NCBI GenBank assembly: GCA_965226885.1
Contig: CBDDEL010000016.1
Location: 800,001 to 864,000 of the forward strand
Direction of reading: 5' to 3'
Origin: Opitutales bacterium
GTDB lineage: Bacteria > Verrucomicrobiota > Verrucomicrobiia > Opitutales > UBA2987
DNA: 64,000 nucleotides
Positions 1-64,000 of this stretch are shown in pieces. How positions within the stretch are numbered: the first letter of the stretch is position 1; every line of letters begins with the position of its first letter. The translations under genes and the position numbers were made by a program. The notes below the pieces were generated by a model. The model saw nothing but the letters and a program-made list of their open reading frames with translations, was not told the origin of the DNA and did not search any database.

Positions 1-148
1 AAGCCCAGTCCAATTCGAGGAAAATATTTGCCCCCCATGGGGGGCAACGAGAAAACAAAACCCTTTACCAAAACAAGCCGCCTGACACACTAATCAATAA
101 ACAATGAATATAAGAGAATCCCGTGTCCAACAAATCCAGTACACGTCA
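1..148 (+). mobile_element. IS3-family element A, right end only (cut by window edge)
   Basis: Identical to the 3' ends of the full copies at 22667-23994 and 35139-36466; ends in IRR ...GAGAATCCCGTGTCCAACAAATCCAGTACACGTCA. Confidence 0.95.
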
Positions 149-379
149 AGAATGAATGAAATTAATTAACATTATTGATAGACCCGCAAGGAATTATATA
201 CAGAAATAATTCAAATAAAAAAGAAAAACTGATAAACCGGTTAACTTTTTTTCTAAAAAAAATTTCGGATTTAACAAACGGTAAATAGAAAATTATTATC
301 ACCACTTTTTTTTAATCTCGTAGTTTCCGGTTGCCTTCGGAGAAAACGGGAGGTCAAGATAGATTCGCAACGAACGATT

Positions 380-2953
380 ATGGCGAAAACCGGCAAACAA
401 AAGAAAGAGGGCTCCCTTACCCCCATGATGCGCCAGTATCAAGAGGTGCGGCGGGGGCTGCCGCCCAACACCCTGCTCCTCTTTCGCCTCGGCGATTTTT
501 ACGAAATGTTCCTCGACGACGCCGCCACCGGGGCCCCCATTATGGGTATCACCCTGACCAAACGCCACGGCATGCCCATGGCCGGGATTCCCTACCATGC
601 CGTCGACAATTACATCGGGAAACTACTGGCGGCAGGGAAAAAAGTCGCCATCTGCGACCAAATGGAAGCTCCCCAGCCCGGCAAAATCGTGAAACGGGCG
701 CTCACCCGTATCCTTTCGCCGGGCACGACCTTGGAAGACCATCAGAGCAATGCGCGCACCAATAATTTTCTCCTCGCCGTCGAATGGGAAAAATCCACCT
801 TGCAAGCGGCCTGGCTGGACCTTTCAACCGGGTATTTTCAAATCGCCTCGGACCCCTCGCCCGAAAATTTACTGGCCGTATTTTCCAGCATCCACCCGAG
901 GGAAATCATTATCCCGGAGGAGGCCGCCAATGTTTGGAAAAAAGATGAAAGCCTGCAATCCTGGGCAGATTCATTTTTTCAGTTTTGTCAAGGGCGTCCT
1001 GTCAACGAACTGCCCGCCTACCACTTCGATCAGCCCGGCGGAGCCCAGAGTGTGATGGACGCTTTGGGAGTCATCAACCTGCAAGGTTTCGGCATCGCTG
1101 CGGAACACGGCGGCCTAGGGCCGGCCGGCGCCTTGATCCATTACGCGACCGAAAGCCTTTGCTCCAAACCGGGCAATTTGCGTGGGATCAAGGAATACCG
1201 GACCGCCCGAACCCTTCTCCTGGATCCCGCCACCTTGAGAAACCTGGAAATTTTCCGCTCCTCTCAAAACCGGCGGGAGGGAAGCCTCCTGGAGGCCATG
1301 GACGCCACCGTAACGGCTGCCGGAGCACGCCTGTTGGAACAATACCTGGCCGAGCCAACCCTGAACCTTGAGGAGGTAAAGCGACGCCAAAACTGTGTCG
1401 GAGATTTTCTCCAGGGGCCCGCATTCGCCTCGGAAATCCAGGAATACATGAAGGGTATCCGCGATATTCCCAGAATCCTGGGCCGGCTGCAAAACCGCAT
1501 CCGAAACCCACGCGAGCTGGGCGGCATCCGCGACACCTTGCGCCAGATCCCTCTCATTTTGCAAGTTCTTGGGCAATTCGATGAACCCGGGTTGGAGAAA
1601 TTGGCTGGCAAAGCGCTCGATTATCCGCAGTTACGCGAACTTCTGGAAAAATCCCTCGCCGAGGAGCTTCCCAATCAATTGAAGGACGGCGGCTACATCC
1701 GCGATGGTTTTGATGAATCTCTCGACCGTCTGCGGGGTTCCTCCCTTGAAAATAAAAACTGGCTTTCCGATTTGGAGAGAGAAGAACGGGAACGAACCGG
1801 CATCAAAAAACTTCGCATAAAATACAACCGTGCTTTCGGCTATTTTATAGAGGTGACCAAGATTAATCTCGATCTTGTCCCCGATCATTACATCCGCAAG
1901 CAGACGACCACTAACGCTGAACGCTACTACACCGAGGACCTGAAACAAAAGGAGAAAGAAATCCTCCACTCCGATGAAAGGTCCATTGCAAGGGAGGAGG
2001 AATTGTTTCGCAATCTGGTGGCCCATGTCTTGGCCGAAGCGGAATCCCTGGCCGAAACCGCGCGCGCCCTGGCGGAAATCGATCTTTACATCGGCTGGTC
2101 GAAAATCGCCCGCGAATGGGACTATTGCCGGCCTGAAATGGATGACAGCAGCTTGCTCCAAATCGAGGTGGGCCGCCACCCGGTTATCGAGCAAACCATC
2201 CGCAAAGAGCGTTATGGCTTGGCCGGGGCGCGTGCATTCGTTCCCAACGATGCCTTTTTGAGCGCGGAAAAAGATCAGATAGGTATCATCACGGGGCCCA
2301 ACATGGCAGGTAAATCCACCTACATCCGGCAGGTCGCCTTGATTACCCTAATGGCCCAAACCGGTTCCTGGACACCCGCCCGAAAATGCCGCATCGGCCT
2401 GGTCGATCGCATATTTTCCAGGATCGGGGCCAGCGACGAACTGTCTCGCGGCAACTCCACCTTCATGGTGGAAATGAACGAGACCGCCAACATCATCAAT
2501 AACGTGACCGATAAAAGTCTCGTCATTCTCGACGAAATCGGGCGCGGCACCAGCACCTACGATGGCATGAGCATCGCCTGGGCGGTCGTCGAGCACTTGC
2601 ATGGGGAAAAGATCCGCGGTCCCCGCACCTTGTTCGCCACCCATTACCACGAGTTGACTCGGCTCGAGCAATTGCTGCCCAGGGTATGCAATTACTGCGT
2701 CGCGGTGAAGGAATGGAATGACGAAATCGTTTTTGTGCGGCAGGTCTTGCGGGGCGCCTCCGACCGCAGCTACGGCATCCAGGTAGCCCGCTTGGCCGGT
2801 CTCCCCCAGAAAATCATCGATCGGGCCAAAGTATTGCTGGAGCAACTGGAGGCGGACGATTCCAGCCACAATCTGGCGGCGGACCGAAAAGGGGGGAAAC
2901 GCTCCGGGGTGAAGGAACCCAAACAATCCTGGCCCCAAATGGAACTTTTTTGA
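380..2953 (+). CDS. mutS: DNA mismatch repair protein MutS
   Basis: 857 aa; N-terminal TPMMRQY...LFRLGDFYEMF, Walker A TGPNMAGKSTY, STFMVEM, LDEIGRGTST, FATHYHEL, SYGIQVARLAG. Confidence 0.98.
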   Translation: MAKTGKQKKEGSLTPMMRQYQEVRRGLPPNTLLLFRLGDFYEMFLDDAATGAPIMGITLTKRHGMPMAGIPYHAVDNYIGKLLAAGKKVAICDQMEAPQPGKIVKRALTRILSPGTTLEDHQSNARTNNFLLAVEWEKSTLQAAWLDLSTGYFQIASDPSPENLLAVFSSIHPREIIIPEEAANVWKKDESLQSWADSFFQFCQGRPVNELPAYHFDQPGGAQSVMDALGVINLQGFGIAAEHGGLGPAGALIHYATESLCSKPGNLRGIKEYRTARTLLLDPATLRNLEIFRSSQNRREGSLLEAMDATVTAAGARLLEQYLAEPTLNLEEVKRRQNCVGDFLQGPAFASEIQEYMKGIRDIPRILGRLQNRIRNPRELGGIRDTLRQIPLILQVLGQFDEPGLEKLAGKALDYPQLRELLEKSLAEELPNQLKDGGYIRDGFDESLDRLRGSSLENKNWLSDLEREERERTGIKKLRIKYNRAFGYFIEVTKINLDLVPDHYIRKQTTTNAERYYTEDLKQKEKEILHSDERSIAREEELFRNLVAHVLAEAESLAETARALAEIDLYIGWSKIAREWDYCRPEMDDSSLLQIEVGRHPVIEQTIRKERYGLAGARAFVPNDAFLSAEKDQIGIITGPNMAGKSTYIRQVALITLMAQTGSWTPARKCRIGLVDRIFSRIGASDELSRGNSTFMVEMNETANIINNVTDKSLVILDEIGRGTSTYDGMSIAWAVVEHLHGEKIRGPRTLFATHYHELTRLEQLLPRVCNYCVAVKEWNDEIVFVRQVLRGASDRSYGIQVARLAGLPQKIIDRAKVLLEQLEADDSSHNLAADRKGGKRSGVKEPKQSWPQMELF

Positions 2954-3009
2954 GCCTTTTTTTTCCAACGGAAATACTCTGCCCACACAACTCAAACCCC
3001 ACTCATTAA

Positions 3010-5598
3010 ATGAAAAACTGGACATTACTTCCATTTGCGCTACTCGGCGCAATCCTCTTCTCACAGCTTTCCTGCGTCAAATCGCCGGAAAAATCGACCG
3101 CCAAAGAAGAGGAAAAAGATAAAGAAGACGAAGAAAAAACCATTGCCGAAATCGTTGAAGAGAGCCAACGCTACGACGGTCTCTTTACTTTTTTCCAGGA
3201 CAAAAAAACGGGTGATGTCCACATGCTCGTCAATGCGGATCAGATCGACAAGGAATTCATCTATTTTTCACATACCGTTGATGGCATCGTAGAACCCGGC
3301 CATTTCAGGGGAAATTATCTCTGGAATTTCGTTTTTACGGTTCGAAAAAATTTCGACCAAATCGAGTTCATCGAAGAGAGCACCTCGTTTTATTTCGACC
3401 AGGACAACGCCCTTCACCGGTCGGCCGAAGCCAACATCAGCCGCTCCATCCTGGCCGTGGCCGAGATCGTCGCCCAGGATGAAGAAAAAGGTGAATACCT
3501 GATTGAGGCCGACACCCTTTTTCTCAAGGAAAATCTAAGCCAGATAACCCCTTCCCCCGATCCGGAACATGGGGATTCAGACGACGCCTTCAAACTAGGT
3601 TCCCTCAGCGAGGATAAAACCAGGTTTGTCAGCATAAAAAGCTATCCCCTCAACACCGATATCCTGGTGGAATACGTTTACGAGAATCCAACCCCCGATT
3701 GGGATGTTGAGGCTTATATCACCAATCCGAGAAATATCAGCATCAAAATCCAGCATAGCTTTCTGCCTATGCCGGAAAACGACTACATACCGCGCTTCGA
3801 CGACCCCCGTGTGGGCTATTTCCTGGACCGCGTGACAGACCTTACTTCTACCAGCGCGACTCCCTACCACGACCTCATCACACGTTGGCATCTCAAAAAG
3901 AAAAATCCCGGAGCCGAGCTCTCGGAGCCGGTTGAGCCCATCATTTTCTGGATCGAAAACAGCACACCGGTCGAATTTCGGGATACAATCAAAAAAGCGG
4001 GCGAGGCATGGAACGAAGCCTTCGAGTCGGCCGGTTTTAAAAACGCCATGGTGGTAAAAGTGCAGCCGGATGACGCCGAGTGGGATGCGGGCGACATCCG
4101 TTACAATGTTCTAAGGTGGACCTCCTCGCCCAATCCTCCCTTTGGCGGTTACGGGCCCAGCTTTACCAACCCGCGGACCGGTCAAATCATCGGGGCGGAC
4201 ATCATGCTGGAATACGTCTTTATGACCAATCGCTTGCACATGGAAAAACTTTTCGAGACGGCGGCGCTCGATTTTCCCGGCCAGGACAATCTGCCGCACA
4301 GCGGAATGACCTGCTCCATGGGCCATTTCATGCAATACAACAACTTGTTCGGCCAACAAGTACTGAGAACGGCGGGAGCTTCCGCCATCGAAATGAAACG
4401 GCTGATTGATGAAGCCCTTCATTTACTTATCCTGCACGAGATCGGCCATACCCTCGGGCTCAACCATAACATGAAGGCGACCCAGCTACACTCCATTGAG
4501 GATGTTCATAATCCAAAGATAACGGGACGGATCGGCCTCTCCGGGTCAGTTATGGATTATCACAGCATCAATATCGCCCCGCCCGGTGTCGAGCAAGGCC
4601 AGTATTACGACACCAAACCCGGCCCCTACGACCATTGGGCCATTGAATTCGGCTACTCCGAAGCTCTCGACGACCAAAGTGCAGAAGCCCAAAGGCTTGA
4701 AAAGATTCTCAGCCGTTCCACCGAACCGGAGCTGGCCTTCGGCAACGACGCCGACGATATGCGCGCTCCCGGCCGCCACATCGACCCCAGAGTCATGATC
4801 AGCGACCATTCCAGCGATGCAATCGGCTACGCGGAAGACCGGCTGCGCCTCACACGCCAGCTCATGCAGGGCATCAAGGAAAAATATTCAAAGCAGGGGC
4901 AATCTTATCATGAAATGAGAAATGCCTTCCTTATTTTGACGCGGGAACAAAGCACCTCGGCAAGAACGGTTTCACGATATATCGGCGGAGTATATGTGGA
5001 TCGGTCGATGATGGGCCAGGAGGGCGCCGGACAGCCCTTCACACCTGTCAGCCTGGCCAAACAGAAACAAGCCATGGAAGTCCTCAGTAAATATGTGTTC
5101 TCGCCGGAGGCTTTTGCCGCCCCGGAAGGACTCTACAACTACCTGGCCATGCAAAGGCGCGGTTTCGATTTTTACGACGATAACGAAGACCCCAAAGTCC
5201 ACCAACGGGTTCAGAATATTCAAAACGACATTCTCAACCACCTGCTTCACCGCAAAGTCCTGGCCCGCATCACGGATTCGCGGGTTTACGGCAACGAATA
5301 CAGCCTGATTGCATTCATGAGCGACTTGACCGATGCGGTTTTCCAGGCCGACGCTCACGCCGACGTCAATACCTTCCGTCAAAATTTGCAACTGGAGTAC
5401 GTCAACCGGCTGATCGCCGTAGCGGGGCCGGACGGAGATTCTAGATACGACTATCCTTCGCAATCGGCGGCCTTGCACAACCTCAATTCGATTAAAAAGA
5501 TGCTGCGGAATCGGCCGGTTGGAAACGAAGAAACCACCGCCCATACCGAACTCGTTCTCTTCACCATTGAGCGTGCCCTGGAAGTTAAAAAATCTTAA
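3010..5598 (+). CDS. Secreted/lipoprotein zinc-dependent metalloprotease (DUF5117/DUF5118/DUF4953, EcxA-like)
   Basis: Lipoprotein-like signal (LFSQLSC), DPRVGYF, WNEAFE.AGF, GDIRYN, HEIGHTLGLNHN zinc motif, Met-turn SVMDY. Confidence 0.9.
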   Translation: MKNWTLLPFALLGAILFSQLSCVKSPEKSTAKEEEKDKEDEEKTIAEIVEESQRYDGLFTFFQDKKTGDVHMLVNADQIDKEFIYFSHTVDGIVEPGHFRGNYLWNFVFTVRKNFDQIEFIEESTSFYFDQDNALHRSAEANISRSILAVAEIVAQDEEKGEYLIEADTLFLKENLSQITPSPDPEHGDSDDAFKLGSLSEDKTRFVSIKSYPLNTDILVEYVYENPTPDWDVEAYITNPRNISIKIQHSFLPMPENDYIPRFDDPRVGYFLDRVTDLTSTSATPYHDLITRWHLKKKNPGAELSEPVEPIIFWIENSTPVEFRDTIKKAGEAWNEAFESAGFKNAMVVKVQPDDAEWDAGDIRYNVLRWTSSPNPPFGGYGPSFTNPRTGQIIGADIMLEYVFMTNRLHMEKLFETAALDFPGQDNLPHSGMTCSMGHFMQYNNLFGQQVLRTAGASAIEMKRLIDEALHLLILHEIGHTLGLNHNMKATQLHSIEDVHNPKITGRIGLSGSVMDYHSINIAPPGVEQGQYYDTKPGPYDHWAIEFGYSEALDDQSAEAQRLEKILSRSTEPELAFGNDADDMRAPGRHIDPRVMISDHSSDAIGYAEDRLRLTRQLMQGIKEKYSKQGQSYHEMRNAFLILTREQSTSARTVSRYIGGVYVDRSMMGQEGAGQPFTPVSLAKQKQAMEVLSKYVFSPEAFAAPEGLYNYLAMQRRGFDFYDDNEDPKVHQRVQNIQNDILNHLLHRKVLARITDSRVYGNEYSLIAFMSDLTDAVFQADAHADVNTFRQNLQLEYVNRLIAVAGPDGDSRYDYPSQSAALHNLNSIKKMLRNRPVGNEETTAHTELVLFTIERALEVKKS

Positions 5599-6350
5599 GT
5601 CCAGCAAGTTTTCAAACGGGTTAGCTCCCGCCCATCATTTTCGCTGATGATTTGATGCAGGAACCAATTCCCTTTTTCGTTTTCTCCATCGCCATGAGGC
5701 TGGGAGCGGCTCAAGACCCTGTCACCGTAGCCGATCTCGCCCCGAAATGCGACCTCCAACTCTGCGGGGCCGGAATTTCTCCCCAATTCATCGGGTAAGG
5801 TTTCCAGGGCCCATTCAACATAAACGGCGTTGTTGAAATGCCGGTTAAGGTCGAGGTCGTTTAACCTAACCAGGAACGGCCTCTCAAGGTAAGGTAGATC
5901 GGTCTTTAATCTGGGCATTGGGCCGAGCGAATCATGGAGCGCGCGATCGGCATAGAGAGGGAAATCGGGAAGGATGGCGCCAGCGTTGACCGGTTTTTTC
6001 TTTTCCAGGTCAATTATAATGAATGTAGTGGTGGCCAGGGCCAGAATTTCACCGTTTTCGCCGGACAGCTCGAATTCCCTCATGGCGAAAATCTTTTTCC
6101 ATCCGTAGGGCCAGGTTCGCAGCGTCACCCGGTCTTCCCAATGTGGATAACGGAATACCTTTAAATGCAGGCGGGAGAGGACCCAACTGAATTTTCTCGC
6201 CATCAAGTCGTGCCCGCCGACTCCCAATTGATTGGCGTGCTCTCCGGCGGCATCTTCAAAATAATTCAAGAGGCTGACCGCCTTGAGCGCCCCCGTTGTA
6301 TCGGACTCGTAGCTGCGGACCTTGTATCGTTGGCTGTAAATAGGTTTCAT
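5595..6350 (-). CDS. Acyl-ACP thioesterase (FatA/FatB-like double hot-dog)
   Basis: YKVRSYESD, WVLSRL, DLDLNRHFNNAVYVEWALE motif. Confidence 0.9.
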   Translation of the reverse strand: MKPIYSQRYKVRSYESDTTGALKAVSLLNYFEDAAGEHANQLGVGGHDLMARKFSWVLSRLHLKVFRYPHWEDRVTLRTWPYGWKKIFAMREFELSGENGEILALATTTFIIIDLEKKKPVNAGAILPDFPLYADRALHDSLGPMPRLKTDLPYLERPFLVRLNDLDLNRHFNNAVYVEWALETLPDELGRNSGPAELEVAFRGEIGYGDRVLSRSQPHGDGENEKGNWFLHQIISENDGRELTRLKTCWT

Positions 6351-8392
6351 TGTTCGTTTGAATTCCTGAAAATCCAGTTCCAGTATTCTGCCGCCCTGGC
6401 TGCAATATAATCGAGGTCTTCCGGAAGAAGGAATCCCTGCGCGGATAATTCCTGCGTGGCCAGGCGGACTTTTTTCAGGTATTTTTCCCGGTTAGGATAA
6501 AGAGACTTTATGGCAGGCCGAGGATCGCCGGATTTCGATTTTTCCGATGCCGTTTTGGGAAAGGGAAGAAAATTTCCCCAAAAATCGATCATTTCATCGT
6601 CCCCGCCGGGGAAACCGGTGCGCAGGCTCCAGGGTGTAAAAGTGGCCAGGGGAACCCGCAATTCGACATTGCGGACACCTCCAAGCTCATTCCCGAATGA
6701 ATCCACTTGCGGAATAAGAACGGGATATGACGGACCAGCTTTCGGCGGCTGATGATCGATGATGCCCCTCCCCCATCGCGGACCGTAATCAACCCGGTAG
6801 GCGTTGTGAATTCGCAAAGGAACCTCGACACCGGGAATGCCGGGGAATTTGAGATTTTCCAAACGGGTCAGGGTCGCATTCGACAATCGCGGAAAGACGT
6901 TGGCGGGAGGCTCGATCTCTTTCGAGACCCATTCCGCCAGGCGAACGAGAAGAGCGCGGTAGTTCACCTTGAACTCGAGAGGATTCCCCCTGAAAAAACG
7001 CTCGTCCTCGAAGCCCCCTTTATCCTCGGGCGGAAACGGGGCCACAAAATGTTGGCCGCCGGCCAGGTGGTAAATGCGCTCAGTGCCTAGGGGTTCCACA
7101 TCTTTTTGCCCGTCGATAGTGGTGTGAATTAAAGCGGCCGCCCTGCCCCAGTATTCATAGCCGGTGTTGATATAAAATAGCTTGGGGATAAATGCCATGT
7201 CGGGAATATGGGCGAGCAAGCCGTCGGATCGCCAGTTGACCGGATCGAATTGAGTCCGGCTGGAAAAAGGAAAAATATCGGTTGGGTATAAAAAGGCGGA
7301 ATAACGATGCCCGTCGCGCGATGGTTGAGCAAAACGATGGTTAAAACTACCGCGCCCGGCCCCAGCCGTAATGATCATCATGCCGTCGTAGGCTATCCTT
7401 CCCTCTTCATCGGTGTTGAATCCATCGTAAAGAAATTTGCGGAGAAAACGGCCGGTTTGGGAAATTCCCGCCGAGATGCCATATCGAGCCGGGAACGGGC
7501 TGTTTTTATGGTACTTGGCATGGGATACAATATCGCGGATCACCGCCAACCCCAGGCCGATGATAACCGGGTCGCGCGCCTGGTAAACCAGTTCGTAAAT
7601 CCTTCCCGCCTGGAAACCGTTTTGCAACGTTATGGAATCGTTGGCAGCATCTTCGCTTGTAAATTGCCACTCCGGGCGGGGAACAACAATACGCTCGGCA
7701 TCGCGGCCATCCCGCACAGTCAGTACATTATCGGGATGCGCGGGATCATCCACCCTGTAATAAATATGTTTCCGATGGCTCAATGGCAGCGTATTCGCCG
7801 CATCGTCCACTGTCCAGTCGCTACGAACCAGACCGGTGAGGCTTTCTCCATTAACGCCCTTGGCTACAGCCGCTTCCAGCCGTAGAAGCCCTTTGCCCAA
7901 GGGAACATCCGCCTGCCAGCCGATCCACACCACCGTGAATCCCCGGCGAAGGAGTAATCCGTCGCCAAAAGATTCGGGGTTGTCGGCAGCCAGACTGCGG
8001 TCCGTGGCGCGGTTGAAATAATTGAGGGAAAACTTGCCCCCACGGTTGCTTATTTCGACCAAGACAATGCCGTTTCCGACGTCGGGATTGACCGGCTTGA
8101 GAACAACCAGATTGGCCCGGGCTTCAATTTCTCCCTCTTCATTGCGGGGAGCGAGTTTCAGATCGACGATACGCTCATTGGCCGGATGGGCGGGGTCGAG
8201 ACCGAATTGAACCCGCCCTTTGAGCAATTCATAAGGGCCGCTCGATCCAAAATTGCGGCCTTCCAGTAGAATTTCCCGCGAGTCGATTTCCACTTTGCGG
8301 ACTGCCCCGAATAGCGGCCCGGCAAAAGAAATTCCGGACAAGACGAGAAATAAAAAACCGCAACGTAACATGGAAAACGATTGTCCCGTCAA
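6347..8392 (-). CDS. Secreted alpha/beta-hydrolase-domain protein
   Basis: Signal peptide; nucleophile-like GISQTGRFLR, RGSFNHRFAQP, EYWGRAAALIH, VDSFGNELGGVR. Confidence 0.75.
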   Translation of the reverse strand: MTGQSFSMLRCGFLFLVLSGISFAGPLFGAVRKVEIDSREILLEGRNFGSSGPYELLKGRVQFGLDPAHPANERIVDLKLAPRNEEGEIEARANLVVLKPVNPDVGNGIVLVEISNRGGKFSLNYFNRATDRSLAADNPESFGDGLLLRRGFTVVWIGWQADVPLGKGLLRLEAAVAKGVNGESLTGLVRSDWTVDDAANTLPLSHRKHIYYRVDDPAHPDNVLTVRDGRDAERIVVPRPEWQFTSEDAANDSITLQNGFQAGRIYELVYQARDPVIIGLGLAVIRDIVSHAKYHKNSPFPARYGISAGISQTGRFLRKFLYDGFNTDEEGRIAYDGMMIITAGAGRGSFNHRFAQPSRDGHRYSAFLYPTDIFPFSSRTQFDPVNWRSDGLLAHIPDMAFIPKLFYINTGYEYWGRAAALIHTTIDGQKDVEPLGTERIYHLAGGQHFVAPFPPEDKGGFEDERFFRGNPLEFKVNYRALLVRLAEWVSKEIEPPANVFPRLSNATLTRLENLKFPGIPGVEVPLRIHNAYRVDYGPRWGRGIIDHQPPKAGPSYPVLIPQVDSFGNELGGVRNVELRVPLATFTPWSLRTGFPGGDDEMIDFWGNFLPFPKTASEKSKSGDPRPAIKSLYPNREKYLKKVRLATQELSAQGFLLPEDLDYIAARAAEYWNWIFRNSNEQ

Positions 8393-9861
8393 TCAAGGTC
8401 GAATTTGACACCCTGGGCAAGCGGCAATTGCCCACTGTAATTGATGGTGGCGGTCTGCCGGCGCATGTAGGCTTTCCAGGTGTCGCTGCCGGACTCGCGC
8501 CCGCCCCCGGTTTCCTTTTCGCCTCCGAACGCTCCCCCGATCTCGGCCCCTGATGTGCCGATGTTGACATTGGAAATTCCGCAATCGGAACCGCCGGGCG
8601 AGAGGAAAAGCTCCGCCTCGTCCACACGGCCGGTGAATATAGCCGAGGCCAATCCCTGGGGTACGTCATTGTGAATTTCCATCGCCTCTTCCAGCTCTGT
8701 GTAGGGAAGAATGTATAAAATTGGGGCGAAGGTTTCCTGCAGCACCCTTGTTCCTCCCCAGACTATTCCGCCCTGGTCGCGAGCGGCTTGCAAAGCGGCC
8801 TGCATTTGCTTCCATGCGGCCTCGTCGATGAGCGGCCCCACCAAAACGCCATTATCAGACGGGTTTCCTATGGAAAGGCTATCATAAGTTTTTTTCAGCC
8901 TTTCGATTAACGAAGAAGCAACCGACCGGTGGACGATGAGCCGGCGGAGGGTCGTGCACCTCTGCCCACAGGTTCCCACGGCGGCGAAAACGATGGCCCT
9001 TAAAGCCAGTTCCAGGTCTGCCGAGGGCGTCAGAATCATGCCATTATTGCCGCCCAGTTCGAGCAGGGAGCGGCCCAACCTGGCACCCACGGTTTGCCCC
9101 ACGCCCCGGCCCATGGGCACCGAACCGGTAGCCGAAACCAAAGGCAGCCCGCCATTGCTCGCGATGGCCTTGCCAGTATCGGCCCGGCCAACCGTTACGG
9201 ACAGTAAATCCCTGGGCAAGTCTGGCATCTCCGCCAACGCTATGTTGGCCAGCAAGTGGCAGGCCAGGGCGCACAATGGCGTCTTTTTGGAAGGTTTCCA
9301 GACCACCGGATCCCCACATACGAGAGCGATGCAGGCGTTCCAGGCCCAAACGGCGACGGGACAATTGAAGGCCGTGATGACCCCAACCGGGCCGAGCGGG
9401 TGCCATTGTTCCATCAGCCGATGGCCGGGCCGCTCACTGGCGATGGTCAACCCGTACAACTGCCGGGATAGACCCACCGCAAAATCGCAAATATCGATCA
9501 TTTCCTGCACTTCGCCGCGTGCCTCGGAGTCAATTTTTCCGGCTTCCAGGGTGACCAATTCGGCTAGGGCCTCCTTGTGCTCTCGAAGAACCATGCCCAT
9601 CTGCCGGACCAACTCTCCCCTCCGGGGGGCCGGAATTAAACGGAATTTCCTGAAAGCCACCTGAGCCCGGAGAACCGATTCCTTAACATCATCCGCTGTG
9701 CAGGAACCCACCCTGGCGAGGACCTCGCCGTCGATGGGAGAAATCGCCTCGACGATTTCCCCTCCTCCCGGCTTGAACTCCTGCCCCACCAGGTGACCGG
9801 GCAGATTGTCAATGGTCCCCAGGGCGTTGAACCCAAGCTTTTCAAACCAATCGTTGTTCAT
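8389..9861 (-). CDS. amaB: Aldehyde dehydrogenase family 7 (L-piperideine-6-carboxylate / 2-aminoadipate-semialdehyde dehydrogenase); probable in-frame internal deletion near 8740
   Basis: GEVQEMIDICDFAVGLSRQLYG, LELGGNN, GTCGQRCTTLRRL, TSGAEIGGAFGGEKETGGGRESGSD; GGTRVL runs straight into QETFAP without the usual YVxPAIVE segment. Confidence 0.85.
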   Translation of the reverse strand: MNNDWFEKLGFNALGTIDNLPGHLVGQEFKPGGGEIVEAISPIDGEVLARVGSCTADDVKESVLRAQVAFRKFRLIPAPRRGELVRQMGMVLREHKEALAELVTLEAGKIDSEARGEVQEMIDICDFAVGLSRQLYGLTIASERPGHRLMEQWHPLGPVGVITAFNCPVAVWAWNACIALVCGDPVVWKPSKKTPLCALACHLLANIALAEMPDLPRDLLSVTVGRADTGKAIASNGGLPLVSATGSVPMGRGVGQTVGARLGRSLLELGGNNGMILTPSADLELALRAIVFAAVGTCGQRCTTLRRLIVHRSVASSLIERLKKTYDSLSIGNPSDNGVLVGPLIDEAAWKQMQAALQAARDQGGIVWGGTRVLQETFAPILYILPYTELEEAMEIHNDVPQGLASAIFTGRVDEAELFLSPGGSDCGISNVNIGTSGAEIGGAFGGEKETGGGRESGSDTWKAYMRRQTATINYSGQLPLAQGVKFDLD

Positions 9862-11000
9862 GCCGAATAGATGTCCTTGAGGGGTTCTATGGCCGCGGAC
9901 GGTTCCTGCTTTGCGCCTTCCGTGTAAAAATACTGGCCAAATCGATTGTTGAGAAAATCAGCCAGGGAAACGGACTCCTGCCGGATGAAACCGGTCGAGG
10001 CGAGTCGCCCTTCGGCCTGCAGATCGACCACCGCGCAGATTCCCGCCGCGGTCGTTATCTGGATGGAGCTCCAATGTTCCCCGTGCACCTTGCGGTTATA
10101 AATTTTGCGGCCGTCGCTGACCTGCAAAAGTTGGCCGTTGATATGCCCGCTGACCGTGCAAAAGGTCAGCACCACATCCTGCAAGGTAATGGGAATCGCC
10201 TTCTCCAGAATGTCCTTCAGTATTTCCCTTCTCGCTCCCAGCCCGAGGCTTTCAATGAGGAAACGCATGAGATACTGGTGCCCTTGGTAGCGAACGGTTT
10301 TATAGTTAAGTTCCTTTACCTCGCCATCCAATGTATCGCAAAGGGTTCCCAAACCCCCGGATGTGTTAAAGGCCTCGTAATTGACTCCGTCGAGCGAAAA
10401 ACGCTCCAATCCACCCAATGGCACCATTTGAACCGGCTTGCCATCTGCAATGGCCTCGCAGGAATTGCAGTATTCATTGATCAATCCGTCTGTTGACCAA
10501 GTCAAATTATAGAGCATCATGTTGGAGGGAAATTGGGGAAGGGCCCCGACCCGCATTTTGACCTCCTGCAAACTCTCAAAACCGGCGCATAGATCGTTGG
10601 CTAGAATGCTGATGAAGCCCGGCGCCAAACCGCATTGAGGCATGAAGACCTGACCTTCGTGGGCTTGTTCGGCCAGCTCCATGACGGCATGCGAGGTGGC
10701 CACATCTTCAGTCAGGTCGAAGTAGCTGACTCCGGCGTTGAGGGCGGCCCTGGCAATGGAAGGATTGAGAAAATAGGGACAGGCCGACAAAACCCTCTCC
10801 CTCCCTTGCAGGCATTTGATCAATTTTCCTTCGTCCGTCACATCCAGATGTATAGTTTCGACGGGAAGGGCGTCCTTCAGGCGTTGCAGCGAGGCCTCGT
10901 CGGAATCGGCCACTGCGACTGTATAATCGCCGCTATGAAATAACAGTTTGGCAATCGCTCCGCCAATTTTACCGGAACCCAGAATGATTACGTTGCGCAT
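9858..11000 (-). CDS. Saccharopine dehydrogenase-family protein (candidate lysine 6-dehydrogenase)
   Basis: Rossmann GSGKIG, YFDLTEDV, CGLAPG, LTWSTDGLINEY, EAFNTSGG, YKTVRY.GH; ATGA overlap with the ALDH7 gene. Confidence 0.88.
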   Translation of the reverse strand: MRNVIILGSGKIGGAIAKLLFHSGDYTVAVADSDEASLQRLKDALPVETIHLDVTDEGKLIKCLQGRERVLSACPYFLNPSIARAALNAGVSYFDLTEDVATSHAVMELAEQAHEGQVFMPQCGLAPGFISILANDLCAGFESLQEVKMRVGALPQFPSNMMLYNLTWSTDGLINEYCNSCEAIADGKPVQMVPLGGLERFSLDGVNYEAFNTSGGLGTLCDTLDGEVKELNYKTVRYQGHQYLMRFLIESLGLGARREILKDILEKAIPITLQDVVLTFCTVSGHINGQLLQVSDGRKIYNRKVHGEHWSSIQITTAAGICAVVDLQAEGRLASTGFIRQESVSLADFLNNRFGQYFYTEGAKQEPSAAIEPLKDIYSA

Positions 11001-11005
11001 GCGAC

Positions 11006-11837
11006 CTAACCTTTGCTGGACGCGGTGTGCGTGTCGGTTGACTCAAAAATTTTGTCCGCGCTGGCGGCTACGAAACCGTTATAGAGATGGCCATCGGCAT
11101 CGGCGTAGCGGAGGGCAAACTCGTAGTAGCAAGTGGGAATCTCATGCACCTGGCCGCCGGCAAATTCCACCGGCATGCGGTCGGCCATTGACGACCCCTG
11201 CTCCAGTAATACCTGGGGCGATCCTTTGACCCGACCACCCGATTGATTGACCGGTATACCCTGCTCCTCCACCACTTGCAGCACACCTTCAACTGTCGGG
11301 GTTTTCTTCAGGTGGTTGACGGCGATCGTAAAATGGTTGGCATGCAACCCGTGGGCGGCAAACCAGGCGGCGTATTCACTTTCTTCAAGCAGTAAGCCAT
11401 AGTCATCCCATGAAATCGGATCCCACAAGCGGCCGGCCCAAAGAACTTCCGGTCCCTCCACCCGGATGGGGTCAATCTGAGTGCAAATACCTTGCAGAAT
11501 TACCTTGCAGAATTTTTTGCGCGTCCACGCTGAGGGTGGAACAATCAAGGGCGCTCAGAAAAATCCTGGGCTGGGAAGGGTCTGGATGCAAATAACCCCA
11601 GGCATTCAATTTTTTTTCTTTGAAAACATAGGGCGCCAGGGGCTCGTAGCCGAGGGCCAGGATATGCTTTTGCAGCACTGGCAGGCGAATCAGATCCAGA
11701 TCGAGGGTCCGAAATGCGACGTGATCGTTGAGGACTTGCTCGCCTCTGTTTTCAAAAACAGATTTAAGCCGGGCGGCGCGGGGGGCCATCCCGATGTAGT
11801 CCTCCCAGAGACTTTGGAAGAAGATTTGAGTATTCAT
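11006..11837 (-). pseudogene. DUF1338 protein (2-oxoadipate dioxygenase/decarboxylase, HglS-like), frameshifted by a 13-bp tandem duplication
   Basis: NDHVAFRT in the 5' ORF; ESEYAAW, ANHFT, LLEQGS, YYEFA.R in the 3' ORF; TACCTTGCAGAAT x2 at 11488-11513; removing one copy gives one 272-aa frame. Confidence 0.88.
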
Positions 11838-11854
11838 GTAGTAATTTCCGATAA

Positions 11855-12493
11855 TTAAATCGAGTATTCAACCCCTATGTTGCGAAATGTGGATGAATCC
11901 CCGAAGGCCGAAGAAATACGCCGCCAAGGGTAGCTATGGAGAATCCGCCCGGGGGGTGGTATTTTTCCCTTAAACAATTCCCGATAGATTTCATTTTGCG
12001 GGGACTCGATACGCTTCATATCGAATCCGGCCGTTTTTATGGTTGTAAATCCGTAACGATAACAGGCAGCTAGCAGGGGGTAGGAAAACTTTTTTTCTTC
12101 CTCTAACAACCGGCGGCAATGACCTAAATAGAGCGTCCCCGCCGAAATATTTTTCTTCCAGTCCCAGGCATTGGACCACGGCTCATCTGAAACAACATTC
12201 CAGGCCCCTTTGCTCATCTGCATGATTCCTCGGGCATAACCGGTGTCGGCGTATGCATTGAGAGAACTCTCCGCCCTTAAAATGGCAAATACGAATAGCG
12301 GATCGAGCTGGTTGTGAAGGGCTTCGGCTCTCGCCACTGGCCAAACCAGGGTTGCCGGCAAAAATTTCGGGGCCCTTCGACAGCGCACAAAAATCAGAGC
12401 CGTTATAAAAAACAGCGACAAAATAATAAGGATGCCGCATCTATTTCTCAGACATCCCCGAAAATTTCCGAGCCTACCCATTGTATTTACCAT
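11855..12493 (-). CDS. Lytic transglycosylase (SLT domain) membrane protein
   Basis: N-terminal TM helix; AILRAESS (catalytic Glu), ARGIMQM, NISAGTLYL, LAACYRYG. Confidence 0.8.
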   Translation of the reverse strand: MVNTMGRLGNFRGCLRNRCGILIILSLFFITALIFVRCRRAPKFLPATLVWPVARAEALHNQLDPLFVFAILRAESSLNAYADTGYARGIMQMSKGAWNVVSDEPWSNAWDWKKNISAGTLYLGHCRRLLEEEKKFSYPLLAACYRYGFTTIKTAGFDMKRIESPQNEIYRELFKGKIPPPGRILHSYPWRRISSAFGDSSTFRNIGVEYSI

Positions 12494-15400
12494 GTTCTCA
12501 TAAGGCCCATCTTCCTGTTTTGCAATCGGAGGAATTACGGGGAAAAACTCATCTCACCCCGGCGGCGAAGATTCGGAATTAATTTTTGGTTCCACTGGCC
12601 GACTTTCGTAGAGCTTCCCTAAAGTTTAATCCAGTCAGGAATTTTCCTGCTGAGGCAAAGCAATTGTATGTCCAATCCTGCAACATCAAGTGTCAGCATC
12701 TTCGGCACCGGCACAAGGCGCACGTCTTGGCCGCTGGCAGCCTGTGAGGATCATTCCCGATGAGCAAACCGGTCACTCAACAAAATATTGCCTTAAGCAA
12801 AGCCCATTTTCAGGTTGTGGAAGCGCTGCCCGGTATTGACGATATGAGCCGGTTCGCGGCTTACTGGCCGATGCTGCAACTTTGCCCTTTCCCCGCCTGG
12901 TTGTCCGATGAAAATGGCTGCCGGGTCTATTTCAATCAGGCATGGCTCGACCTGCGAGGCCAAACAGCGGATAGCGATTTAAACGACGGATGGGTAAATG
13001 GGATTCATCCCGATGATCTCGTGTCCTTGCTCAAGACCGATCTAAGAGCCCATGAAAAAGAGATTCCCTATGCTGCGGAGATACGTATCCATAATACTAA
13101 AGGCGATTATCGATGGATTTCAATCCCGGCATCACCCATCCAAGATTCCGACGGTTTGTTCATCGGCCTGACCGGTTTTTGCCTCGATATAACGAGCAGT
13201 AAGGAGACTGAGCAAGAACTGCTCATTAAGAAGAATCGCTACAAACTAGCCATTGAAAATACCGGGCTTGGCATTTGGGACTGGAATATCGCCACCGGTG
13301 AAATATACTTCAACCGCCGTTATGCCGAAATCCTCGGCTACGAGTACGACGAGATGGACAGGCAATTCCATTGCCTGGATCAATTCATTCACCCCGATGA
13401 CAAGGCGGAGGTATGGGAAAAACTCCAGCGGCATCTGGATGGCAAATCTCCCAGTTACGACTCGGAACATCGTCTCAAGACTAAATACGGCGATTGGGTC
13501 TGGATTCAGGACCGGGGCAAAGTGGTAGGCCGGGACGACAGCGGAAAACCCCTCCGCATGACGGGAACCCATCGCGACACCACCATGAGGAAGGAAATGG
13601 AAGAGTCCATGCAACGTCTCTCCCTGGTGGCCAGCCGTTCAAATACCGGCGTGGTCATTTCAAATGCGGATGGAGAGACCGAATGGGTCAATTTTGCCTT
13701 CGAGAAAATGTCAGGTTACGATCTTTACGATTTGGAGGGAAAAACAGCGGGAAACCTGTTACACGGCCCCGGCAGCGATCCCGAAGTCATCGCCTACATA
13801 GATCGATGCATAAAGGAGAAAAAAGAGTTTCATGCCGAAATTCTCAATTACCACAAAAGCGGCCAAACCTTTTGGGTGGACATAGACGCCACTCCCATTT
13901 TCGACAGAAGGGGTAAAGTTATACAGTTTATCGCCATCGAATCGGATATTACTTCCCGGAAAAAAGCCGAAGAAGAGATGAAAAAGGCGATTGAGGCAGC
14001 GGAGTCTGCCAACCAGGCAAAAAGCGATTTCCTGGCCAATATGAGCCACGAGATTCGCACTCCCATGAATGCCGTCATGGGCATGACCAGCCTGCTCATG
14101 GACACCGAGTTGACCGAGGATCAATTGGACTTCGCTCAGACCATCCAAAGCAGCAACGAGTCCCTTCTCAATATAATCAACGATATTCTGGATTTTTCCA
14201 AAATCGAATCCGGCAAACTGGACCTGGAGGACGTAGCCTTTAGCCTGACCTGCTGCGTCGAGGAGGCGATCGATCTATTCGGGTCGGCGGCCGCCGAGAA
14301 AGAACTGGAACTGCTCTGCCATATTGACGACAAAGCGCCGGAATACCTCATCGGCGATCCCACGCGATTGCGTCAAATTCTCATCAATTTATTGGGCAAT
14401 GCCATAAAATTTACCTCCCATGGAGAAATAGTAACCACCGTTACACTGGAAGAAATACAGAACGAAGACTATATTATACGGTTTTCCGTACGCGATACCG
14501 GAATCGGAATTCCCGAGCAGCGGCAAAGTATCATCTTCGAAGCCTTCACCCAGGTGGACGCCTCCACAACCCGTCAATACGGCGGATCAGGTCTGGGTTT
14601 GGTCATCTGCAAAAGGCTCAGCAATTTGATGGGGGGCGACATTGGCTCAGCAATTTGATGGGGGGCGACATTGGTTTAAAGAGTGAGGTAGGCAAAGGTA
14701 CCGAATTTTTCTTCACCGTGAAACTGAGCCCCGACAAATCGCCGCCCTCGCCTACTTTCCAGGCGGACTCGCTGTTTGGGAAACGAGCGCTGATCGTCGA
14801 TGACAACGCCACCAACCGGCAAATCCTTACTCTCCTCTTGAGCAAATGGGGTATCTACGCCGAAGAAGCCGAATCGGGTGTCGAAGCGATCGCCAAATTA
14901 GATCAAAGCGCGTCTTATGATGTGGCCATTCTGGACTGCCAAATGCCTCTCATGGACGGAATGGAACTAGCAGCCAAAATTCGCAAATCAAAATCTTACG
15001 GCAAGCTTCCTCTGATTATGCTTACCTCCATGACGCACCCCGATACGGAAAAACTACGCCAGAAACTGAATTTTTCCGCCTATTTGACCAAACCGGTTAA
15101 AAACCTCATATTATTGAATGCGTTGCGGCAAGCCCTGCAGGATTCTTCGACTCCAAATAGCTATAACGGTCGTGCCGGTTCACCTTTCCAAAACCTGCCT
15201 GCTTCGAAACAAAATTTCAGCCTGCTTTTAGCCGAGGATAGTCCGGTCAATCAAAAAGTCGCTCTTCTGCTGCTCAAACGCCTCGGCTACCGGGCTGATG
15301 TGGCCAATGACGGCGACGAGGTTTTGGACTTATTACAAAAAGTATCCTACGATGTTATCCTTATGGATGTGCAAATGCCCAATAAGGATGGCATTGAAAC

Positions 15401-16135
15401 CACGCGTATCCTTCGTCAAACTTTTTCTCAGGACCGCCAACCCTACATAGAGGCTGTCCCAAAAATATAAAGATTTTATAGTCAACTGGATGACGTTGAT
15501 AAAAAGAGCCGGAAAGAGCAAGTTTTTGCTCGATCCGGCCAAAAAAGGGTTCTATAATTGAGTTAGCGAAAATCAATATAGCCCTTTCTATGAAAAATAT
15601 AGCCATCCAATGCCTCCTGCGTCCAGCTTTAACTGTGGTCGACCGGTGCCTCGATTACGATAACTTCCGCGCCACCATTGATCGAATCGATCGGCTGCTG
15701 ATCGACTCGGAGGTGGAATCGCAGGCCATTGAGCTGGCCTTGGAGGGGTGGCCGCCAATGGGTCTAAAGGCCCGGCGGCAGCGGGCCAGTTTTGCCATCA
15801 AGGCACTGCGCATGGATACGCTGGGCCGTCTGCTCGGAGGGATTTCGTTTCGGCATTTGTCGCGGGCTCTGGGCAGCAGCGATCTGTTGGCCGACTTTTG
15901 CCGTGTCCGGCAGATCGATGGCATCAGGGGCATCTCCAAAAGCACCCTGGAGCGGGCCTCGAAGTTTTTCAGCGAAGAGCAGTTGAGGGCCTTGCACCGG
16001 ACCTTGACTGAGGTGGTGGGCGATGCCCTTCTGGCCCGGCAGGTGGGATTGGACAAGCCGATTGACACCACCATTTGCCTGATCGACGGCACCTGTTTGG
16101 AGGCTAACATTCATTGGCCGACGGACTGGGTATTA

Positions 16136-17267
16136 TACCAAATCGCAAAAGGATTGATAAAGATTAAAAAACAGCTATAAAGGCGGAATGAGAAGATATA
16201 TGGGAACCGATGAAGACCGTGAACGTATCAAGAAATTGCTCAACAAAGAGGCTGTCGGCTGGCGTAAAGAGCGTTTGGTGGCATTAAAAATGGGCTTCCA
16301 GCCGCACCACAGCATTGATGAAATTGGAGCCATCGTGGGCCGAGGCAAAGCGACGATCCAGCGTTGGTTTGACAAATATCGTGCTGCAGGGCTCGGGGCG
16401 GTGCTTACACGCGCCTACAAAGGCGGGATCAAAAGCCGTTGCGACAAAGAGGTGGAGGCCTTCTTGCTCAATGGTTTGAAGGTCGCGCGCTGGAACACAG
16501 CCGTTCAGGCGGGGCAAGAGCTGGAGCGACATTTCGGGCGCTCCTTCGCCTACAAGACGGTGTGGCGATGGCTAAAAAAATGCGCCGGGGTGCTTCGAGT
16601 CCCTCGCCCCGTGCATGAGAAACGGGAATCGGCAAAAGCGGAAGCGTTCAAGCGAGACTTTTTTAAGATCCTCCAGGAGCTTTCCCTCACCCGAGGCAAT
16701 CGGGTTCGGGTGTGGTTTGCCGATGAAAGCCGTTTTGGTTTGCTTCCGGTGTACCGCCGGTGCTGGACGCAAAGAGGGCTTCGGCCGCACAAAAAATATC
16801 AGACAAGATACCAGTGGAGCTACTGTTACGGAGCCCTCGACGTGGTCAACGGCGAGATGGTATGCATCCAAACCCCTAGCACGAATCTACAGTGGACGGA
16901 GGCTTTCCTCCAACAGATCAAAAAGCAATATCCTGAGGAGGAACATGTGGTTGTATGGGACGGGGCAGGCTTCCATCCGCACGACTCGGAGCACCCCAAC
17001 GTCCCCCCGGGCATACATATCGTGAATTTGCCGCCGTATAGTCCTGAACTCAACCCGATTGAAAGACTTTGGGATATGATACAGGATCAAACGGCCAACA
17101 AACTGTGGCCGAGCATTGAGCGACTCGAAGAAGTCGTCGCAACCCATCTCAAAGACTGGTGGGAGGACACTGAAAAAGTCCTCTCTTTAGTTGGCGGAGG
17201 CTGGCAGCACATTCAAGCAAACGCTTCTGCCAAATAACTTATTATCATACCTAATGAGATTTGGTAT
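16136..17267 (+). mobile_element. IS630-family element nested in the ISNCY-like element
   Basis: IRs TACCAAATC / GATTTGGTA(T); TA (or TTA) duplication relative to uninterrupted copies (GGGTATTACTC). Confidence 0.9.
16188..17237 (+). CDS. IS630-family transposase
   Basis: HTH domains; WFADESRFG, VWDGAGFH, LPPYSPELNPIERLW. Confidence 0.95.
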   Translation: MRRYMGTDEDRERIKKLLNKEAVGWRKERLVALKMGFQPHHSIDEIGAIVGRGKATIQRWFDKYRAAGLGAVLTRAYKGGIKSRCDKEVEAFLLNGLKVARWNTAVQAGQELERHFGRSFAYKTVWRWLKKCAGVLRVPRPVHEKRESAKAEAFKRDFFKILQELSLTRGNRVRVWFADESRFGLLPVYRRCWTQRGLRPHKKYQTRYQWSYCYGALDVVNGEMVCIQTPSTNLQWTEAFLQQIKKQYPEEEHVVVWDGAGFHPHDSEHPNVPPGIHIVNLPPYSPELNPIERLWDMIQDQTANKLWPSIERLEEVVATHLKDWWEDTEKVLSLVGGGWQHIQANASAK

Positions 17268-18577
17268 TACTCAAGGATGTAGCCGGCACGTTGCTCAAAG
17301 CGATCCGGCTGATCCGCGAGAAGGCCGGTTTGCGCCATCGCATGCCGATCGAACCGGAGCCCTTGGCTCGGCAGATGAATCGGCTGTGCATACAGATGAC
17401 CCACAGCCGGCGGCGAAAGGACAGCGCGCGGCAGCGCAAGGGTATCTTGAGGCAGATGAAAAAGCTGCTCAAACGGATCGGGGAGCATGCCCGCAGTCAC
17501 CGGGAATTATTGCAAGCCTGCTGGGAGCAAAGCGATTACAGCGAAAAACAGGTCCAACAGATCCTCGCCCGGATGGAGCGCATGAGCGAGCAAATCCCGG
17601 TGGTCATCAAACAGGCGCACGAGCGGATCATTGGCGGCCGCCAGGTGAAAAACGCAGAGAAAGTCTTGAGTGTTTACGAACTCGATGGGCAGGTGATTGT
17701 GCGAGGTAAAGCGGGCCAAGAGGTCGAGTTCGGCAACACCCTGTTTTTGGGAGAAAGCGTTGAGGGGTACCTGCTGGACTGGAAACTCTACGGCAGCCGA
17801 ACTCCAAGCGAAAATGAACAAATGCAAGAGAGTTTGCAAAGACAGAACCGCTTCAACCTGGAAGAACCCATAGCGGCCATGTGCGCGGACCGGGGATTTG
17901 CCTCCCAGCGGGCCCGCCGGCAGTTAGCCCAGGAGGGAATCTACGACGCGCTCTGTCCACGCGATCCGAAGCAGTTGAAAAAACGGATGGAGGAACCACT
18001 GTTCAGGCAATTGCAAAAGCGCCGGGCCAGCACCGAAGGGCGGATCGGGGTATTGAAGAATCGCTGGCAGGCCGGGCGGTTGCGCAGCAAAGGCTTTGCC
18101 AACCGCTCGATCAGCGTAGCCTGGTCGGTACTCTCGCACAACCTATGGAAAGTAGCCAAGATGCTGGCCCAGCAAGACGAACTAAAAACCAAAGCGGCGG
18201 CCTAGAGAGCGGAAAAGCAAGGACAATACTTTTTCACAGCCGTACTGTCGGCTCATACAAAGAAAACCAGGCAACCGGACCCCAAAACCAGTATCCTAAC
18301 GTCATAGGAGAGCAAAGTTGATACTCTCCCAAATGCAAATACCTCTAAAATGAGCGCCTATCAAAAGCCCTCGCAAAAATCACCCTTTTGGGACAGCCTC
18401 TACATAATCGCTTTAACCGCCGCCGCTACCGTCAAGGATAAAAACCATTGCCTCAAAGCCGGTATGAACACTTTCATGAGCAAACCGATCAAAATTAAAG
18501 AACTGGCCATGGCGCTCAAAACGGCCCAGGAAGAAACTGCCCTCAAACAGCTGAATAGCATTTCCCATTCACCGGCA

Positions 18578-19623
18578 TCAGGATAAACCGGTAAAGCGCG
18601 AGGGCAATTCCCAGATAGCGCGGGTGTCCCTGATAATTTTTTGCAGCACCTCGGGTGTGACACTTTGCACCGGGTCGTCCCCGATGCCCCGGGCCGGGTC
18701 GATATGAGTTTCAATGATGAGGCCGTCCGCTCCGTAAGCCATGCCCGCCAGGCAGCAGGCGGGAACGTAAATAGCTCGGCCCACCGCATGGGAGGGATCG
18801 ATTATCACCGGAGCCCAGGTTTTCTGCTTGAGCAGCGGAGTTATGGATTCATCGGGATGGTTCCTGTAACCATCCAATCCCGGCATGGTCCCGCGCGGGC
18901 AGAAAAATAAATTCGGATTGCCATTGGAGACGATGTACTCGCCCGCAGAAATATATTCATCAATCGGGCCCATATGACGCCCTCTTTTAAGGAGAACGGC
19001 GGTGTTCGTGTCCGCAGTTTTCCTACCCACCTGTTTGAGCAAGGAATAATTGAGGGCGTTGCGAGTACCGATTTGCAGCATGTCGATTTTAGCTTCCAAG
19101 GCGATATCGATTTGCTCCTCGTCCATAACTTCGGTCACAATCGGCAGTCCCGTACGCGCTCTGGCCTCCAGTAAAGTATCGAGTGTTTTGATGTCTCCCT
19201 GATAGGAGTGGGGCGTCGTTCGCGGTTTCCACACCCCCCCCTGATGGCATGCGCGCCGGCCTCTTTAATGGCCTCGGCGGTCTCCAGCATATAATTCGGG
19301 TTTTTCGGGTCGATGGTGCAAAGCCCGGCGATAAATAAAGGCTCTTCCCCCACCTTGACGCCACCCAGGCTGCTGCGGTGCTTCGCCAGCTCGGAATGAA
19401 CATCCATCAATTTGTAAACGGTCTCCATGCGGTCCACCCGGTCGATGTAGGCGAGCCCCTTGATACGGTTGACCATCAATTCGCTACGCTCATCGCCTAT
19501 AATGGCGTAGATATTGCGATGGGCGCCGTAGATGACCTGAATCGAGCAGTCGAATTCTCCGACAATGGCTTCGACTTCCCGCAATTGATCTTCAGTAAGC
19601 TTGTTTTCTTTGGAAATAATCAT
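18578..19623 (-). pseudogene. aroF: 3-deoxy-7-phosphoheptulonate (DAHP) synthase, type I-beta, with 1-bp frameshift in a G8 tract
   Basis: N-terminal regulatory domain; IRGG|VWKPRTTPHSYQG split at the C8 run 19234-19241 (+ strand); QIGTRNALN, VLLKRG, IIDPSHA; one added G restores 348 aa. Confidence 0.88.
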
Positions 19624-19744
19624 AGCTGTGGCATCCCATGGTAACGCGACCTTAACAAAGGGCCGGTTATAGCGTAGGTTGCAAATTTAACAACTCCATA
19701 AATTCTGGTCAGCAATTGCTTTTTTGCCGCTGCAACCTGTCCGC

Positions 19745-20893
19745 TCATCTATAATAAAAGGTAATACTGAATGGCTCTTCTACACTCAGAATGGCCACCA
19801 TTTCTTCCGTCCACGGTCCGAAGGGCGCCCGTGATTGAATAGAGTCCTGCGCGACCAGCGTGGCCACCCGGCTGGCTGTGGTGAAAGCGATAACCAAATT
19901 CTTGATTTCCCCCTCCCGCGTCAGTTTGAATTTCACCAGCACCATTGAATTCACCTCTGCTCGAGCCACCTGACTCTGGAAGGCCAGAATCTGAAATTGT
20001 GAACCGATGGCGTCGAACATGCGCGCCAGATAATCTCCGAAATCGGTGAATTTGGCGCTCACGGCGATATTGTCCATAACCGGGGCCCGCCCGGAGGATT
20101 GCATGATCGGCCCTGGAAGCACTGATGAGGCTACCCTCGGTCTGGGGCGGGGCTGCTGGGGTTGAGCCGCCAAAGTCTGCTCTGGGCTGGGCGGTTCCAC
20201 ATTGGGTTTGAGAAACTGTTCAACCGAAGTCACGGTTAACGGTATATCGCTGGCCCGCAAAGGATCTTCGACATCCGCTTCCCCCTTATTCGGCGCATCC
20301 GCCATGCTGGCAATCCCTTCCTCCGACAGCACCGTGTCCTGCTCAATGAAGTCCGGTGCCATTGGCTGAGGCGGGGGCAAGTAGGGAATCGATGGACTCT
20401 GCTGCTGCTCGACCGATTCCTGCTGCGCCAATGCCTCCGGAAAAGGCTGCGCATCCGAGTAGGTGCCATCGATTATTTTTGACGATTCTAATTCCTCGCC
20501 ATCAATGAAAGGCATATCGTCCGGGCCCGCATCCGACTCCTCCTTTTGTCCCGCCTGCTGGTCGCGATTGGAAATATTGGCCGTTTCATCGGGTTCATTG
20601 GTTGGCACATCCGGATTGGTCTCCACAAACCGCTGTTCCTGAGGCTCCGGCAGAGCGTCCTCATAAACATATTCCACCTCACGATCGCGACTAAGGGTGT
20701 GGTCGGCAATCAGGCTGCGCTTTATTTCCCAGGGAATCATCCAGAAAAGCATCAGGTGCAGAAAAAGCGTTACCGCCATGGCCCACCCAACGCCCCGCAA
20801 GTCCCCCCCCTCCAGTTTAGGGGAAGCCAGATAACGGGAAATATCAATCTCCCGCCGCTTCTGCTTAGGTGCTTTGGCCGTCGTCGCTCTCAT
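19745..20893 (-). CDS. TonB/TolA-like membrane-anchored protein
   Basis: N-terminal TM with SxxxH-like TLFLH, Pro/Glu-rich linker, C-terminal domain VKFKLTREGEI...SRAPFGPW. Confidence 0.65.
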   Translation of the reverse strand: MRATTAKAPKQKRREIDISRYLASPKLEGGDLRGVGWAMAVTLFLHLMLFWMIPWEIKRSLIADHTLSRDREVEYVYEDALPEPQEQRFVETNPDVPTNEPDETANISNRDQQAGQKEESDAGPDDMPFIDGEELESSKIIDGTYSDAQPFPEALAQQESVEQQQSPSIPYLPPPQPMAPDFIEQDTVLSEEGIASMADAPNKGEADVEDPLRASDIPLTVTSVEQFLKPNVEPPSPEQTLAAQPQQPRPRPRVASSVLPGPIMQSSGRAPVMDNIAVSAKFTDFGDYLARMFDAIGSQFQILAFQSQVARAEVNSMVLVKFKLTREGEIKNLVIAFTTASRVATLVAQDSIQSRAPFGPWTEEMVAILSVEEPFSITFYYR

Positions 20894-20958
20894 GAAAAAT
20901 GAATTCAGTAAAAATAAAGTAAATTTCGATTACTATAAATTAAAAACTATCCGTCTCA

Positions 20959-21591
20959 TCAAGCATCCAGTTTGCATCCAGTATCCGGCAACCTAAGCGC
21001 TTCCCAAAGCCCATGTTTTTGCAGTAATTCCGAAGTCTCCTCGACCGGCAGGCCCATCACGTTACTGAACGACCCTTCTAGATTTTCCAATATGATTTCC
21101 CTGCCCTCCTGAATACCGTAGGCCCCCGCCTTATCCAAAGGATCGACAATGCTCAAATAGCGGCTGATCCCCTCCTCGTCCAGTTGCCGGAAAGTGACTT
21201 CGCTGGTCACGCACAGAGTCTCGTCAATATTGCGCTCCCGAAATATCAGGCAAATACCGGTAAAAACCGTATGGGTGCGCCCGGAAAGCTGGCCCAACAT
21301 ACGCCGGGCATCCTCCAGATCGCCCGGCTTGTTCAAAATAACGCCATCCAAAGCCACCGTGGTATCCGCCCCCAGCACCGGGCAGTGGGCATGGGCTCCA
21401 TCCGCCACCACGAACTCGGTCTTCAAACGACAATTATGCAGCACCAGCGAACGCGGGTCGGCCCCCGCCTCAAACCATTCCTCCACCGCCGCCGGAACCA
21501 CCGCAAAGCGCAAACCCATCTCGTTGAGAAGATGCCGCCGCCGAGGCGAAGAAGAAGCCAACACCAATTGCAAATGTAAACGTGAATTCAT
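20959..21591 (-). CDS. maf: Maf-family nucleoside triphosphate pyrophosphatase
   Basis: LASSSPRRRHLL, GADTTV, KP, LSGRTH, DKAGAYGIQ, NVMGLP. Confidence 0.95.
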   Translation of the reverse strand: MNSRLHLQLVLASSSPRRRHLLNEMGLRFAVVPAAVEEWFEAGADPRSLVLHNCRLKTEFVVADGAHAHCPVLGADTTVALDGVILNKPGDLEDARRMLGQLSGRTHTVFTGICLIFRERNIDETLCVTSEVTFRQLDEEGISRYLSIVDPLDKAGAYGIQEGREIILENLEGSFSNVMGLPVEETSELLQKHGLWEALRLPDTGCKLDA

Positions 21592-21643
21592 CGAAATAAA
21601 ATCTCTCTAGTAAACGTGAATTCATCGAAATAAAATCTCTCTA
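21576..21643. repeat. Perfect 34-bp tandem duplication spanning the maf start codon
   Basis: GTAAACGTGAATTCATCGAAATAAAATCTCTCTA x2. Confidence 0.95.
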
Positions 21644-21986
21644 AAAAAAGCCAAAATGAAGAAAATGATAAGATAAGAATAATAAGAGCCAATCCAGCAA
21701 AGGTCAGGACTATACCATATTCCAGAAAAAACCGCAATAGATACGTTGGCTCCGTTTGATGCTGATGCGTTTGAATAAACTTCAAAAAAACCAGAAAAAA
21801 TCCAAAAATGCGCCAATATGTCCCACCAAAACATATCCCCCATCAAACATCCTGCACCCAAATAATTCCTCTTATCAGCCAAAAAATTAAAACTAAATTG
21901 CAAAATTCAGCCAAAATGTTATCTTACCCAATTATAGACATGCGCACAATATGTTAAGATTAAATCGATAAACAGAGGAGGACGAA

Positions 21987-22666
21987 ATGAAAGATATTGC
22001 ATTAATAACGATACATGGTATGGGAAAAGTGGATCTAAATTATTTTTCAGATTTAGAGGACGGACTAAAAAATAGACTCGGCAGGGACTGGACAAGGATT
22101 TCTTTTCAAAATGTACAATACGCGCCGATACTACAAAAACCACAGAATCAATTATGGAGGGACATAATAAGAACGCCCGACAATGATATAGATGCTACAA
22201 AGTTAAGGCAGTTTTTTCTTTATGGTTTTGGTGATGCCGGCTCTCTTGAATACAGTGCCCATAATGACGAGGTGAAATACATTGAGGTACAGGAAAACAT
22301 ACAAAAAGCATTAAATAACGCATACTCGGAATTGGGTCGGGACAATTCAAAGTCTGTCGTGATTATCGCCCATTCACTTGGTTGCCAAGTGATTTCCAAT
22401 TATCTTTGGGATGCACAAAATAATAAGTATATATTTAAAAATACTGGTGGTAATGATTCTCCTGAATTAGATTTCCTTCGATTAAAATCCCTAATTAATT
22501 TGGTTACTACTGGCTGCAATATACCATTGTTCATTTCAGGTATAAGTGATCGCCAGTGTTTTAATAAACCGAATGATCAATTCAAATGGGACAATTGGGA
22601 CAATTATTATGATCCGGATGATGTCCTTGGATGGCCGTTGAGGCAGTTGAGTAACTCATTCAATAT
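21987..22666 (+). pseudogene. Low-GC alpha/beta-hydrolase-like hypothetical protein, 3'-truncated by IS3; in-frame 9-bp duplication (WDN-WDN)
   Basis: IHGMG, IIAHSLG nucleophile motif, YDPDDVLGWPL; frame runs into the IS3 IRL at 22667; TGGGACAAT x2 at 22587-22604. Confidence 0.75.
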
Positions 22667-22720
22667 TGATGTGCACTGGAAAAAGTGGACACGAGATTCT
22701 CCTAAATGGAGAATCGAAGC

Positions 22721-23017
22721 ATGGGAAGAAGACGCTTTAGTATAGAGTTCAAAAATGAGGCAGTTCAACTGATGATACTCGATGGTCTGAGCGCCACCGA
22801 GGTATCGACCAAACTTGGGGTCAACACCAACCAATTGTATAGGTGGAAGAGGCTCTATCTGGACGATCAGCAGGGCGAAGCCACCTCAAAGCGACAGAGC
22901 AGTCCGAAGGAGATGGGGGCCGAGATAGATCGTCTTCGCAAAGAGCTGCGCCGCTCGGAGCGGATCAACCAGATACTAAAAAAAACGGTGGGCTACTTTG
23001 CCAAGGACGAACAATGA
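22721..23017 (+). CDS. IS3 transposase OrfA
   Basis: RRRFSIEFKNEAV HTH, coiled coil, ILKKT at the slippery site. Confidence 0.9.
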   Translation: MGRRRFSIEFKNEAVQLMILDGLSATEVSTKLGVNTNQLYRWKRLYLDDQQGEATSKRQSSPKEMGAEIDRLRKELRRSERINQILKKTVGYFAKDEQ

Positions 23018-23931
23018 AGTACCAGTTTGTCAAAGACAACGAGGGGCGCTTCAAGATCGAGGAAATATGCTCGGCGATGGGGATTTGTCGCAGTGGCTAT
23101 TACTGCTGGAGGCACCGAGCGCCCTCGGCCCGGCGGATCGAGGACGAGGGAATCAAGGGGGCGATCCTGAAGGTACACAAAGAGGCCAAGGGCCGCTATG
23201 GGCATCGGCCAATGCACCGCCATCTGAAGGATGATGAGGGCATCGATTGCGGCCGTGACCGGGCTCTGCGTCTGATGCGTGAAATGGGAATCAAAAGCAC
23301 CCAGAGTAAACGCTTTAAGCCATTAAAAACCAACAGTAACCATCCCTATGGTTACAGCCCCAATGTGCTTAAAAAGCATGGCCAGCCGACCCATATCGAC
23401 GAGGTCTGGGTGGCGGACACGACCTACCTACGGACCCTGGCCGGTTGGATGTACTTGGCCACGGTGATGGACCTGTTCAGCCGACGCCTGCTGGGCTGGA
23501 GCGTTTCCAACCACAACGACGCGAAGCTGGTTGGCAAGGCCCTCAAAGCCGCGGCCATGACCCGCGGCACACTGCGCACCGGGATTATTCATCACAGCGA
23601 TCGGGGCAGCCCCTACGCCAGCGACGACTATCAGAGGCTGGTCTCTGAGCTAGGCATGAAGCCGAGCATGAGCGCCCAAGGCAACTGCTACGACAACGCG
23701 GCCATGGAATCGTTCTACGGCCGCTTCAAGACCAGCACGATTCGAGGCCGCCACTTTGCCGACGAGCGCGAACTGCGATCAACTGTCTTCGAATACGTGG
23801 AAATCTTCTACAACCGATATCGCAAACATTCCTCTCTGAGTTACCAAAGCCCAGTCCAATTCGAGGAAAATATTTGCCCCCCATGGGGGGCAACGAGAAA
23901 ACAAAACCCTTTACCAAAACAAGCCGCCTGA
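23014..23931 (+). CDS. IS3 transposase OrfB (rve/DDE)
   Basis: WVADTTY, HHSDRGSPY, GNCYDNAAMESF; ATGA overlap with OrfA. Confidence 0.92.
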   Translation: MKYQFVKDNEGRFKIEEICSAMGICRSGYYCWRHRAPSARRIEDEGIKGAILKVHKEAKGRYGHRPMHRHLKDDEGIDCGRDRALRLMREMGIKSTQSKRFKPLKTNSNHPYGYSPNVLKKHGQPTHIDEVWVADTTYLRTLAGWMYLATVMDLFSRRLLGWSVSNHNDAKLVGKALKAAAMTRGTLRTGIIHHSDRGSPYASDDYQRLVSELGMKPSMSAQGNCYDNAAMESFYGRFKTSTIRGRHFADERELRSTVFEYVEIFYNRYRKHSSLSYQSPVQFEENICPPWGATRKQNPLPKQAA

Positions 23932-24219
23932 CACACTAATCAATAAACAATGAATATAAGAGAATCCCGTGTCCAACAAATCCAGTACACGTCAGGCCCC
24001 ATTAATTTCAGGAGTCATTTTTTTGATTATCTCCTCTATGTATGGCTTTAATTCGGGATCCTTGTGTATGGCTGTTTCAATTATGGATTTCTTAATTGCG
24101 TCTGCAAAAATATCCTTATAAGTACGAGATGAATCGGGTTTAAGATTATAATCTTTTCTTACTTCAAGAAGCCAAGTGTCATAAGACAATAATACTGCCT
24201 CAAATCTACCCTTCTCTAG

Positions 24220-25786
24220 CCCGGATATTTCATGAAGGGTAAAGTTTGGCTCGTTATTGCTATTGGAGATGGATTTCTTTGTATTTTGAGCAGATCGTCT
24301 TGATTTTTAGGTGTTTTTCAGGGTGTAGAGACACTGCCCCCTTTCCCCCATTGGTTCGGTAGTGCCGGGGGCAGCACCAATGCACCCTTTAGGTTGGCAC
24401 CAATCGGCGGGCCGCATGGTTGAAAAGACTGGCCCAAGGATAACTCTCACTTAGGTGAAAGTGAATCGTTCGGGTGTTGCGCACGATGACCGCTCCGATC
24501 TTGATTAATTTGAGCCGCAGGGTGTGGCATTGGGCCCGCGCCCACTTCGTCCCTTTTAAGGCTAACCGGCGCATGGCTTCCATCAAGGTGTAGGCCAGCG
24601 CCGACAAGAGCAATCGCCACTGATTGGCCCACCATTGATGGGCGCTGGTGCGCTCGCTGAACAATTGCATCTGTTCCTTGATTCGGTTCTCCATTTCACC
24701 GCGGCCACAGTATACCTTGTCGTAAAGCTCCTGGGGATCGCCCGGCAGGTTCGTCACCACGAAGCGCGGGTTGGACCCCTGTGCGGTGTGTTCGGCTTTA
24801 TGGATGACCAACCGCAGCCATCGCCACGAATCGGCAGCATAGACGAAGTCCTGGAATAACCGTTGTTTTTTACCCCTTAGTTCGAACCATTCTTTGGCCT
24901 GCTTTTGCAACTGCTGGGCGTCTTGCTGCAAGCGTGCATTGCGAGCCATCCCCACGATGTAACTAACTTCGTTGCGGTCGCACCAAGAGAGTATCCGGTC
25001 TCGACAAAATCCACTGTCGGCGCGCCAAATAATCCGCGTACGGGGCCAGCTTTGGCGAATCCGTTTAACCAGCAATTTGAGGATGGCCCCGGCATGCTTG
25101 CTGGCATCGATCTTGCTCGGCCGCAGGTAGGCCACCAGCAGCTGATCACCGCAAAAAACATATAGCGGCAGAAAACAGTAATGATCATAATAACCGTGGA
25201 AAAAACGTCCCTCCTGGAGCCCGTGCACCGGATTGTCGGTGGCGTCAAAGTCCAGGATGATCTCTTCGGGTTCCTCGGCAAAGGAGCCCATGAACTGTTC
25301 GACCAACAGCTCGTTTACCGCAAAGGCCGCCCGCCGATCCTGCCCGTTTTCAAAACGACACAAAGTCGGCGCGCTGGCCAACGTTTCAATGCGCCCCGTT
25401 ACCGTTTGCAACAATGGATCGTGGCGCAGGGTATCAAAGTCGTTCAAATCCTCATAGCCCGCCACCAGCCCGTAAACGCGCTGCCGCAGCATCCCCAATA
25501 CCTCATGGCGTACTTTGCCCTTCTGCCGTTTGTCCACTAACTGTCGGGCCGCTCGTTCGGTCAAGCCCAACTGCCGATCCACTTCCCGGATCAAAAGCAG
25601 TCCGGCATCCGAAGTAACCTCTCCGCCCTTGAAATCAACCCGCACACGGCGGCCTTTTACCCTTGTCAACTGTAGCTTTAATTGTTTACCTTTTGTCATC
25701 GCTGATATTGCTTTAATTATTGATCTATCCTGCTGTATATCAGCAGTTAAGCATATCAACGATACTTTTTTTACGAAATATCCGGG
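24220..25786 (-). mobile_element. IS1380-family element (1567 bp), left member of tandem dimer 1
   Basis: IRs CCCGGATATTTC; CTAG on the left, CTAA spacer on the right. Confidence 0.95.
24389..25759 (-). CDS. IS1380-family transposase (DDE_Tnp_1_4)
   Basis: TSDAGLLL, GYEDLND, LDFDATD, RADSGF, RGEMENRIKE. Confidence 0.95.
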   Translation of the reverse strand: MICLTADIQQDRSIIKAISAMTKGKQLKLQLTRVKGRRVRVDFKGGEVTSDAGLLLIREVDRQLGLTERAARQLVDKRQKGKVRHEVLGMLRQRVYGLVAGYEDLNDFDTLRHDPLLQTVTGRIETLASAPTLCRFENGQDRRAAFAVNELLVEQFMGSFAEEPEEIILDFDATDNPVHGLQEGRFFHGYYDHYCFLPLYVFCGDQLLVAYLRPSKIDASKHAGAILKLLVKRIRQSWPRTRIIWRADSGFCRDRILSWCDRNEVSYIVGMARNARLQQDAQQLQKQAKEWFELRGKKQRLFQDFVYAADSWRWLRLVIHKAEHTAQGSNPRFVVTNLPGDPQELYDKVYCGRGEMENRIKEQMQLFSERTSAHQWWANQWRLLLSALAYTLMEAMRRLALKGTKWARAQCHTLRLKLIKIGAVIVRNTRTIHFHLSESYPWASLFNHAARRLVPT

Positions 25787-25790
25787 CTAA

Positions 25791-27358
25791 CCCGGATATT
25801 TCATGAAGGGTAAAGTTTGGCTCGTTATTGCTATTGGAGATGGATTTCTTTGTATTTTGAGCAGATCGTCTTGATTTTTAGGTGTTTTTCAGGGTGTAGA
25901 GACACTGCCCCCTTTCCCCCATTGGTTCGGTAGTGCCGGGGGCAGCACCAATGCACCCTTTAGGTTGGCACCAATCGGCGGGCCGCATGGTTGAAAAGAC
26001 TGGCCCAAGGATAACTCTCACTTAGGTGAAAGTGAATCGTTCGGGTGTTGCGCACGATGACCGCTCCGATCTTGATTAATTTGAGCCGCAGGGTGTGGCA
26101 TTGGGCCCGCGCCCACTTCGTCCCTTTTAAGGCTAACCGGCGCATGGCTTCCATCAAGGTGTAGGCCAGCGCCGACAAGAGCAATCGCCACTGATTGGCC
26201 CACCATTGATGGGCGCTGGTGCGCTCGCTGAACAATTGCATCTGTTCCTTGATTCGGTTCTCCATTTCACCGCGGCCACAGTATACCTTGTCGTAAAGCT
26301 CCTGGGGATCGCCCGGCAGGTTCGTCACCACGAAGCGCGGGTTGGACCCCTGTGCGGTGTGTTCGGCTTTATGGATGACCAACCGCAGCCATCGCCACGA
26401 ATCGGCAGCATAGACGAAGTCCTGGAATAACCGTTGTTTTTTACCCCTTAGTTCGAACCATTCTTTGGCCTGCTTTTGCAACTGCTGGGCGTCTTGCTGC
26501 AAGCGTGCATTGCGAGCCATCCCCACGATGTAACTAACTTCGTTGCGGTCGCACCAAGAGAGTATCCGGTCTCGACAAAATCCACTGTCGGCGCGCCAAA
26601 TAATCCGCGTACGGGGCCAGCTTTGGCGCATCCGTTTAACCAGCAATTTGAGGATGGCCCCGGCATGCTTGCTGGCATCGATCTTGCTCGGCCGCAGGTA
26701 GGCCACCAGCAGCTGATCACCGCAAAAAACATATAGCGGCAGAAAACAGTAATGATCATAATAACCGTGGAAAAAACGTCCCTCCTGGAGCCCGTGCACC
26801 GGATTGTCGGTGGCGTCAAAGTCCAGGATGATCTCTTCGGGTTCCTCGGCAAAGGAGCCCATGAACTGTTCGACCAACAGCTCGTTTACCGCAAAGGCCG
26901 CCCGCCGATCCTGCCCGTTTTCAAAACGACACAAAGTCGGCGCGCTGGCCAACGTTTCAATGCGCCCCGTTACCGTTTGCTAACAATGGATCGTGGCGCA
27001 GGGTATCAAAGTCGTTCAAATCCTCATAGCCCGCCACCAGCCCGTAAACGCGCTGCCGCAGCATCCCCAATACCTCATGGCGTACTTTGCCCTTCTGCCG
27101 TTTGTCCACTAACTGTCGGGCCGCTCGTTCGGTCAAGCCCAACTGCCGATCCACTTCCCGGATCAAAAGCAGTCCGGCATCCGAAGTAACCTCTCCGCCC
27201 TTGAAATCAACCCGCACACGGCGGCCTTTTACCCTTGTCAACTGTAGCTTTAATTGTTTACCTTTTGTCATCGCTGATATTGCTTTAATTATTGATCTAT
27301 CCTGCTGTATATCAGCAGTTAAGCATATCAACGATACTTTTTTTACGAAATATCCGGG
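25791..27358 (-). mobile_element. IS1380-family element, right member of dimer 1; transposase frameshifted by a 1-bp insertion at ~26981
   Basis: 1568 bp; TTTGCTAACAAT versus TTTGCAACAAT in intact copies; CTAG on the right. Confidence 0.93.
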
Positions 27359-27527
27359 CTAGGGCCGCAGAAAAAACCGCCGCTAGGTAGAGAGTGAGGC
27401 CGGGGATTGACGCCATCCTTCTACCTTTAATTCGCGGATGATTTTTATGTTCCGAGAATTCTGACCATGACTTTGTCGTGTAGGATTTGCCCCAAAGGTC
27501 TTTTGGCTTCCTATCCTTTTTCATGAT

Positions 27528-28832
27528 TGACGTGTACTGGATTTGTTGGACACGGGATTCTCTTATATTCATTGTTTATTGATTAGTGTGTCAGGCGGCT
27601 TGTTTTGGTAAAGGGTTTTGTTTTCTCGTTGCCCCCCATGGGGGGCAAATATTTTCCTCGAATTGGACTGGGCTTTGGTAACTCAGAGAGGAATGTTTGC
27701 GATATCGGTTGTAGAAGATTTCCACGTATTCGAAGACAGTTGATCGCAGTTCGCGCTCGTCGGCAAAGTGGCGGCCTCGAATCGTGCTGGTCTTGAAGCG
27801 GCCGTAGAACGATTCCATGGCCGCGTTGTCGTAGCAGTTGCCTTGGGCGCTCATGCTCGGCTTCATGCCTAGTTCAGAGACCAGCCTCTGATAGTCGTCG
27901 CTGGCGTAGGGGCTGCCCCGATCGCTGTGATGAATAATCCCGGTGCGCAGTGTGCCGCGGGTCATGGCCGCGGCTTTGAGGGCCTTGCCAACCAGCTTCG
28001 CGTCGTTGTGGTTGGAAACGCTCCAGCCCAGCAGGCGTCGGCTGAACAGGTCCATCACCGTGGCCAAGTACATCCAACCGGCCAGGGTCCGTAGGTAGGT
28101 CGTGTCCGCCACCCAGACCTCGTCGATATGGGTCGGCTGGCCATGCTTTTTAAGCACATTGGGGCTGTAACCATAGGGATGGTTACTGTTGGTTTTTAAT
28201 GGCTTAAAGCGTTTACTCTGGGTGCTTTTGATTCCCATTTCACGCATCAGACGCAGAGCCCGGTCACGGCCGCAATCGATGCCCTCATCATCCTTCAGAT
28301 GGCGGTGCATTGGCCTCTTTGTGTACCTTCAGGATCGCCCCCTTGATTCCCTCGTCCTCGATCCGCCGGGCCGAGGGCGCTCGGTGCCTCCAGCAGTAAT
28401 AGCCACTGCGACAAATCCCCATCGCCGAGCATATTTCCTCGATCTTGAAGCGCCCCTCGTTGTCTTTGACAAACTGGTACTTCATTGTTCGTCCTTGGCA
28501 AAGTAGCCCACCGTTTTTTTTAGTATCTGGTTGATCCGCTCCGAGCGGCGCAGCTCTCTGCGAAGACGATCTATCTCGGCCGCCATCTCCTTCGGACTGC
28601 TCTGTCGCTTTGAGGTGGCTTCGCCCTGCTGATCGTCCAGATAGAGCCTCTTCCACCTATACAATTGGTTGGTGTTGACCCCAAGTTTGGTCGATACCTC
28701 GGTGGCGCTCAGACCATCGAGTATCATCAGTTGAACTGCCTCATTTTTGAACTCTATACTAAAGCGTCTTCTTCCCATGCTTCGATTCTCCATTTAGGAG
28801 AATCTCGTGTCCACTTTTTCCAGTGCACATCA
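27528..28832 (-). mobile_element. IS3-family element A, inverted; OrfB frameshifted by a 23-bp deletion
   Basis: 1305 bp; deletion between two GGCCAA hexamers (junction 28310-28315). Confidence 0.93.
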
Positions 28833-28953
28833 CCCGGCCGTTACCAGTCCCTTACCCGGCATGAAAAGCCCGGACCAGGCCCGCCGGAACGCCGCCGCGG
28901 CCGACGGTGATCTCAGCGAAGAAGACCTGAGCTTCCTCGATAAAATTTCCTGA
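28833..28953 (+). pseudogene. 3' remnant of an aldo/keto reductase truncated by IS3
   Basis: Reads PAVTSPLPGMKSPDQARRNAAAADGDLSEEDLSFLDKIS*, typical of an AKR C-terminus. Confidence 0.7.
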
Positions 28954-29071
28954 TCCTTTCACTCGTTCCATAAAATTATCTTCACTTTCTCCGGCGGGAT
29001 GGCCATATTGCAAAATCCAATTCGGTAAGGACCGAGTTAATCGACCAATAAAATACGGAGGAAAAACAAAC

Positions 29072-29803
29072 GTGATAAACTTGAAAAAACGTCTGGCCGA
29101 TGGCGATTCGCTGATCGGCGCCATTGTCAGCCTGGAGGGTGCAGATCGAATGCAATTGGAGCGGATTCTGGAAAAAAATCCCTATGATTTCTTCATGGCG
29201 GACAGCCAGCACAGCCAGTTTACCGAGCCGGATTTGGTATCTCTATGCCAATCAGCTACCGATTTATCCATACCGGTGGTCTTCCGCATCATGGACACGA
29301 AGCAAATTTATCTGATCGGCAAATACCTCGACCTCGGAGCCGTCGGAATCGAAGTGCCCCAGGTCAACACGCCCGATGTAGCGGCCGAAGCGGTTAAAAA
29401 ATTTTACTACCCTCCCCTCGGAATCCGCAGCATGGGTGGCAATTATCGCTCCCGGCTCGGCCATGAGGACCAGGACGTGAACGACAATCTTGCCTATCCG
29501 GATTTATGGAACCAATGCGGGATTCTCTGGCTCCAGGTAGAATCCGTGCAGGCCGTCATGGTGGCTCAATCCCTGGCCCGGCAGGGTGTCGATTGCCTCT
29601 CCTTCGGGCCCGCTGACCTGACGCACGACATGCGTTTCAATCCCCACCCTCAATTGAAAACCCTGGACGACTGCGTCCAACACGTGGTCAAAGAACTGGA
29701 AAATACCGGCGCCGTCGTCTGCCACCGCCACGGCAAACCGGAAAACCGCCAAAAATACCTCGACATGGGAGTCCGCCTCCTCCTCGAAAAACCACCCGCA
29801 TAA
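29072..29803 (+). CDS. HpcH/HpaI aldolase/citrate lyase-family protein
   Basis: YDFFMADSQHS, LDLGAVGIEVPQV, YPPLGIRS, QVES, FGPADL. Confidence 0.85.
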   Translation: MINLKKRLADGDSLIGAIVSLEGADRMQLERILEKNPYDFFMADSQHSQFTEPDLVSLCQSATDLSIPVVFRIMDTKQIYLIGKYLDLGAVGIEVPQVNTPDVAAEAVKKFYYPPLGIRSMGGNYRSRLGHEDQDVNDNLAYPDLWNQCGILWLQVESVQAVMVAQSLARQGVDCLSFGPADLTHDMRFNPHPQLKTLDDCVQHVVKELENTGAVVCHRHGKPENRQKYLDMGVRLLLEKPPA

Positions 29804-29868
29804 ATGAGTTTTTTAATGGAGTAATCGAGCCCTCTTATTGCTTAAAAGGCCAAGGGCCAAGTGCCCAT

Positions 29869-32800
29869 TCAACCATCGGGGAGTCGTTGTGATTGCAGGC
29901 TGGGGGTTGCCGTAGAGGGCGATGGAGCGCCGAGGGGTTCTACAATGGTTTCGGGTTTGTGGAGAATTTTTTCCCGCAGGTCGCTTAATAGAGTATAGAT
30001 AACGGGGATCACAAAGAGCGTTAAAAGAGTGCTCGTGGTGAGCCCCCCCACGGCTACCACGCCGAGCGGACGGCGGCTCTCTGCCCCCGCTCCGAAACCG
30101 ATGGCGATGGGCATGATGCCCGCAATGGTGGAAAAGCTGGTCATCAGAATAGGCCGCAGGCGAATGCGTCCGGCGGCGACGATGGCGGCATACGTATCCA
30201 GGCCCTTGGCTCGCTGCTGGTTGGCGAACTCAACCAGGAGAATGGCGTTTTTGGTGGCCAAAGCGATAAGCAGGACGAAGCCGATCTGGCTGAAAAGATT
30301 CATGTTCATGGCCGGTATGCGCGGAACCCAGGGAGAGAGGGTTTTAACCCAATCGGGCGCATCGGGCGCGAAATTAGCCCACCCGTAAAGCATATTGCCC
30401 AACACATCCACCTGCCCCATCAGCCAGAGACCGCCAAAGGCTCCTATAGAGGCCAGGGGAATCGTCAACATAACCGTAAAAGGATGGATGAGGCTCTCGA
30501 ACTGCGAGGCCAGGACCATAAAAACCACCAACATGGCTATGCCGATGATAAAGAAAATGTCTTTCCCGGTATCGCGGAGCTGGCGGCCCTGCCCTCCCCA
30601 CTCGTAACGAATCCCGGCCGGCATGTCCTCCGCCAGAATGGCTTCCGCCCGCTCCATGGCGGTGCCCAGGGGCATGTTCAGGGGCGTTCCTTCGAGGGTG
30701 ATGGAACGGTAGCGGTTGTAATGGTAAATGGCGTTGGGGCCGCCGTTGGGCACGAGTTGGACCACATTGCTCAACTGGGTCAACCGGCCCGAATTGTTCC
30801 GCACATAAAGTCGCTCTATATCGCTGGGGGTGAGTCGGGAATCGCGTTCCAGCTGCACTATGACGTCGTACTCCTTGCCCCCGCGTTTGATTTTGCTCAA
30901 ATCCAGTCCGCCAAAAAGTATCTGCAAGGTTTGCGAAAGCTCCTCGATGGATACGCCCAAGACGGCGGCGCGGTCGCGGTCGATTTGCACGAACAACTCC
31001 GGTTTGTTGAGCTGAAAATTGGGCCGCAGGTTGGCCAGAAAACCTTCGCCTCTCAAACGGTTGGTCAACTCGCCCGCGAACTCGTTCAATTCATCGAGAT
31101 CGTGATGCTGCAGGACCAGTTGAAAGGGCTGCCCAAAACCACCGCTGATAGCCTTGGGAATGTTGGGAAAAGCGATGGCCCCCTCGATCTCCGCGAAAAA
31201 CCGCGCCCCCAGCCCGTTGGGACCGTTCACGATGTCCTGCACCGAGCGGTCGCGCTCATCCTTGAACCGGGCAAACATGACCCCTAAATTGGATTCACCG
31301 GGACCGTTGAAAGGCAAAGCCACAGCCGTGAAATAACCATCCACCTCGGGTATCTCGGACATGATTTCCTCCATCTTCCGCACCATCCGGTCGGTGTATT
31401 CGCTGGTCGATCCTTCGGGCGCAATGGCCATGCAAAATAGGCTTCCTTTATCCTCCTCGGGCAAAAAATCGCGCTCCAGCTGAGTGTAAATGTAATAACT
31501 CGCAATGACCGTCAAAAAGCTGAATACGACCACACTTGGACGATGGCGCAGAGCGAAGCGAAGGAGCTTGAGGTAGGTGCGCGTTATCCAGTCGAGGCAG
31601 TCCTCGAAAAAGAGAAAGATTCGGCCGTGTTTTTCCTTTCTAACCGGCCTCAGAAGGCGGGAGGAAATCATGGGGGTGAGCGACAGGGCAATAAACGAAG
31701 AAATCACCACCGACCCGGCCAAAGCGATGGCGAACTCGATAAAAAGCCTCCCCGTCAGACTGGTTTGCAGGGCCATGGGCAGGAAAACGGCGACCAGGGC
31801 CAGGGTTGTGGCAATGACCGCGAAAACGATCTCTTTCATTCCCTGAAAGGCGGCCTCCATCGGTTTCATGCCCTCCTCGATATGGCGGTAGATATTTTCC
31901 AGCACCACAATCGAATCGTCCACCACCACCCCGATGGTCAATATAAGGGCCATCATGGTGACGATATTGATAGAAAAACCGAGCAGCGAAAGCAGAGCAA
32001 AAGTCCCGATGATGGCCACCGGTATACTGATGACCGGTATGATCGTTGAACGGACATTGCGCAGAAAGATGAATATGGTGATGATGACCAGAATAAAAGC
32101 CACCCCGAGTGTTATCCAGACCTCCCGGATGGCCCGCTCCACATATATGCTTTCGTCATAGGCGATGAAATACTCGAAACCCTCCGGCATGGTTGCGGAT
32201 AAACGCTCCATCTCCTCTTTAATGCCTTTGGCCACCTGGATGGTGTTGGATTTCGACTGCTTGATGACACCCAACCCGATGGCCGGTTTGGAAGTGTAAC
32301 GGGCCACCGTGCGCTCGTCTTCAACCCCTTTTTCCGCTCTTCCGATATCGTGCAGTCGAATGAGGTTGGCCCCCTCCTCGCGAATCACCAGGCGGTTGAA
32401 TTCCTCCTCCGTTTTCAGTTCGCCCTTGGTCTGGATGGCTAATTCCCGCAGCCGGTTTTCCACCCGGCCACTGGGCAATTCGATGTTCTGCCGCCGCAAC
32501 GCATCCTGCACATCCAGTACGGTGACCCCGCGGGCCGCCATTTTCTCCGAATCGAGCCAAAGCCGCATGGCAAAACGTTTGCTCCCGCCAAGAATGACAT
32601 TGCTTACCCCCCGCACGGTCTGCAAGGGGTCCTTGATATTGTCCTCGGCATACTGAGAAAGCTCCATCGTAGTGCGGTTTGCGCTGTAAATGGCCACCCA
32701 CATGAAGGGCCTGGCATCTCCATCCTGCTTGGCCACAACCGGCTCCAGAACTTCCTCCGGCAGTATCCCCCGGATACGGGCCACGCGGTCGCGCACATCC

Positions 32801-33117
32801 TGGGCAGCCAGCTCGATTTCGCGCGATAGGTGAAACTCTATCGTAATGCTGCTAACCTGTTCCCGGCTTTGCGAAGACATGATTTTGATGCCCTCGACGG
32901 TGTTGATAACTTCCTCCAGCCTTTCCGTTATTTCAGTCTCGACGACCTCGGCGCTGGCTCCCGGATAAACCGTCAGGACGTTGACGATGGGAGGATCGAC
33001 ATCGGGCAGTTCCCGCACCGGCAGCCGACTCAGGCCAATCAAGCCGAACAGTATCAAAGCCAGGCTCATCATGGAGGCAAAGACGGGCCGTTTGATGCAA
33101 ATTTCCGGCAGATTCAT
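29869..33117 (-). CDS. RND efflux transporter permease subunit (AcrB/AcrD/AcrF family)
   Basis: 1082 aa; IKRPVFA, PGASAEVVE, IGVVVDDSIVVLENI, KNAILLVEFA, RLRPILMT. Confidence 0.95.
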   Translation of the reverse strand: MNLPEICIKRPVFASMMSLALILFGLIGLSRLPVRELPDVDPPIVNVLTVYPGASAEVVETEITERLEEVINTVEGIKIMSSQSREQVSSITIEFHLSREIELAAQDVRDRVARIRGILPEEVLEPVVAKQDGDARPFMWVAIYSANRTTMELSQYAEDNIKDPLQTVRGVSNVILGGSKRFAMRLWLDSEKMAARGVTVLDVQDALRRQNIELPSGRVENRLRELAIQTKGELKTEEEFNRLVIREEGANLIRLHDIGRAEKGVEDERTVARYTSKPAIGLGVIKQSKSNTIQVAKGIKEEMERLSATMPEGFEYFIAYDESIYVERAIREVWITLGVAFILVIITIFIFLRNVRSTIIPVISIPVAIIGTFALLSLLGFSINIVTMMALILTIGVVVDDSIVVLENIYRHIEEGMKPMEAAFQGMKEIVFAVIATTLALVAVFLPMALQTSLTGRLFIEFAIALAGSVVISSFIALSLTPMISSRLLRPVRKEKHGRIFLFFEDCLDWITRTYLKLLRFALRHRPSVVVFSFLTVIASYYIYTQLERDFLPEEDKGSLFCMAIAPEGSTSEYTDRMVRKMEEIMSEIPEVDGYFTAVALPFNGPGESNLGVMFARFKDERDRSVQDIVNGPNGLGARFFAEIEGAIAFPNIPKAISGGFGQPFQLVLQHHDLDELNEFAGELTNRLRGEGFLANLRPNFQLNKPELFVQIDRDRAAVLGVSIEELSQTLQILFGGLDLSKIKRGGKEYDVIVQLERDSRLTPSDIERLYVRNNSGRLTQLSNVVQLVPNGGPNAIYHYNRYRSITLEGTPLNMPLGTAMERAEAILAEDMPAGIRYEWGGQGRQLRDTGKDIFFIIGIAMLVVFMVLASQFESLIHPFTVMLTIPLASIGAFGGLWLMGQVDVLGNMLYGWANFAPDAPDWVKTLSPWVPRIPAMNMNLFSQIGFVLLIALATKNAILLVEFANQQRAKGLDTYAAIVAAGRIRLRPILMTSFSTIAGIMPIAIGFGAGAESRRPLGVVAVGGLTTSTLLTLFVIPVIYTLLSDLREKILHKPETIVEPLGAPSPSTATPSLQSQRLPDG

Positions 33118-33176
33118 AAAAAAATTCGGTAGAAATTATTTAAGAACGAAATCAATTTAGAGATGGGATAATTTTC

Positions 33177-34352
33177 TCAGGAAGCTTCGTTCCCGGCATT
33201 GTTGGGCCGGGGGTTGACCGGTGTGCCCGGTCCGACTTTTTGATGGCCTTCGACAATGACTCTTTCCCCTGCGCTGAGCCCCTCAAGAATTTCCAGCGTC
33301 CCTTCCATCCGGATGCCGGCCTGAACCTCGCGCATTTGGGCGATATTATCGTCGTCTACGACCATCACAATCGATTTGTCGACCCTCATAATCAGGGCGG
33401 ACTCCGGGATAACCAAAGCGTCTTCCTTTTCCTGCAAAACAAGTTTAAGATTGCCGAACATGCCGGGCTTTAGGAGGCCGGACTCATTGTCGATAAAGGC
33501 CCGCACGAGCACATTGCGGGTAGTCACCTCCACCTCTGGAGAAATGAAGTAGACCTCCCCGGTAAAGGTGCTCTGCGCATAGGCGGCCACCGTAATATCG
33601 ATCCGCTGGCCGGTCTGCAATTGCCCGATGAAACGCTCGGGGACATCGAAATCCGCTTTGATGGGGTTCATGTTGACCAGCACGGTCATGGTTTGCCCGA
33701 CCTGCATGAACTGGCCCGGACTGACCTGGCGGTAGCCGACCACCCCGTCGAAAGGCGCCACGATTCGGGCATCCTTAAGCTCCCGCTTGCGCAATTCCAG
33801 AGTTGCCGCGGCAACGTCGAAATCTCCGATCGATTGGTCGTAGGTTTGCTCCGAAATAGTTTTGCTCTCCAGCAGGGATTTATTCCGGACCCGATTGGTT
33901 CGGGCCAGGGTGAAATTAGCCTTCGCCTCCGCCAGGCGGGCGCTTAATTTCTGATCGTCGAGGGCGACCAGCAGCCTGCCCTCTCGCACGGTATTGCCCT
34001 CCTCGAAATGGATCTTGCTGATCATTCCGCTGATTTCACTCTTGATTTCCACACGTTCATTGGCAGTCAGCGAGCCCACCAAATCGATCACCTCGATCAC
34101 TTTTTGCCGCTCCACCGGCGCCACCACGACATTGACAGCAAAGCTTTCCGGAGGCCCACCGCCCTCGCCGCCTCCGCAGCCGGATAAAAACAATGCCGAC
34201 GACGCCAGGACCAGCGATAAGCAGGCGGCCAGATAATGATAAATGTTAAGGTTTAGCCGAATTTTTAGCAGGGGTTTCATCAGCAGTGGGTGGGGTTCTA
34301 CCATTCCGGCAGCCAGCGATAAAGTTTGCGGGGTCAAACTGCCATTATTCAT
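33177..34352 (-). CDS. RND efflux periplasmic adaptor (MFP) subunit; start may be downstream
   Basis: Lipoprotein-like FLSGC, IVAPFDGVVG, LKPGMF, GLSAGERVIVEG. Confidence 0.92.
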   Translation of the reverse strand: MNNGSLTPQTLSLAAGMVEPHPLLMKPLLKIRLNLNIYHYLAACLSLVLASSALFLSGCGGGEGGGPPESFAVNVVVAPVERQKVIEVIDLVGSLTANERVEIKSEISGMISKIHFEEGNTVREGRLLVALDDQKLSARLAEAKANFTLARTNRVRNKSLLESKTISEQTYDQSIGDFDVAAATLELRKRELKDARIVAPFDGVVGYRQVSPGQFMQVGQTMTVLVNMNPIKADFDVPERFIGQLQTGQRIDITVAAYAQSTFTGEVYFISPEVEVTTRNVLVRAFIDNESGLLKPGMFGNLKLVLQEKEDALVIPESALIMRVDKSIVMVVDDDNIAQMREVQAGIRMEGTLEILEGLSAGERVIVEGHQKVGPGTPVNPRPNNAGNEAS

Positions 34353-34532
34353 TCATAAAAAGCGCATAGTAGGTAGTATAATGGCTAAAGCAAGTAATTC
34401 GATGCCCGGCATTCAGGCTGAATTCCTGGCCGGTAAACCGATTACCGAAATAAAAGACATGCCGGAACGATCCCGATTCTAGATCGGGAATCAAGGCAGG
34501 AAACTCTGATAACACTAAAAGTCCGGGGCTGG

Positions 34533-34952
34533 TCAAGCCGCCAACTCACTGGACGCAGCCGCAATCATGACGCCGGCCAGTAAACCATAGGCTGCTTCCC
34601 ACGCCTCCCGCACTGGTGGGGTAAAATCTTCACCCAATCCCTGCCCCAAAGTCCATATGAGGGCCTCTCCAACAATTGGGTAATGCCCCTCTTCCGCCCC
34701 GAGGGCAATGTGATGGCGACCCAGTTTTTCCACCGCCGGCACTAGGACTTCCGGGCTTTCCAGGTTTTTCACCACAAAGGCCAGGCTGGCCATTAATTTG
34801 CGCCCCTGGGCCTTTATATCCGTCTTGAAAAGAGGCTCAGCAGAAGGGGCGATCTCAAACAGGCGCGTATAAAACAAATCTGCCACCGTATCGGCAATCG
34901 GTGCGACTTTCTGAAAACTCTCTTTAACGTAACTAATCTGTTCTCGTGTCTT
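34533..34952 (-). pseudogene. Single-domain globin (flavohemoglobin-like); canonical start appears mutated ATG->AAG
   Basis: (K)TREQISYVKESFQKVAPIADTVADLFYTRLFEIAP...LGRHH...HYPIVGEALIWTL...AWEAAY; AAGGA RBS upstream of AAG and an in-frame TAA just upstream. Confidence 0.8.
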
Positions 34953-35138
34953 AATGGATCCTTATGGCTTATGCTGAGCGCTTGAACGACCAGCTCATTA
35001 GTTTTAAACGGGTGATTAAAAATCATGGTTCGTTACTCGCCCATGAAAGTCGGCCCTCAATTTCGTCAATTGAGCGCTTTTTTGATAAACACGTCCTAAA
35101 GTCGGAGCGGGAATAATCGAATTATCAATAACAGTATT

Positions 35139-36466
35139 TGATGTGCACTGGAAAAAGTGGACACGAGATTCTCCTAAATGGAGAATCGAAGCATGGGAAG
35201 AAGACGCTTTAGTATAGAGTTCAAAAATGAGGCAGTTCAACTGATGATACTCGATGGTCTGAGCGCCACCGAGGTATCGACCAAACTTGGGGTCAACACC
35301 AACCAATTGTATAGGTGGAAGAGGCTCTATCTGGACGATCAGCAGGGCGAAGCCACCTCAAAGCGACAGAGCAGTCCGAAGGAGATGGCGGCCGAGATAG
35401 ATCGTCTTCGCAAAGAGCTGCGCCGCTCGGAGCGGATCAACCAGATACTAAAAAAAACGGTGGGCTACTTTGCCAAGGACGAACAATGAAGTACCAGTTT
35501 GTCAAAGACAACGAGGGGCGCTTCAAGATCGAGGAAATATGCTCGGCGATGGGGATTTGTCGCAGTGGCTATTACTGCTGGAGGCACCGAGCGCCCTCGG
35601 CCCGGCGGATCGAGGACGAGGGAATCAAGGGGGCGATCCTGAAGGTACACAAAGAGGCCAAGGGCCGCTATGGGCATCGGCCAATGCACCGCCATCTGAA
35701 GGATGATGAGGGCATCGATTGCGGCCGTGACCGGGCTCTGCGTCTGATGCGTGAAATGGGAATCAAAAGCACCCAGAGTAAACGCTTTAAGCCATTAAAA
35801 ACCAACAGTAACCATCCCTATGGTTACAGCCCCAATGTGCTTAAAAAGCATGGCCAGCCGACCCATATCGACGAGGTCTGGGTGGCGGACACGACCTACC
35901 TACGGACCCTGGCCGGTTGGATGTACTTGGCCACGGTGATGGACCTGTTCAGCCGACGCCTGCTGGGCTGGAGCGTTTCCAACCACAACGACGCGAAGCT
36001 GGTTGGCAAGGCCCTCAAAGCCGCGGCCATGACCCGCGGCACACTGCGCACCGGGATTATTCATCACAGCGATCGGGGCAGCCCCTACGCCAGCGACGAC
36101 TATCAGAGGCTGGTCTCTGAACTAGGCATGAAGCCGAGCATGAGCGCCCAAGGCAACTGCTACGACAACGCGGCCATGGAATCGTTCTACGGCCGCTTCA
36201 AGACCAGCACGATTCGAGGCCGCCACTTTGCCGACGAGCGCGAACTGCGATCAACTGTCTTCGAATACGTGGAAATCTTCTACAACCGATATCGCAAACA
36301 TTCCTCTCTGAGTTACCAAAGCCCAGTCCAATTCGAGGAAAATATTTGCCCCCCATGGGGGGCAACGAGAAAACAAAACCCTTTACCAAAACAAGCCGCC
36401 TGACACACTAATCAATAAACAATGAATATAAGAGAATCCCGTGTCCAACAAATCCAGTACACGTCA
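35139..36466 (+). mobile_element. IS3-family element A (1328 bp) with 3-bp TSD ATT; OrfA 35193-35489, OrfB 35486-36403
   Basis: Same IRs and ORFs as the other copies; ATT on both flanks. Confidence 0.95.
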
Positions 36467-36538
36467 ATTTTATTAATTTCCTGCAAAGACAGGACGGCAC
36501 TGAATCTACGGATCTATTGAAGACAACCTACCTTAATA

Positions 36539-36898
36539 ATGAAAATCGCCATTGTGGACGACTCGGGCTTCTCTCGTAGTCGGGTTAGAACTTATTTGAA
36601 GCGCATCTTTCCGCACGCCTCTTTCATTGAATGCGCCGATGGTGTGGAGGCTCTGAAACAACTGCCGGGGGAGGAACTTGAATTTGTCACTCTCGACCTG
36701 GTGATGCCGAACATTGACGGATTGGAACTCCTCAAGCGTTTGAAGGAAATAGATTTTCAACCCCCGATTGTAATTTTGACAGCCAACATTCAGGAAATTA
36801 TTCAGACCGAATGCCGGAACTGGGGCTGTTACGGGTTTGTGGAAAAACCCATCAACCAGGAAAAAATTGCCGACATGGTTCAGGGCCTGGGTTTATGA
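36539..36898 (+). CDS. Single-domain response regulator (CheY-like receiver)
   Basis: IVDDS, LDLVMPNIDG, ILTAN, FVEKP. Confidence 0.92.
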   Translation: MKIAIVDDSGFSRSRVRTYLKRIFPHASFIECADGVEALKQLPGEELEFVTLDLVMPNIDGLELLKRLKEIDFQPPIVILTANIQEIIQTECRNWGCYGFVEKPINQEKIADMVQGLGL

Positions 36899-37545
36899 GC
36901 AAAAAGGCCCCAGTCCTGCATAAAGATCTCCCAGTCCTGCATAAAGATCTTAAAGAGGTTTTTGTTGAGATTGTAAACATCGGTCTCGGTAAAGCGGCCG
37001 CCGCCCTATCGGATTTGACAGAACTTCCGGTCCAGATTTCGGCCCCCAGTCTGGAGGTTTTTGGTCCCGGCGCACTCGATCGGGTAAGCGAACTCGAATC
37101 CATCACTTCGATAAGGATCAGTCAGTCTTTTACCGGCCGGGATTTATCCGGGCATGGATTGCTCGTCCTCAACAAAAGCGGCGCCCTGCGCCTGGCGGTG
37201 CTGCTGATGGGGGAACCACGGGAACAGGAAGCTTTTGGAGGGATCGAGCAAATGGCTCTTCTGGAAACCGGCAATATTATGATCGGGAGCGTTGTTGGCA
37301 CTTTGGGCAACATGCTCAGCACGCTTATGCGATACGATTTGCCTCGTTTGCAGGTCAAGGGGACCAATGGCGCTATCGAACTGGTATCGGACATTATCCA
37401 TCCCAATATAACTTATATTCTGCTGGTGCGAGCCACCCTCTGCATAGGGGAAACAGAGGTAAGCGGCAACTTCATCCTCCTTTTCGAGAAACACAGTTAC
37501 AACACCCTTTGCCACCTTCTGGAGAATCATTTGATCCTCAAATGA
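36895..37545 (+). CDS. CheC-like phosphatase; in-frame 21-bp duplication near the N-terminus
   Basis: EIVNIGLGKAAAALS and LLETGNIM ExxN motifs; PVLHKDL-PVLHKDL; ATGA overlaps on both sides. Confidence 0.85.
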   Translation: MSKKAPVLHKDLPVLHKDLKEVFVEIVNIGLGKAAAALSDLTELPVQISAPSLEVFGPGALDRVSELESITSIRISQSFTGRDLSGHGLLVLNKSGALRLAVLLMGEPREQEAFGGIEQMALLETGNIMIGSVVGTLGNMLSTLMRYDLPRLQVKGTNGAIELVSDIIHPNITYILLVRATLCIGETEVSGNFILLFEKHSYNTLCHLLENHLILK

Positions 37546-39193
37546 AAAGCAATACCGAATTGGCAAGCATGGATTCGCTCCCCGTAGGGTTTTTTCAAAT
37601 CGACTGGGAAAACCGCATCATGGTGTGGAACCACTGGATGGAGATGCACACCGGCTACTCCAAAAAGGACGTCCTGGGATGCCGCCTGGAAGCCTTCTAC
37701 CCCGGCCAAAAAACCGTCTTTAGCATAATTGAGGAAGCGCGCCGGTGCGGCTGCCAGCCGGTTATTTTATCACAGCTTTTGCACTCTTATTTCCTTCCCA
37801 TCCAGCTAGGGGAAAATCACCTCAGTGGGTTTCAAATGATGCAGCAGGATTGCCATATCGTGCCCCAGGACGAGCCGGGCGGATCACTCGCCATCACCAT
37901 TCAAGATGTTACCTCGCATGTGATCGGCCGGCGGCGCATCAATAATTTGCATGTTGATTTGAAGGAAACCAGCGACGCGGCTTTGGAATCGGCAAAGGAA
38001 AAATCGGAAATCCTGGCCATGATGAGCCACGAAATACGCACCCCCATGAACGCCGTTATTGGATTTACGGACATTTTGCTGGAATCCTCTCTCGATCCCT
38101 TGCAGCTCGATTACGTTAAAATCATACAGCAAAGCGGCGCCAGGCTATTGCGCCTCCTCTCCGACATCCTCGATTTCTCCAAACTGGAAGCCAATCGCAT
38201 CGAACTGCATACACCCTTCATCGACCTGCGAGGTTGCATTGCAGAAGTATCCCGGATGGCTGAAAAGATGGCTTCCGATAAAGGATTGACCTATTCCTGG
38301 AAGGCCGCCTCGCCCCTTCCCTTGAAGGTAAAGGCAGACACCGGAAGACTCACCCAGGTCCTCCTCAATCTTCTCAGCAATAGCATCAAGCATCAAGTTC
38401 ACTGAAAACGGAACCGCTCAATTAATTGTAAAATCCAAGAAATTGGGAGCCGACTCGGTGGAATTACTTTTTTCTATCAGCGATAAGCGATACCGGCCCC
38501 GGCATACCGGCAAATCGAAGAAATCGGCTTTTCAAGCCCTTCAGCCAAGTCGATTCAAAGATTTGGGAACGCCACGGCGGCACCGGCCTGGGTCTGGCCA
38601 TTTCAAAAAAACTGGTCGAGTTGATGGGCGGTAAAATCTGGCTGGATGATGATTGCCAAACCGGAGCCACCTTCCACTTCACCCTCCCGGCGGGGATCCA
38701 GGAAGGAGATAGTTTTAACAGCGATATCAAAATAAACGGCTCCACCGGAAAGGAAGCGACGAAGGCACTCTCCATCCTACTGGTCGAAGATCACCCCCTC
38801 AATCGTAAACTGACTGCTGCTCAGTTGAAAAAGTTGGGACATAGCTCCAGTTTTGCCCAGGACGGGCGGGAATGCATCCAAGTACTCGCTCGTGAAAAAT
38901 TTGATCTCATCCTTATGGACCTGCAAATGCCCGTCATGGACGGCTACGAGGCTGCCAGCCGCATCCGCAACGGAGAAGCCGGTTCGTCCAGCCAGTGGTT
39001 GCCCATTATCGCCATATCGGCGAACGCCAGCAACCTCGCTCAGGAACGCTGCATGGAAGTCGGAATGAACGATTATTTTTCCAAACCAGTAACCATGAGC
39101 AACCTCAAGAAAGCACTCGAATATTGGACTACAAAAGCAAAGCAGGCCAATCCCCGCGAACTGGCGAAAGCGACAGCAAACAGGTTTCAATAG
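37542..39193 (+). pseudogene. PAS hybrid histidine kinase-receiver, broken by two 7-bp tandem duplications
   Basis: [17 protein letters not shown] x2 (38382-38395) and AGCGATA x2 (38479-38492); removing both restores NSIKFT...SDTGPGI...GGTGLGL in one frame. Confidence 0.92.
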
Positions 39194-39267
39194 AAAGAAA
39201 CCAAAATTATCAACCCCTGCAATGTAGTAGCTACAGCTTGACCCGACAAATTAGTTAGAGTTAGGTA

Positions 39268-41051
39268 GAGGCTGTCCCAAAAATATAAAGATTTTATAGT
39301 CAACTGGATGACGTTGATAAAAAGAGCCGGAAAGAGCAAGTTTTTGCTCGATCCGGCCAAAAAAGGGTTCTATAATTGAGTTAGCGAAAATCAATATAGC
39401 CCTTTCTATGTTCTATGAAAAATATAGCCATCCAATGCCTCCTGCGTCCAGCTTTAACTGTGGTCGACCGGTGCCTCGATTACGATAACTTCCGCGCCAC
39501 CATTGATCGAATCGATCGGCTGCTGATCGACTCGGAGGTGGAATCGCAGGCCATTGAGCTGGCCTTGGAGGGGTGGCCGCCAATGGGTCTAAAGGCCCGG
39601 CGGCAGCGGGCCAGTTTTGCCATCAAGGCACTGCGCATGGATACGCTGGGCCGTCTGCTCGGAGGGATTTCGTTTCGGCATTTGTCGCGGGCTCTGGGCA
39701 GCAGCGATCTGTTGGCCGACTTTTGCCGTGTCCGGCAGATCGATGGCATCAGGGGCATCTCCAAAAGCACCCTGGAGCGGGCCTCGAAGTTTTTCAGCGA
39801 AGAGCAGTTGAGGGCCTTGCACCGGACCTTGACTGAGGTGGTGGGCGATGCCCTTCTGGGCCGGCAGGTGGGCCGGCAGGTGGGATTGGACAAGCCGATT
39901 GACACCACCATTTGCCTGATCGACGGCACCTGTTTGGAGGCTAACATTCATTGGCCGACGGACTGGGTATTACTCAAGGATGTAGCCGGCACGTTGCTCA
40001 AAGCGATCCGGCTGATCCGCGAGAAGGCCGGTGTGCGCCATCGCATGCCGATCGAACCGGAGCCCTTGGCTCGGCAGATGAATCGGCTGTGCATACAGAT
40101 GACCCACAGCCGGCGGCGAAAAGACAGCGCGCGGCAGCGCAAGGGTATCTTGAGGCAGATGAAAAAGCTGCTCAAACGGATCGGGGAGCATGCCCGCAGT
40201 CACCGGGAATTATTGCAAGCCTGCTGGGAGCAAAGCGATTACAGCGAAAAACAGGTCCAACAGATCCTCGCCCGGATGGAGCGCATGAGCGAGCAAATCC
40301 CGGTGGTCATCAAACAGGCGCACGAGCGGATCATTGGCGGCCGCCAGGTGAAAAACGCAGAGAAAGTCTTGAGTGTTTACGAACTCGATGGGCAGGTGAT
40401 TGTGCGAGGTAAAGCGGGCCAAGAGGTCGAGTTCGGCAACACCCTGTTTTTGGGAGAAAGCGTTGAAGGGTACCTGCTGGACTGGAAACTCTACGGCAGC
40501 CGAACTCCAAGCGAAAATGAACAAATGCAAGAGAGTTTGCAAAGACAGAACCGCTTCAACCTGGAAGAACCCATAGCGGCCATGTGCGCGGACCGGGGAT
40601 TTGCCTCCCAGCGGGCCCGCCGGCAGTTAGCCCAGGAGGGAATCTACGACGCGCTCTGTCCACGCGATCCGAAGCAGTTGAAAAAACGGATGGAGGAACC
40701 ACTGTTCAGACAATTGCAAAAGCGCCGGGCCAGCACCGAAGGGCGGATCGGGGTATTGAAGAATCGCTGGCAGGCCGGGCGGTTGCGCAGCAAAGGCTTT
40801 GCCAACCGCTCGATCAGCGTAGCCTGGTCGGTACTCTCGCACAACCTATGGAAAGTAGCCAAGATGCTGGCCCAGCAAGACGAACTAAAAACCAAAGCGG
40901 CGGCCTAGAGAGCGGAAAAGCAAGGACAATACTTTTTCACAGCCGTACTGTCGGCTCATACAAAGAAAACCAGGCAACCGGACCCCAAAACCAGTATCCT
41001 AACGTCATAGGAGAGCAAAGTTGATACTCTCCCAAATGCAAATACCTCTAA
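39268..41051 (+). mobile_element. ISNCY/IS5-like element copy 2; right end lost at an IS1380 junction
   Basis: IRL after TAGGTA; stops at internal CTAA 41048-41051; private 7-bp and 12-bp duplications. Confidence 0.9.
39415..40908 (+). CDS. ISNCY/IS5-like DDE transposase (RQVG duplicated in frame)
   Basis: 497 aa, essentially identical to the other copies apart from a 4-aa duplication. Confidence 0.88.
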   Translation: MKNIAIQCLLRPALTVVDRCLDYDNFRATIDRIDRLLIDSEVESQAIELALEGWPPMGLKARRQRASFAIKALRMDTLGRLLGGISFRHLSRALGSSDLLADFCRVRQIDGIRGISKSTLERASKFFSEEQLRALHRTLTEVVGDALLGRQVGRQVGLDKPIDTTICLIDGTCLEANIHWPTDWVLLKDVAGTLLKAIRLIREKAGVRHRMPIEPEPLARQMNRLCIQMTHSRRRKDSARQRKGILRQMKKLLKRIGEHARSHRELLQACWEQSDYSEKQVQQILARMERMSEQIPVVIKQAHERIIGGRQVKNAEKVLSVYELDGQVIVRGKAGQEVEFGNTLFLGESVEGYLLDWKLYGSRTPSENEQMQESLQRQNRFNLEEPIAAMCADRGFASQRARRQLAQEGIYDALCPRDPKQLKKRMEEPLFRQLQKRRASTEGRIGVLKNRWQAGRLRSKGFANRSISVAWSVLSHNLWKVAKMLAQQDELKTKAAA

Positions 41052-41173
41052 CCCGGATATTTCATGAAGGGTAAAGTTTGGCTCGTTATTGCTATTGGAT
41101 GTAAACGCCGGGGAAAAACCGGTACGGTAAAGAGGGCGCTTTAAAACCGGTACGCTTATCCTAGAAAGGAGGA

Positions 41174-42679
41174 GTGTATCGAGATATGAAGCAATGGACA
41201 AGAGTGCGGCACAAAGTGCTGCGGGACAAGCAGAGCAAGCGCTCTGTAATGCGAGAAGAGGGACTGCACTGGGAGACCCTGGGAAAGATGCTGGCCTATT
41301 CCCAGCCGCCGGGAGACCGGCGCAAGAAGAGGCGAGAGCGCAAGATCGATCCGTATGTGGGCTGGATCGAGGAGGTGCTCAAAGCGGACCGGAACGTGCC
41401 CAAGAAGCAGCGCCATACGGCCAAACGGATCTACCAGCGTTTGGGTCGGGAGAAGGGCTACCAAGGGGGCTACACGGCGGTCAAGGAGGTGGTGGCCGAG
41501 CTGCGAGCGAGGCGGCGGGAAGTGTTCGTGCCGCTGGAGCACCGCCCCGGGGAGGGACAGGTGGACTTCGGTCATGCCCTGGTGAAGGAGGCGGGGCAAT
41601 TGCGTAGGCGGCCATTTTCTGCCATGAGCCTGCCCTACAGCGATGCCTTTTTCGTGCAGGTGTTCGAACGGGAGTGCACGGAGAGCTTCTGGGAGGGGCA
41701 CCTGCGAGCTTTTGAGTTTTTCGGGGCGGTGCCCCGGCGCATCAGCTATGACAACTCGAAGGTGGCGGTGGGTAAGATTATCGGTTCGCGTGAACGCAAG
41801 CTGACCGACGGGTTTCTGCAGCTACAGAGCCATTACCTGTTCGAGGAACACTTCTGTCTGCCCGCCCGGCCCAACGAGAAGGGCGTGGTCGAGGGGATCG
41901 TGCGTTATGCCCGGGCCAACTTCCTGGTACCGGTACCGCAGGTTCGGGACCTGGAGGAACTCAACGCAAAGCTGTTGGAGGCATGTGAGCGGGACATGGA
42001 GCGTAAATTACGCGGGAAAAGGGCGGTGAAAAAGGAACTGCTGGCCGAGGAGCGCGCCGTCATGCTGGCGTTGCCGCCCATACCCTTTGAAGCGAGCCGC
42101 AAACGCTCGACCTGCGTCAGCAGCCTCTCGCTGGTGCGCTTCGAGTGCAACGACTATTCGGTGCCGGTGCGCTGCGCCCACCATCCGGTGGTGGTGGAAG
42201 GGTCCTGTCGGCAGGTGGTGATCTTCTGTGGGGGCCAAGAGGTGGCCCGGCACCGCCGCATTTGGGATAAAGAGCAAGTCTCTTTCGAGCCGGTGCACTA
42301 CCTGGCTTTGCTGGAGAAAAAACCGGGCGCTTTGGACTTCGCCCGCCCACTCTCGGGCTGGCAGTTGCCGCAGTGCCTGCAGGTCCTCAGACGCCGGCTC
42401 GAAAGCCAATGCGGGGGCGAAGGCACCCGGGAGTATATCCGGGTGCTGCGGCTGTTGGAGAAACACCCCATGGCGGCCTTGCAGCAGGCCGTCGTCTCGG
42501 CCCTGCGGGTGGGGGGACTGACTCGTGAGGCCATCGCCCAGTATCTCTATCCTCAGGAAGACTACGGGAGCAGAACCTTCCGGCTGGACGGCCATCCACA
42601 CCTGCGTCACGTCCGTGTGGCCGCCCCTGACCTCGGTGCCTACAGCGAACTGCTCAAGATTCCAGGAGGGGCTTTATGA
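41174..42679 (+). CDS. istA: IS21 transposase IstA
   Basis: GQVDFG, YDNSK, NEKGVVEG; AGGAGGA RBS. Confidence 0.93.
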   Translation: MYRDMKQWTRVRHKVLRDKQSKRSVMREEGLHWETLGKMLAYSQPPGDRRKKRRERKIDPYVGWIEEVLKADRNVPKKQRHTAKRIYQRLGREKGYQGGYTAVKEVVAELRARRREVFVPLEHRPGEGQVDFGHALVKEAGQLRRRPFSAMSLPYSDAFFVQVFERECTESFWEGHLRAFEFFGAVPRRISYDNSKVAVGKIIGSRERKLTDGFLQLQSHYLFEEHFCLPARPNEKGVVEGIVRYARANFLVPVPQVRDLEELNAKLLEACERDMERKLRGKRAVKKELLAEERAVMLALPPIPFEASRKRSTCVSSLSLVRFECNDYSVPVRCAHHPVVVEGSCRQVVIFCGGQEVARHRRIWDKEQVSFEPVHYLALLEKKPGALDFARPLSGWQLPQCLQVLRRRLESQCGGEGTREYIRVLRLLEKHPMAALQQAVVSALRVGGLTREAIAQYLYPQEDYGSRTFRLDGHPHLRHVRVAAPDLGAYSELLKIPGGAL

Positions 42680-43443
42680 AGGAAGAAAAAAACCAGCTGC
42701 TGTTACACCATCACCTCAAGAAACTGAAGTTGCCCACCATCCTGCGCGAATGGCCGGCGGTGGCCGCGGCTTGTTCCCGGGACCGGCTCGATTACGCCGC
42801 CTTTTTGTTGCATCTGGTCGAACGGGAGCTCATTGAACGCGAACAGCGGGCCGCCCAGCGGCGGATCAAAAACGCCCGTTTCCCCGTGCTCAAGACCCTC
42901 GAGAGCTTCGCCTTTGAAGCGCAGCCCTCGATCAACGAAGCGCTCATCCGAGAGCTCATGCGCGGGGAGTATGTCGACCAGCGCGAAAACGTGCTGCTCC
43001 TCGGTAACGCCGGTACCGGTAGAACGCACCTGGCCACCGCCCTGGGCTTTGCCGCCTGTGCCCAGGGCCGGCGGATCCGTTTCTTCGGGGTCACCGCCCT
43101 GGTTACCCATATGCTCGAGCAACGCGACAACCACGACCTGCAGCGCTTCATGAAGCAACTCGAAAGGCTCGACCTACTCATCCTCGACGAACTCGGTTAC
43201 GTCCCTTTTTCCAAGACCGGTTCCGAACTGCTCTTCGACGTGGTCAGCCGCGCTTACGAGCGCACCAGTCTCATCGTCACCACCAACCTGCCCTTTGAGA
43301 ACTGGATCGAAGTGCTCGGTTCCGAACGGCTCACCGGAGCTCTGCTGGACCGACTCACCCATCGGGTGCATATCCTCGAAGCCAACGGGCAAAGCTACCG
43401 CTTGCGCGATGCTCGACGCCGTCGCCGTGGCACAAAACAATAA
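42676..43443 (+). CDS. istB: IS21 helper ATPase IstB (Walker A Lys->Arg in this copy)
   Basis: GNAGTGRTH, LILDELGY, TTNLPF, LLDRLTH. Confidence 0.93.
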   Translation: MKEEKNQLLLHHHLKKLKLPTILREWPAVAAACSRDRLDYAAFLLHLVERELIEREQRAAQRRIKNARFPVLKTLESFAFEAQPSINEALIRELMRGEYVDQRENVLLLGNAGTGRTHLATALGFAACAQGRRIRFFGVTALVTHMLEQRDNHDLQRFMKQLERLDLLILDELGYVPFSKTGSELLFDVVSRAYERTSLIVTTNLPFENWIEVLGSERLTGALLDRLTHRVHILEANGQSYRLRDARRRRRGTKQ

Positions 43444-43925
43444 ACGCCTTGGGCCCGGCTCGTCGGCCTCCGGCCTCCTCACCGACCCCAAGCCAATCCC
43501 CAAAACCAACTCCCAAACCCTAAACCTTGACGTACCTGCAATTACTAACCTAAACCTTATTCCAAGCGTACCGGTTTTACCCCGACCCCCGTACCGGTTT
43601 CATCCCGGCGTTTACATATTGGAGATGGATTTCTTTGTATTTTGAGCAGATCGTCTTGATTTTTAGGTGTTTTTCAGGGTGTAGAGACACTGCCCCCTTT
43701 CCCCCATTGGTTCGGTAGTGCCGGGGGCAGCACCAATGCACCCTTTAGGTTGGCACCAATCGGCGGGCCGCATGGTTGAAAAGACTGGCCCAAGGATAAC
43801 TCTCACTTAGGTGAAAGTGAATCGTTCGGGTGTTGCGCACGATGACCGCTCCGATCTTGATTAATTTGAGCCGCAGGGTGTGGCATTGGGCCCGCGCCCA
43901 CTTCGTCCCTTTTAAGGCTAACCGG

Positions 43926-45250
43926 TGATGTGCACTGGAAAAAGTGGACACGAGATTCTCCTAAATGGAGAATCGAAGCATGGGAAGAAGACGCAGTATA
44001 GAGTTCAAAAATGAGGCAGTTCAACTGATGATACTCGATGGTCTGAGCGCCACCGAGGTATCGACCAAACTTGGGGTCAACACCAACCAATTGTATAGGT
44101 GGAAGAGGCTCTATCTGGACGATCAGCAGGGCGAAGCCACCTCAAAGCGACAGAGCAGTCCGAAGGAGATGGCGGCCGAGATAGATCGTCTTCGCAAAGA
44201 GCTGCGCCGCTCGGAGCGGATCAACCAGATACTAAAAAAAACGGTGGGCTACTTTGCCAAGGACGAACAATGAAGTACCAGTCTGTCAAAGACAACGAGG
44301 GGCGCTTCAAGATCGAGGAAATATGCTCGGCGATGGGGATTTGTCGCAGTGGCTATTACTGCTGGAGGCACCGAGCGCCCTCGGCCCGGCGGATCGAGGA
44401 CGAGGGAATCAAGGGGGCGATCCTGAAGGTACACAAAGAGGCCAAGGGCCGCTATGGGCATCGGCCAATGCACCGCCATCTGAAGGATGATGAGGGCATC
44501 GATTGCGGCCGTGACCGGGCTCTGCGTCTGATGCGTGAAATGGGAATCAAAAGCACCCAGAGTAAACGCTTTAAGCCATTAAAAACCAACAGTAACCATC
44601 CCTATGGTTACAGCCCCAATGTGCTTAAAAAGCATGGCCAGCCGACCCATATCGACGAGGTCTGGGTGGCGGACACGACCTACCTACGGACCCTGGCCGG
44701 GTGGATGTACTTGGCCACGGTGATGGACCTGTTCAGCCGACGCCTGCTAGGCTGGAGCGTTTCCAACCACAACGACGCGAAGCTGGTTGGCAAGGCCCTC
44801 AAAGCCGCGGCCATGACCCGCGGCACACTGCGCACCGGGATTATTCATCACAGCGATCGGGGCAGCCCCTACGCCAGCGACGACTATCAGAGGCTGGTCT
44901 CTGAACTAGGCATGAAGCCGAGCATGAGCGCCCAAGGCAACTGCTACGACAACGCGGCCATGGAATCGTTCTACGGCCGCTTCAAGACCAGCACGATTCG
45001 AGGCCGCCACTTTGCCGACGAGCGCGAACTGCGATCAACTGTCTTCGAATACGTGGAAATCTTCTACAACCGATATCGCAAACATTCCTCTCTGAGTTAC
45101 CAAAGCCCAGTCCAATTCGAGGAAAATATTTGCCCCCCATGGGGGGCAACGAGAAAACAAAACCCTTTACCAAAACAAGCCGCCTGACACACTAATCAAT
45201 AAACAATGAATATAAGAGAATCCCGTGTCCAACAAATCCAGTACACGTCA
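43926..45250 (+). mobile_element. IS3-family element A (1325 bp, 3-bp deletion in OrfA) nested in IS1380, TSD CCGG; OrfA 43980-44273, OrfB 44270-45187
   Basis: CCGG on both flanks; empty site GGCTAACCGGCGCATGG seen in other IS1380 copies. Confidence 0.95.
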
Positions 45251-45651
45251 CCGGCGCATGGCTTCCATCAAGGTGTAGGCCAGCGCCGACAAGAGCAATC
45301 GCCACTGATTGGCCCACCATTGATGGGCGCTGGTGCGCTCGCTGAACAATTGCATCTGTTCCTTGATTCGGTTCTCCATTTCACCGCGGCCACAGTATAC
45401 CTTGTCGTAAAGCTCCTGGGGATCGCCCGGCAGGTTCGTCACCACGAAGCGCGGGTTGGACCCCTGTGCGGTGTGTTCGGCTTTATGGATGACCAACCGC
45501 AGCCATCGCCACGAATCGGCAGCATAGACGAAGTCCTGGAATAACCGTTGTTTTTTACCCCTTAGTTCGAACCATTCTTTGGCCTGCTTTTGCAACTGCT
45601 GGGCGTCTTGCTGCAAGCGTGCATTGCGAGCCATCCCCACGATGTAACTAA

Positions 45652-47218
45652 CCCGGATATTTCGTAAAAAAAGTATCGTTGATATGCTTAACTGCTGATA
45701 TACAGCAGGATAGATCAATAATTAAAGCAATATCAGCGATGACAAAAGGTAAACAATTAAAGCTACAGTTGACAAGGGTAAAAGGCCGCCGTGTGCGGGT
45801 TGATTTCAAGGGCGGAGAGGTTACTTCGGATGCCGGACTGCTTTTGATCCGGGAAGTGGATCGGCAGTTGGGCTTGACCGAACGAGCGGCCCGACAGTTA
45901 GTGGACAAACGGCAGAAGGGCAAAGTACGCCATGAGGTATTGGGGATGCTGCGGCAGCGCGTTTACGGGCTGGTGGCGGGCTATGAGGATTTGAACGACT
46001 TTGATACCCTGCGCCACGATCCATTGTTGCAAACGGTAACGGGGCGCATTGAAACGTTGGCCAGCGCGCCGACTTTGTGTCGTTTTGAAAACGGGCAGGA
46101 TCGGCGGGCGGCCTTTGCGGTAAACGAGCTGTTGGTCGAACAGTTCATGGGCTCCTTTGCCGAGGAACCCGAAGAGATCATCCTGGACTTTGACGCCACC
46201 GACAATCCGGTGCACGGGCTCCAGGAGGGACGTTTTTTCCACGGTTATTATGATCATTACTGTTTTCTGCCGCTATATGTTTTTTGCGGTGATCAGCTGC
46301 TGGTGGCCTACCTGCGGCCGAGCAAGATCGATGCCAGCAAGCATGCCGGGGCCATCCTCAAATTGCTGGTTAAACGGATTCGCCAAAGCTGGCCCCGTAC
46401 GCGGATTATTTGGCGCGCCGACAGTGGATTTTGTCGAGACCGGATACTCTCTTGGTGCGACCGCAACGAAGTTAGTTACATCGTGGGGATGGCTCGCAAT
46501 GCACGCTTGCAGCAAGACGCCCAGCAGTTGCAAAAGCAGGCCAAAGAATGGTTCGAACTAAGGGGTAAAAAACAACGGTTATTCCAGGACTTCGTCTATG
46601 CTGCCGATTCGTGGCGATGGCTGCGGTTGGTCATCCATAAAGCCGAACACACCGCACAGGGGTCCAACCCGCGCTTCGTGGTGACGAACCTGCCGGGCGA
46701 TCCCCAGGAGCTTTACGACAAGGTATACTGTGGCCGCGGTGAAATGGAGAACCGCATCAAGGAACAGATGCAATTGTTCAGCGAGCGCACCAGCGCCCAT
46801 CAATGGTGGGCCAATCAGTGGCGATTGCTCTTGTCGGCGCTGGCCTACACCTTGATGGAAGCCATGCGCCGGTTAGCCTTAAAAGGGACGAAGTGGGCGC
46901 GGGCCCAATGGCACACCCTGCGGCTCAAATTAATCAAGATCGGAGCGGTCATCGTGCGCAACACCCGAACGATTCACTTTCACCTAAGTGAGAGTTATCC
47001 TTGGGCCAGTCTTTTCAACCATGCGGCCCGCCGATTGGTGCCAACCTAAAGGGTGCATTGGTGCTGCCCCCGGCACTACCGAACCAATGGGGGAAAGGGG
47101 GCAGTGTCTCTACACCCTGAAAAACACCTAAAAATCAAGACGATCTGCTCAAAATACAAAGAAATCCATCTCCAATAGCAATAACGAGCCAAACTTTACC
47201 CTTCATGAAATATCCGGG
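45652..47218 (+). mobile_element. IS1380-family element (1567 bp), complete
   Basis: IRs CCCGGATATTTC; CTAA on both sides. Confidence 0.95.
45679..47049 (+). CDS. IS1380-family transposase
   Basis: 456-aa ORF matching the other copies (likely start MTKGKQ). Confidence 0.93.
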   Translation: MICLTADIQQDRSIIKAISAMTKGKQLKLQLTRVKGRRVRVDFKGGEVTSDAGLLLIREVDRQLGLTERAARQLVDKRQKGKVRHEVLGMLRQRVYGLVAGYEDLNDFDTLRHDPLLQTVTGRIETLASAPTLCRFENGQDRRAAFAVNELLVEQFMGSFAEEPEEIILDFDATDNPVHGLQEGRFFHGYYDHYCFLPLYVFCGDQLLVAYLRPSKIDASKHAGAILKLLVKRIRQSWPRTRIIWRADSGFCRDRILSWCDRNEVSYIVGMARNARLQQDAQQLQKQAKEWFELRGKKQRLFQDFVYAADSWRWLRLVIHKAEHTAQGSNPRFVVTNLPGDPQELYDKVYCGRGEMENRIKEQMQLFSERTSAHQWWANQWRLLLSALAYTLMEAMRRLALKGTKWARAQWHTLRLKLIKIGAVIVRNTRTIHFHLSESYPWASLFNHAARRLVPT

Positions 47219-47564
47219 CTAAAGGGTGCATTGGTGCTGCCCCCGGCACTACCGAACCAATGGGGGAAAGGGGGCAGTGTCTCTACACCCTGAAAAACAC
47301 CTAAAAATCAAGACGATCTGCTCAAAATACAAAGAAATCCATCTCCAATAGCAATAACGAGCCAAACTTTACCCTTCATGAAATATCCGGGCTAAAGGGT
47401 GCATTGGTGCTGCCCCCGGCACTACCGAACCAATGGGGGAAAGGGGGCAGTGTCTCTACACCCTGAAAAACACCTAAAAATCAAGACGATCTGCTCAAAA
47501 TACAAAGAAATCCATCTCCAATAGCAATAACGAGCCAAACTTTACCCTTCATGAAATATCCGGG
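47046..47564 (+). repeat. Three perfect tandem copies of the 173-bp IS1380 3' tail (CTAA + 3' UTR + IRR)
   Basis: Units start at 47046, 47219 and 47392; each begins CTAAAGGGTGCATTGG and ends GAAATATCCGGG. Confidence 0.95.
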
Positions 47565-47571
47565 CTAGGTA

Positions 47572-49401
47572 GAGGCTGTCCCAAAAATATAAAGATTTTA
47601 TAGTCAACTGGATGACGTTGATAAAAAGAGCCGGAAAGAGCAAGTTTTTGCTCGATCCGGCCAAAAAAGGGTTCTATAATTGAGTTAGCGAAAATCAATA
47701 TAGCCCTTTCTATGAAAAATATAGCCATCCAATGCCTCCTGCGTCCAGCTTTAACTGTGGTCGACCGGTGCCTCGATTACGATAACTTCCGCGCCACCAT
47801 TGATCGAATCGATCGGCTGCTGATCGACTCGGAGGTGGAATCGCAGGCCATTGAGCTGGCCTTGGAGGGGTGGCCGCCAATGGGTCTAAAGGCCCGGCGG
47901 CAGCGGGCCAGTTTTGCCATCAAGGCACTGCGCATGGATACGCTGGGCCGTCTGCTCGGAGGGATTTCGTTTCGGCATTTGTCGCGGGCTCTGGGCAGCA
48001 GCGATCTGTTGGCCGACTTTTGCCGTGTCCGGCAGATCGATGGCATCAGGGGCATCTCCAAAAGCACCCTGGAGCGGGCCTCGAAGTTTTTCAGCGAAGA
48101 GCAGTTGAGGGCCTTGCACCGGACCTTGACTGAGGTGGTGGGCGATGCCCTTCTGGCCCGGCAGGTGGGATTGGACAAGCCGATTGACACCACCATTTGC
48201 CTGATCGACGGCACCTGTTTGGAGGCTAACATTCATTGGCCGACGGACTGGGTATTACTCAAGGATGTAGCCGGCACGTTGCTCAAAGCGATCCGGCTGA
48301 TCCGCGAGAAGGCCGGTTTGCGCCATCGCATGCCGATCGAACCGGAGCCCTTGGCTCGGCAGATGAATCGGCTGTGCATACAGATGACCCACAGAGATGA
48401 CCCACAGCCGGCGGCGAAAGGACAGCGCGCGGCAGCGCAAGGGTATCTTGAGGCAGATGAAAAAGCTGCTCAAACGGATCGGGGAGCATGCCCGCAGTCA
48501 CCGGGAATTATTGCAAGCCTGCTGGGAGCAAAGCGATTACAGCGAAAAACAGGTCCAACAGATCCTCGCCCGGATGGAGCGCATGAGCGAGCAAATCCCG
48601 GTGGTCATCAAACAGGCGCACGAGCGGATCATTGGCGGCCGGCAGGTGAAAAACGCAGAGAAAGTCTTGAGTGTTTACGAACTCGATGGGCAGGTGATTG
48701 TGCGAGGTAAAGCGGGCCAAGAGGTCGAGTTCGGCAACACCCTGTTTTTGGGAGAAAGCGTTGAAGGGTACCTGCTGGACTGGAAACTCTACGGCAGCCG
48801 AACTCCAAGCGAAAATGAACAAATGCTAGAGAGTTTGCAAAGACAGAACCGCTTCAACCTGGAAGAACCCATAGCGGCCATGTGCGCGGACCGGGGATTT
48901 GCCTCCCAGCGGGCCCGCCGGCAGTTAGCCCAGGAGGGAATCTACGACGCGCTCTGTCCACGCGATCCGAAGCAGTTGAAAAAACGGATGGAGGAACCAC
49001 TGTTCAGACAATTGCAAAAGCGCCGGGCCAGCACCGAAGGGCGGATCGGGGTATTGAAGAATCGCTGGCAGGCCGGGCGGTTGCGCAGCAAAGGCTTTGC
49101 CAACCGCTCGATCAGCGTAGCCTGGTCGGTACTCTCGCACAACCTATGGAAAGTAGCCAAGATGCTGGCCCAGCAAGACGAACTAAAAACCAAAGCGGCG
49201 GCCTAGAGAGCGGAAAAGCAAGGACAATACTTTTTCACAGCCTTACTGTCGGCTCATACAAAGAAAATCAGGCAACCGGACCCCAAAACCAGTATCCTAA
49301 CGTCATAGGAGAGCAAAGTTGATACTCTCCCAAATGCAAATACCTCTAAAATGAGCGCCTATCAAAAGCCCTCGCAAAAATCACCCTTTTGGGACAGCCT
49401 C
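47572..49401 (+). mobile_element. ISNCY/IS5-like element copy 3, TSD TAGGTA; transposase 47712-49206 frameshifted by a 13-bp duplication
   Basis: AGATGACCCACAG x2 at 48382-48407; 1830 bp = 1817+13. Confidence 0.93.
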
Positions 49402-49565
49402 TAGGTATCAGCCTTTTATAGGGCACATTCGATTGGCGGATTTTCCAGCCTCCCTCTCACTCCCCATGTCACTGTGCCCCCGTGAGAAAAAAATATCCGT
49501 GCCGTTCAGTGTCATCCGTGATTAATAATCAGGCAATAATTAACGGAACCTCCTTTTTCTATGAA

Positions 49566-52425
49566 ATGAAAACAAAACTCGGTAGTGTATAAAAAAAGAA
49601 TGTTATTTTGTATTTTTAGCTGTACAAATAGCGTTAGGCAGTTTATTCTTAGTGCATGGTTACTAAAATTATTAATTGTCGGCACTGTGGAAGTGAAAAT
49701 ATCATTAAATTTGGCAAGACGCCCAACCATAAACAGCGCTACCGCTGCCATGATTGTGGTAAACAAAGCCGCGAAACCCCACAGTGAAATACACCGAAGA
49801 GCAAAAAGAAATGATCCTTCGAGTCTATCAGGAACGCAGCAGTCTACGCGGTTTACAGCGCGCCTTCGGGGTGAGTCCCAACACCGTTTTGAGTTGGTTA
49901 AAAAAAACGACAATCGCTGCGACCGCTCAAAAGCACGATTCTTGCGGCCCGCCGCCATGATGTCATTGAACTGGACGAACTGTGGTCTTTTGTGGGGCGC
50001 AAGAGCGATGCCCAATGGGTTTGGATCGCTCTTTGCCGACGCACCCGTCAAATCCTCTCCTATGCCATTGGGCCTCGGGATTGGTATCGTTGCCGGGAAC
50101 TTTACGAGCGTCTGCCACGGGCCTACAAAAGATGTGCCACCTACAGCGACTTTTGGAGCACTTATGATGAAGTCTTTCCTCATAACCGATCCGTGGGAAA
50201 AGAAACCGGTGAAACGGCCCATGTGGAACGATGGAACAATACCCTGCGCCAACGACTGGGTCGTTTCACACGCAAAACCCTCTCCTTTTCCAAGCTTAAG
50301 AGTATGCATGAAACCTGTCTGAGACTTTTCATTCATCAATATAATCAAGAATTAGCCACCATTCCTACTTAATACACTACCCAAAACTCTACTACCTTAT
50401 AAGCCCTCTTGTTTTTGTATTATTCATTAACGGTAGTCTTACCGCTGAAGAAACCGATCCTTCTATTTTCAAAAATCTGGATGTCTTCGAAATCGAGCTA
50501 GCCGCTGATCCGCAGATTTCACCGGATGGCTCGCAGGTCGCATATGTTCGCAAATCGAATGACATTATGACGGACCGGGTCCGGTCGAATATCTGGGTCA
50601 TCAGCAGTGATGGCAAAAGCCATCGCCCCTTGTTGTCGGGCAAGAGCGACTATTCAAGTCCGCGGTGGTCGCCCAATGGGGATCGTATTGCGTATCTGTC
50701 GGGTACTGAGGGAGGGAGTCCGCAATTGTATGTCCGTTGGATGGATACGGGGCAAACCGCGCTCCTGAGTAATTTGCAAAAAGTGCCCAGCTCGATTACC
50801 TGGTCGCCCAACGGCAAGCAAATTGCATTTTCAATGCTCGTTCTAGCCGAGGAAACTATTTTGGCTAAACCTCCTGAGAAATCCGAAGGCGCCCAGTGGG
50901 CTCCACCAGTCAAGGTGATCGACAGACTATTCTATCGATCGGATGGCAAAGGATACTTGGAGGACGGCTACGACCACCTGTTTGTCATGCCGTCTGATGG
51001 AGGAACGCCCCAACAATTAACCACTGGCGGCTTCAACCATGAGGGTCCCTTATCCTGGTCTCCTGACGGGTCGACTCTCATCTTTTCAGCCAACCGGAAA
51101 GAGGATTGGGAACATGATTGGCGCGAATCCGAAATATGGTCCCTGCATATAGACAGCGGAGCGCTTTCAGCCTTGACCGACCGCAATGGACCAGACCGGG
51201 CCCCAACCTATTCGCCCGATGGATCGAAAATCGCGTATTTAGGATTCGACGACAGCGAAATGGAGTATGAAAACACCCGAGTCTATCTAATGAATGCCGA
51301 TGGCAGTGACAAACGTGTTTTGACGGATACATTGGATCGTTCCATTGAAGTGGTTCGTTGGTCGGGCAGTTCGAACCAATTGATGTTCCTCTACGACGAA
51401 CGAGGTAATAAGCGCCTCGCTTCACTATCCTTGCAAGGCCAAATGGAAACCCTGGCTGATGATGTCGGCGGGACTATTCATCGGGCGGCAGTTTTTCCGT
51501 CTCGGGCAACGGCGCCTACGCATATACCAGCACAACACTCTATCGGCCATCCGACGTCGCTGTGGGGCATCTAGGCAACGCGCCTCAAAAGCTCACCCGG
51601 CTGAATGAAGATTTCCTCGCCCACAAAACCTTGGGTCGGGTCGAAGAGTTGTCCTGGACCTCGTCTGTAGGGGATTACGAAATACAAGGATGGGTAATTA
51701 AGCCCCCGAATTTCGATCCCAACAAACAGTATCCGCTAATCCTGGAAATCCACGGCGGACCCCTGGCGGCTTACGGTCCCACCTTCTCTACGGAATTACA
51801 GCTATATGCCGCGGCAGGGTATGTGGTCTTGTATTGCAATCCCAGAGGCTCGACCAGCTACGGCTATGACTTCGCCAATGAAATTCATCACAACTACCCC
51901 AGCAAAGATTACGACGACTTGATGTCCGGAGTGAATGCAGTCATCGCCAATGGATATGTTGACGAGGATCATTTGTATGTAACGGGTGGTTCCGGCGGTG
52001 GTGTTTTGACGGCTTGGATCGTTGGCAAAACCGACCGCTTTCGTGCCGCTGTCAGCGCCAAGCCGGTCATCAATTGGACCAGTGAAATGTTAACAACCGA
52101 CATCATGGTTCACATAAAATACTGGTTCCCCAAAGCCCCTTGGGAAGCGCCGGAGTATTATTGGAAATACTCACCCTTATCCCTTGTAGGTAATGTATCA
52201 ACTCCCACCATGCTGATGGCAGGTGAGCAGGACCACCGCACACGAATTACTGAATCCGAGCAATACTATCAAGCGCTCAAGTTTCGCAAAATTGAAACCG
52301 CCTTGGTCCGCATTCCGGAAGCTTCGCACGGCATCGTCGCCCGGCCCTCCCACCTGATAGCCAAGGTCGACAATATTCTTGGCTGGTTCGAGAAATATAA
52401 GGAAAAAAAGGATACCGGGAAATAA
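49566..52425 (+). pseudogene. S9-family dipeptidyl aminopeptidase/acylaminoacyl peptidase; IS1 inserted after codon 5 and frameshifting deletion near 51475
   Basis: MKTKL|YYLISPLVF signal rejoined across IS1; WSPNG/WSPDG propeller repeats, IHGGP, GGSGGG nucleophile, DHRT, SHG. Confidence 0.9.
49581..50381 (+). mobile_element. IS1-family element (801 bp), 8-bp TSD CAAAACTC; insA appears frameshifted
   Basis: IRs GGTAGTGTAT/ATACACTACC; InsA zinc ribbon CRHCGS...YRCHDC, A8 slippery site 49900-49907, InsB ELDELWSFVG...SDFW...ERWNNTLRQ. Confidence 0.9.
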
Positions 52426-52486
52426 TAATCCAAAAGGCCAAACAAGACGGTCAAGAGAACGGTGCCCTAATTGCACTCAGCATCCA

Positions 52487-52535
52487 CCTATCTTGCACCT
52501 TGCATCCGGCATCCAGCATCTAGTATCTTGCATCC
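52487..52535 (+). repeat. Degenerate heptamer tandem repeat (NGCATCY x7) upstream of aroC
   Basis: CCTATCT TGCACCT TGCATCC GGCATCC AGCATCT AGTATCT TGCATCC. Confidence 0.7.
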
Positions 52536-52544
52536 AACAAAACC

Positions 52545-53639
52545 ATGGGCAACACTTTTGGAAAACTCTTCACCATCTCCACCTGGGGGGAAAGCCACGG
52601 TGGCGGCATCGGCGTGGTAATTGACGGCTGCCCGCCCGGCCTGCCCTTGAACGAGGAGGACATCCAGGTCGAGCTCGACCGCCGCCGGCCCGGCCAGAGC
52701 GACATCACCACCCAGCGCAAGGAGTCCGACACCGTCACCATCATCTCGGGAGTATTTGCAGGCAAAACCCTCGGCACCCCCATCGCCATGACCATTCCCA
52801 ACCGCGATGCCCGCCCAGAAGCCTACGCGGAGATGAAAGATAAATTTCGCCCCTCCCACGCCGATTTCACCTATCAGGCCAAATACGGCATCCGCGACCA
52901 CCAAGGCGGCGGCCGCTCCTCCGCCCGCGAAACCGCCGGGCGCGTCGCCGCCGGGGCCATCGCCCGCAAAATCCTCGCAATCTCGCACAAAATAGATATC
53001 GCCGCCTACGTCGAACGCGTCCACGACATCGCCATGCCACAGTTGGAAGGTCTACCCTCGCGCGAGGAGATCGACGCCAGCCCCGTGCGCTGCCCCCACC
53101 CCCCTACGGCGGAAAAAATGATCGCCCGCATCAAAGAAATACGGGCCCAGGGCGACTCCGTAGGCGGCCTCATCCTCTGCCGCGTGCGCAACCTCCCCGC
53201 CGGGCTGGGCGAACCCGTCTTCGACCGCCTAGAGGCCGACCTGGCCAAAGCCATGCTCTCCCTCCCCGCTGTCAAAGGCTTCGAAATCGGTAGCGGCTTC
53301 GCCGGAACCCATCAAACCGGCTCCCATCACAACGACATCTTCGAATCCCGCAACGGCCAAATCCGCACCCTCACCAACAACTCCGGCGGCGTCCAGGGCG
53401 GCATCTCCAACGGCGAAGAACTCTACTTCCGCATCGGCTTCAAACCCACCGCCACTATTCTAAGCAAACAAAAAACCGTCACCACCGAAGGCGAGGAAAC
53501 CGAACTCATCGGCCGCGGCCGCCACGACCCCTGCGTCGTCCCCCGGGCCGTCCCCATAGTAGAAGCCATGACCGCCCTAGTCCTCATCGACCACACACTC
53601 CGCCACCACGCCCAAAACAAATCCTTCCGCTTCGATTAA
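52545..53639 (+). CDS. aroC: Chorismate synthase
   Basis: [36 protein letters not shown]. Confidence 0.97.
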
Positions 53640-54560
53640 AGAAACAGAATTTAATCGATGGGCAGGCCGGGCGGAATGCTGAATAAACTCCCGTCCTCTA
53701 TTTGCTGGAAAAACCGCCTCCCTGGCTTGTTGTCCCCAAAAGTCCAAATCCAGCCGGAATTTCCCCCAAAAAGAAAAACCCAACGGTAAGCGTCTTCGTT
53801 AAGAAAAATCCATTCGCCCAAGCCCAAATCCCAAAGAAAAATAACCTCTTCAGTGCTATTCTGGGAAACAAATTGCCAGCCATGTTCATCATGGAAAATC
53901 CACGGCCAGAATTCTATATTGTAGTTGAGATACCATGGGGAAGCAAGCCATCCAGGGAATCCATCTATGGGGATTCCTCCAAATGGGGCGGCAATAGTCA
54001 ATTCCAATGCTCTTCGCGCATTTAACATTCCACCAGTTTTCACTTTGCCTTGAAGAGAATCGAGAGGAGTTACCGAATCCAAAAGTATTTGCCGCACCTG
54101 TGCCAACGTCAAATCCGGCCTCTGCGACCAAATAAGCGCGGCAACTCCGCTAACCATAGGCGCAGGCGCAGAGAATGAAGTCCCGTTACCAAGCCGGAAT
54201 TGGACTCCTTCTGTCTGAAATAGCTCTACACTCGATATTTCAACATTATCGATGTATACTCCATCTGCCTCTATCGATTCATCTGTTTCTAATCTAAATC
54301 GTAAATAAATTTGTTCGCCTTCATATGATGAGAGATCGATAGAAACGATCTCTGGAGTAGGTGGGGATAATATTTCTCCTTCACCAGAGCGAGACTTCTC
54401 AATATTCCACTCGATTTCGTCAGTGGAAACTTCAATGCGTAAGAAATCAAAATCTAATTCAAGTTGATAGAAAGTTTGAAATCTTAGTTGTGGTCCAATG
54501 TACCCAGATAGATCAATCCGAGGGCTTTTTAGATAGTTATTTGTGAATGGTTCATAATTA

Positions 54561-56391
54561 GAGGCTGTCCCAAAAATATAAAGATTTTATAGTCAACTGG
54601 ATGACGTTGATAAAAAGAGCCGGAAAGAGCAAGTTTTTGCTCGATCCGGCCAAAAAAGGGTTCTATAAAAAGGGTTCTATAATTGAGTTAGCGAAAATCA
54701 ATATAGCCCTTTCTATGAAAAATATAGCCATCCAATGCCTCCTGCGTCCAGCTTTAACTGTGGTCGACCGGTGCCTCGATTACGATAACTTCCGCGCCAC
54801 CATTGATCGAATCGATCGGCTGCTGATCGACTCGGAGGTGGAATCGCAGGCCATTGAGCTGGCCTTGGAGGGGTGGCCGCCAATGGGTCTAAAGGCCCGG
54901 CGGCAGCGGGCCAGTTTTGCCATCAAGGCACTGCGCATGGATACGCTGGGCCGTCTGCTCGGAGGGATCTCGTTTCGGCATTTGTCGCGGGCTCTGGGCA
55001 GCAGCGATCTGTTGGCCGACTTTTGCCGTGTCCGGCAGATCGATGGCATCAGGGGCATCTCCAAAAGCACCCTGGAGCGGGCCTCGAAGTTTTTCAGCGA
55101 AGAGCAGTTGAGGGCCTTGCACCGGACCTTGACTGAGGTGGTGGGCGATGCCCTTCTGGCCCGGCAGGTGGGATTGGACAAGCCGATTGACACCACCATT
55201 TGCCTGATCGACGGCACCTGTTTGGAGGCTAACATTCATTGGCCGACGGACTGGGTATTACTCAAGGATGTAGCCGGCACGTTGCTCAAAGCGATCCGGC
55301 TGATCCGCGAGAAGGCCGGTTTGCGCCATCGCATGCCGATCGAACCGGAGCCCTTGGCTCGGCAGATGAATCGGCTGTGCATACAGATGACCCACAGCCG
55401 GCGGCGAAAGGACAGCGCGCGGCAGCGCAAGGGTATCTTGAGGCAGATGAAAAAGCTGCTCAAACGGATCGGGGAGCATGCCCGCAGTCACCGGGAATTA
55501 TTGCAAGCCTGCTGGGAGCAAAGCGATTACAGCGAAAAACAGGTCCAACAGATCCTCGCCCGGATGGAGCGCATGAGCGAGCAAATCCCGGTGGTCATCA
55601 AACAGGCGCACGAGCGGATCATTGGCGGCCGCCAGGTGAAAAACGCAGAGAAAGTCTTGAGTGTTTACGAACTCGATGGGCAGGTGATTGTGCGAGGTAA
55701 AGCGGGCCAAGAGGTCGAGTTCGGCAACACCCTGTTTTTGGGAGAAAGCGTTGAAGGGTACCTGCTGGACTGGAAACTCTACGGCAGCCGAACTCCAAGC
55801 GAAAATGAACAAATGCAAGAGAGTTTGCAAAGACAGAACCGCTTCAACCTGGAAGAACCCATAGCGGCCATGTGCGCGGACCGGGGATTTGCCTCCCAGC
55901 GGGCCCGCCGGCAGTTAGCCCAGGAGGGAATCTACGACGCGCTCTGTCCACGCGATCCGAAGCAGTTGAAAAAACGGATGGAGGAACCACTGTTCAGACA
56001 ATTGCAAAAGCGCCGGGCCAGCACCGAAGGGCGGATCGGGGTATTGAAGAATCGCTGGCAGGCCGGGCGGTTGCGCAGCAAAGGCTTTGCCAACCGCTCG
56101 ATCAGCGTAGCCTGGTCGGTACTCTCGCACAACCTATGGAAAGTAGCCAAGATGCTGGCCCAGCAAGACGAACTAAAAACCAAAGCGGCGGCCTAGAGAG
56201 CGGAAAAGCAAGGACAATACTTTTTCACAGCCTTACTGTCGGCTCATACAAAGAAAATCAGGCAACCGGACCCCAAAACCAGTATCCTAACGTCATAGGA
56301 GAGCAAAGTTGATACTCTCCCAAATGCAAATAACTCTAAAATGAGCGCCTATCAATAGCCCTCGCAGAAATCACCCTTTTGGGACAGCCTC
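54561..56391 (+). mobile_element. ISNCY/IS5-like element copy 4, TSD TAATTA; private 14-bp duplication in the 5' UTR
   Basis: 1831 bp = 1817+14; AAAAAGGGTTCTAT x2 near 54653-54680. Confidence 0.93.
54715..56196 (+). CDS. ISNCY/IS5-like DDE transposase (493 aa, apparently intact)
   Basis: Same start (MKNIAIQ) as the other copies. Confidence 0.9.
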   Translation: MKNIAIQCLLRPALTVVDRCLDYDNFRATIDRIDRLLIDSEVESQAIELALEGWPPMGLKARRQRASFAIKALRMDTLGRLLGGISFRHLSRALGSSDLLADFCRVRQIDGIRGISKSTLERASKFFSEEQLRALHRTLTEVVGDALLARQVGLDKPIDTTICLIDGTCLEANIHWPTDWVLLKDVAGTLLKAIRLIREKAGLRHRMPIEPEPLARQMNRLCIQMTHSRRRKDSARQRKGILRQMKKLLKRIGEHARSHRELLQACWEQSDYSEKQVQQILARMERMSEQIPVVIKQAHERIIGGRQVKNAEKVLSVYELDGQVIVRGKAGQEVEFGNTLFLGESVEGYLLDWKLYGSRTPSENEQMQESLQRQNRFNLEEPIAAMCADRGFASQRARRQLAQEGIYDALCPRDPKQLKKRMEEPLFRQLQKRRASTEGRIGVLKNRWQAGRLRSKGFANRSISVAWSVLSHNLWKVAKMLAQQDELKTKAAA

Positions 56392-56596
56392 TAATTAGAA
56401 ACGCCACTATCTGTTGCCCAGGTATTTGAATTTACATCAGTAAACAGACTCCAACTAATTGAAGATTGATTGTCTACACCACCTCCAACAGTCCAATCAG
56501 AAGCTCCAGATTCAAAATCTTCTGTAAACGCCGGGGAAAAACCGGTACGGTAAAGAGGGCGCTTTAAAACCGGTACGCTTATCCTAGAAAGGAGGA

Positions 56597-58102
56597 GTGT
56601 ATCGAGATATGAAGCAATGGACAAGAGTGCGGCACAAAGTGCTGCGGGACAAGCAGAGCAAGCGCTCTGTAATGCGAGAAGAGGGACTGCACTGGGAGAC
56701 CCTGGGAAAGATGCTGGCCTATTCCCAGCCGCCGGGATACCGGCGCAAGAAGAGGCGAGAGCGCAAGATCGATCCGTATGTGGGCTGGATCGAGGAGGTG
56801 CTCAAAGCGGACCGGAACGTGCCCAAGAAGCAGCGCCATACGGCCAAACGGATCTACCAGCGTTTGGGTCGGAAGAAGGGCTACCAAGGGGGCTACACGG
56901 CGGTCAAGGAGGTGGTGGCCGAGCTGCGAGCGAGGCGGCGGGAAGTGTTCGTGCCGCTGGAGCACCGCCCCGGGGAGGGACAGGTGGACTTCGGTCATGC
57001 CCTGGTGAAGGAGGCGGGGCAATTGCGTAGGCGGCCATTTTTTGCCATGAGCCTGCCCTACAGCGATGCCTTTTTCGTGCAGGTGTTCGAACGGGAGTGC
57101 ACGGAGAGCTTCTGGGAGGGGCCCCTGCGAGCTTTTGAGTTTTTCGGGGCGGTGCCCCGGCGCATCAGCTATGACAACTCGAAGGTGGCGGTGGGTAAGA
57201 TTATCGGTTCGCGTGAACGCAAGCTGACCGACGGGTTTCTGCAGCTACAGAGCCATTACCTGTTCGAGGAACACTTCTGTCTGCCCGCCCGGCCCAACGA
57301 GAAGGGCGTGGTCGAGGGGATCGTGCGTTATGCCCGGGCCAACTTCCTGGTACCGGTACCGCAGGTTCGGGACCTGGAGGAACTCAACGCAAAGCTGTTG
57401 GAGGCATGTGAGCGGGACATGGAGCGTAAATTACGCGGGAAAAGGGCGGTGAAAAAGGAACTGCTGGCCGAGGAGCGCGCCGTCATGCTGGCGTTGCCGC
57501 CCATACCCTTTGAAGCGAGCCGCAAACGCTCGACCTGCGTCAGCAGCCTCTCGCTGGTGCGCTTCGAGTGCAACGACTATTCGGTGCCGGTGCGCTGCGC
57601 CCACCATCCGGTGGTGGTGGAAGGGTCCTGTCGGCAGGTGGTGATCTTCTGTGGGGGCCAAGAGGTGGCCCGGCACCGCCGCATTTGGGATAAAGAGCAA
57701 GTCTCTTTCGAGCCGGTGCACTACCTGGCTTTGCTGGAGAAAAAACCGGGCGCTTTGGACTTCGCCCGCCCACTCTCGGGCTGGCAGTTGCCGCAGTGCC
57801 TGCAGGTCCTCAGACGCCGGCTCGAAAGCCAATGCGGGGGCGAAGGCACCCGGGAGTATATCCGGGTGCTGCGGCTGTTGGAGAAACACCCCATGGCGGC
57901 CTTGCAGCAGGCCGTCGTCTCGGCCCTGCGGGTGGGGGGACTGACTCGTGAGGCCATCGCCCAGTATCTCTATCCTCAGGAAGACTACGGGAGCAGAACC
58001 TTCCGGCTGGACGGCCATCCACACCTGCGTCACGTCCGTGTGGCCGCCCCTGACCTCGGTGCCTACAGCGAACTGCTCAAGATTCCAGGAGGGGCTTTAT
58101 GA
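56597..58102 (+). CDS. istA: IS21 transposase IstA
   Basis: 501 aa, near-identical to 41174-42679. Confidence 0.93.
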   Translation: MYRDMKQWTRVRHKVLRDKQSKRSVMREEGLHWETLGKMLAYSQPPGYRRKKRRERKIDPYVGWIEEVLKADRNVPKKQRHTAKRIYQRLGRKKGYQGGYTAVKEVVAELRARRREVFVPLEHRPGEGQVDFGHALVKEAGQLRRRPFFAMSLPYSDAFFVQVFERECTESFWEGPLRAFEFFGAVPRRISYDNSKVAVGKIIGSRERKLTDGFLQLQSHYLFEEHFCLPARPNEKGVVEGIVRYARANFLVPVPQVRDLEELNAKLLEACERDMERKLRGKRAVKKELLAEERAVMLALPPIPFEASRKRSTCVSSLSLVRFECNDYSVPVRCAHHPVVVEGSCRQVVIFCGGQEVARHRRIWDKEQVSFEPVHYLALLEKKPGALDFARPLSGWQLPQCLQVLRRRLESQCGGEGTREYIRVLRLLEKHPMAALQQAVVSALRVGGLTREAIAQYLYPQEDYGSRTFRLDGHPHLRHVRVAAPDLGAYSELLKIPGGAL

Positions 58103-58866
58103 AGGAAGAAAAAAACCAGCTGCTGTTACACCATCACCTCAAGAAACTGAAGTTGCCCACCATCCTGCGCGAATGGCCGGCGGTGGCCGCGGCTTGTTCC
58201 CGGGACCGGCTCGATTACGCCGCCTTTTTGTTGCATCTGGTCGAACGGGAGCTCATTGAACGCGAACAGCGGGCCGCCCAGCGGCGGATCAAAAACGCCC
58301 GTTTCCCCGTGCTCAAGACCCTCGAGAGCTTCGCCTTTGAAGCGCAGCCCTCGATCAACGAAGCGCTCATCCGAGAGCTCATGCGCGGGGAGTATGTCGA
58401 CCAGCGCGAAAACGTGCTGCTCCTCGGTAACGCCGGTACCGGTAAAACGCACCTGGCCACCGCCCTGGGCTTTGCCGCCTGTGCCCAGGGCCGGCGGATC
58501 CGTTTCTTCGGGGTCACCGCCCTGGTTACCCATATGCTCGAGCAACGCGACAACCACGACCTGCAGCGCTTCATGAAGCAACTCGAAAGGCTCGACCGAC
58601 TCATCCTCGACGAACTCGGTTACGTCCCTTTTTCCAAGACCGGTTCCGAACTGCTCTTCGACGTGGTCAGCCGCGCTTACGAGCGCACCAGTCTCATCGT
58701 CACCACCAACCTGCCCTTTGAGAACTGGATCGAAGTGCTCGGTTCCGAACGGCTCACCGGAGCTCTGCTGGACCGACTCACCCATCGGGTGCATATCCTC
58801 GAAGCCAACGGGCAAAGCTACCGCTTGCGCGATGCTCGACGCCGTCGCCGTGGCACAAAACAATAA
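58099..58866 (+). CDS. istB: IS21 helper ATPase IstB
   Basis: GNAGTGKTH Walker A; LDRLILDE. Confidence 0.93.
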   Translation: MKEEKNQLLLHHHLKKLKLPTILREWPAVAAACSRDRLDYAAFLLHLVERELIEREQRAAQRRIKNARFPVLKTLESFAFEAQPSINEALIRELMRGEYVDQRENVLLLGNAGTGKTHLATALGFAACAQGRRIRFFGVTALVTHMLEQRDNHDLQRFMKQLERLDRLILDELGYVPFSKTGSELLFDVVSRAYERTSLIVTTNLPFENWIEVLGSERLTGALLDRLTHRVHILEANGQSYRLRDARRRRRGTKQ

Positions 58867-59039
58867 ACGCCTTGGGCCCGGCTCGTCGGCCTCCGGCCTC
58901 CTCACCGACCCCAAGCCAATCCCCAAAACCAACTCCCAAACCCTAAACCTTGACGTACCTGCAATTACTAACCTAAACCTTATTCCAAGCGTACCGGTTT
59001 TACCCCGACCCCCGTACCGGTTTCATCCCGGCGTTTACA

Positions 59040-60567
59040 TATTGGAGATGGATTTCTTTGTATTTTGAGCAGATCGTCTTGATTTTTAGGTGTTTTTCAG
59101 GGTGTAGAGACACTGCCCCCTTTCCCCCATTGGTTCGGTAGTGCCGGGGGCAGCACCAATGCACCCTTTAGGTTGGCACCAATCGGCGGGCCGCATGGTT
59201 GAAAAGACTGGCCCAAGGATAACTCTCACTTAGGTGAAAGTGAATCGTTCGGGTGTTGCGCACGATGACCGCTCCGATCTTGATTAATTTGAGCCGCAGG
59301 GTGTGGCATTGGGCCCGCGCCCACTTCGTCCCTTTTAAGGCTAACCGGCGCATGGCTTCCATCAAGGTGTAGGCCAGCGCCGACAAGAGCAATCGCCACT
59401 GATTGGCCCACCATTGATGGGCGCTGGTGCGCTCGCTGAACAATTGCATCTGTTCCTTGATTCGGTTCTCCATTTCACCGCGGCCACAGTATACCTTGTC
59501 GTAAAGCTCCTGGGGATCGCCCGGCAGGTTCGTCACCACGAAGCGCGGGTTGGACCCCTGTGCGGTGTGTTCGGCTTTATGGATGACCAACCGCAGCCAT
59601 CGCCACGAATCGGCAGCATAGACGAAGTCCTGGAATAACCGTTGTTTTTTACCCCTTAGTTCGAACCATTCTTTGGCCTGCTTTTGCAACTGCTGGGCGT
59701 CTTGCTGCAAGCGTGCATTGCGAGCCATCCCCACGATGTAACTAACTTCGTTGCGGTCGCACCAAGAGAGTATCCGGTCTCGACAAAATCCACTGTCGGC
59801 GCGCCAAATAATCCGCGTACGGGGCCAGCTTTGGCGAATCCGTTTAACCAGCAATTTGAGGATGGCCCCGGCATGCTTGCTGGCATCGATCTTGCTCGGC
59901 CGCAGGTAGGCCACCAGCAGCTGATCACCGCAAAAAACATATAGCGGCAGAAAACAGTAATGATCATAATAACCGTGGAAAAAACGTCCCTCCTGGAGCC
60001 CGTGCACCGGATTGTCGGTGGCGTCAAAGTCCAGGATGATCTCTTCGGGTTCCTCGGCAAAGGAGCCCATGAACTGTTCGACCAACAGCTCGTTTACCGC
60101 AAAGGCCGCCCGCCGATCCTGCCCGTTTTCAAAACGACACACAGTCGGCGCGCTGGCCAACGTTTCAATGCGCCCCGTTACCGTTTGCTAACAATGGATC
60201 GTGGCGCAGGGTATCAAAGTTCGTTCAAATCCTCATAGCCCGCCACCAGCCCGTAAACGCGCTGCCGCAGCATCCCCAATACCTCATGGCGTACTTTGCC
60301 CTTCTGCCGTTTGTCCACTAACTGTCGGGCCGCTCGTTCGGTCAAGCCCAACTGCCGATCCACTTCCCGGATCAAAAGCAGTCCGGCATCCGAAGTAACC
60401 TCTCCGCCCTTGAAATCAACCCGCACACGGCGGCCTTTTACCCTTGTCAACTGTAGCTTTAATTGTTTACCTTTTGTCATCGCTGATATTGCTTTAATTA
60501 TTGATCTATCCTGCTGTATATCAGCAGTTAAGCATATCAACGATACTTTTTTTACGAAATATCCGGG
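59040..60567 (-). mobile_element. IS1380 element, left member of dimer 2; IRR lost, transposase frameshifted (two 1-bp insertions)
   Basis: Starts at the IS21 TSD TATTGGA; +T at ~60189 (same allele as 26981) and +T at ~60220. Confidence 0.9.
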
Positions 60568-60571
60568 CTAA

Positions 60572-62138
60572 CCCGGATATTTCATGAAGGGTAAAGTTTG
60601 GCTCGTTATTGCTATTGGAGATGGATTTCTTTGTATTTTGAGCAGATCGTCTTGATTTTTAGGTGTTTTTCAGGGTGTAGAGACACTGCCCCCTTTCCCC
60701 CATTGGTTCGGTAGTGCCGGGGGCAGCACCAATGCACCCTTTAGGTTGGCACCAATCGGCGGGCCGCATGGTTGAAAAGACTGGCCCAAGGATAACTCTC
60801 ACTTAGGTGAAAGTGAATCGTTCGGGTGTTGCGCACGATGACCGCTCCGATCTTGATTAATTTGAGCCGCAGGGTGTGGCATTGGGCCCGCGCCCACTTC
60901 GTCCCTTTTAAGGCTAACCGGCGCATGGCTTCCATCAAGGTGTAGGCCAGCGCCGACAAGAGCAATCGCCACTGATTGGCCCACCATTGATGGGCGCTGG
61001 TGCGCTCGCTGAACAATTGCATCTGTTCCTTGATTCGGTTCTCCATTTCACCGCGGCCACAGTATACCTTGTCGTAAAGCTCCTGGGGATCGCCCGGCAG
61101 GTTCGTCACCACGAAGCGCGGGTTGGACCCCTGTGCGGTGTGTTCGGCTTTATGGATGACCAACCGCAGCCATCGCCACGAATCGGCAGCATAGACGAAG
61201 TCCTGGAATAACCGTTGTTTTTTACCCCTTAGTTCGAACCATTCTTTGGCCTGCTTTTGCAACTGCTGGGCGTCTTGCTGCAAGCGTGCATTGCGAGCCA
61301 TCCCCACGATGTAACTAACTTCGTTGCGGTCGCACCAAGAGAGTATCCGGTCTCGACAAAATCCACTGTCGGCGCGCCAAATAATCCGCGTACGGGGCCA
61401 GCTTTGGCGCATCCGTTTAACCAGCAATTTGAGGATGGCCCCGGCATGCTTGCTGGCATCGATCTTGCTCGGCCGCAGGTAGGCCACCAGCAGCTGATCA
61501 CCGCAAAAAACATATAGCGGCAGAAAACAGTAATGATCATAATAACCGTGGAAAAAACGTCCCTCCTGGAGCCCGTGCACCGGATTGTCGGTGGCGTCAA
61601 AGTCCAGGATGATCTCTTCGGGTTCCTCGGCAAAGGAGCCCATGAACTGTTCGACCAACAGCTCGTTTACCGCAAAGGCCGCCCGCCGATCCTGCCCGTT
61701 TTCAAAACGACACAAAGTCGGCGCGCTGGCCAACGTTTCAATGCGCCCCGTTACCGTTTGCAACAATGGATCGTGGCGCAGGGTATCAAAGTCGTTCAAA
61801 TCCTCATAGCCCGCCACCAGCCCGTAAACGCGCTGCCGCAGCATCCCCAATACCTCATGGCGTACTTTGCCCTTCTGCCGTTTGTCCACTAACTGTCGGG
61901 CCGCTCGTTCGGTCAAGCCCAACTGCCGATCCACTTCCCGGATCAAAAGCAGTCCGGCATCCGAAGTAACCTCTCCGCCCTTGAAATCAACCCCCACACG
62001 GCGGCCTTTTACCCTTGTCAACTGTAGCTTTAATTGTTTACCTTTTGTCATCGCTGATATTGCTTTAATTATTGATCTATCCTGCTGTATATCAGCAGTT
62101 AAGCATATCAACGATACTTTTTTTACGAAATATCCGGG
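60572..62138 (-). mobile_element. IS1380 element (1567 bp), right member of dimer 2
   Basis: IRs intact; CTAA on both sides. Confidence 0.95.
60741..62111 (-). CDS. IS1380-family transposase
   Basis: 456-aa ORF. Confidence 0.93.
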   Translation of the reverse strand: MICLTADIQQDRSIIKAISAMTKGKQLKLQLTRVKGRRVGVDFKGGEVTSDAGLLLIREVDRQLGLTERAARQLVDKRQKGKVRHEVLGMLRQRVYGLVAGYEDLNDFDTLRHDPLLQTVTGRIETLASAPTLCRFENGQDRRAAFAVNELLVEQFMGSFAEEPEEIILDFDATDNPVHGLQEGRFFHGYYDHYCFLPLYVFCGDQLLVAYLRPSKIDASKHAGAILKLLVKRMRQSWPRTRIIWRADSGFCRDRILSWCDRNEVSYIVGMARNARLQQDAQQLQKQAKEWFELRGKKQRLFQDFVYAADSWRWLRLVIHKAEHTAQGSNPRFVVTNLPGDPQELYDKVYCGRGEMENRIKEQMQLFSERTSAHQWWANQWRLLLSALAYTLMEAMRRLALKGTKWARAQCHTLRLKLIKIGAVIVRNTRTIHFHLSESYPWASLFNHAARRLVPT

Positions 62139-62938
62139 CTAAATCGACACTTTTTTCTCCAAAGTTGGAAAAACGAGCCAATTCCCCATTCTGATCTATT
62201 GCGGCCACAGATATGACATTTTCTCCTGCGTAGGATGCTGGGTATTGCGGTAATAAATCATTGTTGTCTCCTATCTGATCTTGACCTCCGTTTCCAGCGG
62301 CTGCGACTAACAAAATCCCCTGATCCTCAAGCCAGCCAACTTGATCTTGTTCGCATTGGCTTTTCTCAGGTCCTCCAAAACTCGCATTTATGATTTTAAT
62401 CCCTAAATTTGCCACATATTTCGTGGATTCAATAAAGATATCGACCGTTATTCCTCCCCCAAAGTCATCAAAGGCTCTAATCGGTGAAATAAGGGTAAAA
62501 GGAGCGATCCCAGCACCACCTTCTCCATTATTACCGAGCGCGGCAATTATACTGGCAACTAGTGTTCCATGACCATTTTCGTCTATGGGGAGATTATCAT
62601 CATCAATGAAATCCCAACCAGTATGGTCATCAGTAAATCCGTTTTCATCATTGTCAATATCATCATCCTGACTACCTTCACCAATGTTAGGATAAAACCT
62701 GACATCTACAACCTCCCCGTCTTGGAGTGTCAAGAATTCTGGATGTGTAAAATCAACACCGGAGTCAATTACTGCAACGACTACCAACTCATTTGGGGTG
62801 TATAGCTCCATCGCTTCAGGCCAATTAATGTCGATTCCTTCGGTCCCGTAAACTCTATTGATTAGTTGTCCAGAGTTATGCAGCCCCCATTGCTCTCCAA
62901 AATCAGGATCAGTTGAACTTTGGATTTTTCGCTTGTAG

Positions 62939-64000
62939 TGAAGTGGACGGGGTTGTTTGGACAATTTTGACGTGGGATTAAGGTGGAAATCGTGTTCATA
63001 TTATTTTTTAAAAATATATTTTGTCCTTAGCCAAAGACGGGCACGCAGGTGCCCGCAAGCTGTATTGGCGGGGAGGGTGGTTTTGCTCCGATTGCATGGA
63101 CTTCGGCCGGGGTCCGGTAGCCCAGGGCTTGGTGGGGGCGCAGGTGGTTGTAGAAGTCCAGGTAGCGGGCTATCCCTTCGCTGGCTTCCTTTGCCGTGGC
63201 GTATTCGCGCAGGTAAATGTCTTCATACTTGAGGGTTCTCCAAAAGCGTTCAACAAATATGTTGTCCAGGTAGCGGCCACGCCCGTCCATGCTGATGCGC
63301 ACCCCGGCTTGCCCCAGCACCGAGGTGAACTCGCTGCCGGTAAACTGGCTGCCTTGATCGGTGTTGAAGATTTGAGGTTGGGCCCGCCTCAGAGCTTCCT
63401 CCAGGGCGAGCACACAGAAGCGGCTCTCCAGGGTGTTGGAAAGCTGCCAGCTCAACACGTAGCGGCTGAACCAGTCCAACACCACGGTCAAGAAAAGGAA
63501 TCCTCGGCTCAGCCGCAGGTAAGTGATGTCGCTGCACCATACCTGGTCGGGCCGCTCGACCGCCAAACCCCGCAGCAGATAAGGGAAAATGCGGTGCTGC
63601 CGGTGCCCCTGGCTCAAGTTTCGACGCGGATAAATAGCCTCCAGGCCCATTTGGCGCATGAGCCGCTGGATGCGGCCTCGTCCCACTGCATGGCCCTCTC
63701 GACGCAGCCACTGGGTCATCCGGCGAGAACCAAAAAACGGATATTGGGTGTAGAGCTCATCCATGCGATGCATGTAGAGAACGTTCTGCTCGCACTGGGC
63801 ACGGGCCCGATAGTAATAGCTGCCGCGGGCCAGCCCCAGCAACTGACATTGCCTGCCGATACTGATTTTTCCTTGAAGTGGTTGCACCATCTTGCGCCTC
63901 TCACCAACCGAATTGTTCAGACTTTTTTTTTAGCCAATCGCATTCTACTTTCAGCTTTCCAATCTCCTGGTAAAGGTGATCTTTTTCCGTCTCGTTGTCC
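62939..64000 (-). mobile_element. Second IS3-family element (type B), running off the window end
   Basis: IRR TGAAGTGGACGGGGTTGTTTGGACA at 62939; OrfA tail LYQEIGKLKVECDWLKKKS with A9G slippery site (T run 63923-63931). Confidence 0.88.
63027..63890 (-). CDS. IS3-family transposase OrfB (type B)
   Basis: FFGSRRM, WCSDITY, FNTDQGSQFT, DNIFVERFWRTLKYE. Confidence 0.93.
   Translation of the reverse strand: MVQPLQGKISIGRQCQLLGLARGSYYYRARAQCEQNVLYMHRMDELYTQYPFFGSRRMTQWLRREGHAVGRGRIQRLMRQMGLEAIYPRRNLSQGHRQHRIFPYLLRGLAVERPDQVWCSDITYLRLSRGFLFLTVVLDWFSRYVLSWQLSNTLESRFCVLALEEALRRAQPQIFNTDQGSQFTGSEFTSVLGQAGVRISMDGRGRYLDNIFVERFWRTLKYEDIYLREYATAKEASEGIARYLDFYNHLRPHQALGYRTPAEVHAIGAKPPSPPIQLAGTCVPVFG

Follow-up and report, generated by a model that had tools for sequence, protein, structure and literature searches.

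We describe a dense class of head-to-tail duplications in the genome of an Opitutales bacterium (G000), which are probably mis-religation products of TopB (topoisomerase III), the only type IA enzyme of the cell, formed by a nick, 3' extension and rejoining. The duplications themselves, their lack of homology, a start mark and a weaker end mark at the junctions, ladders of lengths and the enzyme inventory support this model. If it is correct, the junction motif would provide, for the first time, evidence at the sequence level on how repeat-free tandem duplications originate in bacteria, and it could be read as a signature in further genomes, such as those of TopB-only bacteria or eukaryotic TOP3 mutants. 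About 500 natural events yield a strand-specific motif, fixed-start ladders and just one candidate enzyme; direct action of a topoisomerase is now testable and would offer a route to the birth of new tandem repeats.

A first-pass annotation of the window, the whole stretch of 64,000 nucleotides that was analysed, had listed twelve such duplications together with an intact mutS. An exact scan recovered all 12 in place, and mutS is intact as annotated. Where a motif-strand posterior is given below, it is that of the plus strand.

11488..11514, plus strand: 13-bp duplication that frameshifts the HGLS (DUF1338) gene; exact scan, posterior 0.95
14615..14674, motif strand ambiguous: 29-bp duplication that frameshifts the hybrid histidine kinase HK1; exact scan, posterior 0.59
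21576..21643, plus strand: 34-bp duplication covering the maf start codon; flank GCAAAT, junction without homology, posterior 0.99
22587..22605, plus strand: 9-bp in-frame duplication in an ORF without a Pfam match; exact scan, posterior 0.95
36909..36950, minus strand: 21-bp in-frame duplication in a CheC/CheX-like gene; exact scan, posterior 0.0
38382..38397, plus strand: first 7-bp duplication in the histidine kinase HK2; exact scan, posterior 0.94
38479..38492, plus strand: second 7-bp duplication in HK2; exact scan, posterior 1.0
39404..39417, no strand assigned: 7-bp duplication at the left end of a 1.82-kb DDE element; hotspot, with alleles in IS copies
39857..39884, no strand assigned: 12-bp duplication, in frame, inside the transposase of the 1.82-kb element; extra homology of 4 bp, posterior 0.14
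48382..48407, no strand assigned: 13-bp duplication that frameshifts a transposase copy; the modal element lacks the unit
54158..54171, no strand assigned: 6-bp in-frame duplication (extra Ala-Pro) in a subtilase fragment, directly after what we take to be the catalytic-Ser motif; exact scan
54653..54682, minus strand: 14-bp duplication at the left end of the 1.82-kb element; exact scan, posterior 0.16
380..2953, plus strand: mutS, intact, 857 aa with all five Pfam domains; context only

The junction homology of 0-2 bp noted in the annotation was found at 11 of these 12 duplications (4 bp at 39857), and 39404 is the sole site among the 12 without C at position -5 of an outer flank. Two sites are hotspots whose alleles have one end in common, of 6, 7, 9, 11 and 14 bp at 39404 and of 9, 13 and 14 bp at 54653. 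Removal of one unit had been expected to restore the reading frame. This held where deletion lengthened the stop-free frame, at 11488 (182 to 282 aa), 14615 (636 to 897 aa), 48382 (361 to 522 aa), 39404 (502 to 526 aa) and, once both 7-mers were deleted, in HK2 (470 to 728 aa); the frame stayed as it was at 21576, where the start codon region is doubled, and at the in-frame sites 22587, 36909, 39857 and 54158. A window-wide signature is evident for the longer units, where lengths of 9-34 bp occur 9 times and an order-5 Markov control, scaled to the window, predicts about 0.3, and not for the shortest, since 6-mers (29 against about 14 expected) and 7-mers (7 against about 4) do not exceed chance by count. 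The listed short duplications rest on frame or sister-copy evidence. A 7-mer at 7262, absent from the annotation's list, is present in relatives too.

The duplicated alleles also appear in independent data. The 13-bp duplication at 11488 is crossed gap-free by Logan contigs of runs X1, X3 and X4 (short reads, two studies), and 22587 is crossed gap-free by an X1 contig. Run X5, from a third study and another strain, is without the 13-bp unit at 11488 and the 29-bp unit at 14615 and has a private 24-bp duplication behind 12503. Independent short-read contigs and the private allele of another strain argue against an assembly artefact. Close relatives were compared as well, as the annotation had proposed. 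Orthologous DNA of congeners was usable at 11488 and 14615, with few other sites covered, and has one unit at the former in G002 and G003 and at the latter in G003 and G004; the sister genome G004 has the signature in common with G000, with 63 duplications in 1.2 Mb.

A genome-wide scan, which the annotation had suggested, counted 602 tandem duplications of 10-60 bp in G000 against about 3 expected (order-5 Markov control), with junction homology at chance level. Among 577 two-copy cases, extra homology of 0, 1, 2 and 3 bp was found in 323, 142, 68 and 20, in agreement with a chance prediction of 56, 28, 11 and 4%, and the lengths fall off smoothly. Deletions in IS copies are unlike the duplications, with a median homology of 4 bp. 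The pre-existing direct repeats that mark replication slippage are thus seen at deletions and not at duplications, and the annotation's claim of a distinct, repeat-independent process is upheld. Ordinary slippage or assembly artefact may account for the 18 of 577 two-copy cases with at least 5 bp of extra homology, assembly errors may lie behind many 1-2 bp indels, and most 5- to 7-mers are chance. For units of at least 9 bp, we regard this explanation as refuted by homology at chance level and by independent contigs that carry the alleles; the selection visible in coding frames also speaks against it.

The junctions carry a mark on one strand. Of 289 zero-homology duplications of 10-45 bp, 230 (0.80) have one or both outer flanks with C at -5, against 0.40±0.03 at nearby shifted positions, and among offsets -1 to -8 the enrichment is at -5 alone. 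The mark before the unit is a C at -5 (C71/G12/T10/A4%) inside an A/T-rich patch, which is seen at the start site only. A weaker mark stands on the same strand at the unit's 3' end (C48/G28/A12/T10% at -5; T stands at -2 in 48%). In G000, an outer mark on one strand goes with fewer on the other (anti-correlation, OR 0.30, p=1e-6), whereas same-strand start and end marks are correlated (OR 1.66, p=0.049; OR 2.68, p=7e-5), a pattern predicted in advance. The held-out log-likelihood was 357 for a one-strand two-site model, 282 for a two-strand model and 275 for a one-strand one-site model. The duplications of G004 fit the G000 model (0.58 against a null of -1.57±0.27, n=36), and in that sample the opposite-strand anti-correlation was not seen (n=36, OR 2.0, p=0.47). 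The motif is short and degenerate.

These marks bear on the origin favoured in the annotation, namely staggered nicks on both strands that are filled in and ligated, through abortive transposase transfer, IS excision footprints or end joining. In favour of such an origin are the share of about 30% IS DNA in the genome, the IS-rich backgrounds of both duplication-rich genomes and the zero homology, which is compatible with fill-in. However, the anti-correlation of opposite-strand marks argues against the staggered-nick, IS-footprint and end-joining ideas, and the one-strand model beats the two-strand model. All 11 IS families examined have fixed target duplications of at most 8 bp, the nine target logos drawn are all unlike the junction motif, 8-mers lack the IS1 target motif, and the length decay is smooth. 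A search for elements with long direct repeats and inverted ends turned up only isolated examples, of 29, 66 and 173 bp, at known IS; none of 5 genomes yielded Ku, and Cas1 was not found in G000. We consider this origin very improbable. The 7-bp target-site duplication given for IS21 was also incorrect: among 65 full copies, the prevailing length is 6 bp, with 27 copies, and 3 copies have 7 bp.

The enzyme that probably leaves the one-strand mark is encoded close by:

G000, contig C16, 753075-755567, about 44 kb before the window: topB (topoisomerase III), the only type IA gene of G000

Its product scores above curated cut-offs (PRK08173, 1072 against 1058 bits; TIGR01056, 586 against 516) and has E. 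coli Topo III as best PDB match (E 3e-86). The TopA model stays below its cut-off in G000 and reaches it in 0 of 31 genomes of the order. According to three papers, C at -5 is the preference of bacterial Topo III and human TOP3, TOP3B prefers C-5 and T-2, and the Topo III R178 contact, which reads base -5, tolerates G, C and T but not A (bioRxiv 10.64898/2026.03.13.711646, PMC9363430, PMC13476441). TopA uses C at -4, E. coli Topo III is able to bind five 3'-terminal bases on their own, and one paper terms the EcTopo3 cleavage preference weak. The junction mark matches the published topoisomerase III preference, as given in secondary statements, with the preference of the G000 enzyme itself borrowed by analogy from its homologues.

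Counterpoints to the TopB model are that its active site is intact (the catalytic Tyr and TOPRIM acidic motif are aligned, with Y328, EKPS and DAGRE, as are W61 and R176, the equivalent of E. coli R178) and that congeners with the same TopB-only, Pol I-less set-up are duplication-poor, with 6 duplications in 600 kb of G001 and 2 in 116 kb of G002; the samples of G002 (116 kb) and G003 (18 kb) are thin. R163, the TopB equivalent of the invariant Arg168 of TopA, is intact in all four congeners. A striking change common to the TopB of G000 and G004 is R325, which occurs in 0 of 117 outgroup homologues. A pattern scan of 185,579 genomes, which requires the exact surrounding motif and can miss carriers, gave 5 matches (3 not TopB, the G004 gene and one unrelated TopB, in G031), and the same scan in metagenomes gave 3 matches, none of them TopB. 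G031 carries R325 yet is duplication-poor, with 1 duplication of at least 10 bp in 400 kb, so R325 is ruled out as a sufficient cause. A single-sequence AlphaFold model of TopB has a pLDDT of 33.

E. coli TopA R168C produces repeat-independent head-to-tail duplications of 2-36 bp with hotspots, and that study calls the way in which sequence without repeats gives rise to tandem repeats unknown and reports no motif (Bachar et al., PMC6954433). As in that mutator, the duplications here are de novo, repeat-independent and head-to-tail, span a few to tens of bases, show hotspots and implicate a type IA enzyme. In contrast to that laboratory mutant of TopA, G000 belongs to a natural lineage in which TopB stands alone, the invariant arginine is retained and a one-strand C(-5) motif marks both ends. 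In an E. coli R168C positive control, which did not bear out the expected pattern, C at -4 was present in 18 of 26 duplications against 14.8 expected (p=0.13), leaving out one tdk row (position mismatch), one R35P row, 4 short clone-3 rows and 6 mutation-accumulation insertions; the R168C mutant may have lost cleavage specificity. The Topo III preference papers likewise describe a cut in one strand at five bases 3' of C (or G), with A disfavoured and T at -2, but the passages available map cuts or structures and draw no link from Topo III to duplications. In the literature searched, with subscription papers largely outside its coverage, we found no report of a natural topoisomerase-marked duplication signature. 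Tandem duplications from paired nicks in plants, a case cited in PMC6954433, and in nickase experiments, and the 2-5 bp duplications of TOP2A mutants, are homology-free and come from strand breaks. Those systems need breaks on both strands and end joining, whereas the duplications described here are marked on one strand and the search for Ku was negative. Elements of the IS1549/IS1634 type make long, variable target duplications, which are direct repeats without homology; no such element is present in the G000 assembly, and the duplications here have no insert.

In the mechanism that we infer, TopB would cut a single strand within an A/T-rich patch, at a point five bases 3' of a C, and hold the 5' end covalently. 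The 3'-OH end would then slip from the binding groove, and a polymerase would lengthen it by between a few and about 40 bases while displacing the strand bound to TopB, after which TopB would capture the longer 3' end, again with a preference for C at -5, and seal it. The loop would escape MutS/MutL, as loops of this size do, and replication would fix one extra copy. Among IS singletons, there are 48-64 duplications of at least 5 bp per 512 substitutions, against 15 deletions of at least 5 bp, and 1120 bases were gained against 354 lost. That the sole type IA enzyme of a natural lineage directly writes tandem duplications in this way, at about one per ten point mutations and with the usual deletion bias reversed, is in our judgement an evenly balanced proposition.

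In IS copies, 37 of 116 alleles have an end in common with another length (uniform null 10, maximum 24), an excess that against a local-jitter null reaches only p=0.043. The ladders have a common start and a variable end. In the top ladder, six lengths begin at one start, which follows GCAATA, and a CAATW start site anchors 4 of the 5 distinct ladders of at least 3 lengths (overlapping groups merged by hand); the ladder at position 143 of the 1.82-kb element lacks the start-site C. Alternatively, TopB could cut both sister strands at nearby sites and swap the ends, in which case each junction end would be a cleavage site and synthesis would not be needed. Such an exchange would suit C at -5 at both ends on the same strand, and the cell has one GyrA/ParC-type gene, so TopB probably acts on sister intertwines. 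However, the two sites are unequal (71% against 48% C, with the A/T patch at the start alone), and the ladders keep the start and vary the end. The exchange also predicts an equal number of blunt deletions, whereas deletions are fewer (15 against 48-64) and only 2 of 21 are without homology. We therefore consider the exchange quite unlikely and retain nick, extension and mis-religation by TopB as the preferred reading.

Faulty flap or Okazaki processing, also raised in the annotation, persists as a rival given that the Pol I polymerase domain is missing, and is weakened by the same set-up in duplication-poor congeners. Here, an uncut 5' flap left by Okazaki or gap processing would be sealed, or a single Y1 (HUH, RAYT-like) protein would nick and rejoin; such processes are one-stranded as well. 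The only such 5'-3' exonuclease of G000-G002 and G004 is a stand-alone protein (317-324 aa), the Pol A domain was found in none of 5 genomes of the genus, there is one Y1 protein (370 aa), and xseA is broken in G000, and only there, by an IS1380 copy and a 1-bp deletion. Nevertheless, the inventory is identical in G001 and G002, the G000 exonuclease has no conspicuous change in a four-way alignment, G004 carries the signature despite an intact xseA, and no signal was seen at -9 to -12, the expected place of a primase start. Flap duplications in yeast require short direct repeats and Y1 enzymes require exact 2-5 base sites, and neither process explains C at -5 at both ends with A avoided. We thus hold a non-topoisomerase process to be unlikely. 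Of the repair genes that the annotation had proposed to check, the Pol A domain was not found and exoVII (xseA) is broken as described, while recJ, mutL and uvrD have open frames in G000, as do recQ, dnaE, two Y-family polymerases, xseB and gyrA.

The host is a transposon-laden marine bacterium in which about 30% of all DNA belongs to IS (1.62 Mb masked out of 5.48 Mb), and both duplication-rich genomes, G000 and G004, are also IS-rich. The high load in this lineage may stem from a raised rate or from relaxed selection in an IS-laden genome, two causes that are confounded here. There is no transcription-strand bias (12 against 13 with a strict classifier, 48 against 41 with a better one). By replication strand, a split of 136 against 175 leans to the C-rich strand (p=0.03), but the genome has a scrambled GC skew, and at high skew the bias vanishes (20 against 22).

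Intact coding frames hold 122 of 511 duplications, against 814 of 1500 random sites, and within these frames in-frame duplications are enriched (67 of 122). This depletion and enrichment indicate that selection has acted on the duplications. Exact duplications frameshift 11 of 129 broken orthologues, or up to 29 of 129 if other insertions are eroded duplications. The route to pseudogenisation suggested in the annotation is real but minor.

An exact scan recovered all 12 tandem duplications that the first-pass annotation had reported in the window, and the proposed excess over background was borne out across the genome assembly G000 (5.48 Mb in 17 contigs). Judging from the closest named homologues of its topoisomerase III, TopB, G000 is an Opitutales bacterium. 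It carries 602 exact duplications whose units span 10-60 bp, whereas an order-5 Markov control of G000 leads one to expect about 3 duplications of 10 bp and generated none longer. Each large contig carries 7-15 per 100 kb, and their number drops smoothly as the unit lengthens (median 15 bp for units of 10-45 bp). Most duplications with 5-7 bp units can be put down to chance; the junction motif score nevertheless climbs from 6 bp upwards. Among 577 two-copy duplications, extra junction homology of 0, 1, 2 and 3 bp occurred in 323, 142, 68 and 20 cases, which matches the chance level.

These duplications are biological. Logan contigs from sequencing runs X1, X3 and X4 (two studies; X1 is possibly the source sample) cross the 11488 duplication without gaps. 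Run X5, from a third study, represents another strain: it lacks the 13-bp and 29-bp units, has 15 substitutions there over four listed contig pieces, and carries behind 12503 its own 24-bp insertion, a copy of neighbouring window sequence. At both 11488 and 14615, congeners have a single unit, and taking out one unit brings back long reading frames, as had been claimed. Outside IS copies, 122 of 511 duplications of 9-45 bp lie inside intact-looking coding frames, compared with 814 out of 1500 sites chosen at random. Of the 122, 67 are in frame; therefore, selection has acted on them.

The pooled flanks look palindromic: C marks position -5, A/T positions -4 to -2, and G position +4. Since this G pairs with a C that lies five bases ahead of the 3' end of the unit, both marks could lie on a single strand, and the test of this reasoning agreed with it. 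In 289 zero-homology duplications, C(-5) on the opposing outer flanks was anti-correlated (44 with both, 91 and 95 with one; OR 0.30, p=1e-6), while same-strand start and end marks were correlated (p=0.049 and 7e-5). The fitted start site, preceding the duplicated unit, reads T45(-8) T42(-7) C71(-5) A48/T36(-4) A52/T27(-3) T48/A31(-2), and the end site C48/G28 at -5. In five-fold held-out likelihood, the one-strand two-site model (357) exceeded the two-strand (282) and one-site (275) models. C on either flank was observed at 0.80 against a local null of 0.40, and in 11 of the 12 window duplications an outer flank bears the motif C in one register or another.

The candidate enzyme is a type IA topoisomerase. 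TopA (topoisomerase I) prefers C four bases upstream of the cut in an A/T-rich patch (PMC9352719, PMC7587558), and for Topo III enzymes the preferred C lies five bases upstream (bioRxiv 10.64898/2026.03.13.711646, PMC9363430). Residue R178 of the E. coli Topo III recognises base -5, accepting G, C and T and disfavouring A; this enzyme can bind five 3'-terminal bases alone, and its sequence preference is described as weak (PMC13476441). The sole type IA gene of G000 is a TopB (topoisomerase III), and none of 31 genomes in the order has TopA at the cut-off. Type IA genes are single in 30 of these 31 genomes and TopB-like where examined; G000 has one GyrA/ParC gene.

We propose that TopB cuts a strand and keeps hold of the 5' end, while the 3'-OH end would become free and be extended by strand displacement. 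TopB may then recapture the extended 3' end under the same, though weaker, preference; sealing would leave a loop that mismatch repair overlooks. This cycle would account for gain over loss, missing homology, unequal one-strand marks and ladders, in which several duplication lengths share one end. Pol I is excluded as the extending enzyme, because a search of the genus yielded no Pol I polymerase domain; G000 does have DnaE and two Y-family polymerases. The only 5'-3' exonuclease kept in the genus is stand-alone, and of the 31 Opitutales genomes searched, 11 gave a hit to the Pol A domain but only 4 a strong one over its full length.

IS copies served as mutation reporters. Their singleton departures from the modal sequence comprise 512 substitutions, 48 exact duplications (at least 5 bp), 16 insertions that resemble duplications and 15 deletions (at least 5 bp), with 1120 bases gained and 354 lost. 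Homology was absent from 38 of 71 duplications and from 2 of 21 deletions (median 4 bp in deletions). There was about one duplication per 8-11 substitutions; in a small control, wild-type E. coli lines, the 13 mutations included none. An end was common to an allele of different length in 37 of 116 IS alleles, compared with 10 under a uniform null and 29.5 under a local-jitter null (p=0.043). Six lengths (6, 7, 9, 10, 11 and 14) at IS1380 position 1532 all start after GCAATA; further ladders begin after TCAATA or TCAATT on either strand, and the position 143 ladder is a misfit. Alleles of this kind formed part of the training set of the motif model. One nick followed by variable extension predicts this combination of a constant start and a varying end.

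Duplications of this kind, 2-36 bp long, also arise in the E. coli TopA R168C mutator, for which the published study reported no motif and did not settle the mechanism (PMC6954433). Our re-test of 26 of those events gave C(-4) at 18 versus 14.8 expected (p=0.13). The G000 signature works like this mutator, yet is not a member of it.

The mechanisms first suggested, including abortive transposition, IS excision and end joining, are mostly replaced. IS DNA amounts to 1.62 Mb of G000, and target duplications are fixed in length in the 11 IS families examined, among them the following.

Target duplication lengths (bp) of IS elements in G000
IS1-like: 8
IS1380: 4
1.82-kb DDE element: 6-7
IS3: 3-4
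IS21: mostly 6
IS630: 1-2
Element of no assigned family: 5

IS target logos bear no likeness to the duplication flanks, and a search of G000 for elements with long variable repeats found none; on these grounds we reject transposase products. Neither Ku nor Cas1 was found in G000.

Among relatives, 63 such duplications were counted in 1.2 Mb of the sister genome G004 (86% DNA identity to G000), and the G000 motif fits them (z about 8), though the 36 G004 cases did not show the opposite-strand anti-correlation. Congeners G001 and G002 have 6 duplications in 600 kb, without the motif, and 2 in 116 kb; G005, G006, G008 and G019 have 0-2 in 80-160 kb. TopB of G000 and G004 shares Arg325, three residues ahead of catalytic Tyr328; in 117 homologues residue 325 is M, V, L, A or F. 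The only further Arg325 carrier found in the scan, the unrelated G031, has 1 duplication of at least 10 bp in 400 kb; therefore, Arg325 is not a sufficient cause. The exonuclease VII large subunit gene xseA (G000:C11:253527-256392) is broken in G000 alone, where an IS1380 copy splits it and one base pair is deleted; it is intact in G001-G004. Because both duplication-rich genomes, G000 and G004, are IS-laden, a raised rate and relaxed selection are not separable.

As a route to pseudogenisation, duplication is real yet minor. From 713 ORFs examined, 456 G004 genes had full-length G000 orthologues, of which 129 are broken in G000. Lesions, of which one gene can have several, comprise 72 indels of 1-2 bp (some perhaps assembly errors), 42 stops, 20 IS, 18 other insertions, 14 deletions and 11 exact duplications.

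The whole G000 assembly shows an extreme recent IS expansion: IS DNA takes up ~30% of it, and full copies number some 850, from 11 families. The target repeats of many copies do not match each other, which fits IS-mediated rearrangement, and the GC skew is scrambled. G004 has 55 copies of an IS200-type Y1 transposase; G000, G001 and G002 have one longer Y1 protein apiece. In the window, subtilase gene pieces at 53651-54230 and 62092-62964 lie ~8 kb apart, split by stacked IS copies, and 47046-47567 holds the last 173 bp of IS1380 in three exact copies. Six such arrays occur genome-wide; because the unit starts at an internal CTAA, IS1380's own target type, they probably reflect self-insertion and recombination, not the short-duplication process.
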